Origin: Candidatus Methanomethylophilaceae archaeon
GTDB taxonomy: Archaea; Thermoplasmatota; Thermoplasmata; Methanomassiliicoccales; Methanomethylophilaceae
Direction of reading: 5' to 3'
Assembly: GCA_944320495.1 (NCBI GenBank)
Contig: CALUHR010000009.1
Coordinates: 64,001-128,000, forward strand
Length of the DNA: 64,000 nucleotides
Part shown: piece after piece, positions 1-64,000 of the stretch
How positions within the stretch are numbered: position 1 is the first letter of the stretch
Layout of the letters: each line of letters opens with the position of its first letter
Translations under genes and position numbers: made by a program
Notes under the pieces: generated by a model
What the model saw: the letters and a program-made list of their open reading frames with translations, nothing else
The model's database searches: none
Told to the model about the DNA's origin: nothing

Positions 1-229
1 ATGCTCGTCCATAGTTATAACCCCGACCGATTCCCGCATGCCGGGCATCCTGGCGGACGTGACGTCGGTGCTGTACAAGCACGGCGTCTCCGTCAGGCAG
101 GCGATGGTGGACGACGGCGGCATGGACGGCTCCGCCGAACTCCAGGTGGTCGCCTACGGCAGGATCCCGCCCGAGGCCATCCCCGAGCTGAAATCCTGCC
201 GCGGCGTTAAGAGCGTTCTTATAAAGTGA
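1..229 (+). CDS. ACT-domain protein, 5' truncated by window edge
   Basis: Frame 2 open from the edge: ...IVITPTDSRMPGILADVTSVLYKHGVSVRQA...ELKSCRGVKSVLIK, an ACT-like beta-alpha-beta pattern. Stop TGA 227-229. Confidence 0.7.
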   Translation, partial: CSSIVITPTDSRMPGILADVTSVLYKHGVSVRQAMVDDGGMDGSAELQVVAYGRIPPEAIPELKSCRGVKSVLIK

Positions 230-1853
230 CCTTCAGGTCGAGGGTCTTGAGGACCTTCTTGGGACAGGCCTGCTCGCACCTGCGGCAGGCCGTCCCGGCG
301 CACCTGTCGGACTGGATCTCGGCCACGAAGGACGAGGCGCCCTCGGGCCTTATGGTCAGCGCCCTCTCGGGGCACTCGCGGACGCAGCTCTTGCATCCGA
401 TGCATCCCTCGACGACGCCGCTGAGGATGGTGCCGGACTTGATGATCCTGACCTTGCACTCCTCGGTGTCGGGGAGGTCGCGCTTGGCGAACCTCTCCAC
501 CTTCACTACGGAGGTGTCGGGCGCGACGGGGATGTGCTTCATGTTGTACATGTCGAGCATGTCGTTGTACATGGCCATCGGCATACTGGTGCACCAGAGG
601 GAGTACTCCACGGAGTAGAGGTTCTTGAAGAACTCCGAGGTGGCGAACATGACGTGGTCTGCCCTGAGCTGCTTCGCGAACTCGCGGAGGCTGTCGAGGT
701 CGACCTCGCCGAGGATGATCCTCCTGGCCAGGCCGATGGAGGTGTTCCCGAACTGGACGATGTGGGTGGCGCCAGGCGCGACCATTCCGACCTCCATGGC
801 CTTGCGGGCGTCTACATAGAGTCCGGACGCACCGGACATGTAGGCCTTCCTGACGTCCTCGATCCAGACGCCTGCGGCGTCCATGAGGGTGAGGAATCCG
901 GCGCGGAGCGCTCCGATCGCCTTCCCGGCCTCGTCGACGTCGTGGGAGCTGATGACGATGCCGTCCTGAAGGGTCAGGGTCCCGGTCTCGGTCATGATCT
1001 TGGGAGGCTGGACGATGCCGGTCTTCATCCCGTTGGCGAGGGCGGCGATGACGCCGGTCCCGGTGATGCCGATGGCCTTGCCGTGCATGGGCCCCTCCTC
1101 GATGACAGCTCCGGTGAGGGGGTCGATGAGGTCGCCCTCCACGGGCGCGAGGGTGTCGTCGAGGACGTAGCATCTCCATCCCCTGTCGGTGATGGCGATC
1201 TCGCTCAGCGCGCCGGGGGCGGCGAGCATCCCGCGCTCAATCTCCTGCCCCTCCAGGGCGGGACCGGCGGCCGCGGACCCGCTGTAGATTTTTCCGTTGA
1301 CGATGAGGGCCATCTCGGCGTTCGTGCCGTAGTCGACGATGATGCAGGGCTCCTTCTCCTCGAGGATGTCCGTCATCATCATCATGGCGATGGCGTCGGC
1401 GCCGATCTCGTGCCTGACCGCAGGGGGGATGATGACCTCCGCGTCCGGCATGCCGTGGATCCCGAGGGACTCGGCGGAGACGATGTCCCCGTTCCTCGGA
1501 GGGGAGACGACGCCCAGTTCGTCCAGCATGTTCTTGCCGGCGAAGGCTAGGTCGCGGATCTCGATGTTCTGGAACAGCGAGAGCTGGAAGGGGTTGCCGC
1601 AGACGCCGATCTTCTCGACCTTGGACAGGTCGATGTTCAGCTCCGCGAAGAGGTTGTTGATCGCTCCGATCATGAGTCCGTGGGCGACCTCCTGTCCCGC
1701 CTTCATGGCGAAGTTGACGTGGTCGATGACGTTCATGCCGGGTATGGGGTGGCGCTCGGTGATCGCCGTCGCCACGGTCTTCTTGGAATCCAGGTCGATG
1801 GCCTGGCAGCGGAATCCGCTGGTTCCGATGTCGAGTGCTATGCCGTATCTCAT
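219..1853 (-). CDS. ramA: Methylamine methyltransferase corrinoid protein reductive activase (RamA family) with C-terminal 2x[4Fe-4S] domain
   Basis: MRYGIALDIGTSGFRCQAIDL N-terminus (ASKHA fold), HPIPGMNVIDH, DYGTNAE, SAAAGPALEG; C-terminal CIGCKSC...CP and CAGTACRRCEQACP. ATGA overlap with pylD stop. Confidence 0.92.
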   Translation of the reverse strand: MRYGIALDIGTSGFRCQAIDLDSKKTVATAITERHPIPGMNVIDHVNFAMKAGQEVAHGLMIGAINNLFAELNIDLSKVEKIGVCGNPFQLSLFQNIEIRDLAFAGKNMLDELGVVSPPRNGDIVSAESLGIHGMPDAEVIIPPAVRHEIGADAIAMMMMTDILEEKEPCIIVDYGTNAEMALIVNGKIYSGSAAAGPALEGQEIERGMLAAPGALSEIAITDRGWRCYVLDDTLAPVEGDLIDPLTGAVIEEGPMHGKAIGITGTGVIAALANGMKTGIVQPPKIMTETGTLTLQDGIVISSHDVDEAGKAIGALRAGFLTLMDAAGVWIEDVRKAYMSGASGLYVDARKAMEVGMVAPGATHIVQFGNTSIGLARRIILGEVDLDSLREFAKQLRADHVMFATSEFFKNLYSVEYSLWCTSMPMAMYNDMLDMYNMKHIPVAPDTSVVKVERFAKRDLPDTEECKVRIIKSGTILSGVVEGCIGCKSCVRECPERALTIRPEGASSFVAEIQSDRCAGTACRRCEQACPKKVLKTLDLKVTL

Positions 1854-2671
1854 GCCCTCATCTCCTTCTTGATTGTGTAAGCCGCGCTGTTGACCGCCAT
1901 GACCGCGGCCCCTATCTCCAGCGGGTCGTGGATTATCGCCTTGCACCTGGTGCGCCCCTCCAGGTCGTAGTAGTGGGGGACGCCGGGGCTGGATATGATC
2001 GATCCCTGGGCGATGATCTCCCCGGGGATGATGTAGGGCGCGGCGTTGATCAGCAGCGTGTTGTCCGAGATGGCGTTCTCGACCCCCCTTATAGCCTTTG
2101 CGCCCAGAGGTATGAGGGCTTCGGCCTTCGAGTAGTCGATATCGGTGACCTGCACGTTCGCGCCCCAGTCCAGGAGGATGCGTGTCGCCCAGGACCCGAC
2201 CCTGCCGGCCCCGACGACGAGCACGTCCTTCCCCTCGACGCCGCCGGCCGCGTTCTTGAGGCACACGGAGTATCCCATGGCGGTGCCCCAGGAGTTGTCG
2301 GTGTACTTGCGCTCGGCGGTGTTGTAGGCGATGAACATGGGGTCGTCGGACATCATGATGATGTCGGCGCCGAGGTTCGTGGCCTCCGAGAACCCTGCGA
2401 CGTCGGTGCCCTGGGTCACGCATCCGCGCATCCCGAGCCTGGTGGTGATGGCGTTCACGGATTTGGCGAATCCGCCGATGATGCCGAGTCCGGAGGTGAT
2501 CGGGATCGCCGCCGCGAAGAACCTCGAGAAGTCGTAGTCGTCCATCTCCAGGCCGGCCGCCTCCATGGCGATCCCCTTGACGGTCTTGCCCGTCATCTTC
2601 ATCAGCCTGGTGTCGAGGTCCATCTTGTCGTCGGGGACCCCCCAGATCATGTCCTCTGTGAGCCTTGTCAT
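1850..2671 (-). CDS. pylD: Pyrrolysine synthase (3-methylornithyl-N6-lysine dehydrogenase)
   Basis: MTRLT start, IPITSGLGIIGGF, TDVAGF, Rossmann VLVVGAGRVG, HDPLEIG; lies directly after pylC. Confidence 0.93.
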   Translation of the reverse strand: MTRLTEDMIWGVPDDKMDLDTRLMKMTGKTVKGIAMEAAGLEMDDYDFSRFFAAAIPITSGLGIIGGFAKSVNAITTRLGMRGCVTQGTDVAGFSEATNLGADIIMMSDDPMFIAYNTAERKYTDNSWGTAMGYSVCLKNAAGGVEGKDVLVVGAGRVGSWATRILLDWGANVQVTDIDYSKAEALIPLGAKAIRGVENAISDNTLLINAAPYIIPGEIIAQGSIISSPGVPHYYDLEGRTRCKAIIHDPLEIGAAVMAVNSAAYTIKKEMRA

Positions 2672-2672
2672 C

Positions 2673-3839
2673 TCATACCTCCTTGGGTGAGGCGTCGCTG
2701 AGCGAATCCACCCCGCAAGCCTCCATTATCGCCCGCATCACCGACAGGCGGCGGTCTTCGGCCTCCTCGGGGGTCGCCCCGGAGACCATGAAAGTTCCGT
2801 GCCACTCCTCCGCCCCGGGGGAGTAGTCGCTTATCGAGTCGTCCGATCCGAACAGCCCGCTCTCCATCCTGGGCGAGCGGACGTGGGAGAACTCCTTCTC
2901 CCCGGTCGTCTCAAGGGCGCCGTCCTTGAAATGCAGATGCCAGTAGATCCCGGCGCCCCTGCTGCTCGAGACCCCGGTCCATTGCCCTAGCCTCGATTCG
3001 ACGAGCTGGCGCAGCAGGTTGATGCCGGTGGCGGTGAGTATCGCGGCCGGCGTCTGGCTGGGGATGCGAGCGTCGATCTCCAGGTACCTCAGGCCCTTCG
3101 GGGTCTGGATGGCCTCGACGTCCATGAGTCCCCTGAGGCCGAGCCTCTCGGCGGTCCTCTCGGAGCATCCCCTGAATCCCTCCTCGTCCTCCGGTGTGAG
3201 CATCCCGGGGAAGCAGCGGACCTCCTTGCAGTCGTAGCCGCCGTCGAGGACGACCTCTGTCACGATGTAGCTCCTGGCTGTGCGTCCGTCTCCGATGACC
3301 TCCATCGACAGGCTCCTGCCGTGGACGAACTCCTGGATCACGACCTCCTGTCCCATGGACTCGACCCTGCGGACGCCCGCCTCGAGCTCGGCGTCGTCGT
3401 GCGCGACGGACACTCCGAGGCTCCCGCTCAGGGAGGAGGGCTTGACGATGACCGGGAATCCGCACTCAGGCCATCTGCCGGGGAGCGGGACGCCCGCCGC
3501 CCGCATCAGCTCGTTGGATTCGAGCTTGGACTGGGAGACGTCGTAGGCGCGTATGTCGAAGAGGAACGGGATCCCAGCTTCGGAGAGGACGGCGTCCAGC
3601 CTCATGAGCAGGTCGTGCTCCTCGCAGGCCGGCAGGACGGCGTCGCAGGTGCGGAACACCCTCATTGCCCGGTCGGGATCGTTTAGCGGATTGAGGACAT
3701 GCGGCTCGTCGCAGATGGACAGCGCGGGGGCATCGCCCCTCCTGTCGATCACGACGGTCTCGTATCCGGCCTTGTGTGCGAGGAAGACGGCCTCCATGCC
3801 CTGGAGGGCGCCGCCGACTATGCAGAGCCTCGTCTCCAG
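2673..3839 (-). CDS. pylC: 3-methylornithine--L-lysine ligase (ATP-grasp)
   Basis: RLCIVGGALQGMEAVFLAHKAG, IVKPSSLSGS, QEFVHGRSLSMEV, LEIDARIPSQTP. Start uncertain: CTG at 3839 or 3851; the first ATG (3797) falls after the conserved GGxLQG motif. Confidence 0.9.
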   Translation of the reverse strand: METRLCIVGGALQGMEAVFLAHKAGYETVVIDRRGDAPALSICDEPHVLNPLNDPDRAMRVFRTCDAVLPACEEHDLLMRLDAVLSEAGIPFLFDIRAYDVSQSKLESNELMRAAGVPLPGRWPECGFPVIVKPSSLSGSLGVSVAHDDAELEAGVRRVESMGQEVVIQEFVHGRSLSMEVIGDGRTARSYIVTEVVLDGGYDCKEVRCFPGMLTPEDEEGFRGCSERTAERLGLRGLMDVEAIQTPKGLRYLEIDARIPSQTPAAILTATGINLLRQLVESRLGQWTGVSSSRGAGIYWHLHFKDGALETTGEKEFSHVRSPRMESGLFGSDDSISDYSPGAEEWHGTFMVSGATPEEAEDRRLSVMRAIMEACGVDSLSDASPKEV

Positions 3840-3847
3840 TCCCCCGA

Positions 3848-4669
3848 TCAGTCGAGCTTGCACCCGTTGAGGTAGGTGTTGCTCTTCCCGGTCTTCCTGA
3901 CGCTGCTCTTGCCGTTCTTGAGCATGAGGAGCCTCTCGAGCCCGAATCCCACGCCCGCCCACGGCTCGTGGACGTCGTGCGCCGGGTCGAGGATGTGGGG
4001 TCCGACGGCTCCGGAGGCGACCTCCGTGCCGTTCACCTCGACGTCGAGCGTCTCCACGTAGACGTCGGACTCCTCCCTGGACAGGGTGTAGTCGAGTCCA
4101 GCGGCCTCCATGACGATGGCGATATACTCCTTCAGGCACTCGGTCGGGTCCCCGTCGGGTCCCATGTCCACCAGGTTCATCATGGTGAACTCCTCGAGGT
4201 GCCTGTAGCTCTTGGATTCCTTCCTGAAGCACTGGCCGATCTCGAAGATCTTGACCGGGCCGTCGGTGTGGTCCCTGAGCCTGCGCATGACGACGTAGAG
4301 GTTGGGCGCCAGCATGGGCCTCAGCGCGCGCTTGTCGTCTATGAAGAAAACCTGCTTGTACAGGTCGTGCTCGGGGGTGATGGTCATCTTCGCAAGCTGC
4401 TGCGTGGAGATGATGGTGGGGGTGCGGACCTCGATGAATCCGTGGGCCACGAGGGCGTCCCTGATCCTGCACTCGAGCTCGGACAGGTCGTGCCTGGTGG
4501 GGGAGGCGATCATGTCGGCGATGGCCGCGTCGTTGGCCGCTTCGGTCTTCGACATGAGCTTGGCGAACTGCCTGTCGCGCTCCGCTGCATCCTGGAAGTC
4601 CAGATCGGAATAGTCGTCGTCGCCGTACTCCATCAGGTGCTGGATCTGGGGGTCCGTGAATCCTGTCAT
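3848..4669 (-). CDS. pylS: Pyrrolysyl-tRNA synthetase, delta-N (catalytic-domain-only) class
   Basis: GFIEVRTP, LRPMLAPNLY, KIFEIGQCFRKES, HLEEFTMMNLVDMG, GVGFGLERLL; about 273 aa, no N-terminal tRNA-binding domain; close to M. alvus-type PylRS as I recall it. Confidence 0.96.
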   Translation of the reverse strand: MTGFTDPQIQHLMEYGDDDYSDLDFQDAAERDRQFAKLMSKTEAANDAAIADMIASPTRHDLSELECRIRDALVAHGFIEVRTPTIISTQQLAKMTITPEHDLYKQVFFIDDKRALRPMLAPNLYVVMRRLRDHTDGPVKIFEIGQCFRKESKSYRHLEEFTMMNLVDMGPDGDPTECLKEYIAIVMEAAGLDYTLSREESDVYVETLDVEVNGTEVASGAVGPHILDPAHDVHEPWAGVGFGLERLLMLKNGKSSVRKTGKSNTYLNGCKLD

Positions 4670-4684
4670 TTGTAACACTGTCCA

Positions 4685-4755
4685 TGGCGAAAGGCCGGGG
4701 TGTCGATCCCCGCTGGCTAGGTTTTAGAGACCCGCTGGTCGCCGGACCGCCCTCC
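4685..4755 (-). tRNA. pylT: tRNA-Pyl, anticodon CUA
   Basis: GGAGGGC G GTC-CGGC-GAC CAGCGGGT CTCTAAA ACCTAGCC AG CGGGG-ATCGACA-CCCCG GCCTTTC G CCA; 71 nt, tiny D-arm, short variable loop, encoded CCA, 15 nt upstream of the pylS ATG. Confidence 0.96.
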
Positions 4756-4779
4756 TTGGGAGAAATGCCGTGCCAACCG

Positions 4780-4786
4780 TATTTAA
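4780..4786 (-). promoter_or_regulatory. Archaeal TATA box for pylT-pylSCD-ramA
   Basis: TTAAATA on the minus strand about 25 nt upstream of tRNA-Pyl position 1. Confidence 0.6.
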
Positions 4787-4948
4787 CGGTTCGCTAGACA
4801 CCGGCATACCCTGGATTGTCTCAATGGATTTAATAGCTTTCTCGGACCAGTGCGAGCTACACGGGTATGACCGAAGCCTCGTTATGAAGTAAAATTGATA
4901 TAGGATGGGTGAGGCCGAACACACGGCCAGCACCACTGATTGGAGCGG

Positions 4949-5314
4949 TCAGTCGAATTCGACGTCCTCGTTCTGGGTGACCGTGAACTTGATCCCCGCA
5001 TCGGTCATGAGGTTGCTGATGGTGTCGGCGAGGCGGTTCAGGTCCTGGGACTTGGAGTACGTCTTGAGGTAGAACTCGCTCCTGTCCATCGGGAACACGA
5101 GGCGGATCTTGCCCTTCCTGTTGTATCCCTCGGGCTTCCTGTTCTGCTCGAGATCCGACATGTTGAGGTCGATCAGCATCTGGAGGATCTCCTCCTCCTC
5201 GGGCATCTGGCCGATGTCGTCGAGCAGGAGTTTGAGAATGTCGGGGAACACCGGAGCCAGGTCCTTGTAGGGGGTCTTGCCTTTCAGCAGGAAGTTGACG
5301 CTGTAGACCTTCAT
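4949..5314 (-). CDS. Hypothetical protein (121 aa)
   Basis: Clean ATG-TGA ORF with host codon usage; no family recognised. Confidence 0.75.
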   Translation of the reverse strand: MKVYSVNFLLKGKTPYKDLAPVFPDILKLLLDDIGQMPEEEEILQMLIDLNMSDLEQNRKPEGYNRKGKIRLVFPMDRSEFYLKTYSKSQDLNRLADTISNLMTDAGIKFTVTQNEDVEFD

Positions 5315-5394
5315 CGGGCGACGAACCTAGGCCGCCGTATTTATCGTTGTTGGCCCGGAATCCCTATTATAGATTGGAACCCATGTCGCGACCC

Positions 5395-6678
5395 ATGAGG
5401 ACCGCACTCACGGTCGCGGGTTCGGATTCTATAGGCGGTGCCGGCATCCAGGCGGATGTCAGGGCAATGTCCGTCGTCGGAGTCCATGCTGCGACAGTCA
5501 TCACCGCCGTCACCGCGCAGAACACATGCGGGGTAGACGACATCCTCCCGCTGCCGGAGGAGTTCATCAAAGAGCAGCTGGAATCCGTCCTGAGGGACGC
5601 GGATGTGAAGGCGATCAAGACCGGTATGCTGTACAGCGCGGAGATCGTTGGGACGGTCGCCGATATCCTGGAGGATCATGAGGCCCCCCTGGTCGTGGAT
5701 CCGGTTATGGCCGCCAGCACCGGGAGGTCCCTCTCCGACGACGGCCTGGTCGAGGCCATGAGGAGGAAGCTCCTGCCCATATGCGAGCTCGTCACCCCGA
5801 ACAGGGCGGAGGCCGAGGCCCTCGCCAAGATGCAGATAAAGACCAAGGACGACGAGAGGCTCGCGGCCGAGCTGATCGGGAAGGGCGGTTCCGCCGTGCT
5901 CATGAAAGGCGGTCACTACAACGCCCCTACCGTCACGGACGTGCTCTACCTGTCGTCCGAGTTCACGAAGATCGAATACCCCCGCCTCAAGAAGGCCGGC
6001 CACGGCAGCGGGTGCGTCCTGTCGTCGTACATCACCGCGCACATGGCCAAGGGCATGGACATCGCCAACGCCGTGTTCCAGTCCAGGGAGATGATCCAGG
6101 AGGCCATCGCCACCCAGTACTCCGTCGGGAGGGGCGACCAGGTCGTCAACCCGATGGTCCAGAGAGGGGACAGCGAGGGATTCATGGTGCTGGACGCGCT
6201 CGATTCGGCCGCCTCCCGCATCCTCGACGTCGTCCCGGAGGAGCTCGTGCCCAAGGGCGGGATGAACATCGCTATGGCGATGAGGAAAGCCGCCGGGCCA
6301 GAGCAGATTGCCGCCATCGACAAGAGGATGACCGTCCGCAACGGTATGATCCGCAAGGGCGGGCCCGCCAAGTTCGGTGTGGCCGAGGGGCTGTCATATG
6401 TCCTCATGGGCGTCATGAAGAAGGATCCCGAGACCCGCTGCGTGATGAGCCTCGCCTATTCCGACGACATGATGGGCGTCATGGAGGAGGTCGGGCTCAG
6501 GGCGGTCACTGCCGACATGGTCAAGGACCGGATGATGGAGTCTGCCGAGAAGGCCGTCGCCAAGGTCAAGGGGATGCCCGACGCCATTGTGGACAAGGGC
6601 AACAAGAAGGAGCGCGTCGTGCGCCTCCTGGCCAGGGATACGGCGGACATGATGTCCAAGCTGGACCAGATTCTCTGA
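5395..6678 (+). CDS. thiD: HMP/HMP-P kinase fused to C-terminal ThiN-like domain
   Basis: MRTALTVAGSDSIGGAGIQAD, IKTGML, VVDPVM, VTPNRAE, HGSGC; C-terminal GMNIAMA...KFG...DPETRC ThiN-like. The ATG at 5383 is followed by an in-frame CGA at 5389, so start is placed at 5395. Confidence 0.92.
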   Translation: MRTALTVAGSDSIGGAGIQADVRAMSVVGVHAATVITAVTAQNTCGVDDILPLPEEFIKEQLESVLRDADVKAIKTGMLYSAEIVGTVADILEDHEAPLVVDPVMAASTGRSLSDDGLVEAMRRKLLPICELVTPNRAEAEALAKMQIKTKDDERLAAELIGKGGSAVLMKGGHYNAPTVTDVLYLSSEFTKIEYPRLKKAGHGSGCVLSSYITAHMAKGMDIANAVFQSREMIQEAIATQYSVGRGDQVVNPMVQRGDSEGFMVLDALDSAASRILDVVPEELVPKGGMNIAMAMRKAAGPEQIAAIDKRMTVRNGMIRKGGPAKFGVAEGLSYVLMGVMKKDPETRCVMSLAYSDDMMGVMEEVGLRAVTADMVKDRMMESAEKAVAKVKGMPDAIVDKGNKKERVVRLLARDTADMMSKLDQIL

Positions 6679-6682
6679 AACC

Positions 6683-6700
6683 GACGGCCTTCGGGCCGTC
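6683..6700 (+). terminator. GC hairpin with UUCG loop after thiD
   Basis: GACGGCC-TTCG-GGCCGTC, with a T-run at about 6712-6716, between convergent genes. Confidence 0.55.
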
Positions 6701-6753
6701 CCCATTATCACTTTTTAAAAGATGAACCCTGGGCAGTGCCCAGGGAAATGATT

Positions 6754-7653
6754 TCAAGCGTTGATTGAGACGATCTCGATCACGAAGTACAGGGTGACGT
6801 TGCACCTCTCGGCGCAGGTCTTGTACGAGAAGGTGCTTCCGTCGACATCGGTCACGTAGACGGTGTTCCCGTCCTCGTCGATGGCCTGGAGCATCTGGAT
6901 CCCGTCGCCGGCGGCGATGGTGTTCTCGAAGGAGATGACGACCTCGTAGTTACCCTCGGAGTCGAATCCGTTGACGGTGTAGAAGACGTCGCCGAAGGCA
7001 CTGTCCTCGTTGCCGATGTAGTCGTACTTGACGCCGGTGCTGGGCATGTTGGTGATGATGACGCTGTTGTCGGTGACGTCGTAGATCACGCTGGCCTGCC
7101 ATCCGTAGGCGCTGGTGAACGCGATGGCGGATCCCGCCTTGAGGTCGACGTCGGGGTACATGTCGTCGAAGGCCTCCTTGGTCATCGTCTGCGTGGCCGG
7201 GACGCTCAGGGTGGTCGAGACGCCGTTGTGCATGGAGTCGCTGGGTGCGACGTACCCGTCTCCGACGAGGATCTCGAGCTCGATCTTGTCTCCGACCTTG
7301 TGGCCGATGAGGGCATTCTCGAAAGCGGCGAGGTAGTCCCCATCTCCGACCGTGACGTCTATGGGCTTGAAGGAGCTGGACGAGTATTCGTTCGACTTGA
7401 CGTAGCCGTCGTTGTCATCCACACCGGAGAGGCTGGTGTCGAAGACGACGGATCCGTCCTCGGTGTAGTAGCCGTAGTAGCTGCCTGTGTAGTTCACCTC
7501 GACGGTGTCTCCGTACGCGACCTTCGTGTCATCCGACTGGATGTAATGTTCGTCAACGTAGACGCCAAGGACGCCCACGCATGCCACGACGAAAACGACG
7601 AAGCAGACCGAGAAAATCGGGTCTCTCTTCTTCTTTATGCCTTCGCCTGTCAT
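6754..7653 (-). CDS. Membrane-anchored FKBP-type peptidyl-prolyl isomerase
   Basis: Basic KKKR then hydrophobic FSVCFVVFVVACVGVLGVYV; GDTVEVNYTG..VVFDTS, VGDGDYLAAFENALIGHKVG, LYFVIEIVSI FKBP motifs around a long insert. Confidence 0.8.
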   Translation of the reverse strand: MTGEGIKKKRDPIFSVCFVVFVVACVGVLGVYVDEHYIQSDDTKVAYGDTVEVNYTGSYYGYYTEDGSVVFDTSLSGVDDNDGYVKSNEYSSSSFKPIDVTVGDGDYLAAFENALIGHKVGDKIELEILVGDGYVAPSDSMHNGVSTTLSVPATQTMTKEAFDDMYPDVDLKAGSAIAFTSAYGWQASVIYDVTDNSVIITNMPSTGVKYDYIGNEDSAFGDVFYTVNGFDSEGNYEVVISFENTIAAGDGIQMLQAIDEDGNTVYVTDVDGSTFSYKTCAERCNVTLYFVIEIVSINA

Positions 7654-7737
7654 CTGATATCGGAAGGCACCGATACCCTTGTTATAGATAAAGGGTTCGT
7701 AGAGGCGTTCAGCATCGGGGATGATGTGCCAGAGCCT

Positions 7738-8325
7738 TCATCTGACCCTGAAGTTGACGCCCCATCCGCGGGCCATCTCCCAGCATCTCTCCTCGGACTC
7801 GGGAGGGATCGTGCCTCCGACGACGGAGACCGTGACGTCGTCTAGGCAGCGGCTGATCTCCTCGATGAACTCCAGGATCGCCGGGTACGAGCGGTCCCCG
7901 AAGGCCGGGCGGCAGAGCTCCTCGTACTCCTCGGCCGAGGAGGCGTTGAGACTCACCGAGACCGCGTCCAGGACATGTGCCAGATCAGGGACGATGTCTC
8001 TTCCGTTGATGAGGCTCCCGAGCCCGTTGGTGTCCAGGCGGACCCTGGCCCCGACCTCCGACCTTATGCGGCGCGCTATGGTCAGGAGGTCGTCCAGGCG
8101 CTCCGTGGGCTCCCCGTATCCGCAGAACACGATCTCCCTGGCGTCGCTCGCCCTCTCGATTATCTCGGACACGACCTCGTCGGAGGTCGGCTCACGGTCG
8201 AGCCAGAGGTCGTCCGCGTCCCCCAGACGGCGGGTGGCGTTCCTGACGCAGAACGTGCAGGCGCACGGGCATCTGTTGGTCATGTTGATGTACCAGGTGG
8301 ACCCGTAGCGGTAGAGGATGCTCAT
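7738..8325 (-). CDS. TatD-associated radical SAM protein
   Basis: YINMTNRCPCACTFCVRN (CxxxCxxC), EIVFCGYGEP, VRLDTNG, DAVSVSLNA. Confidence 0.88.
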   Translation of the reverse strand: MSILYRYGSTWYINMTNRCPCACTFCVRNATRRLGDADDLWLDREPTSDEVVSEIIERASDAREIVFCGYGEPTERLDDLLTIARRIRSEVGARVRLDTNGLGSLINGRDIVPDLAHVLDAVSVSLNASSAEEYEELCRPAFGDRSYPAILEFIEEISRCLDDVTVSVVGGTIPPESEERCWEMARGWGVNFRVR

Positions 8326-8407
8326 CGTCCCGTACTTCGACGGCATCCATGATAAACCTGTTCGATCAACGGGAAACGCCGTATACTGGAGCGCCGTTCC
8401 CCTGTTC

Positions 8408-9061
8408 ATGTTCGATCTTTACGTCGTCACCGATTCCGACCTCTCCCGCGGACGCACCGACGCCGAGACGGCGCGTCTCGCCTACGAGGGTGGCGCCGAT
8501 GCGGTGCAGCTCAGGATGAAGCACACCGACGGAGGGGAGATGCTTGCCCAGGCGAGGGAGATCGCGGCGATGGCGCAGGAGATGGGACGGTTCTTCTTCG
8601 TGAACGATCGCGTGGACGTCGCCATGGCCTCCGGCGCAGACGGCGTCCATCTGGGTCAGTCGGACATCCCCGTGGGGACGGCGAGGAGGCTCATGGGGGA
8701 CGACGCGATCATCGGAGTCTCCGTGCAGACGGTCGAACAGGCGGTGGCCGCCGTCGAGGGCGGCGCGGATTATCTCGGCGTCGGGTCCATCTTCAGGACG
8801 TCGACCAAGCCCGACGCCGTCCAGGCGCTAGGACTCGGTGCCGTGTTCGAGATAAGGCAGGCCGTGGACGTACCGATTGTCGCCATCGGCGGGATAAACC
8901 GCGGGAACATCCAGGATGTCATACGCGCAGGAGCGGATGCGGCAGCGGTGGTCTCGGCCGTCGTCGCCCAGGACGATCCCCGTGCCGCCGCCCACGAGCT
9001 CAGGGATCTTATCCTCAAGGTCAGGCCGCACGTGGTCCCGGAGGAGGTCCCTGAGGACCGA
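8408..9061 (+). CDS. thiE: Thiamine-phosphate synthase
   Basis: LYVVTD, VQLRMK, VNDRVDVA, GVHLGQSD, TSTKPD, VAIGGIN, AVVSAV. In-frame CGA 9059-9061 after ...EEVPED; the standard-code stop TAA 9107-9109 lies inside the next gene's TATA-like element. Confidence 0.93.
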
Positions 9062-9097
9062 TCGTCCTCACACGCTTTCCGAGCGTCCCCTCCCTTC

Positions 9098-9109
9098 TTT
9101 AATATATAA
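9098..9109 (+). promoter_or_regulatory. TATA-like element for the 9130 gene
   Basis: TTTAATATATAA about 20-30 nt upstream of ATG 9130. Confidence 0.55.
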
Positions 9110-9129
9110 CAGAGGGCCTAGCCCCCTCC

Positions 9130-11604
9130 ATGCGTCCACAGGAAGACTATCTGCGCGATTTCGCCATCCTGATGACGGACAAGGGGGTCGTGGCCGTATC
9201 TGACCCTCAGCAGATAGCCGTTTACGATTACCTAGACCATTCCGGCAGGAGGAGGCCCAGCGACATAGCCGACGCTCTCGGCCTGCCGTCTTCGTCCCTG
9301 CACTTCGTGCTGGACAAGATGGTCGATTCGGGGATCATTATGAGGTCCAAGCCGGACCCGGCGAAGAAGGAGGTGTACTACTCGGTCCTCGCCCAGAAGA
9401 TCGCGGGCTCCGCCGAACCGTCCCCGACCGCCGCAGAGGATTGCCAGAGGGTGTTCGCCCATCAGGATGACAAGTACCGCGGCGTGGCCAGTGTGGCCAA
9501 CATGTTCGAGAGCTACGCCGCCGAGATCGGGCTGGAGCACAGCCAGCTGAGGTCCAGGTACGTAAGGGACCTGGCCGCCGCCATGAGGGACGATATCGGC
9601 ACTGGGGCGCTGGAGTCGGTGATGCAGGCCATAAAGGACCGCTTCACCGCGCTCACCGGGTACAGGATGAGCGTCTACTCTCTGAATCCGCCCACGATCA
9701 TCTTCGAGGGTGACAAGATTCTGTCCTCCAACATGGACATGCTGTCCGGTCTGGTATCGTTCATGATGACCAACGCCACGGGCAGGACCCTCGGGGTCAG
9801 GTCCGTCGAGGACTTCAGCAACGAGGAGACGTCCAGGTTCAAGGTCACATACGACCGCGTGGAGGAGGCTCCTGAGCCGTACATCAACACTTCGCTCCCC
9901 CAGCTCGGGGAGCCGGAGAGGTTCCTGGTCCTGGACATCGACGGGCGCGTCGCGCTGCTGCTGAACGACATCCAGACCAAGCTGGTGGACGCCATCTACG
10001 AGAGGCCTCTCTGCGTGACGGACGTGGTGAACACGGTCGGGATGCCCAGGTCCACCGTGACGACCAATCTGCTCAGGATGGTCGAGGAGGGAGTGGCATC
10101 CGTGTTCTACTCCGAGTCCGGGGCCTTGTACTACGGTCTCAGCTGCTCGATCCTCATGAAGAGGGTGCGTAGGGTCAGCAGGGATTCGACCCTCACGAGG
10201 GCCGCGGTGAGGTCGGCGATCTCCGGCAACGCGTTCCTGGAGGGCTATCTCCAGTACATGCTCGCGTCACTGCAGGAGCTCGGTTTCGAGACCGACTACC
10301 TGATGGTCGTCCTGGGCGCCAAGTACATGAGGGTCGCCGGACAGGACGGACCCAAGAACTTCGATTCTTACTTCGGCAAGATGTCGGACATCGCCAAGGT
10401 GTTCGGGCTGTCGCTGAGCGTCGTCTCGGTGTACCCGCTGACCATCGGCATCACCAAGGACGGCGAGGGGGAGGCCCCGGCGCCGGCCATGACCTTCGTG
10501 AAGGGGATGGCTCATCAGGGACTGGAGATGGCCTCCTCGGGAATATTCGTCAGAGTCTCGGAGGAGACGCCTGACGACATGCGCGTGTCGTTCAAGGAGA
10601 TCTACCCGTCGCTGAGCATGACGCCGGCGGCGGGATCCGAGGCCGAAGCGGAGGCCGAGGCCGCGCCGACCAAGAAGAAGAGGACGTCCTCCGTCAGGGA
10701 GGCGCTTCGCAACAGGAGCGCCAGGTCCGACGGCAGCCCCGTCAGGACGATGCGCTACATCACCGGCATAGCCGTGGTGCTGTTCGCCGCCGTGCTCGTG
10801 GTCTTCTCGATGGGAGGCGGTATGGACAATACCGCCACCGCCGAGACATATACGATAGATGTCGACGCCGAGGGCGTCACGCTCTACGACGTGACCGGTG
10901 TCGAGATCGAGATGCCCTATGTCGTCCCCGCCAACGGCACCGTGTCGTTCTCCGTCGACCTCGGAGAAGCAGAGGCCGTGGGCATGGTCATCAACGGCAA
11001 GGCGATCCCGCTCGACCGGATGTACGAGGCCGTCGACGGCGTGTACACTGTGACCGTGGACCGCGATATGGATCTCGAGGAGCTCAGGACCGTAACCGTG
11101 TCGAACGGGCTGTCCGCCAGCATCTACGATTTCGGCTATGCGGTCGATGCCTCCTACGCATACAACTTCGACGGGTACTACTCGGCCGTCGACTACATCT
11201 CCTCCGCAGGGGCCCTCTGGACCACCGCGGACGCGTGGATGGTGCTCACGCCCGGCGAGAACGGATACGTCTCCATCGATGACGACGCCGATGTGTACCT
11301 GGACAGGATCGTCGTCCCCGCATGGAGCGACGTCTCCGCCTCGTCTGAGACGCTCCCCGCCGACTACGTCACGGTGGACCTGCAGGGCGAGTACGAGGTC
11401 TGCGGATTCCATGTCGAGGGCGAGATGAAGGTCGCCGCGGGAGAATCCGTGACGCTGGAGTTCGTCAGCACCGACGGTCCCGTCGTCCTCACGCTGACCG
11501 AGGGCGGAAGGGAGTCCAATCTCCCGATGTCGCTCGACCGGACGTTCGTCCTCGAGGTCGACGCCGATTCGACGGTGTCGTACCAGCACACGATCGTACG
11601 CTGA
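9130..11604 (+). CDS. Membrane-anchored regulator: two winged-HTH modules, one TM helix, beta-rich C-terminal domain
   Basis: HTH1 RRPSDIADALGLPSSSLHFVLDKMVDSGII; HTH2 LCVTDVVNTVGMPRSTVTTNLLRMVEEGV; basic KKKR linker; TM YITGIAVVLFAAVLVVFSMG; acidic beta-rich tail. Confidence 0.75.
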   Translation: MRPQEDYLRDFAILMTDKGVVAVSDPQQIAVYDYLDHSGRRRPSDIADALGLPSSSLHFVLDKMVDSGIIMRSKPDPAKKEVYYSVLAQKIAGSAEPSPTAAEDCQRVFAHQDDKYRGVASVANMFESYAAEIGLEHSQLRSRYVRDLAAAMRDDIGTGALESVMQAIKDRFTALTGYRMSVYSLNPPTIIFEGDKILSSNMDMLSGLVSFMMTNATGRTLGVRSVEDFSNEETSRFKVTYDRVEEAPEPYINTSLPQLGEPERFLVLDIDGRVALLLNDIQTKLVDAIYERPLCVTDVVNTVGMPRSTVTTNLLRMVEEGVASVFYSESGALYYGLSCSILMKRVRRVSRDSTLTRAAVRSAISGNAFLEGYLQYMLASLQELGFETDYLMVVLGAKYMRVAGQDGPKNFDSYFGKMSDIAKVFGLSLSVVSVYPLTIGITKDGEGEAPAPAMTFVKGMAHQGLEMASSGIFVRVSEETPDDMRVSFKEIYPSLSMTPAAGSEAEAEAEAAPTKKKRTSSVREALRNRSARSDGSPVRTMRYITGIAVVLFAAVLVVFSMGGGMDNTATAETYTIDVDAEGVTLYDVTGVEIEMPYVVPANGTVSFSVDLGEAEAVGMVINGKAIPLDRMYEAVDGVYTVTVDRDMDLEELRTVTVSNGLSASIYDFGYAVDASYAYNFDGYYSAVDYISSAGALWTTADAWMVLTPGENGYVSIDDDADVYLDRIVVPAWSDVSASSETLPADYVTVDLQGEYEVCGFHVEGEMKVAAGESVTLEFVSTDGPVVLTLTEGGRESNLPMSLDRTFVLEVDADSTVSYQHTIVR

Positions 11605-11620
11605 AACCAATTCCCCTGCC

Positions 11621-12850
11621 ATGCGCTGTCCGAACTGCGGAGCCGACGTGGTGGGGGATTCCCCATTCTGTCCTAGCTGCGGAGCCGACCTGACCTCCAA
11701 GGTGCGCTCCCGCAGGAGGTTTCTGCTCAACGTGGACCGTGGCGTCCGTCATGGGGCTGCCGCGGCGATCACGTTCATGGCCGTGGTGTCGGTCCTAGCC
11801 GTGGTCCTGTCCGCATTCCCTGCTCCCGCGGTGGAGTCCCCGGGACCGGACGACACCTTCCTACCGCCCGATGACGCCATGGAGCTGAACGACGGATACG
11901 TCGTCCTCGGCGGTGCGTTCTCCGACGGGACCATGTCCGCCAAGGTGGACGGCGAGGGATATCTGGACATCACATTATCGGATGCCGTCGCCGACGGATG
12001 CCACACGTTCCTGTGGGATTTCAGGGACGTCGCCTCTGCGGAATCGTACATGCTGACCAAGACGGAGCAGCAGTATCCGGGCGCGGCATCGACCCTCGAG
12101 TGGATCGAGCCGGACTACGGCGAGTGGACCGTCACGGTGACGTGCGTGTCCGACGAGGGCCAGACCGTCGTTCGGGGGACCATATCGTATTACGGAGACC
12201 TGGAGGAGACAATGGTCTGGGAGCACGAGGGCAGGACCCTCAGGGTGACCTACGGGATATCCCTGGGAGTGTACGCCGCCGCTCTGACGGCCGACTTGCC
12301 AAGGGAGGAGGACTCCGTGTCTGCGGCGCTCGGATGCGTGGATGCGGATGCGGCATCCGCCCTCGAGTCGCTGATCTGGGAGGCATACTCCTCCACGTTC
12401 ACCTTCGACCGCTCGTCCACGGACTACGCCCGCTGCATCCTGTCGTTCGTATCATCATGCATAGAAACTCGCGACGACCTCACCGCGTTCGGCACCTCGG
12501 TGTACTGGAGCACTCCCGTCGAGACCCTGTACAACGGCTACGGCGACACGGGGGACAAGGCCGTCCTCGCAGCGTCCCTTCTGGTTGCCGCCGGCTTCGA
12601 TGTGGCGCTGGCGGATCTGCCGGGGATCTGGGCTGTCGCCTTGTCCGGATGCATGGTCGGGTCCGATGTCCCATCGGGATATGCGGTCCTGGGGATCCCT
12701 GTCGGCGGAACCCTCTACCACGTCTGCTCCGTGGACGGGTTCATGGGCATCGGGATCATGCCGGACCTTTACGGGTACGACGGCGGGATAACCTTCTGCG
12801 GGGAGGTGGCGGGCGGAAGGTACGGACTGACGCTCTGCACAACGAATTAA
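11621..12850 (+). CDS. Zinc-ribbon + TM + transglutaminase-like domain (catalytic Cys absent)
   Basis: CPNC..CPSC; TM GAAAAITFMAVVSVLAVVL; YWSTPVETLYNGYGDTGDKAVLAASLL. Confidence 0.75.
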   Translation: MRCPNCGADVVGDSPFCPSCGADLTSKVRSRRRFLLNVDRGVRHGAAAAITFMAVVSVLAVVLSAFPAPAVESPGPDDTFLPPDDAMELNDGYVVLGGAFSDGTMSAKVDGEGYLDITLSDAVADGCHTFLWDFRDVASAESYMLTKTEQQYPGAASTLEWIEPDYGEWTVTVTCVSDEGQTVVRGTISYYGDLEETMVWEHEGRTLRVTYGISLGVYAAALTADLPREEDSVSAALGCVDADAASALESLIWEAYSSTFTFDRSSTDYARCILSFVSSCIETRDDLTAFGTSVYWSTPVETLYNGYGDTGDKAVLAASLLVAAGFDVALADLPGIWAVALSGCMVGSDVPSGYAVLGIPVGGTLYHVCSVDGFMGIGIMPDLYGYDGGITFCGEVAGGRYGLTLCTTN

Positions 12851-12873
12851 TACCGATTGGCAGTCGGCGGTCC

Positions 12874-13254
12874 ATGGCTTTCGGATCCGGCGCTCCATCG
12901 GAGGAGTACAAGCTCGTCGTCCTCGTAAGGACGGATCTCGACATGGGCAAGGGCAAGATCGCGGCCCAGGTCGGTCACGCCTCGGTCGAATGCGCCCTGA
13001 GGGCCGAGAAGAAGGACAAGCGCGCCTTCGACATCTGGATGAACGGCGGTCAGAAGAAGGTCGTCCTCAAGGTCGCCAACAAGGACGAGATGGTCCGCTA
13101 CATGTCCGAGGCCAAGAGCCGCGGGCTCTACGCGTGCATGATCACCGATGCCGGCCGCACCGAGGTCGAGCCCGGGACCAACACCTGCGTCGGCATTGGT
13201 CCCGCCCCCGGCTCCGAGATAGACCGCGTGACCGGCGGCCTCAAGATGCTCCGA
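12874..13254 (+). CDS. pth2: Peptidyl-tRNA hydrolase Pth2
   Basis: KLVVLVRTDLDMGKGKIAAQVGHA, QKKVVLK, DAGRTEV, GIGPA..IDRVTGGLKML then CGA (13252-13254); standard-code stop only at 13356. Confidence 0.95.
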
Positions 13255-13768
13255 TCGCGGTCAGCCTGCCGCTGCGGGTGTCGAAGACATACCCGCGCAC
13301 GGCCACATCCGAGGGGATCAGCGGGTGCCCGCTTATCAGCCGGACCGTGGACATGACCTCGTCCTTGGGGCCGGCCAGTCCGTTCAGCCAGCCGTCGATG
13401 TCCGCCGACTCGATCGCGGCCTCATCTATTCCCCTGGCCTTCATGTGCTCCCTCATCCCGTCCGCCGTCACCTTGCGGGCACCGCAGTCGGTGTGGCCGA
13501 TGACGGCTATCTCGGTGACCCCCAGTTCGTAGACCGCGATGAGCACCGAGTGCATGGTGTCGCCGTAGGGGTCTCTGATGCTGGCCCCGGAGTTCCTGAT
13601 CATCGCCGCGTCGCCGTCGCGGATCCCCAGAGCCCAGGGCAGGAGGCGGGTCAGGCGGGCGTCCATGCATGATATCACGGCGAGGCCCATCCTCGGGACC
13701 TTCGGCGCATCCTCCATCTCCGCGGATCCAAGGAACACGCGGTTGTTCTCGAGGAGCCGGTCGCTCAC
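13241..13768 (-). CDS. Beta-class carbonic anhydrase
   Basis: ISCMDARL, IRNSGA, IGHTDCG zinc ligands; GTG start overlapping the thiM stop (GTGA). Confidence 0.92.
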   Translation of the reverse strand: MSDRLLENNRVFLGSAEMEDAPKVPRMGLAVISCMDARLTRLLPWALGIRDGDAAMIRNSGASIRDPYGDTMHSVLIAVYELGVTEIAVIGHTDCGARKVTADGMREHMKARGIDEAAIESADIDGWLNGLAGPKDEVMSTVRLISGHPLIPSDVAVRGYVFDTRSGRLTAIGAS

Positions 13769-14556
13769 AGCTCCTCCCACCTCGCACGGGAGTCCACGGT
13801 CTCGGAATCCATGGAGTCGAGGGCGTCGAGCAGGGCCGGACGGAACGTCCCGGGTCCGCTGCATCTCGTGGCGGCGATCTCCGCGGCTACGTTGAACACC
13901 GTGATCGCGGATGCCACAGACTCCAGGGACGGGCCGCAGGCGCCGACGTAGCATCCGACCACGGACGACAGCATGCATCCGGTGCCCGACACGCGGGACT
14001 GGTAGCTGCTGCCGTTGGACAGTCTCAGGACGGTCCTGCCGTCGGAGACGTAGTCCGTCTCACCGGTGGCCGCGACCACGCATCCGTAGGATTCCGCCAG
14101 ACTCCTGACGCTCTCGGCCTCATCCGACGAACCGCGGGAGTCCACGCCCTCGACCCTCCCTCCGAGTCCGGAGAGCACGCCGATCTCACCGGCGTTCCCC
14201 TTGATGACGGCCGGATTCAGCCCCATGAGCATGCGGGCGGTCTCGGTGCGGTATCCGGTGGCTCCCGCTCCCACGGGGTCCAGGATCATCGGGACGCCCT
14301 TCGAACGGGCGCATTCGGCGGCGATGCGCATGGAGCCGACGGTCCTCTCGTTCAGGGTGCCGATGTTCAGGACCGTGGCCGAGGAGATGGCCACCATCTC
14401 GGGGACGTCCTCGGCGGCATCGGTCATAACCGGCGATCCGCCGGCGCAGATGCACACGTTGGCGCAGTCGTTGACTGTGACATAGTTGGTGATGTGGTGC
14501 ACCAGCGGGACGGTCCCTCTCACACGGGCCATGAACTCGGAAGGTCTGGCGTTCAT
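13765..14556 (-). CDS. thiM: Hydroxyethylthiazole kinase
   Basis: PLVHHITNYVT, GGSPVM, VLNIGTL, LDPVGAGAT, IKGNAGEI, VSGTGC. Confidence 0.95.
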   Translation of the reverse strand: MNARPSEFMARVRGTVPLVHHITNYVTVNDCANVCICAGGSPVMTDAAEDVPEMVAISSATVLNIGTLNERTVGSMRIAAECARSKGVPMILDPVGAGATGYRTETARMLMGLNPAVIKGNAGEIGVLSGLGGRVEGVDSRGSSDEAESVRSLAESYGCVVAATGETDYVSDGRTVLRLSNGSSYQSRVSGTGCMLSSVVGCYVGACGPSLESVASAITVFNVAAEIAATRCSGPGTFRPALLDALDSMDSETVDSRARWEEL

Positions 14557-14590
14557 GCGCACCGTTATGCCCGTCGTCTATAACCGACCA

Positions 14591-16279
14591 TCGGACCGAC
14601 TCGATCCTGCATGCGAAGATCGCATCCTCCGGGTGATGCCCTTCGGACGTGTCCCCGATCTCGAAGGAATCCCCGCTGGTCTCGCAGAGGACGAACCTGT
14701 ACCCCAGTATCTCGATGCCGTATCCGGGGGCGTCCAGATCCACGGCGGGCATCGCATGGTCGTCGAAGAGCAGGAACGCCGTCCGATAGCCGGAGAGGCC
14801 CATGATCGTGCCGAACAGGAACGTGGTGTCCTCGCAGTCCCCGCCACCGTCCCACAGGGTCTCCACCGGGAACTTCCAGTACTCATGGGATCCGCGCGTG
14901 TCGATGTCCTCCAGGTACGGCACCGACTGGACGAACTCGAGGACGAACTCCGCGTACTGCAGCCTGTCCAGCCCGGAGCCGAGCTCCATCAGCTTCTCGG
15001 CCATCCTGACGATGACGGGGTCGTCCGGCGTGTAGAACGTCTCCATGTGGGACTGGTAATGCTGTGCGAACCTGGGAAGGGTCGGATCATCATACTCATG
15101 GGCGTACGCCTGGCTGAGGAACACCGTGTCGGAGTACCGGTACCTGATGCCGTCGTACACCCAGGTGAATGAGAACGTCCTCTCGTCCTCGATGAGGAAC
15201 TCGAGGGTGGTGGTGACGCCGTCGATGGCCTTGGTCGCCGTGTACAGCCCCGGGGACTCAGGGCGTGCGACTGCTCCTCCCGAGGCATCGGTGATCTCCG
15301 CGTCTCCGAACCCCATGTCGATGACGTCCTGGAAGCCACTGACGACGACGTATCCGCTCGATGCGCAGGCGCGATAGACGTCGGACGGGGACGGCATGAG
15401 CACCGTGAGCGTGCGGTCGGTGGTGGCGAGGTGGCCGTTCACGTACCATCCCTCGAAACCGTCCCCGTAGGCGTACAGGAACAGCGGCTTGTTGGCATCC
15501 GCCTCCATGACCTCCACCGTCAGCGGATGGTCCGCGTAAACGTTCGGGGCGAACGATGTGTCCGGGTCGTAGCCGAAGACCTCTGTGGTCTCGTAGACGA
15601 CCGTCCCCTCGGTACCCATCCGGGATTCGATCATCATCGGAATCAGGAGGTCCTTGACCCACATGGTGTCGCCGCCCCTGGTCCAGACAGTGACCCTCTC
15701 CTCTCCCATGAACTGGTTGCCGGCGTACGTCCATCCGTCGGTGATGCTCCGGCACCAGCCGGAATGCGACGACCCGTCGGTCCATCCCCCGTCCGGCCAG
15801 GAGTAGAAGACGTTCCTGTCCTGGCTCACCAGCGCCATGCCGTCCCTGACGGTGTCGTAGCCCCAGGTGACGGTCCCCTCGACGGTGTGCGGGATGTCCC
15901 CGTTCCTGTACTCGCCGAAGACGTCCATGGTCCATCCGGTGCCCACGCGCGTGTCCTCCACCCATTTGGCGTAGAGGATGATGTGACCGCGGAGATCGGG
16001 GCTTATCGCCATGATGGGGTTGGTGAGAGCGGCCTCGGTGCACCATCCGGCGAACCAGTACCCTTCCCTCTCGGGGATGGGCAGGGTCGCGGAGGATCCC
16101 GCCACGTAGTATCCCGGGGCGTCCGTCGGAAGGGTTCCCCCGTCCGTGCGGTAGCTGATGTAGAACCTCTCGCCGTCCCGGACCTCCGTGTCGTCCAGCA
16201 CGGTGGTCGCGACGACCGCGGATGCGAGCGTGGCGAACGCCAGGGCAATGGCGACGGCGGCCAGCACGGACTTCCTCAT
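14591..16279 (-). CDS. Exported protein: signal/TM, InlB B-repeat-like segment, C-terminal transglutaminase-like domain
   Basis: MRKSVLAAVAIALAFATL; LPIPEREGYWFAGWCT..ILYAKW; YWKFPVETLWDGGGDCEDTT and DHAMP..ETS. In-frame CGA 14593-14591; the standard code would run to 14186 across the thiM promoter and 5' end. Confidence 0.82.
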
Positions 16280-16355
16280 GGCCGGGGCATCCGTCTATCA
16301 TCCTTAAATCATGCAGACCGACAGGCTTTAACGCCGTTGATTCATTCACCCGGAC

Positions 16356-16763
16356 ATGGCGATGATCGACATCGAGTACAGGCACCCCGAGGCGGATCCG
16401 GACGACCCCACCATAAGGCGTCGCACGAACGCCGTCATGTCCCAGTACATCAGGGACCTCATCTTCGAGATGCAGATGGCGGACATCTCGTGCGCGTTCA
16501 AGGAGACCGTGACGGAGGACGGCACCAGGGACGTCAGGATAAACGGCAGGACGATCCCGGAGATCATCGAGGGGCTCCAGATCAAGATGCTCGAGGAGGA
16601 GGACTCCTGCGACCTCGGGAGCACCAGGATGGTCAAGTTCGGCAGGCCCACCCTGGACTGGAAGAGGGAGTGGGTCGAGGACGTGCCCGACACCATCATG
16701 AAGAACGCGATCGCCAAGGTGTTCGCGGACGAGAACAGGAACAGGATCGACGTCATCAACTGA
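16356..16763 (+). CDS. Hypothetical protein (possibly DUF2703-like)
   Basis: Clean 135-aa ORF; VRINGRTIPEI and EDVPDTIMKNAI resemble DUF2703 only weakly. Confidence 0.6.
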   Translation: MAMIDIEYRHPEADPDDPTIRRRTNAVMSQYIRDLIFEMQMADISCAFKETVTEDGTRDVRINGRTIPEIIEGLQIKMLEEEDSCDLGSTRMVKFGRPTLDWKREWVEDVPDTIMKNAIAKVFADENRNRIDVIN

Positions 16764-16853
16764 AACGGTCCCGGGCCGCCGCACGGCGGTCCCCGACCTT
16801 CCAGGTCCCATCGGACCATCACCCTTATGAGAGGCCCCGCCATCGCAACGGCC

Positions 16854-18779
16854 ATGTTCGAGATACTCAGGCGGGACGGACTCGCCAGGATAGGCAGGTT
16901 CACCGTCGGCGACAAGGTCGTCGAGACCCCGGCTCTGCTCCCGGTGGTCAACCCAAAGATCTGCACCGTGCCGCCCAGGGAGCTCCACGACAGGTTCGGA
17001 TTCAACGCTCTGATTACCAACTCATACATCATACGCAACATCCCCGAGCTCAAGGAGAAGGCCCAGGCCATGGGGCTGCACGAGATGCTCGACTTCCCCG
17101 GGGTCATCATGACGGATTCCGGCACGTTCCAGAGCCACATGTACGGCGAGGTCGAGGTCACCAACGAGGAGATCGTCGAGTTCCAGAAGTCCATCGGCAC
17201 GGACATAGGCACGGTCCTCGACGTGTTCACGGAGCCGGACTGGTCCCATGAGAAGACCAAGCGCTCCCTGGAGACCACCCTCGAGAGGACGAGGAAGGCG
17301 TGCGAGATCAAGGGGAAGATGATGATCAACGGCGTCGTGCAGGGTTCCATCTACACCGATCTCCGCGAGTACAGCGCCTCCGCCATGGCCGACATGGACG
17401 TGGACGTCCACCCCGTCGGAGGCGTTGTGCCGCTGATGGAGCAGTACCGCTACTCCGAGCTGGTCGATGTGGTCATGGCATCGAAGAAGGGTCTCAACCC
17501 CTCGCGCCCGGTACATCTCTTCGGCGCCGGGCATCCGATGATCCTCGCTCTGGCAACGCTGATGGGCTGCGACCTCTTCGATTCCGCATCCTACGCCAAG
17601 TTCGCCAGGGACGACAGGATGATGTTCCTCGACGGGACGTTCAGGCTCCAGGACATGCAGACACTGGACTGCGGATGTCCCGCCTGCCAGGGCCACACCC
17701 TTCAGGACCTCAGGAAGATGAGCAAGAACGCCCGCACCAAGCTCATCGCCGAGCACAACCTCTACCAGATCACGCAGGAGCTGGCACTCGTCAAGAGATA
17801 CCTCCGCGAGGGCAGGCTCTGGGAGCTCGCCGAGATCCGCTGCCGCGCCCACCCGGCGCTGCTCGACGGTCTCAGGAGGCTGAGGGAGTGGCAGGACCTC
17901 ATGGAGCGCTACGATCCCATAAGCAGGGAGGGGGCGGTGTTCTACACAGGTCCGGAGACCCGCGCCAGGCCGGTCTACATGAGATACGCCGAGAGGCTGA
18001 ACTCCAGATACGTCCCCGAGACCAGGAAGGCCGCGTTGTTCCCCGAGCCCTCGGGCAAGCCGTACAGCAGACCGTACGCGGAGGAGTTCGCCAGGGTCCG
18101 CCGCGCAGGGTACACCCCGGTGGTGGCCAGCCCGTGGGGTCCCGTCCCCGCCGAGCTGGATGAACTCTATCCTCTGGCGCAGTCCGTCTTCCCGGAGTGC
18201 CAGGACCGCGAGACCCAGGAGGAGTCCGAGAGGCTCACCGCCGAGTTCCTGGAGTCAAAGTTCGACGTGGCCGTGGAGTACGACCAGGTCCCGGATGCAG
18301 AGGGGGAGGATGTCGATGCGGACAAGATCCGTGCCAAGGCCGTCGCCCGCTACCAGTTCGGCATCGATGCCGCCGATGCGCTGTTCAGGGAGCCCATCGA
18401 GCTCGTGAAGTCGAAGAAGACGGGGAAGATCCGCAACGTCATATCCGACGGGGAGCACGTCCTCTCCATGCGTGCCGGCGATGGGATGTACACCCTCAGG
18501 ATGGAGGGCGCCAAGAGGATCGTCGCCGCCGTGTCCGCGCCCTACATGCGCGTCGCGGTGGTCGAGGACTCCGTCCCGTTCGTATCGGAGGGGAGGAACG
18601 CGTTCGCACAGTTCGTGCTCTCCTGCGATCCCGACATCCGCCCGATGGAGGAGGTCATCGTGACCGACCCGTCGGACAGGCCCATCGCCACAGGCAGGGC
18701 GTTCCTGACCGCTTTCGAGATGGGCTCGATGAAGAAGGGGATGGCCGTCAAGGTCAGGTCCGGCTCGGACGACGAATGA
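16854..18779 (+). CDS. tgtA: Archaeosine tRNA-guanine transglycosylase with C-terminal PUA domain
   Basis: ETPALLPVVNP, IMTDSGTFQ, VQGSIY, VGGVVPLME, HLFGAGHP, GCDLFDSASY, EHNL; PUA-like EGRNAFAQFV. Confidence 0.95.
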   Translation: MFEILRRDGLARIGRFTVGDKVVETPALLPVVNPKICTVPPRELHDRFGFNALITNSYIIRNIPELKEKAQAMGLHEMLDFPGVIMTDSGTFQSHMYGEVEVTNEEIVEFQKSIGTDIGTVLDVFTEPDWSHEKTKRSLETTLERTRKACEIKGKMMINGVVQGSIYTDLREYSASAMADMDVDVHPVGGVVPLMEQYRYSELVDVVMASKKGLNPSRPVHLFGAGHPMILALATLMGCDLFDSASYAKFARDDRMMFLDGTFRLQDMQTLDCGCPACQGHTLQDLRKMSKNARTKLIAEHNLYQITQELALVKRYLREGRLWELAEIRCRAHPALLDGLRRLREWQDLMERYDPISREGAVFYTGPETRARPVYMRYAERLNSRYVPETRKAALFPEPSGKPYSRPYAEEFARVRRAGYTPVVASPWGPVPAELDELYPLAQSVFPECQDRETQEESERLTAEFLESKFDVAVEYDQVPDAEGEDVDADKIRAKAVARYQFGIDAADALFREPIELVKSKKTGKIRNVISDGEHVLSMRAGDGMYTLRMEGAKRIVAAVSAPYMRVAVVEDSVPFVSEGRNAFAQFVLSCDPDIRPMEEVIVTDPSDRPIATGRAFLTAFEMGSMKKGMAVKVRSGSDDE

Positions 18780-18824
18780 CCGGGCCACGGGGGCGCGTCG
18801 GCGCCCCCGGCCCCAAAAACGATT

Positions 18825-20042
18825 TCAGCTCTCTGAGACCGACGCTGCAATGGCGTCGGCCAGCGCCTCCAGTTCGGGCACCTGCTCCGGTGCCAGGGAG
18901 GACTTTATCGTCAGGGTCTCGCCGACCTTGGTCATGCCCTTCATGCCGGACACGCGCTCCTCGATGATCCTGTCGGCCTGGGGCGCCCAGGAGCCGTTGC
19001 CGATGACGGAGTACCTCCTGTTCTGGACCGCCATGATCTCCATGTCCTCTATCGTGGAGGACATCGACGGGTGCAGGGCGTTGTTGTACGTCGTGGATGC
19101 GAACACGATGTTGGTGAAGCGGAATGCGTCCGCCACCGCGTAGGACGGATGCTCGACGGTCATGCTGTGCATGGTGACGTTCTCCACGCCGCGCTCCTTC
19201 AGCATGATGGCGAGCCTCTCGGCGACCGCCGCGGTGTTCCCGTAGACGGAGGTGTAGGCTATGGTCACACCCCTCTCCTCGGGCTCGTATCTGCTCCAGA
19301 GGTCGTACTTGCCGAGTATGTATCCGAGGTCGCTCCTCCATATGGGCCCGTGGAGCGGGCAGATCATGTCGATGGGGACGTCCTTCAGCTTGGCGATGAC
19401 GTTCTGGACCTTCGCCCCGTACTTCCCGACTATGTTCGCGTAGTACCTCCTGGCCTCGTTCAGGTAGTCCCTGTCGAAGTCGGTCTCGTCCGCATAGAGC
19501 GCTCCGGAGACCGCCTTGAACGTCCCGAAAGCGTCGGCCGAGAAGAGGATCCTCTCGCCCACGTCGTAGGTGAACATGACCTCGGGCCAGTGGACCATCA
19601 CGGCGAAGTAGAACCTCAGGGTGTGTTTCCCCACTACGAGCTCGTCGCCCTCCTTGACGACCATCCTGTTCTTCGGGCTGATGCGGTAGAAGTTCTCCAG
19701 CATGTCGAAGGTTTTGGAGTTCCCGACCACGGTGACCTCCGGCCAGGCTTCGAGTACCTGTGTGATGCAGGCGCCGTGGTCCGGCTCCATGTGGTTGATG
19801 ATCAGGTAGTCCAGGTCCCTCCCGTCCATGGTCTTGCGGAGGTTCCTCCAGAACTTCGAGGCGATGGAGGAGTCCACAGTGTCAAGGAGGCACGTCTTTC
19901 CCTCGGAGCTGATGAGGTACGAGTTGTACGAGACCCCCTCGGGTATCGGGAACGCTCCCTCGAAAATCGTGGCGGTGCGGTCGTCCCCGCCGATCCAGAA
20001 GATGTCGTCCCTTATGGGCACGGCCGTATCCTTAGGTATCAT
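18825..20042 (-). CDS. fprA: A-type flavoprotein (FprA family)
   Basis: GVSYNSYLI, NHMEPDHG, VHWPE, FSADAFG, ICPLHGP, YTSVYGNT flavodoxin domain. Confidence 0.93.
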   Translation of the reverse strand: MIPKDTAVPIRDDIFWIGGDDRTATIFEGAFPIPEGVSYNSYLISSEGKTCLLDTVDSSIASKFWRNLRKTMDGRDLDYLIINHMEPDHGACITQVLEAWPEVTVVGNSKTFDMLENFYRISPKNRMVVKEGDELVVGKHTLRFYFAVMVHWPEVMFTYDVGERILFSADAFGTFKAVSGALYADETDFDRDYLNEARRYYANIVGKYGAKVQNVIAKLKDVPIDMICPLHGPIWRSDLGYILGKYDLWSRYEPEERGVTIAYTSVYGNTAAVAERLAIMLKERGVENVTMHSMTVEHPSYAVADAFRFTNIVFASTTYNNALHPSMSSTIEDMEIMAVQNRRYSVIGNGSWAPQADRIIEERVSGMKGMTKVGETLTIKSSLAPEQVPELEALADAIAASVSES

Positions 20043-20113
20043 GCGGGTGCGGAGGTCTCCCGGGCTTAAAGAAGATGGCCCGGGGACCTCGGATGGAATG
20101 TCTGTTAACGCCG

Positions 20114-20647
20114 TTATGACCTGTAGTACACCGACCTCTTCATGGGGAGGACGTTCTCGCAGGTCTCGGCGACCTCCGTGAGCTCGGAGGGCATGTCGTC
20201 GACGACGGGCTGGTGCTCCGTGTCTGACAGGACGGCGAAGGTCGGGCTCCTGGACGAGAACTGGAGCCTCATGGCCTCCGCGGTGTCCCCGCCCATTCTC
20301 TCCGACAGTGTGGAATCCCAGCCCTCGGGCGCCCAGTCCTCCAGCCTCTGGTAGTACGCGTCCAGGGCGACCTCCACCTTGGATGCGGTAACCGCGATGC
20401 CCATGTCCGGTCTTCCGACGACCCATTCGGCGAAGAGCCTGGCGCCCTGCCCGTGCTCCAGACGGCCGACGCATGTCCAGAACGGATCGAAGTCGAGTCC
20501 GAGATTCCGGGCGGCCTCGGCGGGCAGCCCCGGTCTGACGAGGGTGCATCTGCCTTCGCCAACCCACCATCTGATGCGGTTGTGGTCTGCGGGGAACCAG
20601 ATGTGCCCCGCCCTCTGCATGGCCTCCGGGCTGTCGTCGTAGCTCAT
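20114..20647 (-). CDS. Hypothetical protein (177 aa)
   Basis: ATG-TAA ORF with an upstream TTTTATTA element; no family recognised. Confidence 0.65.
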   Translation of the reverse strand: MSYDDSPEAMQRAGHIWFPADHNRIRWWVGEGRCTLVRPGLPAEAARNLGLDFDPFWTCVGRLEHGQGARLFAEWVVGRPDMGIAVTASKVEVALDAYYQRLEDWAPEGWDSTLSERMGGDTAEAMRLQFSSRSPTFAVLSDTEHQPVVDDMPSELTEVAETCENVLPMKRSVYYRS

Positions 20648-20811
20648 GGGGCTCGCATTCCGATGTCTTCATAATAAAAGGGCGCACGGGACGGACGGGG
20701 ATTAAGCCCGGTTGAGGGCCTGATGTAATAAAATGGGCAGTTGGAACCGTCATCCAAATATAATTCGCGGTGCATGCCAGACGTAGGTGTGAGCTAGTGG
20801 ACAAGGTAGAG

Positions 20812-21426
20812 ATGTCGCCCATCCTCCTCTCTCCCGGCAACAGGCTGGTGACGGTCTTCGGAGGGGGTAGGGTCGCCCTTCGCAAATGCCGCCATTTTGA
20901 CGGATTCAGGATACGCGTGGTCTCCGAGGAGGTCATGCCCGAGCTGAGGGAGCTGGCGGAGGAGGTCCTCATCGATTCCATCGACAGGGACAACGTCCTG
21001 CGCTACATCGAGGGGTCCGACATCGTCGTGGCCGCCACGTCCGACCACGCGCTCAACGATATGATAAGGGACACCGCTATGTCCCGGGGGATAATGACCA
21101 ACTCCGCCCACGGCGGAGGGGACGTCCTAATACCATCGACCCTCCACAGGGACGGCTGGACGGTCTGCGTGTCATCCGAGGGTCGCGTCCCGGCGTTCCC
21201 ACCCTATGTGATCGAGAGGATCGACGAGATGCTCGACCCATCGTACGATGCGATGCTGGCACTGCTGGTCGACCTGAGGGTCGTCATAAGGGAGAGGATA
21301 CCCACGCAGCCAGGTAGGGCGGAGTTCCTCGCAGGGGTGCTCGCAGATGAGGACGTCTGGGACCTCCTGAGGGAGGGCCGCGGCGGGGAGGCGAGGGAGC
21401 TGGCTCTCGCGAGGGGAGGTCTCCGA
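20812..21426 (+). CDS. sirC: Precorrin-2 dehydrogenase
   Basis: VTVFGGGRVALRK, VVAATSD; ends CTC CGA TGA, with the A of CGA starting the hemA ATG (CGATG). Standard-code stop 21429. Confidence 0.85.
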
Positions 21427-22667
21427 TGATAGTTAGCATGCATGTTACGCACACCTCGGCCGGAGGCACGACGGGTCTGAACGACGTCGTCCCGAGGCTG
21501 GAGGAGGAGGCGGCCAAACGTCTGCCGGGCATACAGTGGATCTCGGAGTACGTGGTGGTCCGCACCTGCAACCGTTTCGAGATTTACGCCGCCACTGGCA
21601 GCAACCTCTCGGTCAGGGAGTTCTTCGATTCGATGATCAGGACGATAGTCCCCTCGTCGAACATCTCGTACACGCTGGACGACAGGGACAGCATCAAGCA
21701 CCTCTTCAGGGTGGTCTGCGGTCTGGACTCCCTCATCGTCGGCGAGGACCAGATCCAGCATCAGGTCCGTGAGTCGTACATGAGGGCGAGAGAGGAGGGA
21801 CATGTCGGAAGCATGCTCTCCCATCTGTTCGACAAGGCGATGGCCGTCGGCAAAAGGGTCAGGACCGAGACGTCCCTGAACAAGGGGGCCGTATCGGTGG
21901 GATCCGCGGCGGTGGAGCTGGCCGAGGGTCGTCTGGGGGACCTGTCCGGCAAGAGCATCACGATCCTGGGGGCGGGCGACATAGCGTCCGTCATCGCGAA
22001 GAACCTTATGGGCAAGAACCTGGGCACCGTCGTCGTCTCCAACCGTACGTACAGCCGCGCCATAGAGCTGGCGAGCGAGCTGGGCGGCAAGGCCGTCAGC
22101 ATGGCCAGGATGACCGACGCCGTGGCGGACTCGGACGTTGTCCTGGTGGCCACGGGCGCACCGCACGCCGTGCTCAAGTGCAGTCATGTCAGCGAGGCCA
22201 TGGCAAGGAGACCGGACCGCCCGCTGCTTGTGATCGATGTAAGCATACCCAGGAACACCGAGGACTCGGTGTCCGGGATACCGAACGTCGACGTGGAGAA
22301 CATGGACTCGCTGCAGTCCATAGCCATGAGGAACGTCGAGCGCCGCAAGTCGGAGATCGCCGCCGCCGAGAGGATCATCACGGAGGAGCTGGCGAAGATC
22401 GACTCGGAGCAGAAGGAGCAGTACGCCAACGACGTCATCAGGCGCATTGGGATCAAGCTCGCGGGCATACGCGAGCATGAGCTTGGAACCGCTAGGTCTC
22501 GTGTGGGTTCCGCCGACATGGAGGAGATCCTCGAAGACCTGTCAAGGGCGATGGTCAACAAGATCACCGCCGAGCTTTACAAGAATCTGAGGGAGGCATC
22601 CCGCGACGGCCGCATGGAGACTTGCGGCGCCGCTGTGGAGCTCTTCGGACTGGAGGATTCGGAATGA
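21426..22667 (+). CDS. hemA: Glutamyl-tRNA reductase
   Basis: RTCNRFEIY, GLDSLIVGEDQI, ILGAGDIA, NRT, DVSIPRN. Confidence 0.95.
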   Translation: MIVSMHVTHTSAGGTTGLNDVVPRLEEEAAKRLPGIQWISEYVVVRTCNRFEIYAATGSNLSVREFFDSMIRTIVPSSNISYTLDDRDSIKHLFRVVCGLDSLIVGEDQIQHQVRESYMRAREEGHVGSMLSHLFDKAMAVGKRVRTETSLNKGAVSVGSAAVELAEGRLGDLSGKSITILGAGDIASVIAKNLMGKNLGTVVVSNRTYSRAIELASELGGKAVSMARMTDAVADSDVVLVATGAPHAVLKCSHVSEAMARRPDRPLLVIDVSIPRNTEDSVSGIPNVDVENMDSLQSIAMRNVERRKSEIAAAERIITEELAKIDSEQKEQYANDVIRRIGIKLAGIREHELGTARSRVGSADMEEILEDLSRAMVNKITAELYKNLREASRDGRMETCGAAVELFGLEDSE

Positions 22668-23632
22668 TGTACCCGGAAGTTCGCCTCAGGAGGCTGAGGC
22701 AGAGTCAGAGGATGAGGGACCTGGTCTGCGAGACGCGCGTCAGCAAGGACGAGCTCATGCTCCCCATGTTCTTCGATGCGAACATCGGCGAGACGAAGTA
22801 CACGGACTCCATGCCCGGCGTGCCGACCCACCCGCTCAGCGGATACGACGCCATCGCGTCCGGCATCCAGGACAGCGGTGTCGGGTCGGTCCTGGTCTTC
22901 GGCGTCCCATCGCACAAGGACCCCACGGGCACCGGCGCCTATGAGGAGCACGGCGTGGTCCAGAAGGCCATCGAGGGCCTCAAGGAGAACTCGGACCTGC
23001 TGGTCGCGGCCGATCTCTGCCTGTGCGAGTACACCGACCACGGTCACTGCGGGGTCCTCACGGAGGATGGGGAGGTGCTCAACGACGAGACCCTCGACCT
23101 CTACGCGAGGACCGCCGTCTCCCAGGCCCAGGCCGGTGCGGACATGATCGCACCCAGCGGCATGATGGACGGCGAGGTCGCCGCCATCAGGCAGGCCCTG
23201 GACGACGCCGGGTTCAAGAACGTCCCCATCATGGGTTACAGCGCCAAGTTCCAGTCCGCGTTCTACGGACCGTTCCGCGACATCGCGGACTCCGCTCCCG
23301 GCAAGGGGGACCGCGCCGGATACCAGATGGCCTGGGGCAACGCCCGCGAGGCCATGAGGGAGATCGAGTTCGACATCGCCGAGGGCGCGGACATCATCAT
23401 GGTCAAGCCCGCCCTGCCCTATCTGGACATAATCAGGATGGCGAGGGACCGCTACGACATGCCCATAGCCGCCTACCAGGTCTCTGGCGAGTACGCCATG
23501 ATCAAGGCCGCGGCCGCCAACGGATGGATCGACGAGCAGCGCATCATGCGCGAGTCCATCACCGCGATCAAGCGCGCCGGCGCCGACATCATAATCACCT
23601 ATTTCGCCGAGGACATGGCGAGGATGCTCTGA
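22664..23632 (+). CDS. hemB: Porphobilinogen synthase
   Basis: DLCLCEYTDHGHCG, APSGMMDG, YSAKF, MVKPALPYLD, AYQVSGEY. Confidence 0.96.
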   Translation: MMYPEVRLRRLRQSQRMRDLVCETRVSKDELMLPMFFDANIGETKYTDSMPGVPTHPLSGYDAIASGIQDSGVGSVLVFGVPSHKDPTGTGAYEEHGVVQKAIEGLKENSDLLVAADLCLCEYTDHGHCGVLTEDGEVLNDETLDLYARTAVSQAQAGADMIAPSGMMDGEVAAIRQALDDAGFKNVPIMGYSAKFQSAFYGPFRDIADSAPGKGDRAGYQMAWGNAREAMREIEFDIAEGADIIMVKPALPYLDIIRMARDRYDMPIAAYQVSGEYAMIKAAAANGWIDEQRIMRESITAIKRAGADIIITYFAEDMARML

Positions 23633-23636
23633 TACC

Positions 23637-24905
23637 ATGGACCAGTCTGCGAAGCTCTACGAGGAGTCCCGCGGGCTCGCGCCCGGAGGCGTCAGCAGCC
23701 CCGTCAGGATGTTCCAGCCCAACCCCCTCTTCATCGCGAAGGGCCAGGGGTCCAGGGTCACCGACGTCGACGGCGAGGAGTTCATCGACCTGTGCATGGC
23801 GTACGGGCCTCTCATCGCCGGCCACGCACATCCTGAGGTCACTGCCGCGGTGCAGGAGCAGATCGTCAAGGGAACCGTCTACGGCGCCCCGTCCGAGCCC
23901 GAGCTGGCGCTAGTGAGGAGGATCGCCTCGGCGGTCCCATCGGCGGACATGGTCCGTCTGGCCAACTCCGGCACGGAGGCCACAATGCACGCGATACGCA
24001 CCGCTCGCGGGTACACGGGCAGGTTCGGCGTCGTGAAGATGAACGGCGGGTTCCACGGGGCGCACGACGCCGTCCTCGTCAAGGCCGGCTCCGGATCGGC
24101 CGAGGGGGTCCCCTCCTCGAAGGGCGTCCCGTCGGGTGCCACCCAGTACACCCACACCGTCGAGTACAACGACATCCAGGCCATGAGCGACCTCCTCGAG
24201 AAGGACAAGGACATCGCCTGTGTCATCATGGAGCCGGTCCTCGGAAACGTCGGCGTGATCCCTCCGGAGGAGGGCTACCTCGAGGAGGTCAGGAAGGTCA
24301 CGCGCGAGAACGACGTGGTCCTGATCTTCGACGAGGTCATCACCGGCTTCCGTCTCGGGCCCAACTGCGCTCAGGGCCGCTTCGGCGTGACCCCGGACAT
24401 GACCACCATGGGCAAGATCATCGGCGGCGGCTATCCCGCCGGCGCGTTCGCTGGAAGGCGCGACATCATGGAGATGGTCGCTCCGCAGGGCCCCGTCTAC
24501 GTCGCTGGGACCTTCGCCGGCAACCCGGTCACGGCCGCAGCCGGACTGGCCACCATCGACCTCATGGCCAGGGGGGACAACTATCAGACCCTGGAGAGGA
24601 GGAGCGACAGGCTCACCTCCGCGATCCGCGACGCCATGGCCGACAGCGGCGTGCCCGGATGCGTGAACTCCATCGGATCGATGTTCTCGATCTACTTCGG
24701 ACCGGAGCAGGTCCGCAACGCCACCGACGCCGAGAGGACGGACCGCGAGGTCTTCGGCAGGATGTTCCGCTACATGCTGAAGCACGGCGTCTACATGGCA
24801 CCGTCCGCACTGGAGGACAGCTTCGTGTCCATCGCGCACACGGATGAGGACATCGACACCCTCTGCGAGGCCTTCTCCGGATTCATGAGAGAGGAGTCCA
24901 GATGA
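23637..24905 (+). CDS. hemL: Glutamate-1-semialdehyde 2,1-aminomutase
   Basis: PGGVSSPVR, NSGTEATM, FHGAHD, FDEVITGFR, GKIIGGG, AGTFAGNP. Confidence 0.96.
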   Translation: MDQSAKLYEESRGLAPGGVSSPVRMFQPNPLFIAKGQGSRVTDVDGEEFIDLCMAYGPLIAGHAHPEVTAAVQEQIVKGTVYGAPSEPELALVRRIASAVPSADMVRLANSGTEATMHAIRTARGYTGRFGVVKMNGGFHGAHDAVLVKAGSGSAEGVPSSKGVPSGATQYTHTVEYNDIQAMSDLLEKDKDIACVIMEPVLGNVGVIPPEEGYLEEVRKVTRENDVVLIFDEVITGFRLGPNCAQGRFGVTPDMTTMGKIIGGGYPAGAFAGRRDIMEMVAPQGPVYVAGTFAGNPVTAAAGLATIDLMARGDNYQTLERRSDRLTSAIRDAMADSGVPGCVNSIGSMFSIYFGPEQVRNATDAERTDREVFGRMFRYMLKHGVYMAPSALEDSFVSIAHTDEDIDTLCEAFSGFMREESR

Positions 24906-25777
24906 GGGTAGGCTCCAGGGAGTCCAAGCTGGCGATGCGCCAGACCGAGATCTTCGTCCAGCGCATGGCTGTGGCGAACCCGGACGTGACGTGCGAGGTC
25001 GTCGGGATGAAGGCCCTGGGGGACATCGACCTGAAGTCCAGGTTGGACCAGCTCCCGAAGACCGGGGCCTTCGTCCGCGAGCTGGATGACGCGATCCTCC
25101 GCGGGGAGATCGACTGCTCGGTGAACTCCCTGAAGGACATCCCCATCGACATGGACCCGGAGCTCGTCATCGCGGCCATGTTCGACAGGGACGACCCCCG
25201 GGATGTCGTACTGCCGTGCCCCCTCGAGGAGCTCCCCGAGGGCGCCCGCGTGGGCACGGCGTCCGTCCGCAGGGAGAGCATCCTCAGGGACGTCAGGCCC
25301 GACCTCGTGATCGAGCCGCTGAGGGGCAACATCCACACGCGCCTCTCCCGTCTCGATGCGGGGGACTTCGACGCGATCATACTCGCCAAGGCAGGTCTGG
25401 ACAGGATGGGCATAGACAGGCCCATGCACGTCCTCGACGACACGGTGTTCGTGCCGGCCCCCGCCCAGGGCATCATAGCGGTCGAGTGCAGGTCCGATGA
25501 CCAGGAGACGCGCTCCAGGATCTCCAAGCTTGAGAGCCGCAGGTCCAGGGCCGAGGCGGGCGTCGAGCGCGGCATCATGAAGCTGATGGGTGCGGGGTGC
25601 TCCTCGCCCGTGGGAATAAACGCGAAGATGGTCGGTGACTCGATCCATGTCGAGGCCGTGTCATACACGTACACCGAGGAGCCGAGGAGGGTCTCCACGG
25701 ACCTCCCGGTCGACTACGTGATGGACGAGCTCCTGGATATCGCCGAGTACCTGACAGGCAGGAGGGATTCGATATGA
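24902..25777 (+). CDS. hemC: Hydroxymethylbilane synthase
   Basis: RVGSRESKLA, SLKDIP, RDDPRD, GTASVRR, LRGNIHTRL, PAPAQG, GCSSP. Confidence 0.95.
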   Translation: MRVGSRESKLAMRQTEIFVQRMAVANPDVTCEVVGMKALGDIDLKSRLDQLPKTGAFVRELDDAILRGEIDCSVNSLKDIPIDMDPELVIAAMFDRDDPRDVVLPCPLEELPEGARVGTASVRRESILRDVRPDLVIEPLRGNIHTRLSRLDAGDFDAIILAKAGLDRMGIDRPMHVLDDTVFVPAPAQGIIAVECRSDDQETRSRISKLESRRSRAEAGVERGIMKLMGAGCSSPVGINAKMVGDSIHVEAVSYTYTEEPRRVSTDLPVDYVMDELLDIAEYLTGRRDSI

Positions 25778-26517
25778 CAGGCAAGGTTTATCTTGTGGGG
25801 GCGGGACCCGGCGACCTGGGCCTGTTCACCGTGAAAGGGCTGCAGCTGCTGAGGGAGGCCGACGTCGTCATGTACGACGCCCTGGCCAACCCCGACCTGC
25901 TCCGCGAGTGCAGGTCCGACGCGGAGCTGATAGACGCCGGCAAGCGCGCGCGGGACCATCATCTCAGCCAGTGGCAGACGAACGAGCTCCTGGTAAAGTA
26001 CGCCCAGGAGGGCAAGGTCGTCGTCCGTCTCAAGGGGGGCGACCCGTTCCTGTTCGGGCGCGGGGCCGAGGAGGCCGAGGAGCTGAGGAAGGCGGGGGCC
26101 GAGGTCCACGTCGTCCCCGGTGTGTCCTCGTCGATATCCGTTCCGGAGCTCGCCGGCATACCGGTCACGCACAGGGACTACGCGTCCATGGTGACCTTCA
26201 TCACAGGCCACGAGAAGGACGGCCGCGAGGGCGACCGCATCGACTGGGGGTCCCTTGTGAACGGCCACGGCACGCTCGTGATACTCATGGGCCTGGGCAA
26301 CGCCGGCAACATCTCCAGGCAGCTTATCGAGGGCGGCATGTCCCCAGACATGCCCGCCGCGGTCATATCCAAGGGCTCAACGCCCGAGCAGAGGGTCGAG
26401 GTCACCACCGTATCAGGTCTAGAGGCAACCATCCGCGACAAGGCGCTGGAGCCTCCGGGCATAATGGTCATCGGCGAGGTGGCCTCGGTCCGTGAGAGGC
26501 TGGGTGACCTGGTATGA
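25774..26517 (+). CDS. cobA: Uroporphyrinogen-III C-methyltransferase
   Basis: VYLVGAGPGD, VVRLKGGDPFLFGRG, VPGVSS, GIPVTHR. Confidence 0.95.
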   Translation: MTGKVYLVGAGPGDLGLFTVKGLQLLREADVVMYDALANPDLLRECRSDAELIDAGKRARDHHLSQWQTNELLVKYAQEGKVVVRLKGGDPFLFGRGAEEAEELRKAGAEVHVVPGVSSSISVPELAGIPVTHRDYASMVTFITGHEKDGREGDRIDWGSLVNGHGTLVILMGLGNAGNISRQLIEGGMSPDMPAAVISKGSTPEQRVEVTTVSGLEATIRDKALEPPGIMVIGEVASVRERLGDLV

Positions 26518-27278
26518 CCACGATAGGGTTCACCAGGCCGTCCAAGAGGCTCCCGGACGCCGTCAAGGAGGCGAGGGACCTCGGGTTCGACGTCATGGTG
26601 GCGCCGTCCCTGGAGATCCTCCCAGGCGAGGATTCGGAGTTCAAGAGGCTGGAGGAGTCGATCCCCGGGAGCATCGTCGTGTTCTGCTCTTCCACAGCGG
26701 TGGAGGAGTGCCAGGCGCGCTTCGGCAACGGTCTCGCGGGCATGGTCTCCGGGGTGAAGGTCGTGTCGATAGGCCCCGCCACCACGGCGAAGCTGAAGGC
26801 CGCGGGCATCGAGCCGTCGGCCGTCCCGGAGGACTACTCGTCCTACGGTCTCGTGGACCTCCTCAAGGGGGAGGCATCCGGTTCCCGCATCGTCCTGGTG
26901 AGGTCCGACAGCGGCACCGACGTGCTCTCCGACGGCCTCAGGGAGGCCGGTGCGGACGTCGTGGACGTCGCCGTCTACCGTCTCAGGGAGGCCGGCATGG
27001 GCAACGGCATGCTCCATATGATGATCTCCCTCAAGCAGGGGAAGATCGACGCTCTGGCGTTCTCCTCGCCCATGTCCGCGTCGTCCTTCATCTCGAAGCT
27101 CGAAGATCGCTACGGCAAGGAGAGGGCGGCGGAGTATCTTCACGGGACGAAGATCGCGGCCATAGGGCTGCCAACATCCAGGAAGCTGGAGGAACTGGGG
27201 TTCAAGCCCGACATAGTGCCGGAGAAGACGACCTTCCACGACATGCTGCTGGCCATCCGCGAGGAGTTCCAGCAGTGA
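26514..27278 (+). CDS. hemD: Uroporphyrinogen-III synthase
   Basis: FTRP, SIGPATT, VAVYRL, FSSPMS, AIGLPT; ATGA-coupled last gene of the hem operon. Confidence 0.9.
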   Translation: MTTIGFTRPSKRLPDAVKEARDLGFDVMVAPSLEILPGEDSEFKRLEESIPGSIVVFCSSTAVEECQARFGNGLAGMVSGVKVVSIGPATTAKLKAAGIEPSAVPEDYSSYGLVDLLKGEASGSRIVLVRSDSGTDVLSDGLREAGADVVDVAVYRLREAGMGNGMLHMMISLKQGKIDALAFSSPMSASSFISKLEDRYGKERAAEYLHGTKIAAIGLPTSRKLEELGFKPDIVPEKTTFHDMLLAIREEFQQ

Positions 27279-27304
27279 GAAAACAGGGGCCGATGGCCCC
27301 CACT

Positions 27305-27715
27305 TCACTGGTTCCCGAGCAGCCTGAAGCAGCACGGGACCTGGCGGCAGGCGTTGGTGAACAGATACACCTGCGTGTCCCTGCCCTTGAGCTTCTCGAG
27401 AGCTTTCTGCCAGTCCATCACGGGCACATCCTGCTCAACGATCCAGTTGATCCTGGTGTCCCCGGACGTCATGTCGTCCATGACGCGCACGAGGTCTCTG
27501 GCGAAGTCCACGTCGTTGTCGATGAGGAAGTCCCTGTCGAGCATCACGACCTTGGAGTCCGGCTCCTGTCTCTCTATCTCGCCTCTCACCAGGTCTATCA
27601 GGAATTGCATCCCGTCCGTGCGGAGGCCACCAATTGATCCAATGTTGCGGTCAGAAACGAAGCCGGACACCTTGTCGCGGGGGTCGCTCTCCGAAGGGCA
27701 GGACTGTATTAGCAT
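27305..27715 (-). CDS. Hypothetical protein, putative paralog of 28543..28875
   Basis: C..E.DP...VSGFVSDR..GS segment shared with the 28543 gene; start uncertain, since the ORF is open to 27871 in AT-rich promoter DNA. Confidence 0.6.
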   Translation of the reverse strand: MLIQSCPSESDPRDKVSGFVSDRNIGSIGGLRTDGMQFLIDLVRGEIERQEPDSKVVMLDRDFLIDNDVDFARDLVRVMDDMTSGDTRINWIVEQDVPVMDWQKALEKLKGRDTQVYLFTNACRQVPCCFRLLGNQ

Positions 27716-27897
27716 GAGGTCCGGATGCGCATCGGCGATAGAAATCGATTGGGGTGGATACCACAGGGCGATGGGAACTGGATATGGACGATTAATGATG
27801 TAAGAATTATAAATGATAGACAATAGCTTATAATCCTGTTTGTACACGCTCAGATATAAGTAGAACGACAATCCTATACTTCAGCCGAGGTTATCCA

Positions 27898-28479
27898 ATG
27901 TCATTCTTCGATAACACGAAAATCGCTGGATGGGGCCTGTTCCTCGTCGCCATCCTGTCGATCATCAGCGCCATCATCTCCATCTACAACGGAGCGGTGA
28001 AGGAGGGCGATGACAGGCTCGCTCTCGTCGTCGCCGGTATCGGTGCGCTTCTGGCGGCCTTCATCTACTTCGGTTTCGGAAACAGCGTCCGCAAGGGCGA
28101 GATTGACAAGAAGATCGACGTCCTCGCTCAGTTCGTCAAGACTGTCGGACTCGCCACCATCGTCGCCTCTCTGTTCGGAGCGATCGCTGGAACCTGGGGA
28201 GTCAGCATCTCCACCTGGTCCAACGTCGGTATGATAATCCTCGGTATCATCATCTGCTGGATCGCCGGCAAGATCAACGACGGCAAGACCACCAACTTCG
28301 ACAGGATCCTTTGGATCATCCTGGTCGTCATCTTCCTCGTCTTCTTCATCCTCAGGCTCTCCGGAGCATTCGGCGGAGCATGGTACGACATCCTCGCCAG
28401 CATCCTGATGGCCATCGTCTACCTCTACATGCTCATCTTCATGTTCGACAGCGATGTCAGGAAGAGGATGGGTATCTGA
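27898..28479 (+). CDS. Integral membrane protein (about 6 TM)
   Basis: Alternating hydrophobic stretches; clean ATG-TGA ORF. Confidence 0.8.
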   Translation: MSFFDNTKIAGWGLFLVAILSIISAIISIYNGAVKEGDDRLALVVAGIGALLAAFIYFGFGNSVRKGEIDKKIDVLAQFVKTVGLATIVASLFGAIAGTWGVSISTWSNVGMIILGIIICWIAGKINDGKTTNFDRILWIILVVIFLVFFILRLSGAFGGAWYDILASILMAIVYLYMLIFMFDSDVRKRMGI

Positions 28480-28542
28480 TCCGGAAGGATCCGATCGAAA
28501 CCCCTTCCCAAACCCTTTACCTTCTGTCGCGTTCCCCGTCTC

Positions 28543-28875
28543 ATGAGCTGCTGTTCCGCCGAGGAGGACCCCGCCACCCTGGAGGCCAGGGTCTCAGCAT
28601 TCGTCTCCGACCGTTCCGTGGGCGCGGTGACCGGCCCCCGCAGGATGTCCCGCGAGGACTTCGTCAGATACGTAGCGGATGCGGCCAGGACCAAGGGCAA
28701 GGATGTGGTCGTCGAGCCGGCCCCGGGGGACCGCGCCGGTACTCTGGTTTTCATGCACTGGAAGGATGTCGACGACAGTGTGCTGGCCTCCAATCCGGAC
28801 GCCGACATCCTATGCGGCCAGGATTTGTGCCACCAGGTCCCCGTCGTCATACGCCTGAACAGGCTGGATGACTGA
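28543..28875 (+). CDS. Hypothetical protein (110 aa)
   Basis: MSCCSAEEDP..VSAFVSDRSVGA. Confidence 0.6.
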   Translation: MSCCSAEEDPATLEARVSAFVSDRSVGAVTGPRRMSREDFVRYVADAARTKGKDVVVEPAPGDRAGTLVFMHWKDVDDSVLASNPDADILCGQDLCHQVPVVIRLNRLDD

Positions 28876-28887
28876 GACAACCATTAA

Positions 28888-29451
28888 ATGGTCCGGACTC
28901 GCCTCCATATCCTGGTGAATTCAGTGGAGGTAGTCGTTGAGAAGTACAATCCCTGGAAGAACTCGATGGTGTCGGGAGTGCTCCTGCTCATCGTCGGTAT
29001 CCTTCTCGCCGCCCTTCAGGGCGAGGGTCTCAAATGGATCATCATCCTCGCCGGGGTCCTCATGCTCGTGTACGGAGCGCTGTCCATCTACGATACGTAC
29101 AGCTCCGGATTCAAGTTCGGAATGACCATGGGCATAGTGGTCGCCGTCATAGGTCTGGTCCTGATCATCGTCCCCAACCTCATCGCGGACATCGCGATGG
29201 CCCTGCTCGCCCTGCTGCTCATAATCATTGGTCTGATGTCGCTACTGGGGGCGGCGCCGGGATTCGCTATAGCGTCCGGATCGAGGTTCGTGTCGATAAT
29301 CGTCGGGGCGATCTTCATCGTCCTCGGTGTTGTCGCCATATTCAACCTGGACGACACCGCCGACGTGATAATGATCGTCATCGGGGTCATGACCGCCCTC
29401 ATGGGTCTGCTCCAGATCTTCAGCTCCTACCAGCTCAAGAAGGTCTGCTGA
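28888..29451 (+). CDS. HdeD/DUF308-family membrane protein
   Basis: Repeated GVLLLIVG..P / GAIFIVLG TM pairs; start uncertain (GTG 28915 or 28924 possible). Confidence 0.75.
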   Translation: MVRTRLHILVNSVEVVVEKYNPWKNSMVSGVLLLIVGILLAALQGEGLKWIIILAGVLMLVYGALSIYDTYSSGFKFGMTMGIVVAVIGLVLIIVPNLIADIAMALLALLLIIIGLMSLLGAAPGFAIASGSRFVSIIVGAIFIVLGVVAIFNLDDTADVIMIVIGVMTALMGLLQIFSSYQLKKVC

Positions 29452-29486
29452 AACGGTTTCCGGGAAGGGGGTGTGTCCCCTCCCCA

Positions 29487-29768
29487 TCACTTCTGTCCCG
29501 TGATCTTGATCACGTGGTATCCGAACTCGGTCTGAACCGGTCCTACGACGTCGCCGGTCTTCCCGGCGAAGCAGGCGTCCTCGAAGGGCTTGACCATCTG
29601 TCCCTTGGCGAACCATCCGAGGTCCCCTCCCTTGGCCTTGGAGGGGCATTTGGAGAACCTCTTCGCCAGGGTGGCGAAGTCCTCGCCCTTGGCGAGGCGG
29701 TCCATGATGCTCTGGGCGTCCTTCTCGTTCGGTACGAGGATGTGCGAAGCGCGTACGGTCTTGACCAT
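29487..29768 (-). CDS. Parvulin-type peptidyl-prolyl isomerase
   Basis: VRASHILV, FATLAKRFSKCPS, GGDLGWF, MVKPFEDA, TEFGYHVIK. Confidence 0.95.
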   Translation of the reverse strand: MVKTVRASHILVPNEKDAQSIMDRLAKGEDFATLAKRFSKCPSKAKGGDLGWFAKGQMVKPFEDACFAGKTGDVVGPVQTEFGYHVIKITGQK

Positions 29769-29895
29769 GCCGACGTGAATCGGCACGGACGATATAATGC
29801 TCCCGTCCGACATCCGATTCAACGCCGTTAACTGGCCTTCATTCCGACCGGTTCCCACCCAGTTCCTTAAATCAGAGGACGTCGACCCTCGGGTC

Positions 29896-30669
29896 ATGAT
29901 ATTCGTCTTCTCCGGCACGGGGAACTCGTACGCGGCCGCCAAGCGCATCTCCGAAGCCATCGGCTCCGGCATGATCGACATCGCCGCGGCGGTGAGGTAC
30001 AAGCGCTACACCTACGACGCCAAGGGAGAGCCCGTCGGGTTCGTGTTCCCCACCTACTACTACGGGCTCCCGCGCATGGTCCTCGAGTTCGCCAGGAACG
30101 TCACAGTCCTGAACCCCGGCAGGGTGTTCGCCGTGACCACCTGCGGGGAGGAGTCCGGAGGGGCCTGCGAGATGCTCGCCGAGGAGCTCGGCAGTCGTCT
30201 GAGGGTCGATGCATCCTACGACGTGGTCATGCCCGACAACTCCGTCTTCGCCTTCGACCCCCCGACAAAGGAGCAGGCGGAGGAGACGCTGAGGGCCGCC
30301 GACGCCGAGATCGACCGCATCATAGGGTCCATCAAGGCGGGTGAGTCGGGAGACATGTGCGCCCACAAGGGTGACAAGGACTGGAGGGAGATCTATGCGC
30401 TCTACGACGAGCAGCGCGTGACGGAGCCCTTCAGGATCACCGACGCCTGCATCGAGTGCAGGATCTGCGAGGACATCTGCCCGGAGCAGATCATCAAGGT
30501 CTACCACAGGAAGCCGGTCTGGGACGAGGAGAAGTGCTCCCTCTGCATGGCCTGCATCCAGATGTGCCCCAAGGGGGCGATAGAGTACGGCGATGCCACG
30601 GTGAACCGCGGCAGGTACTACAACCCAATCTTCTACGAGAGGACCATCGGGATACCGCTGAAGTACCGA
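29896..30669 (+). CDS. EFR1-family ferrodoxin (flavodoxin + 2x[4Fe-4S])
   Basis: VFSGTGNS, GFVFPTY, MPDN, CIECRICEDICP, CSLCMACIQMCP; CGA 30667-30669 after ..IPLKY; standard-code stop 30717. Confidence 0.9.
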
Positions 30670-30722
30670 TCGCGCTCGGCACGAAGAAATACGGTGCTCG
30701 CGTTGGGGGTCACGTGAATCCC

Positions 30723-32057
30723 ATGGGCTTCAGGGAAGACAGCAACATTCCGGCGGGGCCGCTCAATCCGGACGGCCAGAGGTTCGAGACGGTCATGCTC
30801 CACGCAGGGCAGGAGACCCCGGACCCGTCGACGGGCGCCCGCGCGACGCCGCTCTATCTGACCACATCCTACGTCTTCGGCAGCTGCGACGAGGCGGCCG
30901 ACATCTTCGCGATGAGGAAGCCCGGGAACATATACTCCCGTCTCACGAACCCCACCACGGAGGCCTTCGAGAGGCGCATAGCCGCCCTGGAGGGCGCAAC
31001 GGCCGCCCTGGCCGTCGCATCCGGTGCGGCGGCCATCGCGTACGTGGTCGAGAATCTGACCCGCACGGGCGATCACATCGTCTCCGCCAACACGATCTAT
31101 GGCGGGACCTTCAACTACTTCCAGCACGGGATAAGGGCCCACGGCGTGGAATGCACGTTCGTAGATCCGACGCAGCCCGGGACCGTCGGGAACTTCGAGG
31201 ATGCCATCAGGGAGAACACGAGGATGGTCTTCGTAGAGACCATCGGAAACCCCAACGCCAACCTGATCGATATCGACGCGCTGGCGGAAATGTGTCATTC
31301 CCACGGCGTGCCGCTCGTGGTCGACAACACCTTCGCCACCCCGTACCTGTTCAGGCCGCTGGACCACGGCGCCGACATCGTCATCGAGTCTGCCACCAAG
31401 TTCATCGGCGGGCACGGCGCCGTCCTAGGAGGGGTGATAGCGGAGAACGGCAGGTTCGACTGGGAGGGGTCCGGCAGGTTCCCCTGGATGTCGGAGCCCG
31501 ATCCGAGCTACCACGGCGTGTCCTTCACCGGGGCATTCCAGGATTCTCCTGTGTGCAATCGCATCCGCGCCCTGATTCTCAGGGACATGGGCGCATGCAT
31601 CTCTCCGTTCAACTCCTTCGCCCTCATGCTGGGCCTCGAGACGCTTTCCCTGAGGGTGGAGCGTCATGTGTACAACGCGCAGCGCGTGGTCGAGTTCCTG
31701 AGGGACCATCCCAAGGTCGAGCGCGTGAACCATCCGATGCTGGAGGACCATCCGGACCACACCCTGTACGAGCGCTACTTCCCGAACGGCGCGGGGTCCA
31801 TCTTCACCATAGAGACTGCCGGGGGCAAGGAGGGGGCGAAGCGCTTCGCCGACTCGCTGAGGATGTTCTCACTCCTTGCCAATGTCGCCGACATGAAGTC
31901 GCTGGTCATCCACCCCGCAGGCACCACGCACTCGCAGATGACCGAGGAGGAGCTCCGCGACGCCGGCATAGGCCCGTCCACCGTCCGTCTATCGATCGGA
32001 TGCGAGAACGCGGAGGACATAATCGCCGACCTGTCCCAGGCTCTGGACAGGATCTGA
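30723..32057 (+). CDS. metY: O-acetylhomoserine aminocarboxypropyltransferase
   Basis: [58 protein letters not shown]. Confidence 0.93.
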
Positions 32058-32122
32058 CGTTTCCGGGGCGGGTCCGCCCGCCCCTCGTACAGTATTTAAT
32101 CGGTCCCACCATTAACCTTGCA

Positions 32123-33619
32123 ATGAATGGGACTAACAAGGCGACCGTGGGGGTCGTCTTCGGGATTGCACTCTTGTTCGCGGCCCTGTCGCTGATGCTC
32201 ACCCTGATGGGCATCATCGAAGACGGGACGCTCTCCCTGTACCTCTTCGCCCCACACGGAGGGGAGCTGGGAATAGACCTGGCAGAGGTGCCGGGTCTGG
32301 AATACATCGTATCGCTCTACGCCGACTTCGTCGCCCTGTTCGGTGACGATATGGTCCAGGCGGCCATCGTCGCCGTCGGGTTCGTCCTCTCCGTCATCGG
32401 GATGGTCACGCCCTGGTCGTTGGGCGTGAAGGGGACCGACAACCCGGCGCAGTACCTGTGGACCCAGAGGCCCAAGGCCACCATCCGCGCCCTCGGCGCC
32501 CCCTGGGGTCTCATCCCCGCGGCCGCATCGAAGCACAAGGCGCTCGCCATCGTGCCGATCGTCCTGCTGCCGTTCTATGCGGTCTGGTCTCTCCTCATCA
32601 CGGTCTTCATGATCATCCCCTACGCCATCGTCAAGGGGGTCATCGGCGGAAGGGTCCGGTCCGCGGCCAAGAGGGAGGACAGGGCCTTCGGGCAGTCCTT
32701 CTCCGTCTGCCCCAAGTGCAAGCGCAACTTCTCCAGGCCGAAGGTCAGGTGCAGGTGCGGGCTCATCCTGGACTACCCCGTGCCCAACGAGTACGGGTAC
32801 AAGGTACATACGTGCAACAACGGGCACGACCTCCCCTGCATTCACGGGAGGAGAGGGGACCTCGTCACCGTCTGCCCGTACTGCGACGCCGAGATCGACA
32901 CCCGCGAGTCCATACCGGTCTCCATCGCGATGGTCGGAGCCGTCGGCGCCGGGAAGACCACCATGATGCTGGCCGCCGTCGGCACGATAACCCAGGTGGC
33001 CAGGTCCAGGGACGTGGCCGTGGAGGCCATCACGCCCGGCGTCTCCAAGCAGGCCGTGGCCGCCAAGGACGTCGTCGCCAAGACCGCATCCGGCGAGCTG
33101 GACTCGGAGTGCCTGTTCCTCCGCTCGAGGGACATGGCCGACCGTCAGCTCATCATCAACGACATCTCCGGTGTGGAGTTCGAGCCGAGGGACGGGAAGG
33201 TCCTCTTTGAGGAGTACTACACCTACTCCGACGGGATCGTGTTCGTGTTCGACCCGGTGTCCCTGGAGCACGGAGGCAGGGGCGCTACCCCGATGGACGT
33301 CTTCGAGTCGTTCCACAGCATGTTCACCCAGATCAACGGCGTCGGGCCCGGGTCCGTATCCAGGATCCCCTTCGCCGTCGTGGCCTCGAGGAACGACGTG
33401 ATGTCCCCGCCTCTGCAGAACGCCAACGTGAGGAAGTTCCTGATCGACAACGGCCAGGAGGGCTTCGTCAAGGTGCTCGAGTCCGTCTTCAGCGATGTGC
33501 GCTACTTCGCTGCATCATCCGTCGGAGAGGACTGCAAGTCAGCCGCCGCGCCTTTCTGGTGGATCGTCGGCAAGAGCGACCAGGAGCTGGCGTCCAGGGT
33601 GCCGGTCCTGTCGGTCTGA
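32123..33619 (+). CDS. Membrane protein with Cys-rich zinc-binding segment and C-terminal TRAFAC-type GTPase domain
   Basis: N-terminal TM helices; CPKC..CRC..CNNGH..CPYC; G1 VGAVGAGKTT, G3 INDISG, G4-like VASRND. Confidence 0.8.
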   Translation: MNGTNKATVGVVFGIALLFAALSLMLTLMGIIEDGTLSLYLFAPHGGELGIDLAEVPGLEYIVSLYADFVALFGDDMVQAAIVAVGFVLSVIGMVTPWSLGVKGTDNPAQYLWTQRPKATIRALGAPWGLIPAAASKHKALAIVPIVLLPFYAVWSLLITVFMIIPYAIVKGVIGGRVRSAAKREDRAFGQSFSVCPKCKRNFSRPKVRCRCGLILDYPVPNEYGYKVHTCNNGHDLPCIHGRRGDLVTVCPYCDAEIDTRESIPVSIAMVGAVGAGKTTMMLAAVGTITQVARSRDVAVEAITPGVSKQAVAAKDVVAKTASGELDSECLFLRSRDMADRQLIINDISGVEFEPRDGKVLFEEYYTYSDGIVFVFDPVSLEHGGRGATPMDVFESFHSMFTQINGVGPGSVSRIPFAVVASRNDVMSPPLQNANVRKFLIDNGQEGFVKVLESVFSDVRYFAASSVGEDCKSAAAPFWWIVGKSDQELASRVPVLSV

Positions 33620-33631
33620 AAACACATCCAT

Positions 33632-33647
33632 GCCCCCGCGAGGGGGC
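33632..33647 (+). terminator. GC hairpin after the GTPase gene
   Basis: GCCCCC-GCGA-GGGGGC. Confidence 0.45.
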
Positions 33648-33835
33648 GAATTCTCCTCTTCTCGATCTACGACAACGGGTCGACGTGCCCCGATGTGCCA
33701 GAAGGTCCAGGTCTTGCCGAGGGCGTTTCCAGAACTGGCAGAATGTACAATATTGTATTTGCCCATGTGCCAGTATATTATATGTTCGATAGTTGCAATC
33801 GGATTCGATTTATAGGGTCAGTGTGACTTTGGGCC

Positions 33836-35074
33836 ATGGCACTAAGAGAGGTCTACGAAAAGTGGACATCCATCAATCTTGTAGTGCGCATTGTCGCCGG
33901 TCTTCTGGCCGGCATCGTCCTCGCGCTGATCGTGCCGAACATCGATCCCCTGATCATGCTCGGCGAACTGTTCGTCGGCGCGCTGAAGGCAATCGCACCC
34001 ATCCTGGTCTTCGCCCTGGTCCTGAGCGCCTTGGCGGCCTCCAAACCCGGTCTCGGTACCAAGTTCAGGGTCGTCATGATTCTGTACATAGGCAGCACCG
34101 TCGTCGCCGCCACCGTGTCCGTGCTCATGAGCTACGCCTTCCCCATCGAGGTTACACTGCCTCTCGAGGGGGGCACCCCGCCCGAGGTCAACGACACCTG
34201 GACCCTCATCAGGGGCCTCATCGTCGGGATCTTCACCAACCCCGTGACCGCTCTCATGGACGCCAACTACCTGAGCATCCTGTTCTGGGCGGCCATATTC
34301 GGCCTCGTCATGAAGCAGTTCGGCAACGAGACCACCAAGTCCCTGGCCGCCGACATCGGAAACCTCGTCACCAGGGTCATCAGGATCATCATCGAGTTCG
34401 CCGCCATCGGAGTCTTCGGACTCATCTACGGCACCATCTCCACCAGCGGACTCGGCGTCCTCCTCGACTACGGGGCGCTCATCGTGCTGCTCGTGGCCTG
34501 CATGTGCATCGTCATGTTCATCACCAACCCGCTCATCGGCGCGGTGCTGATGCGCAGGAACCCCTACAGGCTCCTCTTCAAGTGCCTGAGGGAGAGCGCC
34601 GTCATGGCCTTCTTCACCAGGAGCTCCGCCGCCAACATCCCCGTCAACATGAAGCTGTGCGAGGACATGGGCCTTAACAAGGACTTCTACTCCGTCTCGA
34701 TCCCCCTGGGAGCGACCATCAACATGAATGGAGCGGCGGTCACCATCACCGTCCTGTCCCTGAGTCTGGCCTTCACGCTCGGCATGGACGTCCCTCCGGC
34801 GATGGCAGTGATCCTCTGCATCATCGCCACCATCGCCGCGTGCGGAGCCTCCGGGGTTCCCAGCGGATCCCTCATGCTGATCCCCATGGCCTGCTCCATG
34901 CTCAGTATCGACAACGCCACGGCCATGCTGATGGTCAGTGTCGGACTGATCATCGGAGTCATCCAGGATTCCCTCGAGACCGCCCTCAACTCCTCCGCCG
35001 ACGCATACTTCACGGCAGTGGCCGAGGTCGTCGACGCCCGCTCGAAGGGAGAGGACCTGGAGCTCAAGCTCTGA
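33836..35074 (+). CDS. sstT: Serine/threonine:Na+ symporter
   Basis: FVGALKAIAPILVF, AFFTRSSAANIPVN, IPLGATINMNGAA, ACGASGVPSGSL, ETALNSSAD. Confidence 0.92.
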   Translation: MALREVYEKWTSINLVVRIVAGLLAGIVLALIVPNIDPLIMLGELFVGALKAIAPILVFALVLSALAASKPGLGTKFRVVMILYIGSTVVAATVSVLMSYAFPIEVTLPLEGGTPPEVNDTWTLIRGLIVGIFTNPVTALMDANYLSILFWAAIFGLVMKQFGNETTKSLAADIGNLVTRVIRIIIEFAAIGVFGLIYGTISTSGLGVLLDYGALIVLLVACMCIVMFITNPLIGAVLMRRNPYRLLFKCLRESAVMAFFTRSSAANIPVNMKLCEDMGLNKDFYSVSIPLGATINMNGAAVTITVLSLSLAFTLGMDVPPAMAVILCIIATIAACGASGVPSGSLMLIPMACSMLSIDNATAMLMVSVGLIIGVIQDSLETALNSSADAYFTAVAEVVDARSKGEDLELKL

Positions 35075-35314
35075 AACCGGTTTCCAAACGCTCGGCTGGG
35101 AACGGCCGGGCGAACTTCCCTTCCTTGTTTCCGTTCATCCGGATCTTCGCATCATGCTCCCGGGCATCCGGCTCTTCATGACGTGATGATGTCAGTGTCA
35201 CTGACGAACGATGTGTCCCTCTAGGAATCGTCTCCATGTTTCCGGAATGCTCGGGGACCTCCCCCTAATGTCCGTATGCCGAAGTGGCAGGAGATCGAAT
35301 ATGGGGAATACCGA

Positions 35315-35467
35315 ATGCAACACCGGACGGAGGGGATCCCGATGCCAGCGGTGGACGGGCCTCCCTGTCCGGTATGCGGCAGCAGGGAATGGAACAGCGA
35401 GAAGTGCTCCCGGGGGATCATCATGAACTGCCTGGGATGTCGGTACAGGTATCTGATCCCTATATGA
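35315..35467 (+). CDS. Small zinc-ribbon protein
   Basis: CPVCGS...CLGC; the ORF from 35276 has CGA at 35312 immediately before ATG 35315. Confidence 0.45.
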   Translation: MQHRTEGIPMPAVDGPPCPVCGSREWNSEKCSRGIIMNCLGCRYRYLIPI

Positions 35468-35581
35468 GGAACCGGTCCAGGACCGTGATTCCTTCCTATC
35501 AAACCTCTATATAAAAAGGCGGTGAAGACAAACCTTTCTCTTCACTGCCTTCATTATATTACAAAACAAGTCAACCTCGTC

Positions 35582-36745
35582 ATGCCGTCCTACAAGCAGC
35601 ATGACACGGAAGCCATGGTCTTCAGGGAGTACGCAAGGCCGCTCTGCGGCAGCAGGTTCAATCCCATCTACGGGGAGCCGGAACTCCTGTACTCGATGAT
35701 GATGGGCCTCGCACTGAGGGCGAACCTCGACACCATCGAGACGGTGGATGCCTCCGAGAAGAAGCACAAGGTCAACTGCAACGCTGAGAGGTACTCTGCG
35801 ATATGCAAGAATGTTGCACTTGACCTCTCCGGTAAGTCGAGGACCGGAAACGCCCTGTCTGCCCTGAACAGTCACATCACCGACACGTTCCCATATCTCA
35901 TCTCCTTCCTCCCCCGTTTGGTGAGGGCGTCGATCGGTGTCGAACCAGCGGATTCCTGCAGTCACAAGGTGCTCATCGACCGCATCATGGACCGTGACCC
36001 ACACCTCTTCAGGATGATGCCGGGGGACCTTGCCCACACTGACGTATCCCCCGACGGGATGGGGATCTGCGACTACGTCAGGAGCCCGATGTTCCGCAGA
36101 CTGAGGGAGAACTCGGTCCTCTCGATCGCATTCGACAGACGTCTCGTCCAGATCCCAGACATGCCTGCCGACCACGGCAAGTTCACGCTCAGGTCCGATC
36201 TGGAGGACGCCATCGCGATGGGGGCCATCGTCTCCGGATGCATGGATGTCGGCGACTCGACATCGGACAAGATCCGCGGGAGGTCCATGTCCATCATCAC
36301 CGACTCCGGCCGTCTCGCATCGATGATGATCCCTGACGGGTTCGCCGCAGGGGTCCGTCACGACATCGCGGTGGTCGGGCGCATGGACACCGTACCCGGA
36401 GGTGTGATCGGGAGGGGGAGGCGCATCTCAAGGTTCTGCACCGAGTACAGCATCGAAGGAGGTGCCGTCCTCCGTGAGTTCAACGTGTCACCGGAGAACG
36501 CGACGATCGTCAGGAGGGCGATGGGCGACGGTGCCGTGATCGTCACTGCCAGGGAGATGTCCGGGCTGGATGCGGACATCGTGAGCGCTCTGGGACCGTC
36601 CTACAGGCAGGCCCTGACCACGATGGAGGCAGTCGACATACACCTGATGAGGGGCGATCGCTCCGATGCGGACAGGGTCCTGGTGCCCAGAATCTCCGAA
36701 GCGTTCGGAATCCGTGCGAAGGAGGCTGAGGGATGGAGCCTCTGA
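35582..36745 (+). CDS. Hypothetical protein (island)
   Basis: 387-aa ORF, no family recognised; overlaps the TBP-like gene by 13 nt. Confidence 0.7.
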   Translation: MPSYKQHDTEAMVFREYARPLCGSRFNPIYGEPELLYSMMMGLALRANLDTIETVDASEKKHKVNCNAERYSAICKNVALDLSGKSRTGNALSALNSHITDTFPYLISFLPRLVRASIGVEPADSCSHKVLIDRIMDRDPHLFRMMPGDLAHTDVSPDGMGICDYVRSPMFRRLRENSVLSIAFDRRLVQIPDMPADHGKFTLRSDLEDAIAMGAIVSGCMDVGDSTSDKIRGRSMSIITDSGRLASMMIPDGFAAGVRHDIAVVGRMDTVPGGVIGRGRRISRFCTEYSIEGGAVLREFNVSPENATIVRRAMGDGAVIVTAREMSGLDADIVSALGPSYRQALTTMEAVDIHLMRGDRSDADRVLVPRISEAFGIRAKEAEGWSL

Positions 36746-37245
36746 GCGTCACATACTTCGCATCCGGACGTCTCTCCCGCAGGGTGGACATCGGTGTCCT
36801 GGAGATGTACGCCTGCTTCGAGACCGTCCTCAGGCCGAGATGTGCCGTCGCACGGTTCGACGAGGGGAGCATACGCGTGAACGCCTCCGGCTCCGTCTCG
36901 GTGTCGGCCGCTTCCGTCGAGGATGTCGAAGGCATCCTGGGATGGGCGGAGGACGCCCTCTCCCGGGTCCTCGGTCCGACGGAGGTCGTATCGTGGGAAG
37001 TGACCAACGTATCGGCCGTCTCGTCGCTGGGAAGGAGGGTGGACCTCATGGAGGTACACAGGGGACTCCCCCGCGGGGTATCGGACTACGATCCTGAGTA
37101 CCATCCGGCGCTAGTCGTCAGGATGGGGGACGGCCTGGTGGCCAGCGTCTACTCCAACGGTTCAGTCTCGATCACGGGCGGGAGGTCGTTGGAAGACATC
37201 CAAAAGGGATTGGACGGATTGGAGAGAATCGTCTCCACTCTCTAA
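36733..37245 (+). CDS. Divergent TATA-binding-protein-like protein
   Basis: VTNVSAVSSLGRRVDL..YDPEYHPALVVR..VYSNGSVSITGGRSLED matches the TBP repeat; N-terminal repeat degenerate. Confidence 0.75.
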   Translation: MEPLSVTYFASGRLSRRVDIGVLEMYACFETVLRPRCAVARFDEGSIRVNASGSVSVSAASVEDVEGILGWAEDALSRVLGPTEVVSWEVTNVSAVSSLGRRVDLMEVHRGLPRGVSDYDPEYHPALVVRMGDGLVASVYSNGSVSITGGRSLEDIQKGLDGLERIVSTL

Positions 37246-37275
37246 TCTCTTAAATTCCAAGGAGCATCCTCTCTC

Positions 37276-40146
37276 ATGGCCTACAGGGGATCCGACGTGA
37301 CGTTGCGTCGGACATTGACGCGGCTTCTCTCGGAGATGGAACCCAGGAGCGTTATGGGTGACAAGGTGGACCTCCCTGTCATGACGCTGGAGGAACTCGT
37401 CGATTACGACGGCGAGTTACGCAGGGTGGGGACGGAGATGCTGAGGAATGCTCCCCAGGATATCGGCCTGCTTCGTCTCCTCGTCAGGATCGCCATCATC
37501 TCACCTCCTAGCGATTATGATGAGGCCATCCATCAGGCGGCGTCGAACATGGCGGACAGCGATTCCCTGGCGTGGACCTACGCCTGTGGTATCGGGACCG
37601 AATCCGACGATGTCAAAGCCATCCGTCTCTTACGGTCGAATAAGGACCTGTCCGCACTGTATTCAGGAATCTGGAACAACTGCGACCTGATCGAGAAGCA
37701 CTCATTCATCCGCAACCGCATCGATATGCCGGACGGAAAGGTCCGGGTAGAGGACCTATTCTCGGCCTACATCAATTCGGACGTCGTATTGGACAGACTG
37801 GTTTACCGGATGGGGATCATGTCATGTCTGACGTCTCACGGGGATCTCGATACGGCTTTCAGAGCGGTATCACTTGTCGAGAGGCTCCACATCGAAGACA
37901 CGGACCTGTTGATGAACATCATTGAATCCATACATCCGGTGACATACGGTCTGCGGGAAGCGACTTACCTGGACGATGAGGAGGTGTTCAAACTCTGCAC
38001 ATTGGAGGATTTCGAAAGGGAACATTCGGCAGAATGGGCTGTATCCACCCTCTCGTCGTGCGGATATCTGAACAAACCTTCGCCGTTCATCGCCATAGGA
38101 CTTCTCAACTCGGACCTGACGGATGCCCAGATGGAACGCATAACGTCGGCTCTGTACTTCTGTCCGGAGAAGGTGGTGATCCAGTGGCTCGACGACGGAG
38201 CGGACCCTTTGGGGCCCACATTGACCAAAGAACGCAGAAGTCTGGATCCGGAGCCAATGGATTCCCGCTCGGCAAATAGCTCGGATGAGGAGTATGTCGA
38301 ATGCATATTGGACTCCAGCAATTTAGAACTGTATTATCAAAACATTCCAGACATATTGGTGAATGCGGAGGGACGGTTCTTTGACGAATATCCCGGCGCC
38401 GATAGATCCGATGATGTGGCAGATGAGGATGGAGGGGATTCATCACTCCGCGAGGATGAGGAGTATGTCGAATGCATATTGGACTCCAGCAATTCAGAAC
38501 TGTACTGTCAAAACATTCCAGACGAACTTGTGGACGAGGAGAGGTTCCTTGACGAATATCCCGACGTCGATGGATCCGATGATGTGGCAGATGAGGATGG
38601 AGGGGATTCATCACTCCGCGAGGAGGAACTCAGGGAGGCGTATTCCGGGGATCCGATAGCTCAGTTCAATGTCGGGGTGACATCCTTGGAGGATTCGAGG
38701 TTCGATGATGCCAAGGCATGGTTCGTGATCTCATCGATACAGGATGTGTCCGACGCACAGTTCAATCTTGCTCTGATGTATCTGGAGGGGAAAGGTATCG
38801 ATGCCGATCCGAGACGCGGTGTAGGATGGATGATGGATTCGGCACTGGGTGGGGACGTGGGCTCGTGCTCCTATCTTGGCTATCTCTACCGCGAGGATGA
38901 CAGTGTGGAGGACGTTGATGGATTGACGAAATCCGATCGTTTTTCCGCAATATGGAATTGGATCGCCGCATCATACGGTGATTCGAACGCCAGTTTCAAT
39001 CTCGCGGTCATGTACGAGTTCGGACTTGGGCTGGAGCAGTCCATGGACAAAGCTGTCACCTGGTACAGGAAGGCGATATCCGATGATGTCCCCGAGGCCA
39101 TGTACAATCTGGGCAACATCTACTATCTGGGGAAAGGCGTCACACAATCCGATGAACGGGCCAGAGCTCTATACGCGAGAGCATCAAGGTTTGGCGATGT
39201 TGATGCCATGTGCAATCTGGCATCAATGGTATGGATGTCTCGTACAGGTCCTAAAGACGAGGAGAAGGCGATTTCCCTATTCGAGAAGGCCGGAGAAATG
39301 GGCTCTGGTCTGGCCTTTCACAACCTGGGCTCGATCTACGACAGCGAAAGCGAACTGCATCATTCCAAAGAGCGTGCTGTCCAGTTCTATTTGAAGGCCA
39401 TCGAACTGGGCGAGATCAATTCGATGATCAATCTGGGGATAATGTACGAACATGGTGACGGGGTGGAGGTGGACCTGTACAAAGCAGCCGATCTGTACAG
39501 AAGGGTTGCTGATGAAGGGGGTCCGGAATGCAACGACTGCAGGAGGCATCTCGCGTTCATGTATATGAGGGGGGATGGGGTGAACCAATCCACCGAGGAC
39601 TGTATACGCCTGTTCGAAGAGGCCGCGGCCTTGGGTGACGAGAGGGCGATGTACAATCTCGGTGCGATATACGACAACGGGGACATCGTCGAGGAATCCA
39701 TCGATACTGCGATCGAGTGGTACGAGAAGGCAATGGAGAACGGGAGCCCAGATGCGGCCAGTGTATTGGGCGACATATATCTCGAAGGCGATGGTGTGGA
39801 TGAATCAGAGGACGCCGCGAACAGATTCTACGACAAAGCCAGAGAGCTGGAGATCGCAGAGACGTTCTACAAACTGGGGAACAGGTCCAGGTCAGAACGC
39901 GATATGGATTCCGCCGAACGGTACTATCGCGTATCAGCATCCAAGGGAAACAAGAGCGCGATCCGCGCACTGGAGGACCTGGGGATCACTTGGAATCAGG
40001 ATCATGTTCCGTCGGAAGCAGATATGCCTCCGGATGCGATCGATGATGCCGACCAGGCCGTTGAGATCGTTCAGAGGCCGGTGATCGCGTCATCCATGAT
40101 GGTTGTAAGACCCACCCTCAGACTGCATGGGAGGATATCCGCATGA
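37276..40146 (+). CDS. Large SEL1-repeat protein with internal acidic duplication
   Basis: About 10-11 AQFNLALMYLEGKG / AMYNLGNIYYLGKG-type repeats in the C-terminal half. Confidence 0.88.
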   Translation: MAYRGSDVTLRRTLTRLLSEMEPRSVMGDKVDLPVMTLEELVDYDGELRRVGTEMLRNAPQDIGLLRLLVRIAIISPPSDYDEAIHQAASNMADSDSLAWTYACGIGTESDDVKAIRLLRSNKDLSALYSGIWNNCDLIEKHSFIRNRIDMPDGKVRVEDLFSAYINSDVVLDRLVYRMGIMSCLTSHGDLDTAFRAVSLVERLHIEDTDLLMNIIESIHPVTYGLREATYLDDEEVFKLCTLEDFEREHSAEWAVSTLSSCGYLNKPSPFIAIGLLNSDLTDAQMERITSALYFCPEKVVIQWLDDGADPLGPTLTKERRSLDPEPMDSRSANSSDEEYVECILDSSNLELYYQNIPDILVNAEGRFFDEYPGADRSDDVADEDGGDSSLREDEEYVECILDSSNSELYCQNIPDELVDEERFLDEYPDVDGSDDVADEDGGDSSLREEELREAYSGDPIAQFNVGVTSLEDSRFDDAKAWFVISSIQDVSDAQFNLALMYLEGKGIDADPRRGVGWMMDSALGGDVGSCSYLGYLYREDDSVEDVDGLTKSDRFSAIWNWIAASYGDSNASFNLAVMYEFGLGLEQSMDKAVTWYRKAISDDVPEAMYNLGNIYYLGKGVTQSDERARALYARASRFGDVDAMCNLASMVWMSRTGPKDEEKAISLFEKAGEMGSGLAFHNLGSIYDSESELHHSKERAVQFYLKAIELGEINSMINLGIMYEHGDGVEVDLYKAADLYRRVADEGGPECNDCRRHLAFMYMRGDGVNQSTEDCIRLFEEAAALGDERAMYNLGAIYDNGDIVEESIDTAIEWYEKAMENGSPDAASVLGDIYLEGDGVDESEDAANRFYDKARELEIAETFYKLGNRSRSERDMDSAERYYRVSASKGNKSAIRALEDLGITWNQDHVPSEADMPPDAIDDADQAVEIVQRPVIASSMMVVRPTLRLHGRISA
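38284..38622 (+). repeat. Intragenic tandem duplication (171 nt + 168 nt)
   Basis: Units DEEYVECILDSSNLELYYQNIPD...DEDGGDSSLRE and DEEYVECILDSSNSELYCQNIPD...DEDGGDSSLRE. Confidence 0.92.
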
Positions 40147-40223
40147 GATCCTCCAAGGAGAGATGTTGTGGACGCTCAATCGGCATCATCTATTCGATAC
40201 TATACAGCGATATAGGGGGTGGG

Positions 40224-41321
40224 ATGGACTCGAGAGGAAAAAGGGAGGTGCTGGAGGGACTTTATGGCCCGATGTCCAGATCCATCAGGAAAATGCGGGG
40301 GCTCAGACCGGGCAAAGGGACAGTGGAGCTCCTCGATTTGCCGATGCTGACATTCCTCCAGTGGATCAAGGATTACGGCAACTGCAGTGCGGAATGCAGG
40401 ATCATCCCAAGCAACGACAAGTACGGACTTGCGGCGACGTTCGAAGACATCCAGGTCGATGTTGGGAACTTCAGGAGAAGGGGACAGGCATATGATGACG
40501 ATCAACCTGAGGATGACATCCTCCTTCCAGTATTCGTCGGTGACGAACTCCAACGCTTCTTGAAAGATGACGACGGCCTCCGGTGCCCGGTCCTGCATGG
40601 CCATCCGATGTGCATCGTGGACTTCAGTCAGCTGTTGCCTTACCGTTTCACTGAGGATGCGAAGTCCGGCATATCGCCTCACACCCTTGAACCAGGGACC
40701 ATTTGGATGAGGGCAGAGAGCATCCTGGAAAAGACCCTGAGTCTCATATGGCTGACATCAATGATCGATTTCGATGGAGACCGGGAGTTGCTAAGACTGG
40801 GATGCCCCGTATTGTCATCAAATCCGCCCCCTCCGAAGCAATACGATGTGGAATCCAAGGTGGTGATAATATTCGGGTCCATAGGTAGCTTGGATTCCGA
40901 GTACTACAACCTGAAAGGTAATGACAAGTTCGGTCATCTGGATGCTAACGGACTGAACAACACATACGTCTTCGAACATGATGGCATGCACATCCGTCAT
41001 TACAGGGTCCTGAGCGACGATCCCCGGAATTTGAATAGTCATGATCTCAACGGGAGCATCGGAGAGAGGGTCCTACCAAATATGCTGAAAGATGCCAGAG
41101 ACACCGATGAGATCGGTGTGAAGAGAACAGTCGTCGTCATAGGCCGCACGGACGTCGAGGTTGCGCTGTGGATCATGAAGCAATGCGATTCCCTGGGGCT
41201 GACATACGATACGGCACGTAATCTGGACGAGGGAGGCAAAATGAGCCTGTTCTTCCTCAAGTGCTCTCAACTCTTCGAGAGGGAGAGATCGCTCTCCGGA
41301 GTCGATGGTCCGACCCTTCGA
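40224..41321 (+). CDS. Hypothetical protein (island)
   Basis: AT-richer codon usage; alternative start 40143 (ATGA overlap); ends CTT CGA TGA. Confidence 0.7.
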
Positions 41322-42526
41322 TGACCTTCGATCAGACCATCGAAGAAATCTGTTATCGCAAGATCGAGCTCCTCGGATCTCGGGTGCACACTGGATCCCG
41401 TGATGTCCCTCAGGATGTAGGAGGGGCCCGCTCTGATGGTCACATAGATCTCGTACGTCCTCGCGAACACCTCAGAAGGGGAGAGGTAGTACCACAGGTT
41501 CGGGTCGCTGACGAGTCTAGGGAGCACGTCCTTCGAATACAGCGTCTTCACAGGGATGAATGAAGACGATGTCGATGGCCTGTTCATGAAGAAGTCCATT
41601 GCATGTCCGTACTCGTGGACCAGCACGTCCGGCCTGGATGTGTTGACCAGGACGTCCCTCAGCCTCCCGTTGAACTGCCCGATGAAATCTGTTCTGGAGA
41701 ACCTTCTGACCCTCAGATGGAGGTCCGCCCAGGCAGGGGGCCTCGGCAGCACATCCATCGCCTCGAGCCCGATGATGCCCTCGGCCAAAGACCTGATCTC
41801 CGCGGAAGAGACCCTGGGGTCCACATCCAGACCCGTGAAGAATCCGTTCAGTTCCGTCTCATTCAGAAGATTCGTTCCGCGTTCATCTGAGCGGATGTCG
41901 CAGTAGGGGCGCATGGAGGCGGGAACATCCCTCAGGAGTCCTCTCGCACGGCAGTATGCCCTCATCGCGGTGAACAGGAATGCGAACCTGTTCTTCCAGA
42001 GGCCGAACGGTCTGACGGTGCCATCTAAGGTGAAGACCCTCCCGGTCATGTCGTCTGCGGCATCCGAGAAGTATCCGATCTCGCGGGCGGTCCTGGAATC
42101 CGACGTGCGGGACATCTCGAGGATGTCGCGCTGCAGTGCCAGCAGTCCCATTTCAGATGCTATGAGCCCAGGATCAGCCAGTATGCGGTCCCCTTCGGTA
42201 GTGTGCACCGCCCTCCCATGGAGATCGGGGCCGATGGGCACATCCGGGACCAGGAAGATGATGCCGCCATCGGACATCATGAAAAGCAACCTGAGTACGA
42301 TCCCGGGGCGGACGTCATCCCGCTCGATGATGCGGAGGACAGCTGACCGTTCGAGAGACAGGCATTCCGGCTCGGTAGACAGTTCGAGGCCGAACGCATC
42401 CCGCATTCTGGAAGACAGTGCCAGCAGATCCGAGGCGTACGGCGGGAACCCTGCAGCGGCCCATGTCTCGGCCAACGCCTTGAGTCTGGCGGTCGCGTCT
42501 TCGAAGTCATCCATGTCGCATCCCAT
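41318..42526 (-). CDS. Zincin-like (HEYGH) protein with LPD1-like C-terminus
   Basis: VLVHEYGHAMDF; YYLSPSEVFARTYEIYV; in-frame CGA 41320-41318; standard-code stop 41267. Confidence 0.72.
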
Positions 42527-42615
42527 GAATCCTCCCTCCCACCGATGATGGGAACCTCATCCCGTTTCCGTAACGGAGGCTGGTCATATGCTATGGTCCG
42601 TCCGAGGCTGATGAT

Positions 42616-43095
42616 ATGAAAGACAGCAAGGACAGGGTCAGGAAGATGCTCCAGAAGCAGAATGCCAGAATCAAGGAGGAGACGGAGGACACCATCAAGT
42701 TCATCCCCGATCTCAACGAGGGGTTCTGTCCTCCCGTCATGGTCCGCATCTGGGACGACCATGTGATGTTCATCACCGAGCTCAAACCAGATGTTCCAGA
42801 GAAGGCGAGGCAGAAGGTCTCCGGACTGGTGCATGACTTCAACAAGCGTAACTCAGAGGGGGTGCTGGACTACGACATGGAGGATGGCCAGGTATGGGTC
42901 AGGACCTGGGAGCGTGTGGGAAACGGCCGCAGATTCGGGCCGAAGGACCTCGAGTACCATATCCGCCTGGCCAGGGAAATCTCGTCCTCGGTGACGCCGA
43001 AGATATTCGTGGCATGCTCGGGCATCGATGCCGACCCGGATGAGAACGGGGGATGCACCCCTGGAGGGGACGATCCGTCCGTCATGTACGGACGA
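42616..43095 (+). CDS. YbjN/T3S-chaperone-like protein
   Basis: VRIWDDHVMFITEL..LVHDFNKRNSEGVLDYDMEDGQVWVR..DLEYHI; ends DDPSVMYG then CGA. Fused to VirD4 under the standard code. Confidence 0.65.
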
Positions 43096-43122
43096 ATCCA
43101 GGGGGATGCCTCCGAGAGTTTC

Positions 43123-44562
43123 ATGAAAGGCAATCCTGGAGGCGGGATCCCCCTCCGTTTCTGCAACGGGAGGCCAGTTTTCGACGGTTCCCCGTACCAT
43201 GGGCTGATCATAGGGTCGACAGGAGCCGGGAAGACGCACTGTCTCATCATCCCGGCATGCCTCTCCATGGCCTGGAACGGGGAGTCGTTCATGGTCGAGG
43301 ACCCGAAGGGCGAGATCGAGGGGATTCTCGGGGGCGAGCTCAGAAGGCTCGGTTACGAGATCCACACCCTGGATGCCCGTGACCCGTACTCAAGCGACAG
43401 GGTAGGTTTCCTTTCCGAGATCTACGACAAGTACCGGTCGGAGGACCGCTTGGAGAGGGACATGGTGCCCAGGTTACTGGAGGACATGGCGCTGGTCCTC
43501 ATGGACAACGGGAACCCGGACGACAAATACTGGGTGGACATGGCGGCCCATCTCTTCGTGGGATGCGCACAGCTCCTCCTCAGGAGATGCTCTCGCGAGG
43601 AGTTCACCCTTGGCAACATCTATTCTCTGAAGACCGTGTTCGAAAACAACGAGCGTCTCACGAAGATGCTCCTGGAGTCCTTGCCCTCCGACGCCCCGGA
43701 GCGGAGGAACATCTCGGGCACAGTCATCAATGCCGACAACACAAGGAGGTGCATCCTATCATTCTTCGACAGGGGGCTGCTGCCTTACATATCGAACCCG
43801 GGTGTGTGCTCCATGTTCTCCAACGGGGATTTCTCGGCCTCCGATGCCGGATTCAGATCGATGGCGGTGTTCCTCAGGATCCCGGATGAGAGCAGGACGT
43901 TCGACGGGATCGTATCGCTGTATGTGAGCATGGTCTACACGGAGATGATCAGGAGGGCGCATGCGGAAGGCGGAGGAAAGCTGCCCGTCAGGATGAACTT
44001 CATCCTCGACGAGCTGGCCAATCTGCCGATGATCCCCGATCTGGACAAGAGGATCTGCATCTCGAGGAGCCGCAACATACGCTTCATGCTGGTCCTCCAG
44101 AGCAAGAGGCAGCTGGAGGCCAGGTACGGTCCCGCGGCCATGGACATCGTGGTGAACAATTGCGGGAACATAGTCTGCATGGCGAACAGGGACCTCTCAC
44201 TCCTGAAGGAGATCTGCGAGATGGCGGGGGTCGACGGTGTGACCCCGAGGTCCATCTCCCGCATGCCTCCCGGAAGGGCTCTGATCATCCATGGAGGGGA
44301 TGAGCCGTACGTGACGGATCTCCCGACATGGGAGGCCTACGGCATCGTCCCCGGTGAAGGGGTTGCCAGGCCCAGGAGGGATCCGGACCCGGAGGGATGC
44401 TTCGATGCAGAGGACTACATCTTCGGTCTCGTCGGAGTCTTCGAGGAGATGGAGGAGGAAGAGGATGATGACGAGCCGGAGGTGTCGTTCGCTTGGATGA
44501 GGGACAACCTGCGGAATATCATTCACGATGCCCTTGTCAACGATGACGAGGAGGATGACTGA
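43123..44562 (+). CDS. VirD4/TraG-like type IV coupling ATPase
   Basis: HGLIIGSTGAGKT, EDPKGE, FILDELANL, SRSRNIRFMLVLQS..QL..RYG; no N-terminal TM helices. Confidence 0.85.
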   Translation: MKGNPGGGIPLRFCNGRPVFDGSPYHGLIIGSTGAGKTHCLIIPACLSMAWNGESFMVEDPKGEIEGILGGELRRLGYEIHTLDARDPYSSDRVGFLSEIYDKYRSEDRLERDMVPRLLEDMALVLMDNGNPDDKYWVDMAAHLFVGCAQLLLRRCSREEFTLGNIYSLKTVFENNERLTKMLLESLPSDAPERRNISGTVINADNTRRCILSFFDRGLLPYISNPGVCSMFSNGDFSASDAGFRSMAVFLRIPDESRTFDGIVSLYVSMVYTEMIRRAHAEGGGKLPVRMNFILDELANLPMIPDLDKRICISRSRNIRFMLVLQSKRQLEARYGPAAMDIVVNNCGNIVCMANRDLSLLKEICEMAGVDGVTPRSISRMPPGRALIIHGGDEPYVTDLPTWEAYGIVPGEGVARPRRDPDPEGCFDAEDYIFGLVGVFEEMEEEEDDDEPEVSFAWMRDNLRNIIHDALVNDDEEDD

Positions 44563-44662
44563 ATCGGAAACGGCGCCGTGTTTCCTAAAACGGCGCCCGA
44601 TCCCCGTCTATGGGGTATCACGGCGAAAATGAGCCGCAACGAAAAGAAAGGAGATCCCCAAG

Positions 44663-45265
44663 ATGGCTAGCAGAAGCAAGCGCAACGGAAACAGGAGACA
44701 GAACCGCAGAAAGAGCGGACGCGGGGGAGGATGCTCCCCCGACATGTACCAGAGAGGGCTCGACGAGATCAAGGCGATGATGGTGAGCAGCTTCACAGAC
44801 ATCCGCGAGACGATCGGCTCCGCTGGAAACAGCTCCGGAGGAGTGGTGACCGTCGAGGAGGAAATCATCCGCCGCCTCATCGGAATCGAGAGGAAGATGG
44901 ACTGCCACAGGGATGACGCAGCCGCAGGGGCAGTGCGCGGAGAGGTCCTGAAGGTCGCAGAGATGGTCGAGAGGGCGTACCCTCTCCTCGATGCGATCGG
45001 AGGCGACCCCGAGACCGACAGGAAGATCGCCATGAACACTGCCCTGATGCTCCGCAACTCCGTAAGGAGGATGGGGGTCGAATCCAGGGGATGCTCTGCC
45101 GGCGACGCATTCGACCCCTCCATGATGGAGGCGGTATCCGTCATCGACACCGACGACGAGGCCCTCGAGGGCAGGGTCGCGGACGTCGTCACCAGTGCCG
45201 CCTACTGGCTGGACGGGGAGCTCATCATGCCTCAGGCCGTGTCCGTCTACAGGAGGTGCCAGTGA
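44663..45265 (+). CDS. grpE: GrpE-like nucleotide exchange factor
   Basis: Coiled coil then GDAFDPSMMEAV..VADVVTSAAYWLDGELIMPQAVSV; TGATG-coupled to the Hsp70-like gene. Confidence 0.8.
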   Translation: MASRSKRNGNRRQNRRKSGRGGGCSPDMYQRGLDEIKAMMVSSFTDIRETIGSAGNSSGGVVTVEEEIIRRLIGIERKMDCHRDDAAAGAVRGEVLKVAEMVERAYPLLDAIGGDPETDRKIAMNTALMLRNSVRRMGVESRGCSAGDAFDPSMMEAVSVIDTDDEALEGRVADVVTSAAYWLDGELIMPQAVSVYRRCQ

Positions 45266-46800
45266 TGTCCGAGGAGAAGCAGTCAGTCGTAATGTTCGTG
45301 GGCGTGGACGTCGGCACCACCCAGACAGTGGTCAGGGTCATCGGTGCATACGACACCGAACCCCAGCAGGTCAATCTCACCGGAAGGACCGCCCCCATGG
45401 CTTCCGCCATCTACATCGCTCCCGACGGTACCATGCTCTACGGGGACCAGGCGAAGCGCAACGCGGTGACCCAGCCCGAGAGGGTCATCCAGCTCTTCAA
45501 GCAGTTCCTCAGGACGAACAAGAGCTGGGATATCGATGGCAAGACATACACCCCTGCCGATGGGTACACGCTCATCATCCGCAAGGTCAGAGAGATCCTC
45601 GAGAGCATGTTCCCCGGTACGGATTTCCAGTTCGTCCCGACCGTACCTGCCAACTACGGCACTCCCGAGAGGGTCAAGGTCACCGATGCCTGCACCGCCG
45701 CCGGCGTCAACGTGATCGCCCTGGTCAACGAGCCCACCGCCGCCGCGCTGTGGTACTTCAGGAACGACTCCAGGCTCATCGGCTCCACCATCGCAGTGGT
45801 GGATCTCGGCGGGGGGACCCTCGACATCACACTGATGAGGGCCGTCAACAACGACGGCCAGCTGGACTTCGAGGTCCTTGCTTCCAAGGGTGTCGAGAAC
45901 CTCGGCGGCGAGAGGTGGACGGCCGACGGAGTCTACAGGCAGATGCTCGAGAAGTACTGCGCAGAGGCCGGCGTGACACCCGAGGACGTCAAGGCCGACA
46001 CCAGGTCCGACATGACCCTCAGGGCCCTGGCCGAGGAGTGCAAGATCGAGCTCTCCCAGGGTTCTACGTCCACCGTCATCGTGCTCTCCATCAGGCCGGA
46101 CGTCGCCGTGACCTTCGAGATGACCCAGCAGGAGTTCGACGAGAACACCAGGGATCTGCTCGCCAACGTCCTGGAGACCCTCGGAAGGGCCATCGATTCC
46201 TCAAGGGAGCGCGACCCCAGCTTCGGACTGCCCGACAGCGTGATCCTCGCAGGCGGTGCCTGCATGATGCCGCAGATCAGGAACGGCATCATCGAGGCAT
46301 ACCCGGAGCTGGAGGGGAGGGTGAGCGTCAAGGACCCCTTCGTGGCCATAGCGAGCGGGGCGGCCCTCTACGGGGCCCTGGGGCTCACCGTGAAGGACAG
46401 ACTGACCAAGTCCTACGGATGCATCGCGCTTGACAACAGGACCGAGAAGGAGAAGGTCTACAACCACCTGAGGGCAGGGGACGAGATCCCCTCCAGCGTC
46501 GAGCGCAGGTACTACACCGTCGCCGACGGGCAGCTCGCCATCCTGGACCGCATCATCGAGAACGAGTGCGAGGGAGCGGTGCTCAGCCCCAACGCCAAGG
46601 GGGCCAGGTGCATCGGCAAGATGAGGCTCGAGCTGCCTCCGGGACTCCCGAAGGGAACGCCCATCGACACCGTGTTCGACACCGACGATGGTGCCGTGCT
46701 CAGAGTGAGGAGCACCTGTGCGGGCAAGGAGGTCTCCACGACGCTGGAGATCTCGACGAAGCCGGTCAGCGAGAAGGCCGTCGACCCGTTCAGCATCTGA
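45265..46800 (+). CDS. Hsp70-family protein, short (about 511 aa, no lid)
   Basis: GVDVGTTQT, LVNEPTAAAL, VDLGGGTLDIT, ILAGGACMMPQI; substrate-binding beta domain, then stop. Confidence 0.88.
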   Translation: MSEEKQSVVMFVGVDVGTTQTVVRVIGAYDTEPQQVNLTGRTAPMASAIYIAPDGTMLYGDQAKRNAVTQPERVIQLFKQFLRTNKSWDIDGKTYTPADGYTLIIRKVREILESMFPGTDFQFVPTVPANYGTPERVKVTDACTAAGVNVIALVNEPTAAALWYFRNDSRLIGSTIAVVDLGGGTLDITLMRAVNNDGQLDFEVLASKGVENLGGERWTADGVYRQMLEKYCAEAGVTPEDVKADTRSDMTLRALAEECKIELSQGSTSTVIVLSIRPDVAVTFEMTQQEFDENTRDLLANVLETLGRAIDSSRERDPSFGLPDSVILAGGACMMPQIRNGIIEAYPELEGRVSVKDPFVAIASGAALYGALGLTVKDRLTKSYGCIALDNRTEKEKVYNHLRAGDEIPSSVERRYYTVADGQLAILDRIIENECEGAVLSPNAKGARCIGKMRLELPPGLPKGTPIDTVFDTDDGAVLRVRSTCAGKEVSTTLEISTKPVSEKAVDPFSI

Positions 46801-46809
46801 GCAAAAACC

Positions 46810-46838
46810 GACGGCCCCCATGACCTCCGGGGGCCGTC
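46810..46838 (+). terminator. Inverted repeat after the Hsp70-like gene
   Basis: GACGGCCCC...GGGGCCGTC. Confidence 0.5.
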
Positions 46839-46851
46839 ATTCCCCGATACC

Positions 46852-47586
46852 ATGTTCTCCGTTCCCGAAGTGGTCGAACCATTCTACTGGGGGCGCCTCC
46901 GCTACACGTCCGAGAGGGAGGCGTACTCTCGCATAAGATCCGCCATGATCGGAGGGTCCGCCTCCGTCGGGGTGGAGGACCTCCGTCTCACTACCGGGAT
47001 GATGCTCGATGTGAGCGACGCCATCTATCTGGACGATCCCATGCTCTTCCACTGTCGCATAGACTCCTGGGATCTTATCGACGGGATGGCCACGGAGGTC
47101 TTCATCACCCAGCACTACACCGAGGCCGCGCGCGCATCGATGCGCAGGGCCATCGGGGATGCGCTCTCCGACGCCTACTACGGATGCCTGCGCGGGGCCC
47201 CCGACATCTTCACAGCAGAGAGGGCGGTCCTGAGATGGCTCAGGGGCAACGTCGTCTACGACATCAAGGAGGCCGATGACAGCATCCCTGAGCACGAGTA
47301 TCGCTCCGTCGTAGGGGCGCTGGTGCACCGCAGGGGCGTGTGCTCATCGATCTCGATGGCCGCCTCGCTCATGCTGAACGCCTGCGGTTTCAGGACGATC
47401 TGCGTAGTCGGGACGTCCCAGGGGGAGGGACACATGTGGGATGCCATCAGAACGCCGTCCGGATGGCTGCATTCTGATTTCACCTTCGCCTTAGGCGCAG
47501 ATGACGTCACATATCTGGACATGGACGACAGGTCCTGCGCCGTCGACCACGAGTTCGACATAGAGCTCCGGGATTACTGGGCGCGA
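46852..47586 (+). CDS. Transglutaminase-like protein with intact Cys-His-Asp triad
   Basis: RGVCSSIS, GHMWDAI, WLHSDFT; CGA 47584-47586; standard-code stop 47874. Confidence 0.82.
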
Positions 47587-47623
47587 TCGGCGGGCTGGAC
47601 GTCCGGTGATGGGCCGGGGGACC

Positions 47624-49450
47624 TCGGTCCCCCTCCTCGAACTGCGCGTCATGGAGGGTCCGGTAGTATCCGCCGAGCTCCAGCAGCTCCTCGTGCGTGC
47701 CGGATTCGACGATCTCCCCTCCCACCATCACCAGTATCCTGTCGGCGTTGCGGACGGTCGACAGTCTGTGAGCGATCACGAACGACGTCCTTCCGCCGGT
47801 CATCAGGTCCATCGCCTGCTGGATGCGCTTCTCGGTGCGGGTGTCCACGGAGCTCGTCGCCTCGTCCAGTATGACCATGGGGGCGTCCTTGACTATGGCA
47901 CGGGCGATGGCGATCTGCTGCCTCTGCCCCACGGACAGGCCTCCCCCGGACCCTATCACGGTCTGATACCCGTCGGGGAGCGAGCGGATGTACTCATCGA
48001 TCCCGACGGTCCTGCAAGCCTCCTCCACCCTCTCGGGCGTGGCCCCGGGGCTGGTGAACGCCACGTTGTCGTAGACTGTCCCGTCGAACACCCACGAGTC
48101 CTGGAGGACCATGGAGAACTGCTCCCTCACCTGGTCCCTCGACAGCGATGACGTGGGCACACCGTCTATGAGGATCTGCCCGGACCACGGGTCGTGGAAC
48201 CTCATCAGCAGGTTGACCAGGGTGGTCTTCCCCGCTCCCGTGGGACCGACGATGGCGATGGTCGATCCCGGCTCCACGGTCAGGTCCAGTCCGTGGATGA
48301 CCTCCACGTCCGGACGGTATCCGAAATGGACATCCCTGAATTCGACCCTGCCCTCGGCCCTGGAGAATCCCGGGAGCCTCGGGTCGTCCTCCATCTCCGG
48401 GAGGGCGAGGAACTCGAACACGCGTTCCGATGCGGACGCCACGGACTGCATCCTGGCGATGACGTCCGCCAGCTCCGCGATCGGCTGGTTGAACTTCTTT
48501 ATGTAGACGATGAAGGCCGCTATCACACCGTAGGTGGCCGACCCCTCGATGATGAGGACGGATCCTGCGACGCATACCATAACGTAGCCCAGGTTGCTGA
48601 TGAAGTGCATCAGCTGGGGCATCATGGAGGTGATGACCCTCGCCCTGAACGACGAGCGGAACAGCTCCTCGTTGACCCCGTCGAACTCCGCGCGGCTGTT
48701 GTCCCAGTTGTCGTACGTCCTGACTATGTCATGGCCGTAGTAGACCTCCTCCACTATGGCGTTGATCCTCCCGAGGTCCCTCTGCTGGGCCACGAAGAAC
48801 CTCTGGGTGCGGTGCGTGACCACCCAGAGCGCAGCCATGCCGAACAGCGTGGGGATCACCGCCACCAGCGCGAGTTGCCAGCTGGTGAGGAGCATCATCA
48901 CGATGGCACCGATCATGGTGAAGACGGCGTTGATCGTGTTGGAGAAGCTCTCGGCCGAGCCGCTGCGGACCGTGTCCGTGTCATTGGTCATGCGGCTCAT
49001 CAGGTCGCCGACCTGGTGCGACTCCAGATAGGAGAACGGCAGGCGGTAGAACTTGGACGACAGGTCCTTGCGCATCCGGTCTCCGACCCTCTCGGAGGCG
49101 GTGCCGATGATCCTCGACGCCGACGAGTCGAACAGGAAGCTCAGGCCGTAGATGGCCACCAGGATGATGCCCAGCGTCCCGACCCATCCCGTGTCCACGC
49201 GGCCGTGGTCCGGGTCCAGAATGGATGCGGAGATCTCGTCGGTCATCATCTCCAGGAACTGTGGGCCAACCAGCGCCAGGAGCGTCCCGGCCAGCGTGCA
49301 CGCCATGCCTAGCAGGACCGCGCGACGCTCCCTGCCCATGTACGCGAACAGGTTCGCCATCGCCTGTCCCAGGTCCTTGGGCTTGTCGGAACCGCGGGTC
49401 CATCTCGGGCCCTTGGGCTGCGTCCTTGCTCCGGGCTCGGTGCTCGACAT
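47624..49450 (-). CDS. ABC exporter, TMD+NBD subunit 2
   Basis: GPTGAGKT, LSVGQRQQ, ILDEATSS, IAHRLS; CGA 47626-47624 after QFEEGD; standard-code stop 47507. Confidence 0.92.
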
Positions 49451-51194
49451 CGAAGTCCTCCAGCTGGGAGTGTGCGATCTCGCGGTACAGCTCGCATGAG
49501 GCCATGAGCTCCGCGTGCCTTCCCCTGCCGACGACCCGCCCATGCTCCAGCACGACGATCTCGTCGGCGTCCAGTATCGTCCCGACCCTCTGGGCCACAA
49601 TTATCTTGGTGGCGTCTGCGATCTCGCGGGACAGGGTCTCGCGGAGGTCCCTGTCGGTCTTCGAGTCGAGCGCCGAGAACGTGTCGTCGAACAGGTAGAT
49701 CGGCGGGTCCTTGCAGACCGCCCTCGCGATGGAGAGCCTCTGCTTCTGCCCTCCCGACAGGTTCCAGCCGTGCTGGCTGACGTCAGAGCGTATGCCCTCG
49801 GGGAGACGGTCGGCCAGGTCACCGAGCTTGGCTATGCGCAGGGCGCGCTCCGCCTGCTCCTCGGTGCGCTCCGCGCCGCCGTAGCGTACGTTGTCCAGCA
49901 GGGAGCCTGAGAATACGACCGCGGTCTGGGGCACGTAGCCGATCATGGAGCTCAGCTCGTCCACGCGGTAGTCCCGCACATCGCGTCCTCCTACGAACAC
50001 GTGTCCGGAGGTGGCGTCGTAGAGCCTCGCCATCAACGAGACGACGGTGGACTTCCCGCTGGCCGTCGGACCGATGATGGCCAGCGTTCCACCTCTGCGT
50101 ACAGTGAACGATACGTCGTGGAGGACCTCGGCGTCGGTCCCCGGATAGGTGAAGCTGACGTGCTCGAACCTCACCTCGCCAGGCTCGGTGGCGTCGGACG
50201 CCCCGAGGGCTCCGTCCCTCACGGCTGATTCGTGGGAGATGACGTCCTCGATCCTCCTGGAGGACACCATGACGTTGGGCAGCTGCCGGAGGATCCCGGT
50301 GGTCATCATCACTGCGGAGAGCACCTGGGTGGCGTAGGACGTGAACACTATCATGTCCGAGAACAGCACCATCTGCTCCTCGGTGCTCCCGTAGGCCTGG
50401 TCGATGACGGCCGCCCCGACCCAGTAGATCGCCATGGTCAGGAAGTTCATCATCGCAGCCGAGAGGGGGTGCATATAGGACATCACCCTGGTGACCGCGA
50501 CGGCGTTGTCCCTCAGGTGGTCGGAAGATTCCTCGAAGTCGCGGGTCTGATGCGCCTCGCCGTTGTAGGCGCGGATGGTGCGCATGCCCTCCAGCTCCTC
50601 GCGGGTCTCGGCGTTGACCTCGTCCACGAACCATTGCATCCTGCGGATGTAGGGTATCCCGCGGCTCAGGATGACCGCCATGCACACAAGGAGCACGACC
50701 ATGGCGACGATGGTCACGGATGTCCACTGGAACGAGCTGCCCGCTATCTTCCATATGGCCCAGACAGCGATTATCGGCGCCTTGACGACCGATTGGATGG
50801 CGCGACCGACGAACTGCTGGAGATGGTAGACGTCGTTGGTCGAACGGGTCACGAGGGATGCTACTGAGAACGAGTCCAGGTCTTCGCGGGACCACGATTC
50901 TATCCTTGAGAACTGCATCTTGCGGAGCGTCCTGCAGAGTGCGGACGCGACGCGCGATGCGAGGGCGGCGGTGGCGACGGCCAGCACGAAGCTTATTAGC
51001 GCGCATGCGACCATGTCCACGCCGCATCCGGCGATCACGTCGGTGGCATCCCCTGCCTGGAGATGGTACGTGATCTCCGACATGTATTCGGGGATGCGGA
51101 GGTCCAGATACACCTGCCCCGTTATGAGGAGGATGCAGCAGGCCACCATTCCCCAGTCTCTCTTACGCAGATACCTCAAAATCGCTCTGATCAC
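49437..51194 (-). CDS. ABC exporter, TMD+NBD subunit 1 (degenerate Walker B)
   Basis: GPTASGKS, LSGGQKQR, LFDDTFSALD, VAQRV; CGA 49439-49437 after SQLEDFDVEH; standard-code stop 48981. Confidence 0.92.
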
Positions 51195-51270
51195 CTTCCT
51201 TTTTTCTCGAAACGATACCCCATAGGGGTATGACTATTTTAGATTGCGCTCGGACAGGCAGGCTGGTGGT

Positions 51271-51951
51271 TCAGATGGGTTTATCTCCCGAGGCCTCCAG
51301 AAGTTCGCGCTCCCATCTCTCGAGGAAGGAATCGGCCATGCGGAGGAGCTTCTTCAGGATGGGGATCTCGTATCCGGTCCTCTCCGCGAGCGCGTAGAAG
51401 CCGTCCGCGATCCAGGTTATCCGGACGTCCTCGCCGTCCTCAACCTGGTCGGTCACCTCCCTCAGGACCGCGTCCCAGTCTATACGGGTCGCGCGGAGGA
51501 TGGACTCGCAATCCGCCGCATCTCCCTCCCTCTCGGTTATAGACTTGAAGATGAGGATGTCCTCCGGGGCGCAGGTGCAGAGCCTCAGACCGCCCTTCGA
51601 GAACCTCTCCACCGACCTTCCCGCCATCGCCTCGGAGAACCTGAGTTTCCCGCATACCCTGGATTCGAAGAGGTCGACCCTGTGGCCGTCGTCATCCTCC
51701 AGTATGGAGGACAGGTTCATCCTCCCGTATCCGTCGCCTGGACGTACCGAGCGGAACCCCATCCTCGTCAGCGCCCCGAAGATGGCGTCGTACTCCCGAC
51801 GGCTCGTCACCACCATGTCCTTGGTGAAGAGCTTCCTCCCCAGGTACATCATGGACCCGCCGCCTATCATGTAGAGATCCACCGGACTCTCCAGGCTCTC
51901 TGAGAGACGGGTCATCAGCCCCTCCATCTCCCTCTTCTCCCTTATCGTCAT
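51271..51951 (-). CDS. Nucleotidyltransferase-fold protein (DUF6036/AbiEii-like), catalytic motif shortened
   Basis: LYMIGGGSM..TKDMVV (DxD motif reduced), RVDLF, EDILIFKSIT.R.GDAAD. Confidence 0.7.
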   Translation of the reverse strand: MTIREKREMEGLMTRLSESLESPVDLYMIGGGSMMYLGRKLFTKDMVVTSRREYDAIFGALTRMGFRSVRPGDGYGRMNLSSILEDDDGHRVDLFESRVCGKLRFSEAMAGRSVERFSKGGLRLCTCAPEDILIFKSITEREGDAADCESILRATRIDWDAVLREVTDQVEDGEDVRITWIADGFYALAERTGYEIPILKKLLRMADSFLERWERELLEASGDKPI

Positions 51952-52804
51952 GTCTCGTCCCACCCAGGCCGGGGATGCGACCGCAGAGGTCCTTCAGGCT
52001 AGGCCATCCCTCCACGTGTCCGCCCGCGAGTATGGACGACACCATGGATTCGAACCCTCCGTCAGCGCGGACGGACTCCATGTTCCTTAGATAGAACATC
52101 AGGACGCCCATGCGCAGCATGTAATCGCATGTCTTTTCGGCTATCAAGAGCGAATCTTTGAAGACGGTATCTATAGTTTGCGGTTCAGTATGCGATTTGT
52201 AATATGTAGTGTCAAGTCCGATGTCTACACCGTAGTCGTGGAACAGGGAGAACGCCGCCCTCTGGGCGTCGAGTTCGGCGGGGTTGGAGTACAGGACCCC
52301 GTCCCTGTCCCTGCTGTATATGACGGATCCGACGGGCGCACGTGGGTCGTACACATCGGCGAGGTCCTCGAAGCTGTCAAGCATCCTTCTCAGCTCGGGC
52401 CAGAGCGAGTCGTTGATAACGAAGCCCCCGTCCCTTCTGCGTACGACCCCCAAGGACCTGGCGTCGGAGATGCGTCTGTACGCTGTCGCGCGGGAGATTC
52501 CGAGGGCGTCGACGACATCCTCGGGGGTGCGGGGTTCGCGGAGGGTCATAAGGACGTCCATGCCGTGGCCTGACAGCACCGACGCCATCCCAGACGAGAC
52601 TGACATGATGCGGGAGAGGCGGATTCCCGCGGCGCTAGGCACGAGGGTCATACCATCTGGCGAGAGGATGCCCTTCGCTCTGAGTCCCCTAATGGCTGAG
52701 TAGGCCGTCGCGCGTGACGATCCCATCTCCTCTGCGATGGAATCGGCGTCCGTTGTCCCGTTGGATATCGACCGGAGTGCAAGAAGCTCGGATTGTGTGA
52801 ACAT
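51692..52804 (-). pseudogene. Tandem wHTH protein with probable 3' frameshift or lost stop
   Basis: Two HTHs (SIAEEMGSSRATAYSAIRGL; VVDALGISRATAYRRI). The frame runs past the partner's ATG (51951); first CGA at 51788, TGA at 51692. Confidence 0.6.
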
Positions 52805-52927
52805 ATCTCAAAATTCAATAATAATATTTGATTATTTTAGAATTATGAGATGAATTTGGTTGGTGGGATTGATGTAAGCACTGACCCAGCTGCAAAACGT
52901 CGTAATCCCGTAGGGGTGGGGAAAGGC

Positions 52928-52954
52928 GGCCAAGGGGAACCAGGCCCCTTGGCC
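52928..52954. terminator. Inverted repeat downstream of the cbi operon
   Basis: GGCCAAGGGG-AACCAGG-CCCCTTGGCC. Confidence 0.55.
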
Positions 52955-52986
52955 AAGCAAGCTCATCAAAAATCGAATCCCGATTC

Positions 52987-54357
52987 TCGGTCGATCGTTC
53001 TCTCGCGTCCTCTGGAGTCCCTGTACTCGGCGCATCTCCTGAGGAACCCTAACGGAACCTCCGGGTTCGAGTAGTAGTACATGTGGGGGTACCCGGCGAG
53101 GAGCGTCCCGGTGTCGTTGATGCACCTGTACGTGGTCTCCCTCTTGGAGGCCTCCCAGTCGTCCCCGTTGGACTCGCTGTCCCAATAGTGGAACTCGTGC
53201 CCCTTGACGACCGGCCTGGACCCCATCATCCCGTCCTCGTCGACGGGCTGCAGCGTCACATAGCCGAACCTGCAGAGCTTCCCCGTGTTCCAGGTCCTGC
53301 CGGGTATGGCGCCCACCATGTACCTCTCGACCCCGTCCCCGTCCTCCATCCTCTCGTGGAGGTACATGAACCCGCCGCATTCGGCGATGCATGGCATGCC
53401 CGAGGCAATCGCATCGCGGATGTCGTCCAGCATGGAGCGGTTGGACTCCAGCTCCTCCCCGTGGAGCTCCGGGTACCCTCCGGAGAGGACGATGCCGTCC
53501 ACGTCCGAGAGATGCTCGTCTTGCATGGGCGAGAACCTGACAATCTCGGCGCCGCACCTCTCTAGCAGCTCGATGTTGTCCTCGTAGGTGAAGCAGAACG
53601 CGTCATCGTCGGCAAGGCCGATCCTCACCGTCCCGTCGACCCTCCCGACCGTGGGAGCGGAGTACTCCAGATTCGGCGCGGAGCGCGCCATCTCCAAGAT
53701 GCCGTCGATGTCCACGGTCCTCTCCAGCTCCTGTCCGAGCCTCTTCAGCCTGTCCCTGAGCTCCTCCACTTCTCCGGGCAGGACCAGTCCGAGATGCCGG
53801 CTCTCCAGCACGAGGTCCTTCAGCTTCGGGACGTATCCGAGAGGTCTGATGCCCATCCTCTCGGCCTCCGGCGCCAGGGCCTCGTAGACCCTCTGGGACA
53901 TCTGGTTGAAGATGACGCCGGAGATTCTGTTGGGGCGGAAGTCCTTGAATCCTTTCAGCACCGCGAGCGTGGAGAGGGACGCTCCCCTGGAGTTCACAAT
54001 CAGGATGACCGGTATGTCCAGCTTCTCCGAGACGTCGTAGGAGCTGGCGTCGGTCCCTGTGAAGTCGACCCCGTCGTAGAATCCCATCACACCCTCGACC
54101 ACGGAGACGTCGCATTGCTCCGCGGTCCGGCCGAATAGATATCTCAGCGTCCGGGCGTCGACGAAGTAGGCGTCCAGGTTCTTCGATCTGGCGCCGATAA
54201 CGCGGGAGTGGAACATGGGGTCGATGTAGTCCGGACCGCATTTGAACGAGGCGACACTCAGTCCGCGGTCGACCAGGGCCTGCAGGAGGCCGCAGGTGAT
54301 CAGAGTCTTCCCGCTGCCGCTGGCGGGCGCGGCGATCATGAACCTCGGAAGGCTCAT
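52987..54357 (-). CDS. cbiA: Cobyrinate a,c-diamide synthase
   Basis: ASGSGKT, FKCGPDYIDP, VEGVMGFYDG, LESRHLGL, AFCFTYEDN, GGYPE, AECGGFMYL, GHEFHY; CGA 52989-52987, TGA 52966. Confidence 0.93.
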
Positions 54358-56339
54358 CTGCCCCTCACCACCGCGATGTAGACGGGGTTCTGCCCGAACA
54401 TGAGGTGGTACGAGCCGAGCTTCTTGGAGCGGGCGACTGTGACGTTGATGATGTCCTCCTCCACGAGCCCCAGATCCCTTATCACCTGGGCGGTCTCGGC
54501 TATGGTCTCTATGGTCACGGAGTTGATTACGATGCGGACGTCGGGGTTCTTGTCCAGCAGGCACTGCACGATCTGCTTCAGGTTGCCCGACGAACCACCG
54601 ATGAACGCGTGTGTGGGGGACGGGAGGTCGGCCATCGCCTCCGGAGCCAGGCCCCTGACGATCTCCAGGTTGGGGGTCTTGAATCTTCTCTTGTTGATCT
54701 CGATGAGGTCCGCCGCGGCATCCTCCTTCTCGATGGCGTAGACCCTCCCGTTAACCGCGGTAAGGGCCATCTCGATCGACACGGACCCGGTGCCGGCGCC
54801 GACATCGTAGACGACGGAGTCGTCGCAGAGCTTGAGCTTGGCCACGGACAGCGCGCGGACCTCCGACTTGGTCATGGGGGCATCCCCCCTGACGAACTCC
54901 TCGTCGGGTATGCCGACGGGGTTCCTCCTGTCGGGGCTCCCGTTGTAGATCATTGCCACGCACAGGTCCCCGAAGGAGTGTGCCAGCAACTCGTCCGGTG
55001 ATCCTCTGACGATCCTCTCGGACGGGTATCCGAAGTCCTGGCCGATGGCCACTTCGACGTCCATCCCGTATTCGGACAGCTGGGAGCACATGGCGTGGAC
55101 GGTGTCCTCGCCGGAGAGGAGGGTGAAGACCTTCGCATGGGTGTTCGCCAGCCCCACGATGTTCGCGTCGCGGCCGTGGGCGCTGGTGACGTACGCATCG
55201 CTCCACGTGTCTCCGAGCTTCGAGGCGAAGTACACGAGGGACGAGATCCCGCATTCCACGTCGACTTCGTACTCCTCCGGGTCGAGGGCCTGCAGGAGCT
55301 TCGTAGCGCCGCTGTAGAATCCGGTGTCGCCGGAGAGCAGCACCGCTGCATCCGTGAACTGCGGATGGGAGTCCAGATACCCGCGGATGGCGTCAGCCCT
55401 GTATTCCACGAGGACCTCTTTGCTGGACGTGTCGATGGATTCCACCATGCGTTTGGCGCCGATCACGAGGCCGCATCCGGCCACCCTCGCGGCTGCCCTC
55501 TGGGTCATGTCCCCGGGGCCCATGCCGATGCCTACGAGGGCGACCCTGCGTCTCTCCTCCGATGGGGTCTCCGCATCCGTGTGGTCCAGTCCTAGTCTGT
55601 CGTCCAGCATCCTAACAACCTCTCCATAATCGTGGCCCGACTCGGCGGGCCTGCTGATGAGCACGATCTTCGCACCTGCGCGTCTGGCGGCGCGGACCTT
55701 CTCCTCGAATCCGCCGATCGTTCCTGAATCCTTGGTGACGAGCCATCTCGCACCTGCGCGCCTCAGCGCGGCCAGGTTCTCCTCCTCCGTGAACGGCCCC
55801 TGGGCGGCGATGAGGTGCGACCCCTCGAATCCGAGCGACACGGCCTTCCCCATGGATTCGCCTGTGGAAAGGACGCGTGCCGTGAGTCTCTCCCGGTAGT
55901 CTGGTATCTCCGTGTACAGGTGGAGCTCGTTGGACCCGGTGGAGACCAGGACGTTGCCCTCGGTCCCCTTCAGGAACTCCACGGCATCCTTCACGGAGGG
56001 GACCTCCACTATGTCGTCCGGCGCGCATCCGCCGTCCCTGACGAGCCTGATGCATTCGACTCCCGCCTCGGAGCACCCCTCGCGGATGTGCTCCGATATC
56101 CTCCTGGCATAGGGATGGGTGGCGTCGACGACCAGGCCGTAGCCGCAGTCGCGGATCACCCTGGCTATGCCCTCGGCCCCGCCACAGCTCCCGACCTGTA
56201 CGTCCACGCCGTCCTCCTCCATGACCACTGCCCCGTACTCGGTGGCGACGCGCACATGGACGGGCACGCCTCTGGAGTGGAGGTATCTGGCTACGGCCCT
56301 GCCGTCGGCGGTCCCGGAGAAGACCAGAACGTCGGTCAT
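54354..56339 (-). CDS. cbiJ-cbiET: Triple fusion: cobalt-precorrin-6A reductase + CbiE + CbiT
   Basis: VFSGTADGR, VDATHPYA, LVTKDSG..GG (CbiJ); LVGIGMGP, LLSGDTGFYS (CbiE); PMTKSEVR, YDVGAGTGSVS, AFIGGS (CbiT). Confidence 0.9.
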   Translation of the reverse strand: MTDVLVFSGTADGRAVARYLHSRGVPVHVRVATEYGAVVMEEDGVDVQVGSCGGAEGIARVIRDCGYGLVVDATHPYARRISEHIREGCSEAGVECIRLVRDGGCAPDDIVEVPSVKDAVEFLKGTEGNVLVSTGSNELHLYTEIPDYRERLTARVLSTGESMGKAVSLGFEGSHLIAAQGPFTEEENLAALRRAGARWLVTKDSGTIGGFEEKVRAARRAGAKIVLISRPAESGHDYGEVVRMLDDRLGLDHTDAETPSEERRRVALVGIGMGPGDMTQRAAARVAGCGLVIGAKRMVESIDTSSKEVLVEYRADAIRGYLDSHPQFTDAAVLLSGDTGFYSGATKLLQALDPEEYEVDVECGISSLVYFASKLGDTWSDAYVTSAHGRDANIVGLANTHAKVFTLLSGEDTVHAMCSQLSEYGMDVEVAIGQDFGYPSERIVRGSPDELLAHSFGDLCVAMIYNGSPDRRNPVGIPDEEFVRGDAPMTKSEVRALSVAKLKLCDDSVVYDVGAGTGSVSIEMALTAVNGRVYAIEKEDAAADLIEINKRRFKTPNLEIVRGLAPEAMADLPSPTHAFIGGSSGNLKQIVQCLLDKNPDVRIVINSVTIETIAETAQVIRDLGLVEEDIINVTVARSKKLGSYHLMFGQNPVYIAVVRGR

Positions 56340-57364
56340 AGGAACCTCGCCTCCACTCTCTTCGAACAGATAGCGATGGTCATGCCGTCCCTGGGGGTCT
56401 TGCGGAGCACGAACTCCTCCCCTCCGGCGATGACGGCCGAGCGCTCGCAGACGCAGTCGACGTCGGTGACGCTGCTCACGAACTCCGATCTCGAGAACTC
56501 TCCCTCGAGGGAGTTGAGCTCCTCCGCGGAATGGAACGATGCCGGCACCCTCAGGCGCCTGGCCAGCTCGAGTATGGCCTCCTCGTCCCTCTTGATGTCT
56601 ATGCTGGAGACGGCGGCAACCCTCTGGCGGGCGATGCCAAGGCCATCCAGCGTCGATTTGACGAAATCCCACAGCTTCGCGGGGTCGGTCCCGCGTTTGC
56701 AACCCACTCCCAGTACGATGTCCTGCGGCACGAGGTTGAGAGTGACATCGAACGGCTTCTCCCCCGGATCGGATGATATGCAGACGCCCAGCTCTCCGGA
56801 GTCTGCGGGTGTTATGCCGTCCGGGAGATCGCCCCCCACGGGGATGTTCGAGCGGAATCCCACGAACCTCCCGTCAAGAACCCTGGCCGAGACGTCCTTG
56901 GCGATGGCCATGCTGGAGATCCTCATGCCGTTCCTGGAGGCGAAGGTGTCCACCGAGAACTTCCCGTTCAGGTCCGTGGCGGTGGTGATTATCGGTTCGG
57001 AGCCCATCCTGTCCGCTATCCTGGCGGTCAGCTCGTTGCATCCGCCGATGTGTCCGGACAGGAGAGCCACCGCCCAGCGACCGTGCTCGTCCATGCAGAC
57101 GACCGCGGGGTCCGTGGTCTTGCTCCTCACGTAGGGGGCGATGTATCTCACCGCGATGCCGATGGCTCCGATGTAGACGATGGCGTCGCATTCGTTCCAT
57201 GAGGCCCCGGTCCACTCGCCCACCTTGCCCTCTATCCTCTCTACGCCAAGGCTGTCCGACGTGGTCTTGCAGTAGATCCTGACGTCGTCCTCCCTCAGCG
57301 CCTCCTTGAGCCTCAGCGCCGTCCTGCACCCGTTGGTGGAGAAGGCGACCGCGTCGATCCGCAT
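56336..57364 (-). CDS. cbiG: Cobalt-precorrin-5A hydrolase
   Basis: GIAVRYIAP, DPAVVCMDE, LLSGHIGG, ITTATD, GVGCKRG, CVCERSA. Confidence 0.93.
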   Translation of the reverse strand: MRIDAVAFSTNGCRTALRLKEALREDDVRIYCKTTSDSLGVERIEGKVGEWTGASWNECDAIVYIGAIGIAVRYIAPYVRSKTTDPAVVCMDEHGRWAVALLSGHIGGCNELTARIADRMGSEPIITTATDLNGKFSVDTFASRNGMRISSMAIAKDVSARVLDGRFVGFRSNIPVGGDLPDGITPADSGELGVCISSDPGEKPFDVTLNLVPQDIVLGVGCKRGTDPAKLWDFVKSTLDGLGIARQRVAAVSSIDIKRDEEAILELARRLRVPASFHSAEELNSLEGEFSRSEFVSSVTDVDCVCERSAVIAGGEEFVLRKTPRDGMTIAICSKRVEARFL

Positions 57365-58509
57365 CGCAGCTCCCTCCTGACCTCGTCGAGGAGCTCGTCC
57401 GCCAGGCTCGTCTTGCCCAGCAGTCCGTATGCCGACGAGAACATCACAGCCCCCGTCCGGATCCTTCCGCCAGTGCGGTGGTTCATATGGAACTCTATCT
57501 TCTCGACAAGGAGCTTCGAGACCTCGGGGATCAGCCCCTCCCTGTCGATCACGTCCAGGGCGTCGTCCGTGGATATGCACCCCATGATCTCCCTGACGCA
57601 GTCCATCGACGCTCCCGCAATCGCCGCGTTGGCGGCGAGGATCTCCATCCTGGCATCGGCGTTGCGCGAATGCGTGTTCATGATGCCGCCGGCGAGCTTG
57701 ACCATCTTGCCCAGATTGGATACGAGGACGATGTCCACGCCCAGCTCCACCGCGCAGTCGAGCATCTCGCCGACGAAGTTGCTGCATTTGACGGCGAACT
57801 CGGGGTCGATCCCGTCGATCCCCTCGGAGAAGTCCCTGCCGTAATTGCCAGGCACAACCAGCAGAACCTTGTTGCCGTCGGCGGCGCGCACCCTCATCTC
57901 GGTGCGGATAGTCTCCACCAGGGCGGTCTCGCTCATCGGCTCCACTATGCCGCTCGTCCCGAGGATGGAGATCCCCCCCTCGATTCCGAGGCGGGGGTTG
58001 AACGTCCTCTCCGCAATCTCCGTTCCAGCCGGGACGGATATGACCGCCCTCAGGCCCCCGGTGTATCCCATCGCGGATGACACGTCCTCCAGGGCCTCGC
58101 GGATCATGGACCTCGGGACGCGGTTTATGGCGGCGTTGCCAGGCGGCTGGTCGAGCCCCTTGCGGGTCACCCTTCCGACCCCGACTCCGCCGTCTATCTC
58201 GATCCCCTCGGGGATCATGGACACCTCAGAATAGACGAGAGCACCGTGGGTGGCGTCGATGTCGTCGCCGCCGTCCTTCCTGACGGCACAGGATGCCGTT
58301 TCCCCATCGATCCTGAGGTCCTCGACGGGCAGGTCCAGGACTATGCCCTTGGGGGTCGTGATGCTGACCGTCTCCACGGGAGTTCCCAGGAGCGCCATCG
58401 CCGCCGCCTTGCTGGCAGCGGTCGCGCAGGTCCCGGTGGTGTGGCCCCTTCTAAGACGCTTGTTGTTCACATAGACGTACATCTCGTCGGGTCTGGGGCC
58501 TAGGGTCAT
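57364..58509 (-). CDS. cbiD: Cobalt-precorrin-5B C1-methyltransferase
   Basis: LRRGHTTGTCA, KDGGDDIDAT, GGVGVGRVT, AINRVPR, NPRLGIEGGISILGTSG, KLAGG..NTH; ends with CGA overlapping the cbiG ATG; standard-code stop 57313. Confidence 0.95.
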
Positions 58510-58592
58510 CTCTCGTCTCCTGCAGTTGGATGAATATACCAACACTTATATTATTCCCGACGCTACCCTGAAAGCAGGAAGAGTGGTCTGTG

Positions 58593-59309
58593 ATGGCTGG
58601 AAAGCTTTACGGAATCGGCGTCGGACCCGGGGATCCCGGTCTCCTGACGCTCAGGGCCAAGGAGATCCTTGACGGATGCGGGATCATCGCGTATCCCGTT
58701 CGCAAACTCGGGGAGGGTAGCACGGCCTTCGACATCATCAAACAGGTCGTGGACGTCTCCGAGAAGAGCGTCGAGGAGTTCCTCTTCGACATGAACCCCG
58801 ACGATTCCGTCCGCGAGAGATGCCGCGAGGAGGCCATGGAGAAGATGTGCATGCTCCTGGACAACGGGGAGGACATAGCCATGGTCACCCTCGGGGACGC
58901 GGGCGTGTACAGCACCTACATGTACATCGACGCCGAGATCAGGTCCCGCGGATACGAGACCGAGGTCATCCCAGGGATCCCGTCCTTCTGTCACGGTGCC
59001 GCCCTGGCCGGCGTTCCGCTCATGATAGGGAACGAGGGCCTCGCCGTCGTGCCCGTCGCCAAGGAGAACACCGCTCTTCTGAGGGACGCCCTCCGGAACT
59101 TCGACAACGTCGTGGTCATGAAGGCGTTCAAGTCCATGCCCCTCATAGCCGAGACCATGGACGAGTTCGGCATCCCCCGCGAGGGTGCCACCGTTGTGAG
59201 CAACGTCGGGATGGAGGGCGAGTACATCGGCCCCATGGACGACGACCGCAAGTACGGCTACTTCACGACGGTCATCATCAAGAAGAACAAGGGAGGCAGA
59301 GAGATATGA
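58593..59309 (+). CDS. cbiL: Precorrin-2 C20-methyltransferase
   Basis: LYGIGVGPGDPGLLT, TLGDAGVYSTY, IPGIPSF. Confidence 0.92.
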   Translation: MAGKLYGIGVGPGDPGLLTLRAKEILDGCGIIAYPVRKLGEGSTAFDIIKQVVDVSEKSVEEFLFDMNPDDSVRERCREEAMEKMCMLLDNGEDIAMVTLGDAGVYSTYMYIDAEIRSRGYETEVIPGIPSFCHGAALAGVPLMIGNEGLAVVPVAKENTALLRDALRNFDNVVVMKAFKSMPLIAETMDEFGIPREGATVVSNVGMEGEYIGPMDDDRKYGYFTTVIIKKNKGGREI

Positions 59310-60061
59310 TCTCGTTCATCGGAGCCGGACCCGGGGACCCGGAGCTCATCACAATAAAGGGAAAGAGGCTTATCGAGCAGGCAGACGTAATCATCTACGC
59401 CGGATCGCTGGTCAACCCGGACGTTCTGGAGGGCCACAAGGCCGGCGCGGAGATCTACAACAGCGCCCTGATGGACCTCGACGAGGTCATCGCCGTCATG
59501 GAGAAGGCCGAGAGGGAGGGCAGGAAGGTCGTGCGCGTGCACACCGGGGACCCCGCCATCTACGGCGCCCACAGGGAGCAGATGGACAGGCTCGACGAGC
59601 TCGGGATAACCTACGAGGTCATCCCCGGCGTGTCCTCCGCCTTCGCCACCGCGGCCGCCCTAAACGCGGAGTACACGCTCCCCGGGAGGAGCCAGACCGT
59701 CATATTCACCAGGATGGAGGGGAGGACCCCCATGCCGGAGCGCGAGAAGCTCCCGGACCTGGCGAGACACCACGCCACCATGGTCATCTTCCTGTCCATC
59801 GGATTCATGGACGAGATGGCCAGACAGCTCCAGGAAGGCGGATACGAGCCCACCACGCCCGTCGCCGTGGTCTACAAGGCGTCCTGGCCGGACCAGAGGA
59901 TCGTCCGCGGGACCCTGCAGGACATCGCCCAGAAGGTCAAGGATGCGGGCATCACGAAGACCGCCCTGACGGTCGTCGGCGAGTTCCTCTGCGAGGACCA
60001 CGAGCTCTCCAAGCTCTACGACAAGCACTTCACAACCGAGTTCCGCAAGGCGAAGGAGTGA
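59306..60061 (+). CDS. cbiF: Precorrin-4 C11-methyltransferase
   Basis: IGAGPGDPELIT, RVHTGDPAIYGA, SQTVIFTR, YKASWPDQ, SKLYD. Confidence 0.95.
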   Translation: MISFIGAGPGDPELITIKGKRLIEQADVIIYAGSLVNPDVLEGHKAGAEIYNSALMDLDEVIAVMEKAEREGRKVVRVHTGDPAIYGAHREQMDRLDELGITYEVIPGVSSAFATAAALNAEYTLPGRSQTVIFTRMEGRTPMPEREKLPDLARHHATMVIFLSIGFMDEMARQLQEGGYEPTTPVAVVYKASWPDQRIVRGTLQDIAQKVKDAGITKTALTVVGEFLCEDHELSKLYDKHFTTEFRKAKE

Positions 60062-60066
60062 TCCGG

Positions 60067-60816
60067 ATGGCGAAGGGAAGGCTACACGTGGTCGGGTTCG
60101 GACCCGGCGGGAAGGACGACATGACGTTCCGCGCCGCGCGTGTCATAGAGAACGCCGACGTGGTCACCGGATACACGACGTACATCAATCTCCTGAGGCC
60201 GATCTTCCCGGACAAGGTCTACAAGGCCACCGGGATGATGAAGGAGGTCGAGCGCTGCAGGATGGCCATAGAGGACGCCGTGTCCGGGAAGGACGTGGCG
60301 ATGGTATCATCCGGAGACTCCGGCATCTACGGCATGGCGGGGATCATCTATCAGCTGGCGGACGAGATGGGCGCCGACATCGAGATCGACACCGTCCCCG
60401 GCATCACCGCCGCATCGTCTGCCGCATCCATCCTGGGCGCACCGCTGATGCACGATCTGGTCATCGTCAGCCTGTCGGACCTGATGACGCCCCTGGACCT
60501 GATCATGGACAGGGTCGGGAAGGCGGCCGAGGGCGACTTCATCACATGCATCTACAATCCCAAGAGCAAGACCAGGACCGAGTACCTGGGCATGGCGAGG
60601 GACATCCTTCTGAAGCACCGCTCGCCGGAGACCCCGGTCGGCATCGTCAGGAACGCCGGCAGGGAGGACCAATCGAGCAAGGTCACCACCCTGGGCGGTC
60701 TCGACCCCGCGGACGTGGACATGTTCTGCATCGTGATCGTCGGGAACTCGCAGACGTACGTGTCCAACGGCCGCATGATCACACCCAGGGGCTACAGGAT
60801 CCAGGGAGGCGAGCGA
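60067..60816 (+). CDS. cbiH: Precorrin-3B C17-methyltransferase
   Basis: VVGFGPG, VSSGDSGIYGMAG, PGITAA, APLMHD, SLSDL, YNPKS, ITPRGY; CGA 60814-60816; standard-code stop 60999. Confidence 0.95.
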
Positions 60817-60817
60817 T

Positions 60818-61459
60818 TTGACCATCGAGATAGTGAGACCCGAGGACATCGAGAAGCGCAGCATGGAGATCATAACATCGGAGCTCAACGGCCGCACCTG
60901 GCCGGAGCCCCAGTTCTCCATCGTGAAGAGGTGCATCCACACCTCCGCCGACTTCGACTACGCGGACAACCTGGTGTTCTCCGACGGGGCGGCGGATAAG
61001 GGCGTCGCCGCCATCCGCGCCGGTGCGGACATCGTCACGGACACCAAGATGGCCGCCGCGGGCATCAACAAGAGGAAACTCGGGGCCTACGGGGGGAGCG
61101 TCCACTGCTACATCAGCGACGAGGACGTCATGGCTGAGGCCAAGGGCCGCGGATGCACCCGCGCGACCATCTGCATGGAGCGCGGCGCGGACGTCGGCAT
61201 GGAGAGGCCCGTCATCTTCGCGATAGGCAACGCGCCTACCGCGCTGGTGAGGCTCTGCGAGCTGGTGGAGGAGGGCAGGGTGAAACCTGCTCTCGTCATC
61301 GGTGCGCCCGTCGGATTCGTCAACGTCGTCGAGTCCAAGGAGATGACCATGGAGACCATGGAGAGGCACGGCATCCCGTACATCGTCCCCAAGGGCAGGA
61401 AGGGCGGCTCCAACATCGCGGCCACCATATGCAACTCGATGATCTACTTCAAGGGTTGA
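60818..61459 (+). CDS. cbiC: Precorrin-8X methylmutase
   Basis: IEKRSM, RCIHTSADF, AIGNAPTAL, IGAPVGFVNV, GRKGGSNIAA; TTG start with GGAGG upstream. Confidence 0.95.
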   Translation: MTIEIVRPEDIEKRSMEIITSELNGRTWPEPQFSIVKRCIHTSADFDYADNLVFSDGAADKGVAAIRAGADIVTDTKMAAAGINKRKLGAYGGSVHCYISDEDVMAEAKGRGCTRATICMERGADVGMERPVIFAIGNAPTALVRLCELVEEGRVKPALVIGAPVGFVNVVESKEMTMETMERHGIPYIVPKGRKGGSNIAATICNSMIYFKG

Positions 61460-61512
61460 AGATCGAAGGAAACCCATTACGGCGCTCCGGCGCCGGTTTC
61501 TCCAATCAGAGA

Positions 61513-62529
61513 TCAGGGCGCATCCGATGGCCGGGACTCCGTCCCGTCGGCATAGCGTATGAACCTCCCGGTTCCCAGAGGCTGGGCCTTGTCGATGATG
61601 TCCCAGGGCCATTCGAGGAACTCGTTCCTGCGGATCTCGTCGAGCGCCCTGCGGACGTCCTTCAGGTCCCCCAGGTAGACCGGGCCGTACGAAGCCATCT
61701 TCTGGCCGATCGGCCTCCCCTCAAGGAGCCAGAACACGGATTCGGTGTCCCCGTTCTCTATGGTGAATCCGCCGAGGTCCGAGAACTTCATCCTCGTGTA
61801 GAAGTCGACTTCGGTGTCGCAGACCTTCGCCTTGTCCCCCGACACGAAGTAGAGGTTCCTTCTCGCCCCGTCGGCGGCGGGGTCCACATCCATGCGGGCC
61901 CCGGGATCCATCCTGATGCGGAGGATCCTCACTCCGTTGGCGATCCGGGCGTATGATGTGGAGCTGGGGGATTCCGCCTCCCTGCCTCCGAACCTCCCGC
62001 AGACGACCTTGACGTCCCATCCGTCCTCCGAGATGACGGGGACGTCCCCGCTCCATACGGTGCTGACCGAATTGGGACTGTTCTTCATCTCCAGCGGCAG
62101 GTTCACCATGATCTGGGTGATGTCATTGGGGTTTCTGTCCTCCTGATTGACCAGAGGGTACATCTCGCAGTGCTCGTACTTCGACGACGCGGAAACCCAT
62201 TGCACGTCCCCGAAGCCGAATCTCCCTTGGATCCCCTCGGTGTCGAAGTGGTCCACGTAGCCCTTCTCTGCGAGGGTGACGGTCTCGTAGCCCCAGTGGG
62301 CGTGCATCGGGAACCCGGGCACGACCTTCCCGTGGTACATCCTGAACCCGAGGCGCTGAGTGTAGTCCCTGCCGAGGTTCCTTCCCGAGATCTCGTTCAG
62401 AGGGGGAGCCTGCTGGCGGTTCCCATGAGGGTAGTCGTCCTCGTGATGGGATGCGAAGATGAAAGGGTCCTCGGTGTCCCAGTGCATCCCGAGCCCCGAT
62501 GTCTTGAACGGCTTCCTCCCGGAGAACAT
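61513..62529 (-). CDS. Pirin-family cupin
   Basis: DPFIFASHH, GFPMHAHWGYETVT, HCEMYP. Confidence 0.88.
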   Translation of the reverse strand: MFSGRKPFKTSGLGMHWDTEDPFIFASHHEDDYPHGNRQQAPPLNEISGRNLGRDYTQRLGFRMYHGKVVPGFPMHAHWGYETVTLAEKGYVDHFDTEGIQGRFGFGDVQWVSASSKYEHCEMYPLVNQEDRNPNDITQIMVNLPLEMKNSPNSVSTVWSGDVPVISEDGWDVKVVCGRFGGREAESPSSTSYARIANGVRILRIRMDPGARMDVDPAADGARRNLYFVSGDKAKVCDTEVDFYTRMKFSDLGGFTIENGDTESVFWLLEGRPIGQKMASYGPVYLGDLKDVRRALDEIRRNEFLEWPWDIIDKAQPLGTGRFIRYADGTESRPSDAP

Positions 62530-62609
62530 GGAATCGCCATGCGCGTCGACGATTTAAACCGACCTGCGGGCGTCCCCGATATATACGTAGGGTGCCATGA
62601 GGAACGTCC

Positions 62610-63317
62610 ATGGACGGCACCCGTCTCAACAAGTACATCAGCGAGGCCGGCGTGGCCTCCCGCCGTGCGGCGGACAGGATGATAGAGGAGGGGAGGGTGA
62701 CCATCAACGGGCGCGTGGCCGTCGTCGGGGACAGGGTCTCCGAAGGGGACGTTGTTCGCGTGGACGGCAGAGAGGTCTCCGCCAAGGGCGGCGATGTCAT
62801 CATCGCGCTGAACAAGCCCCGTGGGATAACGTGCACGTCCAGCCCCGACGATCCGGACAACGTCATCGACTTCATCGGGTATCCAGAGAGGATATACTCG
62901 ATCGGACGTTTGGACAAGGATTCGGAGGGACTCCTCCTTCTGACCAACAACGGAGAGCTCGCCAACGCGATAATGAGGTCCCGCGGCGAGCACGAGAAGG
63001 AGTATCTGGTCACGGTGGACCACGACATCACGGACGCCTTCATCAAGAGGATGTCGTCCGGGGTCGAGATCCTCGGAAGGGTGACCAAGAGGTGCGAGGT
63101 CGAGAGGGTCTCAGACAGGGAGTTCCGCATCGTCCTGAGGCAGGGTCTCAACAGACAGATCCGCAGGATGTGCGGCACCCTGGGATACACTGTCCTGACG
63201 CTCAGGCGCGTCCGCATCATGAACGTCCGGCTGGGAGACCTGCCAGTCGGCAAGTACAGGGACCTGACGGATGAGGAGAGGGATGAGCTATGCAGGCAGG
63301 CGCTGGGTTCGAAGTGA
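62610..63317 (+). CDS. rRNA pseudouridine synthase (RsuA/RluF family) with S4 domain
   Basis: RLNKYISEAGVASRR, LNKPRG, IGRLDKDSEGLLLLTN, GLNRQIRRM. Confidence 0.92.
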   Translation: MDGTRLNKYISEAGVASRRAADRMIEEGRVTINGRVAVVGDRVSEGDVVRVDGREVSAKGGDVIIALNKPRGITCTSSPDDPDNVIDFIGYPERIYSIGRLDKDSEGLLLLTNNGELANAIMRSRGEHEKEYLVTVDHDITDAFIKRMSSGVEILGRVTKRCEVERVSDREFRIVLRQGLNRQIRRMCGTLGYTVLTLRRVRIMNVRLGDLPVGKYRDLTDEERDELCRQALGSK

Positions 63318-63874
63318 GGGAGATAACGATCGAGGACATACCGTTCCTCACGCCGATAGGCAAGGGTCAGCTCGGGGTGGACTACATCTCCGACGAGGAC
63401 TTCGAGAAGGCCATCTCCGATCCGGGGCAGTTCTGTCTCATCCCCGTCGTGGACGGCGTCCCCTCTGGATTCGCCATATGCAAGGAGTTCGGCCCCGAGT
63501 CCGAGCCCGAGGCGCTGGCGCTCCCAGATTCTGGATACAGGGACTGGGTCAGGTCCAGGAGCAGGATCGGCCTGGTGGACTCCGTCGCCCTGTCCCCGTC
63601 GGTCGGCGGAAGGGGGATCGGCAAGGCCCTCTGCGAGGCCTGTCTGGAGAGGTTCTCCGAGGACGGGTGCGATTCCGCGGTGTCGATGGCGTGGGTCCAT
63701 GAGGACGGCGTCGAGCCCATCAGGAAGGCGCTCACGCAGTCCGGTTTCGAGAGGACCGACCTCGTCATACGCGGCTACTGGAACTCCTGGGTCGACACCG
63801 AGGGGGGACACATGTGCCCCTACTGCGGCTCGCCGTGCAGGTGCTCCGGAGCCCTGTGGCGGAGATCGCTCTGA
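63314..63874 (+). CDS. GNAT-family N-acetyltransferase with C-terminal Cys cluster
   Basis: VALSPSVGGRGIGKAL (acetyl-CoA motif A); CPYCGSPCRC; GTGA overlap with the upstream gene. Confidence 0.82.
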   Translation: MREITIEDIPFLTPIGKGQLGVDYISDEDFEKAISDPGQFCLIPVVDGVPSGFAICKEFGPESEPEALALPDSGYRDWVRSRSRIGLVDSVALSPSVGGRGIGKALCEACLERFSEDGCDSAVSMAWVHEDGVEPIRKALTQSGFERTDLVIRGYWNSWVDTEGGHMCPYCGSPCRCSGALWRRSL

Positions 63875-64000
63875 CACCCTGGCCGACAGCCATGCGCCGA
63901 TGTCGGCATAGACCTCGTCGCGGTTGGTCTCGTTCATCAGCTCGTGCCTCGCACCATCGTAGAGCTTCATCTCGGGGTGCAGGCCCGCCTTCTCCAGGAG
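63866..64000 (-). CDS. Alpha/beta hydrolase (lysophospholipase-like), C-terminal part; 5' end outside window
   Basis: KLYDGARHELMNETNRDEVYADIGAWL; CGA 63868-63866. The standard code would add about 580 residues, to 62123. Confidence 0.85.

Follow-up and report, generated by a model that had tools for sequence, protein, structure and literature searches.

Our analysis suggests that CGA has ceased to be an ordinary arginine codon in a chicken-gut methanogen of the genus Methanoprimaticola (family Methanomethylophilaceae); on the genomic evidence, it is best read as a weak, leaky fourth stop codon. Genome comparisons show CGA purged inside genes, placed where orthologues end, and interchanging freely with TGA and TAA among species. 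This comparative evidence lends strong support to the arginine-to-terminator change put forward in the original prediction. We regard it as probable that CGA ends translation at the sites described below and, with less confidence, favour the release factor aRF1 over a rescue route as the terminating agent.

The prediction arose from a single 64-kb stretch of DNA, the whole of which we refer to as the window, in which fifteen genes had been proposed to end at or near an in-frame CGA. All fifteen codons are present where they had been reported, those on the minus strand reading TCG on the plus strand.

9059–9061, plus strand: terminal CGA of thiE (TMP-TENI domain), followed by 16 junk codons and then TAA at 9107.
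13252–13254, plus strand: terminal CGA of pth2, placed immediately after the residue with which the Pfam PTH2 profile (115 positions) ends.
14591–14593, minus strand: terminal CGA of a gene for a Listeria-Bacteroides-repeat protein of 562 aa; read-through would add a junk tail of 135 codons, overlapping the genes that follow.
21424–21426, plus strand: sirC-like NAD-binding gene ending in CGA, with TGA directly after it and the hemA ATG overlapping; uninformative alone.
30667–30669, plus strand: terminal CGA of a 4Fe-4S (Fer4) protein, with a tail of 16 codons.
41319–41321, plus strand: gene for a 392-aa protein without a Pfam match, ending in CGA with TGA directly after it; uninformative alone.
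41318–41320, minus strand: terminal CGA of a convergent gene for a 277-aa protein without a Pfam match, with a tail of 17 codons.
43093–43095, plus strand: CGA separating a 159-aa gene from a VirD4/TraG coupling-protein gene in the same frame, the latter with its own ATG at 43123.
47584–47586, plus strand: terminal CGA of a transglutaminase-like protein, with a junk tail of 96 codons.
47624–47626, minus strand: terminal CGA of ABC transporter 2 (ABC_membrane and ABC_tran), with a tail of 39 codons.
49437–49439, minus strand: terminal CGA of ABC transporter 1; the tail, of 152 codons, would cross the start of ABC transporter 2 at 49450.
52987–52989, minus strand: terminal CGA of a cbiA/cobB-type amidotransferase, with a tail of 7 codons.
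57364–57366, minus strand: terminal CGA of cbiD, overlapping the cbiG ATG by one base (CGATG), an arrangement that resembles the common TGATG stop/start overlap.
60814–60816, plus strand: terminal CGA of a cbiH-type methylase; cbiC starts 2 bases on, at 60818, and would be overlapped by a 61-codon tail.
63866–63868, minus strand: terminal CGA of a hydrolase gene that begins past the end of the window; the open tail behind it, 581 codons long, runs across several other genes.

From these codons to the next standard stop, the tails measure 1 to 581 codons, five of the fifteen being 7–17 codons long. Read with the standard code they are junk, as had been claimed, rich in Arg, Pro and Gly and overlapping neighbouring genes. 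The name YbjN, given earlier to the 159-aa gene before 43093, finds no Pfam match. Among public Logan contigs, which cover positions 43000–61000 at low depth, those of X1, which may be the source sample, are identical across the sites at 47624 and 49437.

The same pattern extends across the genome, where 383–392 of ~1,600 genes (~24%) terminate on CGA. A gene caller that accepts four stops placed 1134 gene ends at TGA, 392 at CGA, 48 at TAA and 39 at TAG. Stop-to-stop frames contain 719 in-frame CGAs (429 confident ORFs), only nine of which have coding-like sequence on both sides, and across ~200,000 codons only 4–9 in-frame CGAs are flanked by coding sequence in this way. Using a self-trained codon model with a per-codon control, we found 87% of informative in-frame CGAs at coding-to-noncoding transitions, compared with ~2% for ordinary codons, an excess well beyond chance. 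The same caller placed 22 of 24, 33 of 40 and 51 of 65 CGAs inside genes in outgroup genomes, and none in the window.

Terminal CGAs also differ from other CGAs in their context, the base 3' of the codon being T in 54% of cases; the genome-wide figure is 23%, and CGAs further along the same tails give 13%. The share of CGA stops drops from 39% to 6.7% over the quintiles of codon adaptation; such avoidance in strongly codon-adapted genes is what one would expect of a stop that is slower or leakier. Standard stops are slightly enriched behind CGA (6.0% against 3.0% at the next codon; median distance 25 against 28 codons), an effect so weak that we make no claim on backup stops.

Comparison with relatives points to CGA as the place where the genes end. 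Among 113 orthologue pairs (71 genes), CGA lies within 2 amino acids of the relative's TGA or TAA in 73%, the corresponding agreement for pairs with standard stops on both sides being 91%. If CGA is instead read through, the ends coincide in only 9 of the 113 pairs, with a median excess of 34 amino acids. The reverse case, in which a relative's CGA meets a TGA here, occurs in 18 instances. At the end of Pth2, three species have CGA (the source genome, G018 and G014) and six have TGA (G016, G010, G006, G017, G005 and G015), with homologous downstream DNA.

The prediction had reported no CGA inside a domain in the genes read codon by codon. This agrees with the near-absence of the codon from coding sequence, but the prediction missed a few conserved sites of apparent read-through, one of them inside aRF1 itself. 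Another is the junction between gmhA and gmhB, where the GmhA (SIS) and GmhB (HAD) domains share one frame and no start codon precedes the AVFIDRDD motif. Of 28 genomes, 23 have CGA at the junction (G011 among them, with the CGA one codon earlier), three have TAG and two have AGA. The junction has the hallmark of programmed readthrough, namely a conserved stop between in-frame domains, the second of which has no start of its own.

In the aRF1 gene, exactly one in-frame CGA is found in 21 of 21 genus genomes, at a conserved arginine (human eRF1 R81) 21 codons past the Ser that precedes the NIKS motif (+21). The reading frame continues unbroken through this codon and a CUN codon comes next. The flanking codons vary synonymously among genus genomes, and another arginine 21 codons downstream uses AGG, CGC, CGT or AGA. 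Synonymous sites 3' of the CGA vary freely, giving no hint of a conserved RNA structure. The next base is C in 20 of 20 cases, the preceding codon is a rare GCT or TCT, and the following one is mostly the rare AAA. Of 74 public aRF1 genes from the family, 59 contain exactly one CGA: at +21 in 38, at −32 in 12 and at other positions, mostly −46, in nine, the lone CGA of other genera in the family lying elsewhere within the N-terminal part. Pelota has no internal CGA, and each genome encodes one aRF1 and one Pelota, with no second aRF1 or special paralogue.

This single codon looks like autoregulation of the kind known from the bacterial RF2 gene, prfB, which controls its own synthesis through an in-frame UGA, a +1 frameshift and a Shine-Dalgarno-like stimulator. 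In both genes, an early, conserved in-frame codon is read by the gene's own factor (in aRF1, as we propose), the surroundings of the codon differ from those at genuine gene ends, and the abundance of the factor could set its own synthesis. The two cases differ in that no frameshift is involved in aRF1, where same-frame readthrough as arginine would be needed, and in that the position of the codon has shifted during the evolution of the family (+21, −32, −46).

How aRF1 might read CGA is not apparent from its decoding motifs. NIKS selects U at the first codon position in known structures, and the prediction had invoked either an aRF1 that accepts YGA or a rescue-type termination. No change of the former kind is visible: NIKS and YxCxxxF are the same as in outgroups that read CGA as arginine, and the GGQ motif is also unchanged. 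Near the decoding site we see only an R-to-M replacement at the fourth residue past NIKS (human R68), which is family-wide and extends to a genus still using CGA, and two lineage-specific changes, a G-to-S at the GTS-loop position in the source genome and G018, and NIRS in place of NIKS in G001.

The predicted loss of tRNA-Arg(UCG) is contradicted by the genomes, since the gene is found in the source genome and in every genus genome examined. It retains the arginine identity base A20 and shows compensatory stem changes; a cognate and apparently chargeable tRNA persists. Its anticodon arm, however, is abnormal in all genus genomes, with a 31-39 mismatch in most and, in the clade of G008, C33 together with a 27-43 mismatch; in outgroups outside family f1, the anticodon stem is normal. 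Searches with blastn and two patterns had wrongly suggested that the tRNA is missing from G008, G015, G007, G006 and G042. G042 has the gene, the copy in G006 is cut by a contig end, and a covariance model detects the C33 variant in G008, G015 and G007, genomes in which no tRNA-Arg(ACG) was found. Since the tRNA is present in genomes supposed to lack it, we dropped a correlation between its presence and the use of CGA as a stop.

These features can be combined into a mechanism in which an ordinary aRF1 would terminate at CGA, aided by a U 3' of the codon, in competition with a retained but weakened tRNA-Arg(UCG), and a few conserved CGAs would be read through as arginine. In the aRF1 gene, abundant aRF1 would terminate at the CGA and cut its own synthesis, forming a feedback loop that needs no frameshift. 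At the gmhA|gmhB junction, the choice between stop and readthrough may yield either GmhA alone or a fusion protein.

An alternative is that CGA is an effectively unassigned, 'hungry' codon at which stalled ribosomes are freed by rescue, through splitting by aPelota/ABCE1 followed by peptidyl-tRNA hydrolase, leaving the specificity of the release factor as it was. The unaltered decoding motifs of aRF1 and the abnormal anticodon arm in every genus genome would fit this scheme, Pelota and Pth2 are both encoded, and the scarcity of CGA stops in strongly codon-adapted genes is consistent with a costly route. A lone conserved CGA in aRF1 and not in Pelota is, however, hard to explain if aRF1 is inactive on this codon, and the U after 54% of terminal CGAs is a context effect of the kind known for release factors. 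The replacement of CGA by TAG at the gmhA|gmhB junction points in the same direction, purifying selection on the cognate tRNA implies that the codon is not strictly unassigned, and freeing the products of a quarter of all genes in this way would seem costly. Taken together, we consider rescue unlikely as the main route.

The prediction had also raised C-to-U editing of the mRNA. This is far less probable; it would turn CGA into UGA, keep the standard code and account for the exchange of CGA with TGA at gene ends without any new decoding. CGA is plentiful in the other frames of genes (8,710 NCG|A and 34,302 NNC|GA), and NCG|A codons match the standard amino acid in 68% of orthologue alignments and the 'edited' one in 2.4%. 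An NCG|non-A control behaves alike (66% and 2.5%), which excludes context-free editing. We know of no mechanism for frame-aware C-to-U editing and of no mRNA C-to-U editing in archaea; in addition, the CGAs of aRF1 and the gmhA|gmhB junction align with Arg or AGA. Least credible of all is that CGA is still a plain arginine codon with translated tails left by drifting stop loss, or a base-calling or assembly error for TGA: a tRNA-Arg(UCG) with A20 does exist and a third of the tails in the window are short, but CGA is nearly gone from gene interiors while outgroups use it, tails reach hundreds of codons over other genes, read-through ends rarely fit orthologues, and the occurrence of the trait in several independent assemblies, including the same CGA at the end of Pth2 in G018 and G014, excludes assembly error, which had been named as a possible source.

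The terminator reading of CGA is supported by its taxonomic distribution. Outgroup families of the order use CGA normally, with 39–161 per ~14,000–22,000 codons (23 in 3,160 codons in a sample of the outgroup G027), compared with 0–3 per ~15,000–24,000 codons in the lowest-use genus genomes examined. More than ten independently assembled species show the trait, including 'Ca. Methanoprimaticola sp. MG2', for which the contig name indicates a coverage of ~420x. The CGA-as-stop state looks family-wide in Methanomethylophilaceae, and only in some GC-rich Methanoprimaticola species has its use as a terminator risen to a quarter of genes. On balance, we favour a reading in which, in most Methanomethylophilaceae, among them Methanomethylophilus, Methanogranum and Methanoplasma from enrichment cultures, CGA would be read as a genuine fourth stop by an aRF1 that looks unmodified, the weakened tRNA-Arg(UCG) being kept only for a handful of programmed sites, chiefly the self-regulating CGA of aRF1.

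Sense codons have become stops in organelles, namely AGA and AGG in vertebrate mitochondria, UCA in Scenedesmus and UUA in thraustochytrid mitochondria (NCBI tables 2, 22 and 23). There, as here, the sense codon leaves gene interiors and turns up at gene ends, and in table 2 it is likewise a codon for arginine with a first base other than U. Organelle genomes, however, are tiny and hold few genes, and they go with small tRNA sets and release factors of the bacterial type, whereas the present case concerns a free-living archaeon with ~1,600–1,700 genes, an eRF1-type factor, a retained cognate tRNA and conserved read-through sites. Green-algal cases appear in PMC6821328 and PMC12574857. We found no established sense-to-stop change outside organelles, and literature searches returned no published description of a CGA stop in Methanomethylophilaceae.

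In yeast, eRF1/eRF3 detectably reads CGA as a stop in competition with tRNA-Arg, and a single CGA at a gene end is detectably read in this way (Wada and Ito 2018, PMC7379694). In yeast, termination at CGA remains a side reaction of minor extent, on a sense codon that is rare and decoded slowly, whereas here stop would be the main meaning of CGA, in hundreds of genes. A related ambiguity concerns UAG in Pyl-encoding methanogens, which is read as stop or pyrrolysine (PMC12626013). CGA would resemble UAG in that the contest between aRF1 and a tRNA settles which of two outcomes a single codon has, and the two codons replace each other at the gmhA|gmhB junction; the direction differs, a sense meaning having been added to the standard stop UAG, and a stop meaning, on our reading, to the sense codon CGA. 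In two Njordarchaeales assemblies, where CGG has been reassigned to Trp and no tRNA(UCG) was detected, CGA is missing from recognisable domains; the author raises a stop role as a possibility, leaves the question open and does not mention Methanomassiliicoccales (Melnykov 2026, bioRxiv 10.64898/2026.04.02.715157). Those genomes belong to another phylum, and no gene-end evidence is given there.

If our reading is correct, CGA would be an exception to the rule that cellular stops are UAA, UAG and UGA only, and the decoding site of an eRF1-type factor would have to tolerate a C at the first position. CGA would then be without described precedent in cellular archaeal genomes on three counts, as a sense-to-stop change, as a C-initial stop and as an autoregulatory codon of a release factor. 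In practical terms, public gene calls of these gut methanogens would be wrong for up to ~24% of genes, with false C-terminal tails and hidden or shortened downstream genes, affecting protein databases, pangenomes and heterologous expression. Since the family supplies widely used PylRS/tRNA pairs, its decoding quirks would also be relevant to genetic-code engineering. The family would offer a graded natural series, from CGA purged, to one regulatory CGA in aRF1, to CGA at up to a quarter of gene ends, which can show how the meaning of a codon changes through an ambiguous intermediate.

All 15 gene-end CGAs on which the original prediction of CGA as a stop codon was based are present, in frame, where it placed them in the Methanoprimaticola genome under study (G000; 1.77 Mb, 62% GC, 14 contigs). 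Under the standard code, translation would continue past them for another 1 to 581 codons, yielding Arg/Pro/Gly-rich junk that overlaps adjacent genes. Once CGA is taken as a stop, gene order in the window is ordinary: the cbiD CGA shares one base with the CbiG ATG (CGATG), CbiC starts 2 bases downstream of the cbiH CGA, and the start codon of ABC transporter 2 lies 14 bases upstream of the ABC transporter 1 CGA. The CGA at 13252 directly follows the residue at which the PTH2 profile (115 positions) ends, while those at 21424 and 41319 are immediately followed by TGA, neither of these two sites being decisive alone. Most public runs containing the window are gut metagenomes from chickens or birds, with nine studies among the matches listed.

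Within the window, 35500-47600 may be an integrated mobile element: it holds a gene for a VirD4/TraG-type coupling protein (43123-44562), another that is transglutaminase-like, an ORF of 956 codons (37276-40146) and several genes with no Pfam match. Positions 37276-41324 were left uncalled by the G000-trained codon model, indicating atypical codon use. Since genes of this stretch also terminate in CGA (41318, 43093, 47584), it obeys the host code.

Genome-wide positions agree with the predicted role of CGA as a gene-end codon. Using a codon model trained on G000 itself (429 confident ORFs, 226,000 codons), we located 719 in-frame CGAs within the stop-to-stop frames of these ORFs, and of 594 that could be scored on each flank, only 9 had coding-like sequence on both sides. 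A switch from coding to noncoding sequence occurred at 87% of informative CGAs, compared with ~2% for ordinary codons in an all-codon control; TTA ranked second, with 22% of only nine informative cases. A simple four-stop gene caller returned 1,613 genes, of which 1134 end in TGA, 392 in CGA, 48 in TAA and 39 in TAG, and in a retrained run CGA ended 383 of 1,572 genes, with a clearly noncoding tail in 297. The same caller classed CGAs as internal in 22/24, 33/40 and 51/65 cases in outgroup families, showing that it can separate terminal from internal CGAs.

Comparison with orthologues supports protein ends at the CGAs. The pth2 gene ends in CGA in G000, G018 and G014 and in TGA in six other species of the genus; the DNA following this codon is homologous (CGA TCG GCA in G014, TGA TCA GCA in G006), so that a single T/C change separates the two. 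In comparisons with 13 relatives, a CGA end in G000 is matched by a standard stop in 113 orthologue pairs (71 different G000 genes), whose ends lie ≤2 residues apart in 73% and ≤5 in 84%, compared with 91% and 96% for standard/standard control pairs. If CGA is assumed to be read through, ends agree in only 9/113 pairs, with a median excess of 34 residues. The reverse case, CGA in the relative and a standard stop in G000, accounts for 18 pairs. The share of genes ending in CGA varies between species, from 24% in G000, 11/42 in G010, 8/25 in G001 and 9/87 in G018 to 8/126 in G013, 5/89 in G004 and 5/70 in G043, and 0-2 per sample in G006, G066, G042, G059, G008, G015 and G007. Separately, the Pth2 gene of G016 (L007, G016:C12) has an in-frame TAG within the domain (..EPGS*TCVGIG..) at a residue that is T, M, V or I in others; this may reflect pyrrolysine readthrough or a broken gene.

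Terminal CGAs have a context of their own. The next base is T in 54% in G000, compared with 13% for later in-frame CGAs of the same tails, 23% genome-wide, 32% in intergenic sequence and 29% after TGA. CGA ends 39% of genes in the bottom codon-adaptation quintile but 6.7% in the top one (Mann-Whitney p = 8e-28), and backup stops show only a slight excess downstream of CGA. Together, these sequence patterns suggest that terminal CGA is a working but weaker terminator.

CGA is a normal Arg codon in other families of the order (68-161 per 15,000-22,000 codons in G019 and G020; counts of 39-92 in G024, G025 and G027). In Methanoprimaticola genomes without terminator use it occurs 0-3 times per 15,000-24,000 codons, and within the Methanomethylophilaceae it is also near-absent from genera g10 (2/13,764; 6/11,982) and g11 (2/18,103), rare in g13 and g14, and commoner in g12 and g15. 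In g10 (56% GC), CGG is 20 times as common as CGA, so the loss cannot be put down to base composition.

The proposed loss of tRNA-Arg(UCG) did not hold, as the gene is found in G000. In most of the genus this tRNA has a 31-39 mismatch (A-A, C-A or U-C), the other four anticodon-stem pairs showing compensatory changes, whereas outgroups outside family f1 have a normal C31-G39 pair; G000 and G018 additionally carry U32 and C38. Position 33 of tRNAs is a near-universal U, and A20 is an Arg identity base. In G008, G015 and G007, from which blastn and pattern searches wrongly suggested it was absent, the tRNA was recovered by a covariance model as a variant carrying C33 and A37 together with a C27-C43 mismatch. 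A20 is retained. A tRNA that is conserved in the genus but always odd beside the anticodon fits a predicted weak suppressor. Two other genera in the family (G115, G086, G077; L182, L183, L187) have the mismatch at 27-43, the uppermost pair of the anticodon stem, not at 31-39, and Methanomethylophilus-like G090, G073, G074 and G082 have a normal stem despite near-zero CGA use.

[quoted passage not shown]

G000:C2:85936-87165, aRF1 gene (loci L071, L072, L080)

Alignment did not bear out a motif change allowing aRF1 to accept YGA: NIKS, YxCxxxF and GGQ are all retained. The position of human R68, four residues past NIKS, is Met in the family and Arg in others, Met being present also in a genus still using CGA; the GTS-loop position (human eRF1 G31) is Ser in G000 and G018 (RGRSTELIS) and Gly in all others (RGRGTELIS); and G001, in which CGA ends 8/25 genes, has NIRS in place of NIKS. 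None of these changes accounts for reading a first-position C. [quoted passage not shown] The main rival explanation is that Pelota rescue, rather than aRF1, ends translation at CGA. The Pelota gene of G000 and G018 (G000:C1, about 21200-22300; L040, L041) itself apparently terminates in CGA, its frame staying open for hundreds of codons beyond, while relatives have TGA after about 350 aa. We found no published description of a CGA stop in Methanomethylophilaceae in the literature searched. Among archaeal sense codons, Codetta's inference was the expected amino acid for 99.85% and another amino acid for none, with 0.15% uninferred, and a 2026 preprint (bioRxiv 10.64898/2026.04.02.715157) raises only the possibility of a CGA stop in two Njordarchaeales assemblies.

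Context-free C-to-U editing, which would turn CGA into UGA, is rejected: out-of-frame CGA is plentiful in G000 genes (8,710 NCG codons followed by A; 34,302 NNC codons followed by GA), and opposite the former, orthologues have the standard amino acid in 68% of cases and the one that editing would give in 2.4%, rates equal to those of control NCG codons followed by another base. Frame awareness is a property of the ribosome alone. Assembly error is excluded, since >10 separately assembled species show the trait.

One junction is a likely site of readthrough at CGA as a leaky stop:

G000:C13:193642-194700, minus strand, gmhA-gmhB, CGA at 194143-194145 (loci L283, L286-L315)

GmhA (SIS) and GmhB (HAD) share one frame, and GmhB lacks a start codon. 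Of 28 genomes of the genus, 23 have CGA as the joining codon (shifted one codon earlier in G011), 3 have TAG and 2 have AGA. TAG is a true but leaky stop in Pyl-using methanogens (PMC12626013), and AGA is an ordinary Arg codon. Such swaps are as expected of a leaky stop read as Arg, and programmed readthrough, yielding GmhA alone or a fusion, is likely from this pattern. A flavodoxin-like gene of G000 (L284) has an in-frame CGA (G000:C8:55685-55687, plus strand), followed by C, within a conserved GKTI-R-PFCT motif; the site is not conserved, the G004 orthologue (L396) having AGG, and the G000 gene is either recently truncated or dependent on readthrough.

Among the 15 CGAs of G000 with coding-like sequence downstream, one lies within aRF1 itself (G000:C2, ..DSIAA-CGA-LKTYK..). 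Counting from the Ser preceding NIKS, codon +21 is CGA in 21/21 genomes of the genus. Of the family's 74 public aRF1 genes, 38 have it as their sole in-frame CGA. Several public MAG records with an aRF1 75-92% identical to that of G000 (L317, L319, L320, L329, L333, L336, L337, L364) are titled Ruminococcus sp. CAG:579, Bifidobacteriaceae, Lachnospiraceae, Prevotella hominis, Dialister hominis, Bacteroidaceae or Anaerovoracaceae, labels that look wrong.

Codons around the aRF1 CGA vary synonymously, and the Arg 21 codons downstream is AGG, CGC, CGT or AGA. The CGA residue aligns with Arg81 of human eRF1, whose equivalent outside the family is AGG, CGC, CGT or CGG, and CGA once (G088); aRF1 genes there contain 0-5 scattered CGAs. 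Other genera of the family likewise have exactly one aRF1 CGA, at other positions in the N-terminal part: -32 in 12 Methanomethylophilus- and Methanoplasma-like genes, and -46 in Methanogranum-like genes. In the genus, the codon is always preceded by rare GCT/TCT and followed by CTN, then mostly by rare AAA. No internal CGA was found in the Pelota gene. The model for such a codon is bacterial prfB, a release-factor gene with an in-frame UGA, although no frameshift occurs at the aRF1 CGA. A CGA fixed here yet purged elsewhere has, by this analogy, the appearance expected of an autoregulatory site.

Follow-up and report, generated by a model that had tools for sequence, protein, structure and literature searches.

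Two convergent genes of a gut-methanogen accessory island probably end within one TCGA palindrome, each at an in-frame CGA

In prokaryotes with the standard code, convergent genes can share their stops within the tetramers TTAA and CTAG, where each strand reads a stop codon from the same four bases. Changes of the code that turn a sense codon into a stop are known from organelles, e.g., AGA and AGG in vertebrate mitochondria (NCBI table 2), TCA in Scenedesmus mitochondria (table 22) and TTA in thraustochytrid mitochondria (table 23), and bacterial prfB, the gene for RF2, is autoregulated through an in-frame UGA and a +1 frameshift. The codon considered here, CGA, has been discussed for two hydrothermal-vent archaeal assemblies of ca. 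50% GC, in which it is missing from recognisable domains and regarded by the author as a possible stop, CGG is reassigned to tryptophan and a tRNA(UCG) is lacking; evidence from stop positions is absent from that preprint (bioRxiv 10.64898/2026.04.02.715157). Here we describe a site in a gut methanogen at which one TCGA carries an in-frame CGA at the apparent end of a gene on either strand. In the literature we found CGA nowhere described as a stop for this lineage; if it does act as one, it would be the first case outside organelles of a sense codon turned into a stop.

The site lies in a window of 64,000 nucleotides, the whole stretch of DNA that was analysed (contig C9, positions 64001-128000), taken from a 1.77 Mb assembly with 62% GC (hereafter G000). 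Its markers are those of a methanogenic archaeon, i.e., mcrA, an archaeal tRNA set with G34 anticodons, aRF1, Pelota and no tmRNA. Read directly, positions 41318-41321 of the window are TCGA, with CGA in frame on the plus strand at 41319-41321 and on the minus strand at 41320-41318, and in this the coordinates and frames of an earlier, sequence-only reading of the same DNA are borne out. Under the standard code the plus ORF extends over 40143..41324, with this CGA as codon 393 and last sense codon and a standard TGA adjoining it at 41322-41324 (a tandem CGA-TGA). The minus ORF extends over 41267..42526; of its 419 codons CGA is number 403, with RVGPSTPESDLSLSKS and a TGA (41269-41267) behind it, and the two ORFs overlap by 58 bases. 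With CGA as a stop, the plus gene occupies 40143..41321 (392 codons and CGA) and the minus gene 41318..42526 (402 codons if it ends at CGA), and the overlap shrinks to exactly the four bases of TCGA. Each of the two genes has a single in-frame CGA, at its end, and both use all five other arginine codons. The earlier reading had placed the start of the plus gene at 40224, but 40143 is the probable start, given that the first 27 residues are conserved in homologs; the ATG at this position overlaps the TGA of an upstream Sel1-repeat gene. As a TGA stands directly behind its CGA, the plus gene is certain to end here whichever code applies, with a margin of one residue, and CGA is needed by the minus gene alone. 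The earlier claim of a TCGA that serves two convergent genes as terminator thus stands insofar as conserved coding of both genes ends here, and is weakened by the TGA behind one of them. The accompanying argument, that a single T-to-C miscall cannot give two standard stops, holds for the minus strand only, as the plus strand has its TGA anyway. We consider it probable that both genes end in the TCGA at 41318-41321.

Among 1282 standard-code ORFs of G000 (crude calls made from third-position GC), CGA accounts for 2.5 per 1000 codons and is thereby as scarce as other codons ending in A. By ORF decile, however, its counts run 317, 137, 46, 38, 23, 29, 38, 71, 98 and 313, whereas 12 control codons have no 3' peak and only the 5' excess that comes from over-long ORFs. 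Where the second half of an ORF contains a CGA, third-position GC drops behind the first of these from 0.88 to 0.72, compared with values that stay at 0.84-0.88 after 11 control codons. The 23-46 CGAs in the central deciles sit mostly in spurious (antisense) frames or at transitions between coding and non-coding sequence; the exceptions, i.e., CGAs inside genes, are codon 88 of aRF1 and two or three junction sites, and within the window CGA is confined to the extremes of ORFs. The ends of genes were aligned with those in ca. 650 kb of three congeners (G013, G004, and G008), and the 220 positions that fell on a relative's stop were TGA (103), TAG (20), CGA (16), and TAA (3), with no other codon exceeding six. 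CGA lies at most two codons from a relative's stop in 31 distinct genes, and in 25 aligned CGA cases the relatives have TGA (12), CGA (1), or other codons (12). Pelota is a clear example: in G008, G015, and G007 it ends ...LRYK[MV] directly at TGA or TAA, in G013 and G004 one residue later at TGA, and in G000 and its sister assembly G018 there is a CGA at that end, within one codon (...LRYRL CGA). The standard-code open frame of Pelota in G000 amounts to 858 aa against about 350 in relatives; this ORF (C1:20931-23502, plus strand) runs in frame past the CGA into the next gene, which starts MKTKSEV. CGA is thus almost absent from conserved internal positions and present where homologs stop, and from these sequence comparisons it seems to be read mainly as a stop in G000 and, to a lesser degree, in the whole genus.

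Of 36 CGA ends in G000, 32 are also CGA in the sister assembly, which differs from G000 at 3.2% of coding sites and at 7.4% of third positions, and two others are TGA there; one end that is TGA in G000 is CGA in G018. The shared CGAs and the swaps between CGA and TGA exclude an error specific to one assembly and indicate that the two codons are interchangeable. A sequencing artefact had also been considered and was rejected, G018 having CGA at the same gene ends. Calling genes with four stops, crude as before, yielded 1629 genes, 410 of which (25%) end in CGA. T follows the CGA in 20 of 31 validated stops and in 154 of 293 called ones, against a background of 23% of CGA trinucleotides, and a standard stop stands directly behind 18 of 293 CGA ends as compared with 21 of 808 TGA ends (odds ratio 2.45, p = 0.009). 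Taken together, the preference for T and the tandem stops suggest a leaky, context-dependent stop.

TCGA as such carries little weight. It occurs 547 times in the window and 8.1 times per kb genome-wide, and it is uninformative by itself because it arises from NTC-GAN codon pairs. An argument from the rarity of the tetramer, which is among the commonest, was tried and dropped. The excess over chance lies in the frame, in-frame CGA being scarce within genes and concentrated at their ends. A genome-wide count of convergent pairs meeting at TCGA, proposed as a check in the earlier reading, gave 3 of 315, all three consisting of genuine genes. The other two are Pfam-supported, namely an EamA and a GNAT gene at C13:101501-04 and a DUF7121 and a GNAT gene at C3:174797-800. 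The first of these has the same heptamer as the site described here, CTTCGATGA, and the two strands in G018 have CAA CGA and CGT TGA, respectively, i.e., the palindrome is not conserved. Stops that abut exactly were found in 22 of the 315 pairs, mostly as CGA/TCG and CGA/TCA (YGA/TCR; e.g., C13:91302-91307 and C9:40109-40114), and each gap of one to four bases in only two to four pairs. CGATCG, present in 12 other convergent pairs, is self-complementary and lets a U, the favoured base, follow CGA on either strand, which is impossible for both strands of a single TCGA at once. There is also one mixed pair sharing its stops in TTAG. With three pairs in 315, and one of these absent from G018, the shared TCGA is neither enriched nor conserved in a way that would speak for selection, and it looks like an incidental by-product of the code. 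The parallel with TTAA and CTAG that had been drawn is nevertheless formally right, as adding CGA to the stops makes TCGA, and no other additional tetramer, a stop on both strands.

The minus gene carries a HEYGH motif of the zinc-protease type. It had been described as LPD1-like, but its score against LPD1 (PF18796) is 12.6 bits (E = 0.14, residues 346-363 only), below the Pfam gathering cut-off of 27, and it can be called only weakly LPD1-like. Searches of Pfam and PHROGs gave it no function, and no Pfam family above threshold. Although neither the minus nor the plus gene reaches a Pfam threshold, both are real, as seen in their conserved homologs and coding-type codon usage. In relatives, the minus-gene family ends 4-10 residues past an FDxL motif, and this end is CGA in G013, G147, G041, and G014 and a standard stop in G143, G034, G168, and G167; the CGA is followed by a stop in G147 and G041 and by unrelated tails in G014 and G013. 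Beyond the CGA in our window lie 16 codons and TGA (41267..41317, minus strand), a stretch that also codes for the final 17 residues of the plus gene. The corresponding RRVGPS...S tail is kept in P0003 (96% identical) and P0004 (71%), but not in P0005, P0006, or the homologs of the genus, and it differs in length and sequence among distant homologs. Conservation of this extension had been named beforehand as the observation that would speak against a stop, and formally this observation was made, with two close homologs keeping the tail; the more distant ones do not. Tail conservation cannot decide here, however, because the DNA of the tail is constrained by the plus gene as well, whose conserved C-terminus it encodes. 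Nor can the translated frame be told from third-position GC in the 51-base overlap (0.65 in the plus and 0.63 in the minus frame, counted by eye), since the codon bias of the island is weak. The stretch 41267..41317 is most likely untranslated on the minus strand, or translated on read-through only.

The context of the minus-gene CGA is CAT CGA AGG, i.e., the next base is A, which follows CGA in 1 of 31 validated stops and in 28 of 293 called ones. T is likewise missing behind all four in-gene CGAs that we inspected, which are probably read through; the next base is C in aRF1, G in two cases and A at window position 43093. Termination of the minus gene at its CGA is likely, and given the rarity of A among validated stops and the absence of T behind the in-gene CGAs, it may be leaky.

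For the plus gene no match was found in Pfam or PHROGs. Its five homologs come from public metagenomes (P0007-P0011, 46-97% identical), and in their alignment conservation ends at Leu-Arg, which is invariant at the last conserved position. P0007, P0009, and the gene described here stop right after the terminal Arg, whereas P0008, P0010, and P0011 continue for another 35-41 residues with mutually unrelated tails, those of P0008 and P0011 being antisense translations of the minus gene. P0009 and P0010 are close to each other (both ca. 59% identical to the query and similar in the alignment), but only P0009 stops after its Arg, and a standard stop at that place thus looks dispensable. Back-translation by hand of the overlapping pair P0004/P0009 narrowed the plus-strand Arg codon to CGA or CGG, followed by TGA. 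A scan of metagenome contigs with the alignment of the plus-gene family found nothing, and no homolog of the plus gene turned up in 173 genomes of the family or in the neighbourhood of the minus-gene homologs. What the site adds is that homologs of both genes from independent metagenomes have their end at this same codon, with the proviso that P0003-P0011 are known as proteins and that a CGA at the terminal Arg is proven only for the homologs of the minus gene within the genus.

Both genes belong to an island at 35.5-47 kb of the window that has a lower GC content than its surroundings and encodes a Sel1-repeat protein, a VirD4-like ATPase, and an Hsp70-like protein besides the two genes themselves. 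In the seven genes of the island, none of the 87 CGN codons is CGA, where 11-13 would be expected from the share of A-ending codons in the other four-fold boxes (P about 1e-5 to 1e-6). Internal CGA is thus avoided, which agrees with the earlier suggestion that island genes follow the same code; the site extends the rule to accessory genes with neighbours of conjugation and chaperone type. The only CGA of the island in the middle of an ORF, at 43093..43095 on the plus strand and followed by A, separates a 159-codon YbjN-like ORF from a VirD4-like ATPase that restarts in frame at an ATG at 43123. P0013 (645 aa, 57% identical) keeps an Arg at this CGA, within MY-x-R-[IV]-QG. Homologs of the 159-residue YbjN-like ORF that stand alone did not turn up in a word-based search; an exhaustive search retrieved distant homologs of this part that do stand alone, with 147 and 200 aa, along with one 645-residue "fusion". 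The CGA at 43093 could be a stop between two genes or the site of a programmed read-through fusion. A second convergent pair in the region of the island lies at 47584-47626: with CGA as a stop, the ORFs 46852..47586 (plus) and 47624..49543 (minus, an ABC exporter) both end in CGA and leave a gap of 37 bases; under the standard code they overlap by several hundred bases.

Loss or disabling of the cognate tRNA is not what G000 shows. It has, at C13:413317-413390, an apparently intact gene for tRNA-Arg(UCG), and CGA is therefore probably still decodable. This tRNA was found in about half of the genus genomes searched, and no copy turned up in the complete genomes G008 and G015. Its anticodon loop has U32/C38 in G000 and G018 as opposed to C32/A38 in 16 congeners, and a mismatch between positions 31 and 39 is common to all copies. 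CGG is in normal use (4.8 per 1000 codons) and has its own tRNA-Arg(CCG). Among the other tRNA genes, tRNA-Trp(CCA) (C2:55639-55809, minus strand) carries a 96-base intron in the anticodon loop.

The gene for aRF1 (C2:85933-87195, minus strand) has a CGA at codon 88, counted from the first start. In 14 of 15 genus members the aRF1 gene has one CGA and no more, always at this conserved Arg (GCT CGA CTC), and outside the genus the site is filled by other Arg codons. By eye, the alignment also shows genus-specific changes in the N-domain, as well as a Gly to Ser replacement unique to G000 and G018 in the stretch GRGTELIS, which we take to correspond to the GTS loop of human eRF1. In NIKS and YxCxxxF, no change specific to G000 was seen that would explain the reading of C at the first codon position. 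We postulate, from these sequence features, that aRF1 itself recognises CGA and that tRNA-Arg(UCG) competes with it, which would make CGA a leaky stop. By analogy, the single conserved CGA in the aRF1 gene may act as a feedback device. A further in-frame CGA, followed by G, is codon 186 of the ORF C13:193618-194700 (minus strand), where third-position GC is high on either side; it is a probable read-through or fusion site, where a domain follows whose first residues, AVFIDRDDT, by eye resemble the start of a HAD-type phosphatase.

For the site itself, we envisage that two convergent genes of a low-GC accessory island meet such that the terminating CGA of each lies in the same TCGA. The plus gene would end at CGA-U, the favoured context, and be backed up at once by the TGA; the minus gene would end at CGA-A, a poor context, probably giving a protein of 402 residues, with an occasional read-through extension of 16 residues up to the TGA at 41269-41267. 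The palindrome would then be a geometric by-product, TCGA being to CGA what TTAA is to TAA. Viewed together with the genome-wide data, we lean, with moderate confidence, towards a code in which gut methanogens throughout this genus have CGA as a context-dependent fourth stop that works best as CGA-U; aRF1 would read it, with the one conserved CGA in the frame of its own gene serving as a brake. Mobile islands resident in these hosts would have been purged of CGA and would use it as a terminator, the code acting as a barrier to foreign DNA, and the TCGA here and the CGATCG of the 12 other pairs would be two-way stops that exist only in this code.

The same site may be read differently. Were the standard code in force, both CGAs would be rare arginine codons, the plus gene would end at the TGA at 41322-41324 and the minus gene at that at 41269-41267, with a real tail of 16 residues, and the TCGA would be a coincidence. 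This fits the TGA directly behind the plus-strand CGA, the presence of tRNA-Arg(UCG), the tail kept in P0003 and P0004, the frequency of TCGA (8 per kb), and the general rarity of A-ending codons at this third-position GC. It leaves unexplained, however, why CGA alone among the rare codons piles up at ORF ends, aligns with the stops of relatives and exchanges with TGA in G018, why the minus-gene family ends at CGA in four other species, why the plus-gene homologs diverge completely right after the Arg, and why none of the 87 CGN codons of the island is CGA; we give it only a slim chance. A stop so leaky that CGA-A is mostly read through is a better contender, even if in our view an unlikely one. 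The minus protein would then mainly have 418 residues, the YbjN/VirD4 ORF would be a true fusion, and only the plus gene would stop in the TCGA. The single A among 31 validated stops points in this direction, as do the four in-gene CGAs with no T behind them, the motif that P0013 keeps around the CGA at 43093, and the enrichment of tandem back-up stops behind CGA. Against it stand the 28 called CGA ends (of 293) that do have A next, the coincidence of the relatives' family ends with the minus-gene CGA, the tails after the Arg that vary in length and sequence among more distant homologs, and the distant YbjN-like homologs that stand alone.

Explanations that turn each CGA into a TGA, either by C-to-U editing of the RNA (CGA to UGA) or by systematic base-calling errors for TGA, seem to us very improbable. 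They draw on the single base that separates the two codons and on the relatives, which mostly have TGA where G000 has CGA (12 of 25 aligned cases, with one CGA and 12 others). Miscalls, however, cannot know reading frames; the independently assembled G018 has the same CGAs amid many synonymous differences, P0003 and P0007 from other datasets read the same, and two changes would be needed for standard stops on both strands here. Editing, in turn, would destroy the conserved CGA within the aRF1 gene, and we know of no described mRNA editing in archaea. Between these accounts, we retain as the most probable the one in which CGA is read mainly as a stop and both genes end in the TCGA. If it is true, standard annotation gives about a quarter of the proteins false tails, fusions, or antisense overlaps, the 58-base overlap at this site being an example, and the pair described here, with CGA-U on the plus and CGA-A on the minus strand, is a natural test of context-dependent termination.

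Set beside the described systems, the site most resembles the shared stops of TTAA and CTAG, in that convergent genes likewise overlap by four bases and the stop of each strand lies in a self-complementary tetramer. It differs in that the codon is CGA, a stop only under a changed code, that one partner has a TGA behind it and that the contexts of the two strands are unequal (CGA-U and CGA-A); moreover, G000 prefers abutting to overlapping stops (22 pairs against 3). With the organellar reassignments it has in common that a sense codon has gone from the interior of genes and is found at ends where relatives have ordinary stops, but here this concerns a free-living (gut) archaeon with a 1.8 Mb genome that has kept the cognate tRNA and has the codon in frame in its release-factor gene. 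The vent archaea are unrelated, and in contrast to them G000 has 62% GC, a normal CGG, and a tRNA(UCG). Finally, like prfB, the gene for aRF1 contains in frame, once and as a feature conserved in the genus, the codon that its product would recognise; unlike prfB, full-length aRF1 would require the CGA to be read through as Arg with no frameshift, and the feedback that we suggest for it is modelled on this likeness.

Follow-up and report, generated by a model that had tools for sequence, protein, structure and literature searches.

An in-frame CGA codon sharing a base with the cbiG start at the end of cbiD in a Methanomethylophilaceae archaeon, and its possible use as a leaky stop

The window, the whole stretch of 64,000 nucleotides analysed here, carries the co-directional run cbiD-cbiG-cbiJ/E/T-cbiA-like on its minus strand (Table 1). 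Record titles place the genome under study (G000) in the genus Candidatus Methanoprimaticola / UBA71, family Methanomethylophilaceae. The CbiD protein matches Pfam PF01888 with an E value of 2.9e-91 (305.7 bits, cut-off 25), and CbiG matches CbiG_N, CbiG_mid and CbiG_C at 118.7, 26.6 and 112.9 bits (PF11760, PF11761 and PF01890), all above the curated cut-off. At the cbiD/cbiG junction the minus strand of the window reads ...GTC AGG AGG GAG CTG CGA TGC GGA TCG.... The sequence-only reading had proposed that cbiD and cbiG are joined here by a shared base, and this is exact: base 57364 is common to the in-frame cbiD CGA (57366-57364) and the cbiG ATG (57364-57362). With this A serving both codons, a junction at which CGA terminates cbiD is a one-base stop/start overlap. 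The cbiD start was taken as the ATG at 58509, as in the public 398-aa record, and its end was set at CGA on the evidence presented below. The cbiG start at 57364 is also the one used by public gene calls in close strains.

Table 1. Features of the cbiD/cbiG junction and of the gene run around it, in window positions
Feature	Coordinates	Strand	Remarks
cbiD, cobalt-precorrin-5B C1-methyltransferase family	57364..58509	-	381 codons plus the proposed terminating CGA; Pfam PF01888
In-frame CGA of cbiD, proposed terminator	57364..57366	-	A is base 1 of the cbiG ATG
cbiG start codon ATG	57362..57364	-	Aligned with CbiG residue 1 of 24 relatives
TGC, former cbiD stop TGA	57361..57363	-	A-to-C at 57361; TGA here in 22 genus/family relatives
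Shine-Dalgarno-like AGGAGGGAG	57370..57378	-	6-14 nt before the cbiG ATG, within the last cbiD codons
Table-11 cbiD tail CGSTRSPSPPTGAGRR	57313..57363	-	16 codons and TGA; covers the cbiG N-terminus in another frame
cbiG	56336..57364	-	342 codons; its TGA stop overlaps the following gene as ATGA; Pfam match
Fused cbiJ / cbiE/T-like methylase gene	54354..56339	-	Pfam CbiJ, TP_methylase, Methyltransf_25; ATGA-coupled on both sides
cbiA/cobB-like a,c-diamide synthase	52987..54357	-	Pfam GATase_3, CbiA, AAA_26; last gene of the run

Under translation table 11 the cbiD frame continues past CGA to the TGA at 57315-57313. This next standard stop lies 16 codons further, as the earlier reading had noted, and cbiD then overlaps cbiG by 52 nt. 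The 398-aa CbiD of NCBI/ENA follows this reading and includes the tail. Its third codon positions do not resemble those of a gene (GC3 8/16, vs ~0.81 in genes), and the tail was absent from every homologue compared (~100 junctions and the cluster proteins), so the search for homologues carrying it, through which the proposal could have failed, came out in its favour. The tail is probably untranslated, or made solely by read-through.

Overlaps of the AUGA and UGAUG type are a familiar means of translational coupling in prokaryotic operons. In the window the operon has ATGA overlaps at its other two junctions (56336-56339 and 54354-54357) and the GrpE-like/Hsp70-like pair (44663-45265 / 45265-46800) is TGATG-coupled at 45265, both as the sequence-only reading had it. 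The cbiD/cbiG junction resembles these systems in that the last base of the terminator would be the first base of the next AUG and that a Shine-Dalgarno-like site lies inside the upstream gene; it differs in that the cbiD terminator would be CGA. The two genes share bases, lie on one strand in one operon, and are preceded at the cbiG start by AGGAGGGAG, a site at which AGG(A/G)GG is preserved in most relatives and which may serve in ribosome binding. The arrangement is that of a coupled stop/start overlap, with CGA as the putative terminator. CGA (52989-52987) is likewise the end assigned to the last gene of the run, the cbiA/cobB-like gene, where a standard stop comes 6 codons further on.

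The junctions of relatives were expected to read TGATG or ATGA, and of ~100 related cbiD-cbiG junctions nearly all have one of these two overlaps. In 22/24 other genomes of the genus and a sister family the junction is NNATGA, with the cbiD TGA lying over the cbiG start. Likewise, 77 further Methanomassiliicoccales records have ATGA or TGATG; CGATGC occurs only in the record that matches genome G018, and UBA71 reads CGATGA. In the relatives the codon homologous to CGA encodes the final residue, which varies (Q, S, R, I, E or L), and the stop follows one codon later, from which it follows that CGA is not a mutated TGA. The description of this junction as the CGA form of TGATG therefore holds for the geometry and fails for the origin, as the stop was the next codon.

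A public protein collection groups the 398-aa CbiD with 38 cluster mates at >=90% identity. The closest of these proteins (99% and 93% identical) end ...RRELR, and the five contigs read for cluster members P0016 and P0007 show CGATGAGG, that is, CGATGA. Two further members, P0005 and P0017, are 382 aa long and end in Arg, which matches the length expected from CGATGA. In the G018 clade nine members of 384/396 aa end RCG, matching the DNA of G018 (CGATGC, with TAA two codons on), and G000 has CGATGC followed by 16 codons. Between G000 and the P0016 contigs, its 99% relative, we found one difference in 61 nt, an A-to-C change at 57361 that is silent in cbiG codon 2 (AGG to CGG) but converts the cbiD TGA to TGC. 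CGA is unchanged in all 7 aligned junction DNAs, and the matching Arg is present in 14/14 cluster proteins read. In the CbiD tree G000 groups with its 99% relative (support 1.0), separately from the G018 clade, while a deeper node is weak (0.69). This placement of G000 apart from the G018 clade indicates that TGA was lost twice, or once with a regain.

The standard stop is stable in ~95 other lineages. The CGATGA/CGATGC series, found at >=93% identity, shows that it is labile exactly where CGA precedes it, and that CGA itself is invariant among the DNAs read. The history of the junction can be traced through the relatives. The ancestral junction was NNA-TGA, with ATGA as the overlap; the last cbiD sense codon became CGA, giving the CGATGA still present in the closest strains and in UBA71; and the then redundant TGA was lost through the A-to-C change that is silent in cbiG, giving CGATGC. 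On this comparison of junctions CGA did not replace the stop but stood directly before a TGA that later decayed.

The behaviour of CGA at gene ends across the genome bears on the same point. With our own simple gene caller, in which CGA was admitted as a fourth stop, the approximate shares of gene ends among 1666 genes were 70.5% TGA, 24.1% CGA, 3.2% TAA and 2.2% TAG, and about 400 genes in G000 point to CGA as a stop. When CGA was scored neutral, it lay directly after the change point of the coding score 36 times vs 7 expected, and the next commonest codon did so 13 times. Behind a terminal CGA a standard stop comes after a median of 24 codons, and chance gives ~23 (by arithmetic from 61.6% GC). 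Because this distance matches base composition, no back-up stop is maintained behind CGA. The base after a terminal CGA is T in 55% of cases and T or G in most, and the CGA of cbiD also stands before T.

Comparison with orthologues gave a similar picture. Against G030, a distant complete genome from another family (41.5% GC), 37/200 ORF pairs extend at least 12 codons beyond the end of the orthologue in G000. About 14 of these are shadow frames that lack CGA, and the ~21 real genes, cbiD included, all have CGA within 0-8 (mostly 0-3) codons of the G030 end; one such pair of ends is NASMGIGKN-CGA in G000 vs NSSLGISK-stop in G030. Against G008, from the same genus, 328 true-frame pairs were compared; in 46 of them the G000 gene ends at CGA and the alignment closes on a standard stop in G008, and in 12 of the 46 CGA aligns exactly with TGA. 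This second comparison was filtered by GC3, some antisense frames still remaining, since conserved DNA lets shadow ORFs align and the raw ORF comparison was useless before the filter. G008 vs G030 yielded 55 pairs, too few for judging G008. In three species the pdxT frame stays open after CGA, crosses a TATA-box promoter and enters the following gene with no stop on the way; where other species have CGC or CGG instead, a stop lies nearby.

We also compared the spacing of neighbouring genes on one strand. For TGA-ended genes the peak is at the 4-base overlap (258/853, vs 19/853 at 1 base). CGA cannot form the 4-base ATGA, and CGA-ended genes peak instead at the 1-base overlap CGATG (46/238, the cbiD junction among them), with none at 2 or 0 bases. 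In 34/46 of these CGATG overlaps there is no adjacent TGA, the next codon being TGG, TGC or TGT. A genome-wide excess of in-frame CGA over downstream starts had been anticipated from the cbiD junction, and the excess is sharp: CGA over a start is in the frame of the upstream gene 46 times vs 12 times out of it, against a 1:2 ratio for random phase. Independent assemblies show the pattern as well. A methylation-linked miscall of TGATC as CGATC, suggested by the TC that follows many CGA ends, was rejected: other contexts are common and TGATC is not depleted (5409 vs 5728 for AGATC), which makes a base-calling artefact unlikely.

Within genes CGA is nearly absent. In windows with a clear coding signature it occurs in frame at 0.31 per 1000 codons vs 34.6 per 1000 out of frame, and in the G030 alignments at 0.43 per 1000; a few genuine sense uses persist, among them an Arg of the release factor aRF1 and three small ORFs matched to Arg codons. 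Crude ORFs hold 2071 in-frame CGAs, which were first read as arginine codons under simple stop loss. That reading was dropped, since these CGAs lie in shadow frames and ORF extensions. Their positions along the ORFs are strongly U-shaped and their surroundings lack the coding GC3 signature. Among CGAs deep in long ORFs, coding-like sequence stands on both sides in 20/672, and most of these 20 fall between domains that are usually separate proteins, or right after a complete domain, as judged by Pfam. A mixture fit of the codon usage of tails accounts for just half of the CGA excess.

The few conserved internal CGAs show how the codon can still be read. The genome has a single aRF1 gene with NIKS and YxCxxxF intact, and this gene itself contains an in-frame CGA, at a universally conserved Arg that haloarchaeal, crenarchaeal and human release factors share. 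The codon is CGA in 21/22 genus genomes, where neighbouring synonymous sites vary; the order's other families use CGC, CGT, CGG or AGA. A NifH/NifD-like ORF has a linker CGA in 7/7 sequences, followed by a conserved in-frame CxGC segment with no start codon between, and in a gmhA-gmhB ORF CGA stands immediately before the HAD motif, again with no start codon between. These three cases indicate that CGA is decodable. The base after the conserved internal CGAs is C or A. The cognate tRNA has not been lost: G000 carries a tRNA(UCG) gene, as do 11/24 genus genomes searched. All copies read in the genus (12/12) have a 31-39 mismatch and thus a 4-bp anticodon stem, and in the outgroup G030 the stem is a normal one of 5 bp. 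In aRF1, three changes are fixed in the genus: S to A before NIKS, R to M four residues after NIKS, and T to A adjoining YxCxxxF.

With an Arg codon in aRF1, two ORFs (NifH/NifD-like and gmhA-gmhB) that carry CGA in frame and a tRNA that is still present, CGA as a strict stop is rejected. Because the cognate tRNA is kept and a few in-frame CGAs are conserved, the codon looks dual or leaky rather than cleanly reassigned, and these features would fit termination that is leaky, depends on context and competes with decoding by a weak tRNA. The proposal that CGA terminates is thus supported by the junctions and the genome-wide tests, and has to be given up for a pure stop. We consider it probable that CGA serves Candidatus Methanoprimaticola / UBA71 as a fourth, leaky stop, presumably read by aRF1, that translation of cbiD stops there and that CGAUG couples it to cbiG. 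In this geometry, which is that of UGAUG, a ribosome terminating at CGA would stand on the cbiG start, with AGGAGG 6-14 nt upstream, and could re-initiate there; release-factor action at CGA, a tail that is normally not made and the coupling itself are what the sequence comparisons would lead one to expect. The wider proposal is that aRF1 reads this fourth stop in competition with the weakened tRNA-Arg(UCG) and its 4-bp stem, that the CGA in aRF1 makes the factor limit itself, and that the next base sets the leakiness. We put this forward tentatively, at slightly less than even chances.

One alternative is that cbiD has simply lost its stop in the recent past: CGA would be an ordinary Arg codon, the protein would carry a 17-residue junk tail across a 52-nt overlap, and the position of CGA before TGA would be a coincidence. 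A single base separates G000 from its nearest strain, the cognate tRNA(UCG) is present, CGA does encode Arg in aRF1, several relatives have Arg as their last residue, and the outcome is the public 398-aa record. The same account must nevertheless be extended to ~400 stop-less genes, each with CGA at the orthologous end, and random loss gives no sharp peak at the one-base CGATG overlap. It also leaves a stop that was lost or changed at least 2 times among lineages 93-99% identical, and solely behind CGA, and a tail whose codon usage is non-coding. We therefore regard plain stop loss as unlikely.

Somewhat less likely still, in our view, is that CGA is starved and nearly unassigned, so that ribosomes stall at it and a rescue pathway resolves them with no recognition by a release factor. 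The extreme rarity of CGA within genes would fit, as would the 4-bp anticodon stem of tRNA(UCG), found in all 12 genus copies against 5 bp in G030. The known archaeal rescue factor, aPelota, is not known to carry a peptide-release motif, however, and would not yield finished proteins for a quarter of the genes. The genus-fixed changes adjoining the aRF1 motifs, together with the CGA of its own gene, are better explained by the involvement of the release factor, and yeast eRF1 can read CGA (PMC7379694). An error at 57361, in assembly or consensus, or a minority variant there, would restore CGATGA and an ordinary TGA end. G000 is a 14-contig assembly, and the P0016 contigs are identical to it over the 61 nt but for that base. 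The same C is nevertheless found in the independent G018 clade, both in the G018 DNA and in nine cluster proteins ending RCG, and no systematic TGA-to-CGA or motif-linked error was seen. Even if the error were real, CGA would precede the stop and the genome-wide pattern would hold. This explanation strikes us as very improbable, and termination at CGA remains the preferred one.

To our knowledge, CGA is a sense codon in all published prokaryotic codes. Sense codons have become stops in organelles: AGA/AGG in vertebrate mitochondria (table 2), UCA in those of Scenedesmus (table 22) and UUA in those of Thraustochytrium (table 23). There, as in G000, the sense codon vanishes inside genes and appears at their ends; G000 differs in that the codon is another one, the chromosome (1.8 Mb) is that of a free-living archaeon, ~400 genes are concerned and the tRNA is kept. 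Bacterial RF2 (prfB) is autoregulated through an in-frame UGA. The aRF1 gene of the genus is alike in that a release-factor gene would hold, in frame, the codon of its own factor, and differs in that there is no frameshift and that any feedback is our suggestion, by analogy. In yeast, eRF1/eRF3 measurably take a single CGA at the end of a gene for a stop (Wada and Ito 2018, PMC7379694). That misreading is a weak side reaction on reporters, whereas G000 has lost standard stops behind CGA, and termination must be efficient enough to be relied upon.

Two hydrothermal-vent archaeal assemblies lack CGA in recognisable domains, and a stop role has been raised for them (Melnykov 2026, bioRxiv 10.64898/2026.04.02.715157). 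Those archaea are unrelated to the present genus; in them CGG is reassigned to Trp and no tRNA(UCG) was found, gene ends were not tested, and Methanomethylophilaceae are not mentioned in that paper. Within the family studied here the stop set is altered in the opposite direction by code 34, under which Methanomethylophilus alvi and other Pyl archaea decode all TAG as pyrrolysine, as confirmed by proteomics (bioRxiv 10.1101/2024.09.30.615893). That change is stop-to-sense, and CGA does not appear in that paper. We found no paper on CGA termination in Methanomethylophilaceae.

If CGA terminates, about a quarter of the table-11 proteins of G000 are wrong, being extended or fused, the 398-aa CbiD in NCBI/ENA among them, and the same annotation problem would run through the genus, including its human- and animal-gut methanogens. 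For the evolution of the genetic code, G000 would then show that a free-living cell can turn a sense codon into a stop and keep the tRNA, and if the fourth-stop reading is right it would be the first case of a sense-to-stop change in such a cell. A private stop of this kind would truncate incoming genes written in the standard code, which bears on gene transfer and virus resistance, and would offer a natural model for recoding work. Within this setting the value of the cbiD locus is that it has kept the series ATGA, CGATGA and CGATGC, in which a standard stop appears to be decaying behind a new one.

In the window, 12 of the 60 called genes end at CGA, cbiD not counted, and reading through that codon under table 11 would extend them by 0 to 580 codons. 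These counts come from our own gene calls. At one junction, 21424-21429, which by gene calls and Pfam links an NAD_binding_7 (siroheme-synthase-like) gene to hemA (GlutR), the hexamer is CGATGA. Here TGA directly follows CGA and both share bases with the following ATG, the arrangement proposed as the intermediate step at cbiD. By our own calls for the whole genome, TAG accounts for 2.2% and TAA for 3.2% of gene ends; a genome-wide reading of TAG as pyrrolysine has been reported for a related genus (bioRxiv 10.1101/2024.09.30.615893).

CGA-ended genes in the window (window gene calls; window coordinates) and loci elsewhere in the genome under study (contig coordinates)
Feature	Position	Strand	CGA codon
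CGA-ended gene	8408-9061	+	
CGA-ended gene	12874-13254	+	
CGA-ended gene	14591-16279	-	
CGA-ended gene	20770-21426	+	
CGA-ended gene	29896-30669	+	
CGA-ended gene	41318-42526	-	
CGA-ended gene	42616-43095	+	
CGA-ended gene	46852-47586	+	
CGA-ended gene	47624-49543	-	
CGA-ended gene	52987-54357	-	
CGA-ended gene	60058-60816	+	
CGA-ended gene	63866-64873	-	
NifH-like + NifD-like single ORF (L028; L054-L059)	G000:C5:79781-81964	-	302
gmhA-like (SIS) + gmhB-like (HAD) pair, one frame (L035)	G000:C13:193618-194718	-	192
pdxT read-on ORF (L030; L046-L050)	G000:C3:96745-99459	-	402
Sole aRF1 gene (L031)	G000:C2:85933-87402	-	157, in frame
tRNA-Arg(UCG) (L141; L142-L153)	G000:C13:413317-413390		

Several reading frames stay open past a CGA. 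The pdxT sequence ends in FLDLI followed by CGA, and in G000 and the relatives G018 and G010 the frame remains open past this codon, across a promoter-like box (TTTATAAGG) and into a Sel1-repeat gene; at the matching point the relative G009 has CGC TGA. The NifH-like/NifD-like single ORF is conserved genus-wide, paralogues included. The CGA in its linker is kept in all seven sequences while the rest of the linker varies, and a conserved CxGC...GTRVM segment follows in frame. This arrangement may represent either programmed read-through or a split gene. CGA joins the gmhA-like and gmhB-like parts of another frame; three codons downstream comes the start of the HAD motif, FIDRDDT, and the G000 sequence has no start codon in between.

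The aRF1 gene itself carries CGA, at a universally conserved Arg position. Of 22 genus genomes, 21 use CGA at this codon; other families have CGC, CGT, CGG or AGA there. The presence of CGA may reflect self-regulation of the release factor. Substitutions fixed in the genus flank the NIKS and YxCxxxF motifs of aRF1. The genus tRNA-Arg(UCG) has a short D-loop, and positions 31 and 39 are mismatched (A.A, C.A or U.C) in 12/12 copies, resulting in a 4-bp anticodon stem. The homologue in G030, an outgroup genome from another family, has a regular 5-bp anticodon stem.

Archaeal cbiD sequences (73-81% identity) were also observed on contigs that public records file under bacterial names (L158-L161, L171-L173, L177), among them Bacteroides ovatus, Bifidobacteriaceae, Lachnospiraceae, Dialister and Prevotella. 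These names look like binning or labelling errors.

Follow-up and report, generated by a model that had tools for sequence, protein, structure and literature searches.

To our knowledge, every established change of a sense codon into a stop codon is organellar. AGA and AGG serve as stops in vertebrate mitochondria (NCBI table 2), UCA in Scenedesmus (table 22), and UUA in Thraustochytrium (table 23). These organellar codes belong to tiny genomes, which contain a dozen or so genes and are served by bacterial-type release factors, and their common course is that a sense codon, often one for arginine, becomes scarce, disappears from within genes, and turns up again at their ends. Further green-algal cases of sense codons that have become stops have been reported (PMC6821328). 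In the literature, we found a sense-to-stop code change described for no free-living organism, and no description of CGA as a stop in the Methanomassiliicoccales or in the genus studied here. The Codetta screen of 250,000 genomes cannot infer stop codons, and a search of its main text by term returned no mention of Methanomassiliicoccales.

Termination at CGA itself has been described in yeast, in which eRF1/eRF3 decode this codon as a stop in competition with tRNA-Arg (Wada and Ito, 2018; PMC7379694). In this organism, one CGA at the end of a gene suffices for detectable termination, and UGA-biased variants at L123, the x residue of the YxCxxxF motif, including L123R, enhance CGA termination (PMC7379694). 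Among archaea, two hydrothermal-vent assemblies were found to be without CGA and to read CGG as Trp, and the possibility that CGA is a stop was raised (Melnykov, 2026 preprint, 10.64898/2026.04.02.715157). These vent archaea are unrelated to the genus considered here and have about 50% GC; tRNA-UCG was not found in them, CGG is reassigned, and the stop function of CGA was untested there (10.64898/2026.04.02.715157). A codon with two meanings is also on record for methylamine-using methanogens, in which UAG is ambiguous between stop and pyrrolysine (PMC12626013).

The locus from which the present analysis started is the 3' end of an alpha/beta hydrolase gene, located at 63866-64000 on the minus strand of the window, i.e., the whole stretch of 64,000 nucleotides that was analysed (G000:C9:64001-128000). 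The genome, G000, comprises 1.77 Mb in 14 contigs, with 61.5% GC and 90.6% completeness. The hydrolase gene runs off the window end and starts 786 bases past it; in full it occupies G000:C9:127866-128786, consisting of 306 codons plus CGA (127869-128786 without the CGA). Its predicted product matches Pfam Hydrolase_4 (PF12146) with an E-value of 8e-48 and a score of 163 bits (curated cut-off 27), covering positions 2-239 of the 239-position profile with residues 26-288 of 306, and on this basis it qualifies as a putative full-length member of the family, similar to lysophospholipases and monoglyceride lipases. A GHSMG sequence, corresponding to the GxSxG nucleophile elbow, is present, and GSKDPV and GARHEL stand at the places expected for the Asp and His residues, as assigned by eye without a structure check. 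Neither the 306-residue product nor any of four long read-through versions had an exact match in a public protein collection. Nothing about the hydrolase as such is unusual; the way it ends exemplifies a candidate new genetic code.

The original prediction held that the C-terminus of the hydrolase is followed directly by CGA, and the minus-strand frame does read ...HELMNETNRDEVYADIGAWLSARVSE (C-terminus ...AWLSARVSE) and then CGA at 63866-63868, with T as the next base (CGA-T). A second in-frame CGA lies 12 codons past the first (63830-63832, minus strand) and is a possible back-up stop upon read-through. If CGA were not a stop, the frame would continue as an open tail of 580 codons (62123-63865, minus strand) through a GC-rich region to a TGA at 62123-62125. 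The accompanying claim that this next standard stop lies beyond a GNAT and a pseudouridine synthase gene and within a pirin gene was borne out, and all three neighbors were confirmed by Pfam. The GNAT acetyltransferase gene (63290-63874, plus strand; PF00583, E 8e-9) is convergent with the hydrolase and ends in TGA at 63872-63874, the pseudouridine synthase gene (62610-63317, plus strand; S4 and PseudoU_synth_2 domains) likewise ends in TGA, and the pirin-like gene (61513-62529, minus strand; PF02678 and PF05726) is read in a frame that differs from that of the tail. With CGA as the stop, the convergent overlap with the GNAT gene amounts to the 9 nt that had been predicted, the CGA included.

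Alignment with homologues, which had been proposed as a check, indicated that the hydrolase ends where its relatives end. All 25 same-genus orthologues stop within a few residues of the same place, 18 of them with TGA, one with TAA, and six with CGA, so that TGA or TAA occupies the homologous position in 19/25; a more distant orthologue from another family (G024) ends at this place with TAA. The six CGA-ended orthologues come from independent assemblies (G000, G018, G108, G104, G009, and G010) with 56-96% protein identity. Within a near-identical trio, G108 and G104 end in ...WLSDRISQ-CGA-TCT, and the close relative G107 ends in ...WLSDRISQ-TGA-TTT. On a maximum likelihood tree of the hydrolase proteins, the CGA/TGA label needs five changes, at least two of which are forced by well-supported branches, and CGA and TGA have therefore been swapped repeatedly at this gene end. 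CGA occupies the position of a standard stop in these orthologues, a statement that applies to the end of this gene only. Hydrolase orthologues of 68-69% identity were also present on contigs L172-L174, in public bins titled Bacteroides ovatus, Lachnospiraceae bacterium, and Ruminococcus sp.; these titles look wrong.

The body of the hydrolase and its putative tail differ sharply. The body (306 codons) contains no CGA and has a codon log-odds of +0.58, whereas the tail (580-581 codons) contains 15-16 in-frame CGA and has a codon log-odds of -0.50; the contrast in CGA content is far beyond chance. A comparison of the 580-residue tail with Pfam revealed no family match. Between G000 and the 96%-identical G018, 33 of the 39 substitutions in the first 576 nt past the CGA fall at position 1 of the tail frame, which is position 3 of the GNAT frame, and amino acid identity is 82% in the tail frame vs 96% in both the GNAT frame and the hydrolase proper. 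The tail is thus without protein-level constraint and evolves as the antisense of the GNAT gene, from which we conclude that it is not protein.

Genome-wide, the behavior of CGA in G000 was determined in true reading frames, which were found by clustering stop-to-stop ORFs by codon usage. In-frame CGA numbered 12 per ORF decile in mid-gene vs 300 in the last tenth, and coding potential was +0.60 before the first late CGA and -0.81 past it (218/989 ORFs); no change occurred across other rare codons. A before/after test was applied to in-frame codons preceded by 40 codons of coding sequence. Coding sequence was found on both sides of CGA in three cases and only before it in 339 (339/342, 99%), and the same before-only measure was 97% for TGA, 94% for TAA, 91% for TAG, and 33-67% for other rare sense codons. 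When CGA was allowed as a stop, the gene ends of this genome consisted of 1081 TGA, 360 CGA (~23%), 68 TAG, and 51 TAA. The CGA ends also have a distinctive context, with T as the next base in 59%, vs 29% of TGA ends and 23% of all CGA triplets, and with the next in-frame stop at a median distance of 6 codons, vs 15 past TGA ends. Off-frame CGA is abundant (34 per 1000 triplets), and CGG is still used inside genes. Gene bodies, those of conserved genes included, have been purged of CGA, and at gene ends it takes the place of the TGA or TAA of relatives; downstream of it, neither the coding signal nor protein-level constraint continues. This pattern is specific to the reading frame, and a frame-specific signal must arise at translation.

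The three internal CGA codons of G000 are located at codon 78 of the aRF1 gene, at the junction of a GmhA-GmhB fusion, and at a site with an ATG four codons later, which is probably a gene junction. As a separate matter, TAG-ended ORFs in this genome keep their codon periodicity downstream, and 16 in-frame TAG codons have coding sequence on both sides. Pyrrolysine read-through of TAG is expected in this order of archaea and probably explains these codons; tRNA-Pyl was absent from the ARAGORN listing of G000.

Eight CGA gene ends were found in the window. One terminates a TP_methylase gene, which we take to be CbiH, at 60814-60816 (plus strand); this gene starts at 60058, and the TP_methylase profile is complete within 60058-60813. 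The CbiC gene follows on the same strand from a TTG start at 60818, one base past this CGA, with a profile that is complete from 60818; a second CGA, in frame with the first, lies at 60826. Such a layout, in which CGA and TTG are separated by a single base, is typical of coupled termination and re-initiation. Elsewhere in the window, the coding score changes from +0.79 before to -1.77 after the CGA at 13252-13254 (plus strand), and the CGA at 30667-30669 (plus strand) is followed by a second one five codons later (30682). Additional CGA ends are located on the minus strand at 49437-49439, 47624-47626, 16421-16423, and 14591-14593. Under table 11, several ORFs of the cobalamin pathway (including 58820-60061 and 60058-60999, plus strand) appear fused or overlong, and the TP_methylase ORF from 60058 runs 180 nt into CbiC; the overrun is gone with CGA as a stop. 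The Pelota gene (G000:C1, locus L014) ends in ...ILRYRL-CGA, and under table 11 it forms an open frame of 858 codons with the next gene, which is in the same frame and by eye resembles isopropylmalate or homocitrate synthase.

The distribution of this trait was explored in related genomes, all of which are metagenome bins or assemblies without transcript, ribosome, or protein data. In 10 other genomes of the genus that were sampled, internal CGA was absent or almost absent (0-1 per sample). The CGA share of sampled gene ends was 11/21 in G018, 6/58 in G004, and 0/28 in G061, and across the genus, in which some small samples showed no CGA end at all and the highest share was about 50%, it tends to rise with GC content. 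Because a codon model based on G000 does not suit low-GC outgroups, self-trained models were used in its place. With a self-trained model, 400 kb of the complete genome G008 (54% GC) contained one internal vs 18 terminal CGA (95%, as for TGA), and a standard stop stood directly after four of the 18. CGA remains a sense codon in the other genera of the family, though a rare one, present at 0-1 per 1000 codons in most and about 4 in one. The possibility that it is a stop in the sister genus (G044, 420 kb) was considered and rejected. A strict window test had placed 7/9 CGA at gene ends there, but an ORF-based count found 67 CGA in gene bodies, and end enrichment was only 2.8-fold, near the 2.1-fold of AGA; in the sister genus CGA is a rare sense codon.

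A cognate tRNA, whose absence might be demanded of a stop codon, is retained in this genus. The gene for tRNA-Arg(UCG) is present in G000 (G000:C13:413317-413390) and in 41 of the genus genomes examined (loci L124-L153 and L204-L218); it was not found in four incomplete genus bins (G010, G105, G096, and G099). U33 is nearly universal in tRNA. In 34 genus genomes, the anticodon stem of tRNA-Arg(UCG) contains a mismatch at 31-39 (C.A, A.A, or U.C), the loop CUUCGGA is otherwise normal, and compensatory changes preserve the remaining four pairs of the stem. Seven other genus genomes have a paired stem and the loop CCUCGAC, with C33, A37, and C38. The anticodon arm is normal in 12 genomes of other genera. 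Both lesions are inferred to weaken decoding. Nevertheless, the covariation of stem pairs suggests that this tRNA is maintained, and CGA is accordingly not simply without a decoder.

The GmhA-GmhB fusion gene (G000:C13:193621-194700, minus strand; locus L176) has CGA at the junction of its two domains, and the DxD motif is not preceded by a start codon. The junction codon is CGA in 10 genus members, AGA in two, AAG in one, and TAG in one (G017), and it is AAA in three fused genes of the Methanomassiliicoccus family; in four genomes, the gene is split, a TAA and a frame change having replaced the junction codon. In two genus members, G011 and G091, CGA also occurs at the conserved Arg of the GmhB DRD motif, indicating that CGA can still mean arginine.

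Bacterial RF2 (prfB) is autoregulated by an in-frame UGA codon, and a comparable arrangement would require an in-frame CGA to be conserved within the gene of the archaeal release factor. G000 has one aRF1 gene and one Pelota gene. The aRF1 gene (G000:C2:85936-87165, minus strand; locus L015:682-1911) consists of 410 codons with a single in-frame CGA at codon 78, a conserved Arg codon followed by C, and this CGA is the only one of the gene in 10/10 genus members examined, as the comparison with prfB would require. Similar to prfB, the codon is encountered early (codon 78 of 410), and the abundance of the factor could limit its own synthesis. Unlike prfB, for which a +1 frameshift is needed, arginine read-through by tRNA-Arg(UCG) would suffice in aRF1, although conservation is the sole basis for inferring such a loop. 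Outside the genus but within the family, all 25 aRF1 genes compared (L023-L047) use CGA for one or more conserved Arg residues (positions 11, 25, 27, 78, and others), for a total of 39, or about 3.8 per 1000 codons, a count inflated by kinship; the release-factor gene may have contained CGA before the code changed.

The aRF1 comparison revealed no genus-specific change in the NIKS, YxCxxxF, and GTx motifs, and the only genus-specific changes in the protein are A17D, S/Y142C, Q217L, F250V, A/T270I, A299C, and I/L373R. The YxC motif is YRC here, throughout the family, and also in Aeropyrum; it is YHC in Halobacterium and YLC in human eRF1. Since the recognition motifs are unchanged and the Arg of YxC is family-wide, nothing in the protein indicates that aRF1 gained CGA recognition, and this Arg, which is shared with Aeropyrum aRF1, is at most a predisposition. 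The yeast system involves the same codon and the same release-factor family, and aRF1 of this genus has Arg at the x position of YxCxxxF that was varied in yeast. In light of CGA decoding by yeast eRF1 and of the YRC motif, no new aRF1 specificity may be needed, only a weaker competitor. In yeast, CGA termination is a weak side reaction at a slow codon, while the genome described here has been rebuilt around it.

Together, the orthologue ends, the unconstrained tail frame, and the genome- and genus-wide behavior of CGA support the central claim of the original prediction, that CGA ends the hydrolase. We consider it highly probable that CGA is a fourth stop in this genus of Methanomethylophilaceae-type methanogens, interchangeable with TGA, and that the hydrolase terminates at this codon; the biochemistry, including the agency of aRF1, the efficiency of termination, and the level of read-through, is inferred. 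According to the proposed mechanism, the single aRF1 would terminate at CGA as it does at UGA, recognition of CGA by the factor being an inference, and it would prevail because the competing tRNA-Arg(UCG) is retained with a weakened anticodon arm. A competitor that is weakened but retained implies that the CGA stop would be leaky. The preference for T as the next base, the short distance to the next in-frame stop, and the internal CGA codons likewise suggest leakiness. Slight arginine read-through would then permit the synthesis of full-length aRF1, establishing a negative feedback loop, and of the GmhA-GmhB fusion, while at ordinary gene ends a T as the next base and nearby back-up stops might limit read-through; in the hydrolase, the next CGA would cap the extension at 13 residues. 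A stronger proposition is that CGA is a true dual-meaning codon, with aRF1 termination as the default and with tRNA-Arg(UCG) deliberately weakened for programmed read-through in a few genes, serving aRF1 self-regulation and the production of both a short and a fused GmhA-GmhB enzyme. We lean toward this proposition, though by no wide distance from even chances.

Explanations that do not invoke a change of code were weighed against these findings. A single T-to-C change turns TGA into CGA, such that the hydrolase might have lost its stop, leaving a pseudogene or yielding a real product of 887 residues, or the C might be a sequencing or assembly error for T in an assembly of 14 contigs that is 90.6% complete. 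Neither version accounts for the occurrence of CGA at this codon in six independent assemblies with 56-96% protein identity, or for the same pattern in some 340-360 other G000 genes, and a lost stop is further contradicted by a tail that evolves as GNAT antisense and has no family match. The orthologue ends, the genome-wide before/after counts, and the tail substitution pattern led us to reject stop loss and sequencing error, which are refuted for practical purposes. The one C/U difference between CGA and UGA also allows for C-to-U editing of the mRNA at CGA ends, whereby the ribosome would see UGA. Plant organelles are known to create stops by editing CGA to UGA, and the T that tends to follow CGA offers a sequence context for it. 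However, editing is blind to frame, yet only three in-frame CGA are left in genes in which off-frame CGA is common, and editing confined to specific sites would not select against CGA elsewhere in genes. Furthermore, at 10 off-frame CGA within aRF1, four of which have T next, the genomic residue matches that of other genera in 9/10 cases and the C-to-U-edited residue in 0/10. Editing was rejected on the basis of these residues, which match the unedited state, and we judge it very unlikely.

A third explanation, that CGA is unassigned or nearly undecodable, would also end the protein at the observed place, as the ribosome would stall and be rescued by a Pelota/ABCE1-type pathway or by unspecific action of aRF1. 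The anticodon arm of tRNA-Arg(UCG) is aberrant in every genus member examined, the recognition motifs of aRF1 are unchanged, and CGA was very scarce in the family even before the change took place, all of which are compatible with stalling. What is difficult to reconcile with it is that ~23% of genes depend on CGA, including operon-internal genes with a start codon 1-2 nt downstream, such as TP_methylase/CbiC, an arrangement that better fits efficient termination and re-initiation. The strong preference for T at +1 resembles the effects of stop-codon context on release factors, and the conserved in-frame CGA of aRF1 can be understood as feedback only on the premise that aRF1 acts on this codon. 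Stalling and rescue are therefore regarded as improbable, although they deserve more weight than editing, stop loss, or error.

Termination at CGA by aRF1, the reading that we prefer, can be placed relative to the described systems. The CGA code works like the sense-to-stop codes of organelles, insofar as an arginine codon turned rare, left gene bodies, and reappeared at gene ends, but it is not a member of this group, as it is found in a 1.77-Mb archaeal genome with aRF1 and Pelota. In contrast to the organellar examples, this 1.8-Mb free-living archaeon has ~360 CGA-ended genes, uses a release factor of the aRF1/eRF1 type, and retains the gene of the cognate tRNA. It shares with the vent archaea the possibility of CGA as an archaeal stop; here, unlike there, CGG is in use inside genes, and the stop role is backed by orthologue ends and coding-signal tests. 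The dual use of UAG for stop and pyrrolysine similarly involves a two-meaning codon that is tolerated genome-wide, in the same archaeal order, but UAG is a stop partly read as an amino acid, whereas CGA is an amino-acid codon mostly read as a stop.

If the dual-meaning reading is true, this would be the first sense-to-stop reassignment outside organelles, complete with regulatory wiring and with intermediate stages, which would be represented by the two tRNA lesions and by the differing CGA end shares, which reach about 50% in the genus but are as low as zero in some small samples. The ~360 genes that end in a former Arg codon would demonstrate that a sense-to-stop change can pass through a large genome, and the genus would offer a natural system for testing whether the route leads via codon disappearance, a crippled tRNA, or latent release-factor activity. 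At a practical level, translation with table 11 results in long false tails, e.g., 580 residues over two antisense genes in the case of the hydrolase, or in mis-split genes. Standard-table annotations and protein catalogues of the genus thus probably misrepresent as many as a quarter of the genes in a genome such as G000; the share of such errors is likely much lower in other genus members. The organism is an uncultured methanogen of gut type, and its lineage consists of gut methanogens, which are of interest for methane and trimethylamine metabolism. Just past the window end, by the hydrolase (L001:2907-5682), genes were recognized by eye for a NifH-like CfbC, a CbiX-type chelatase, and a Mur-ligase-like CfbE; by this identification, they are coenzyme F430 synthesis genes and would mark the organism as a methanogen.
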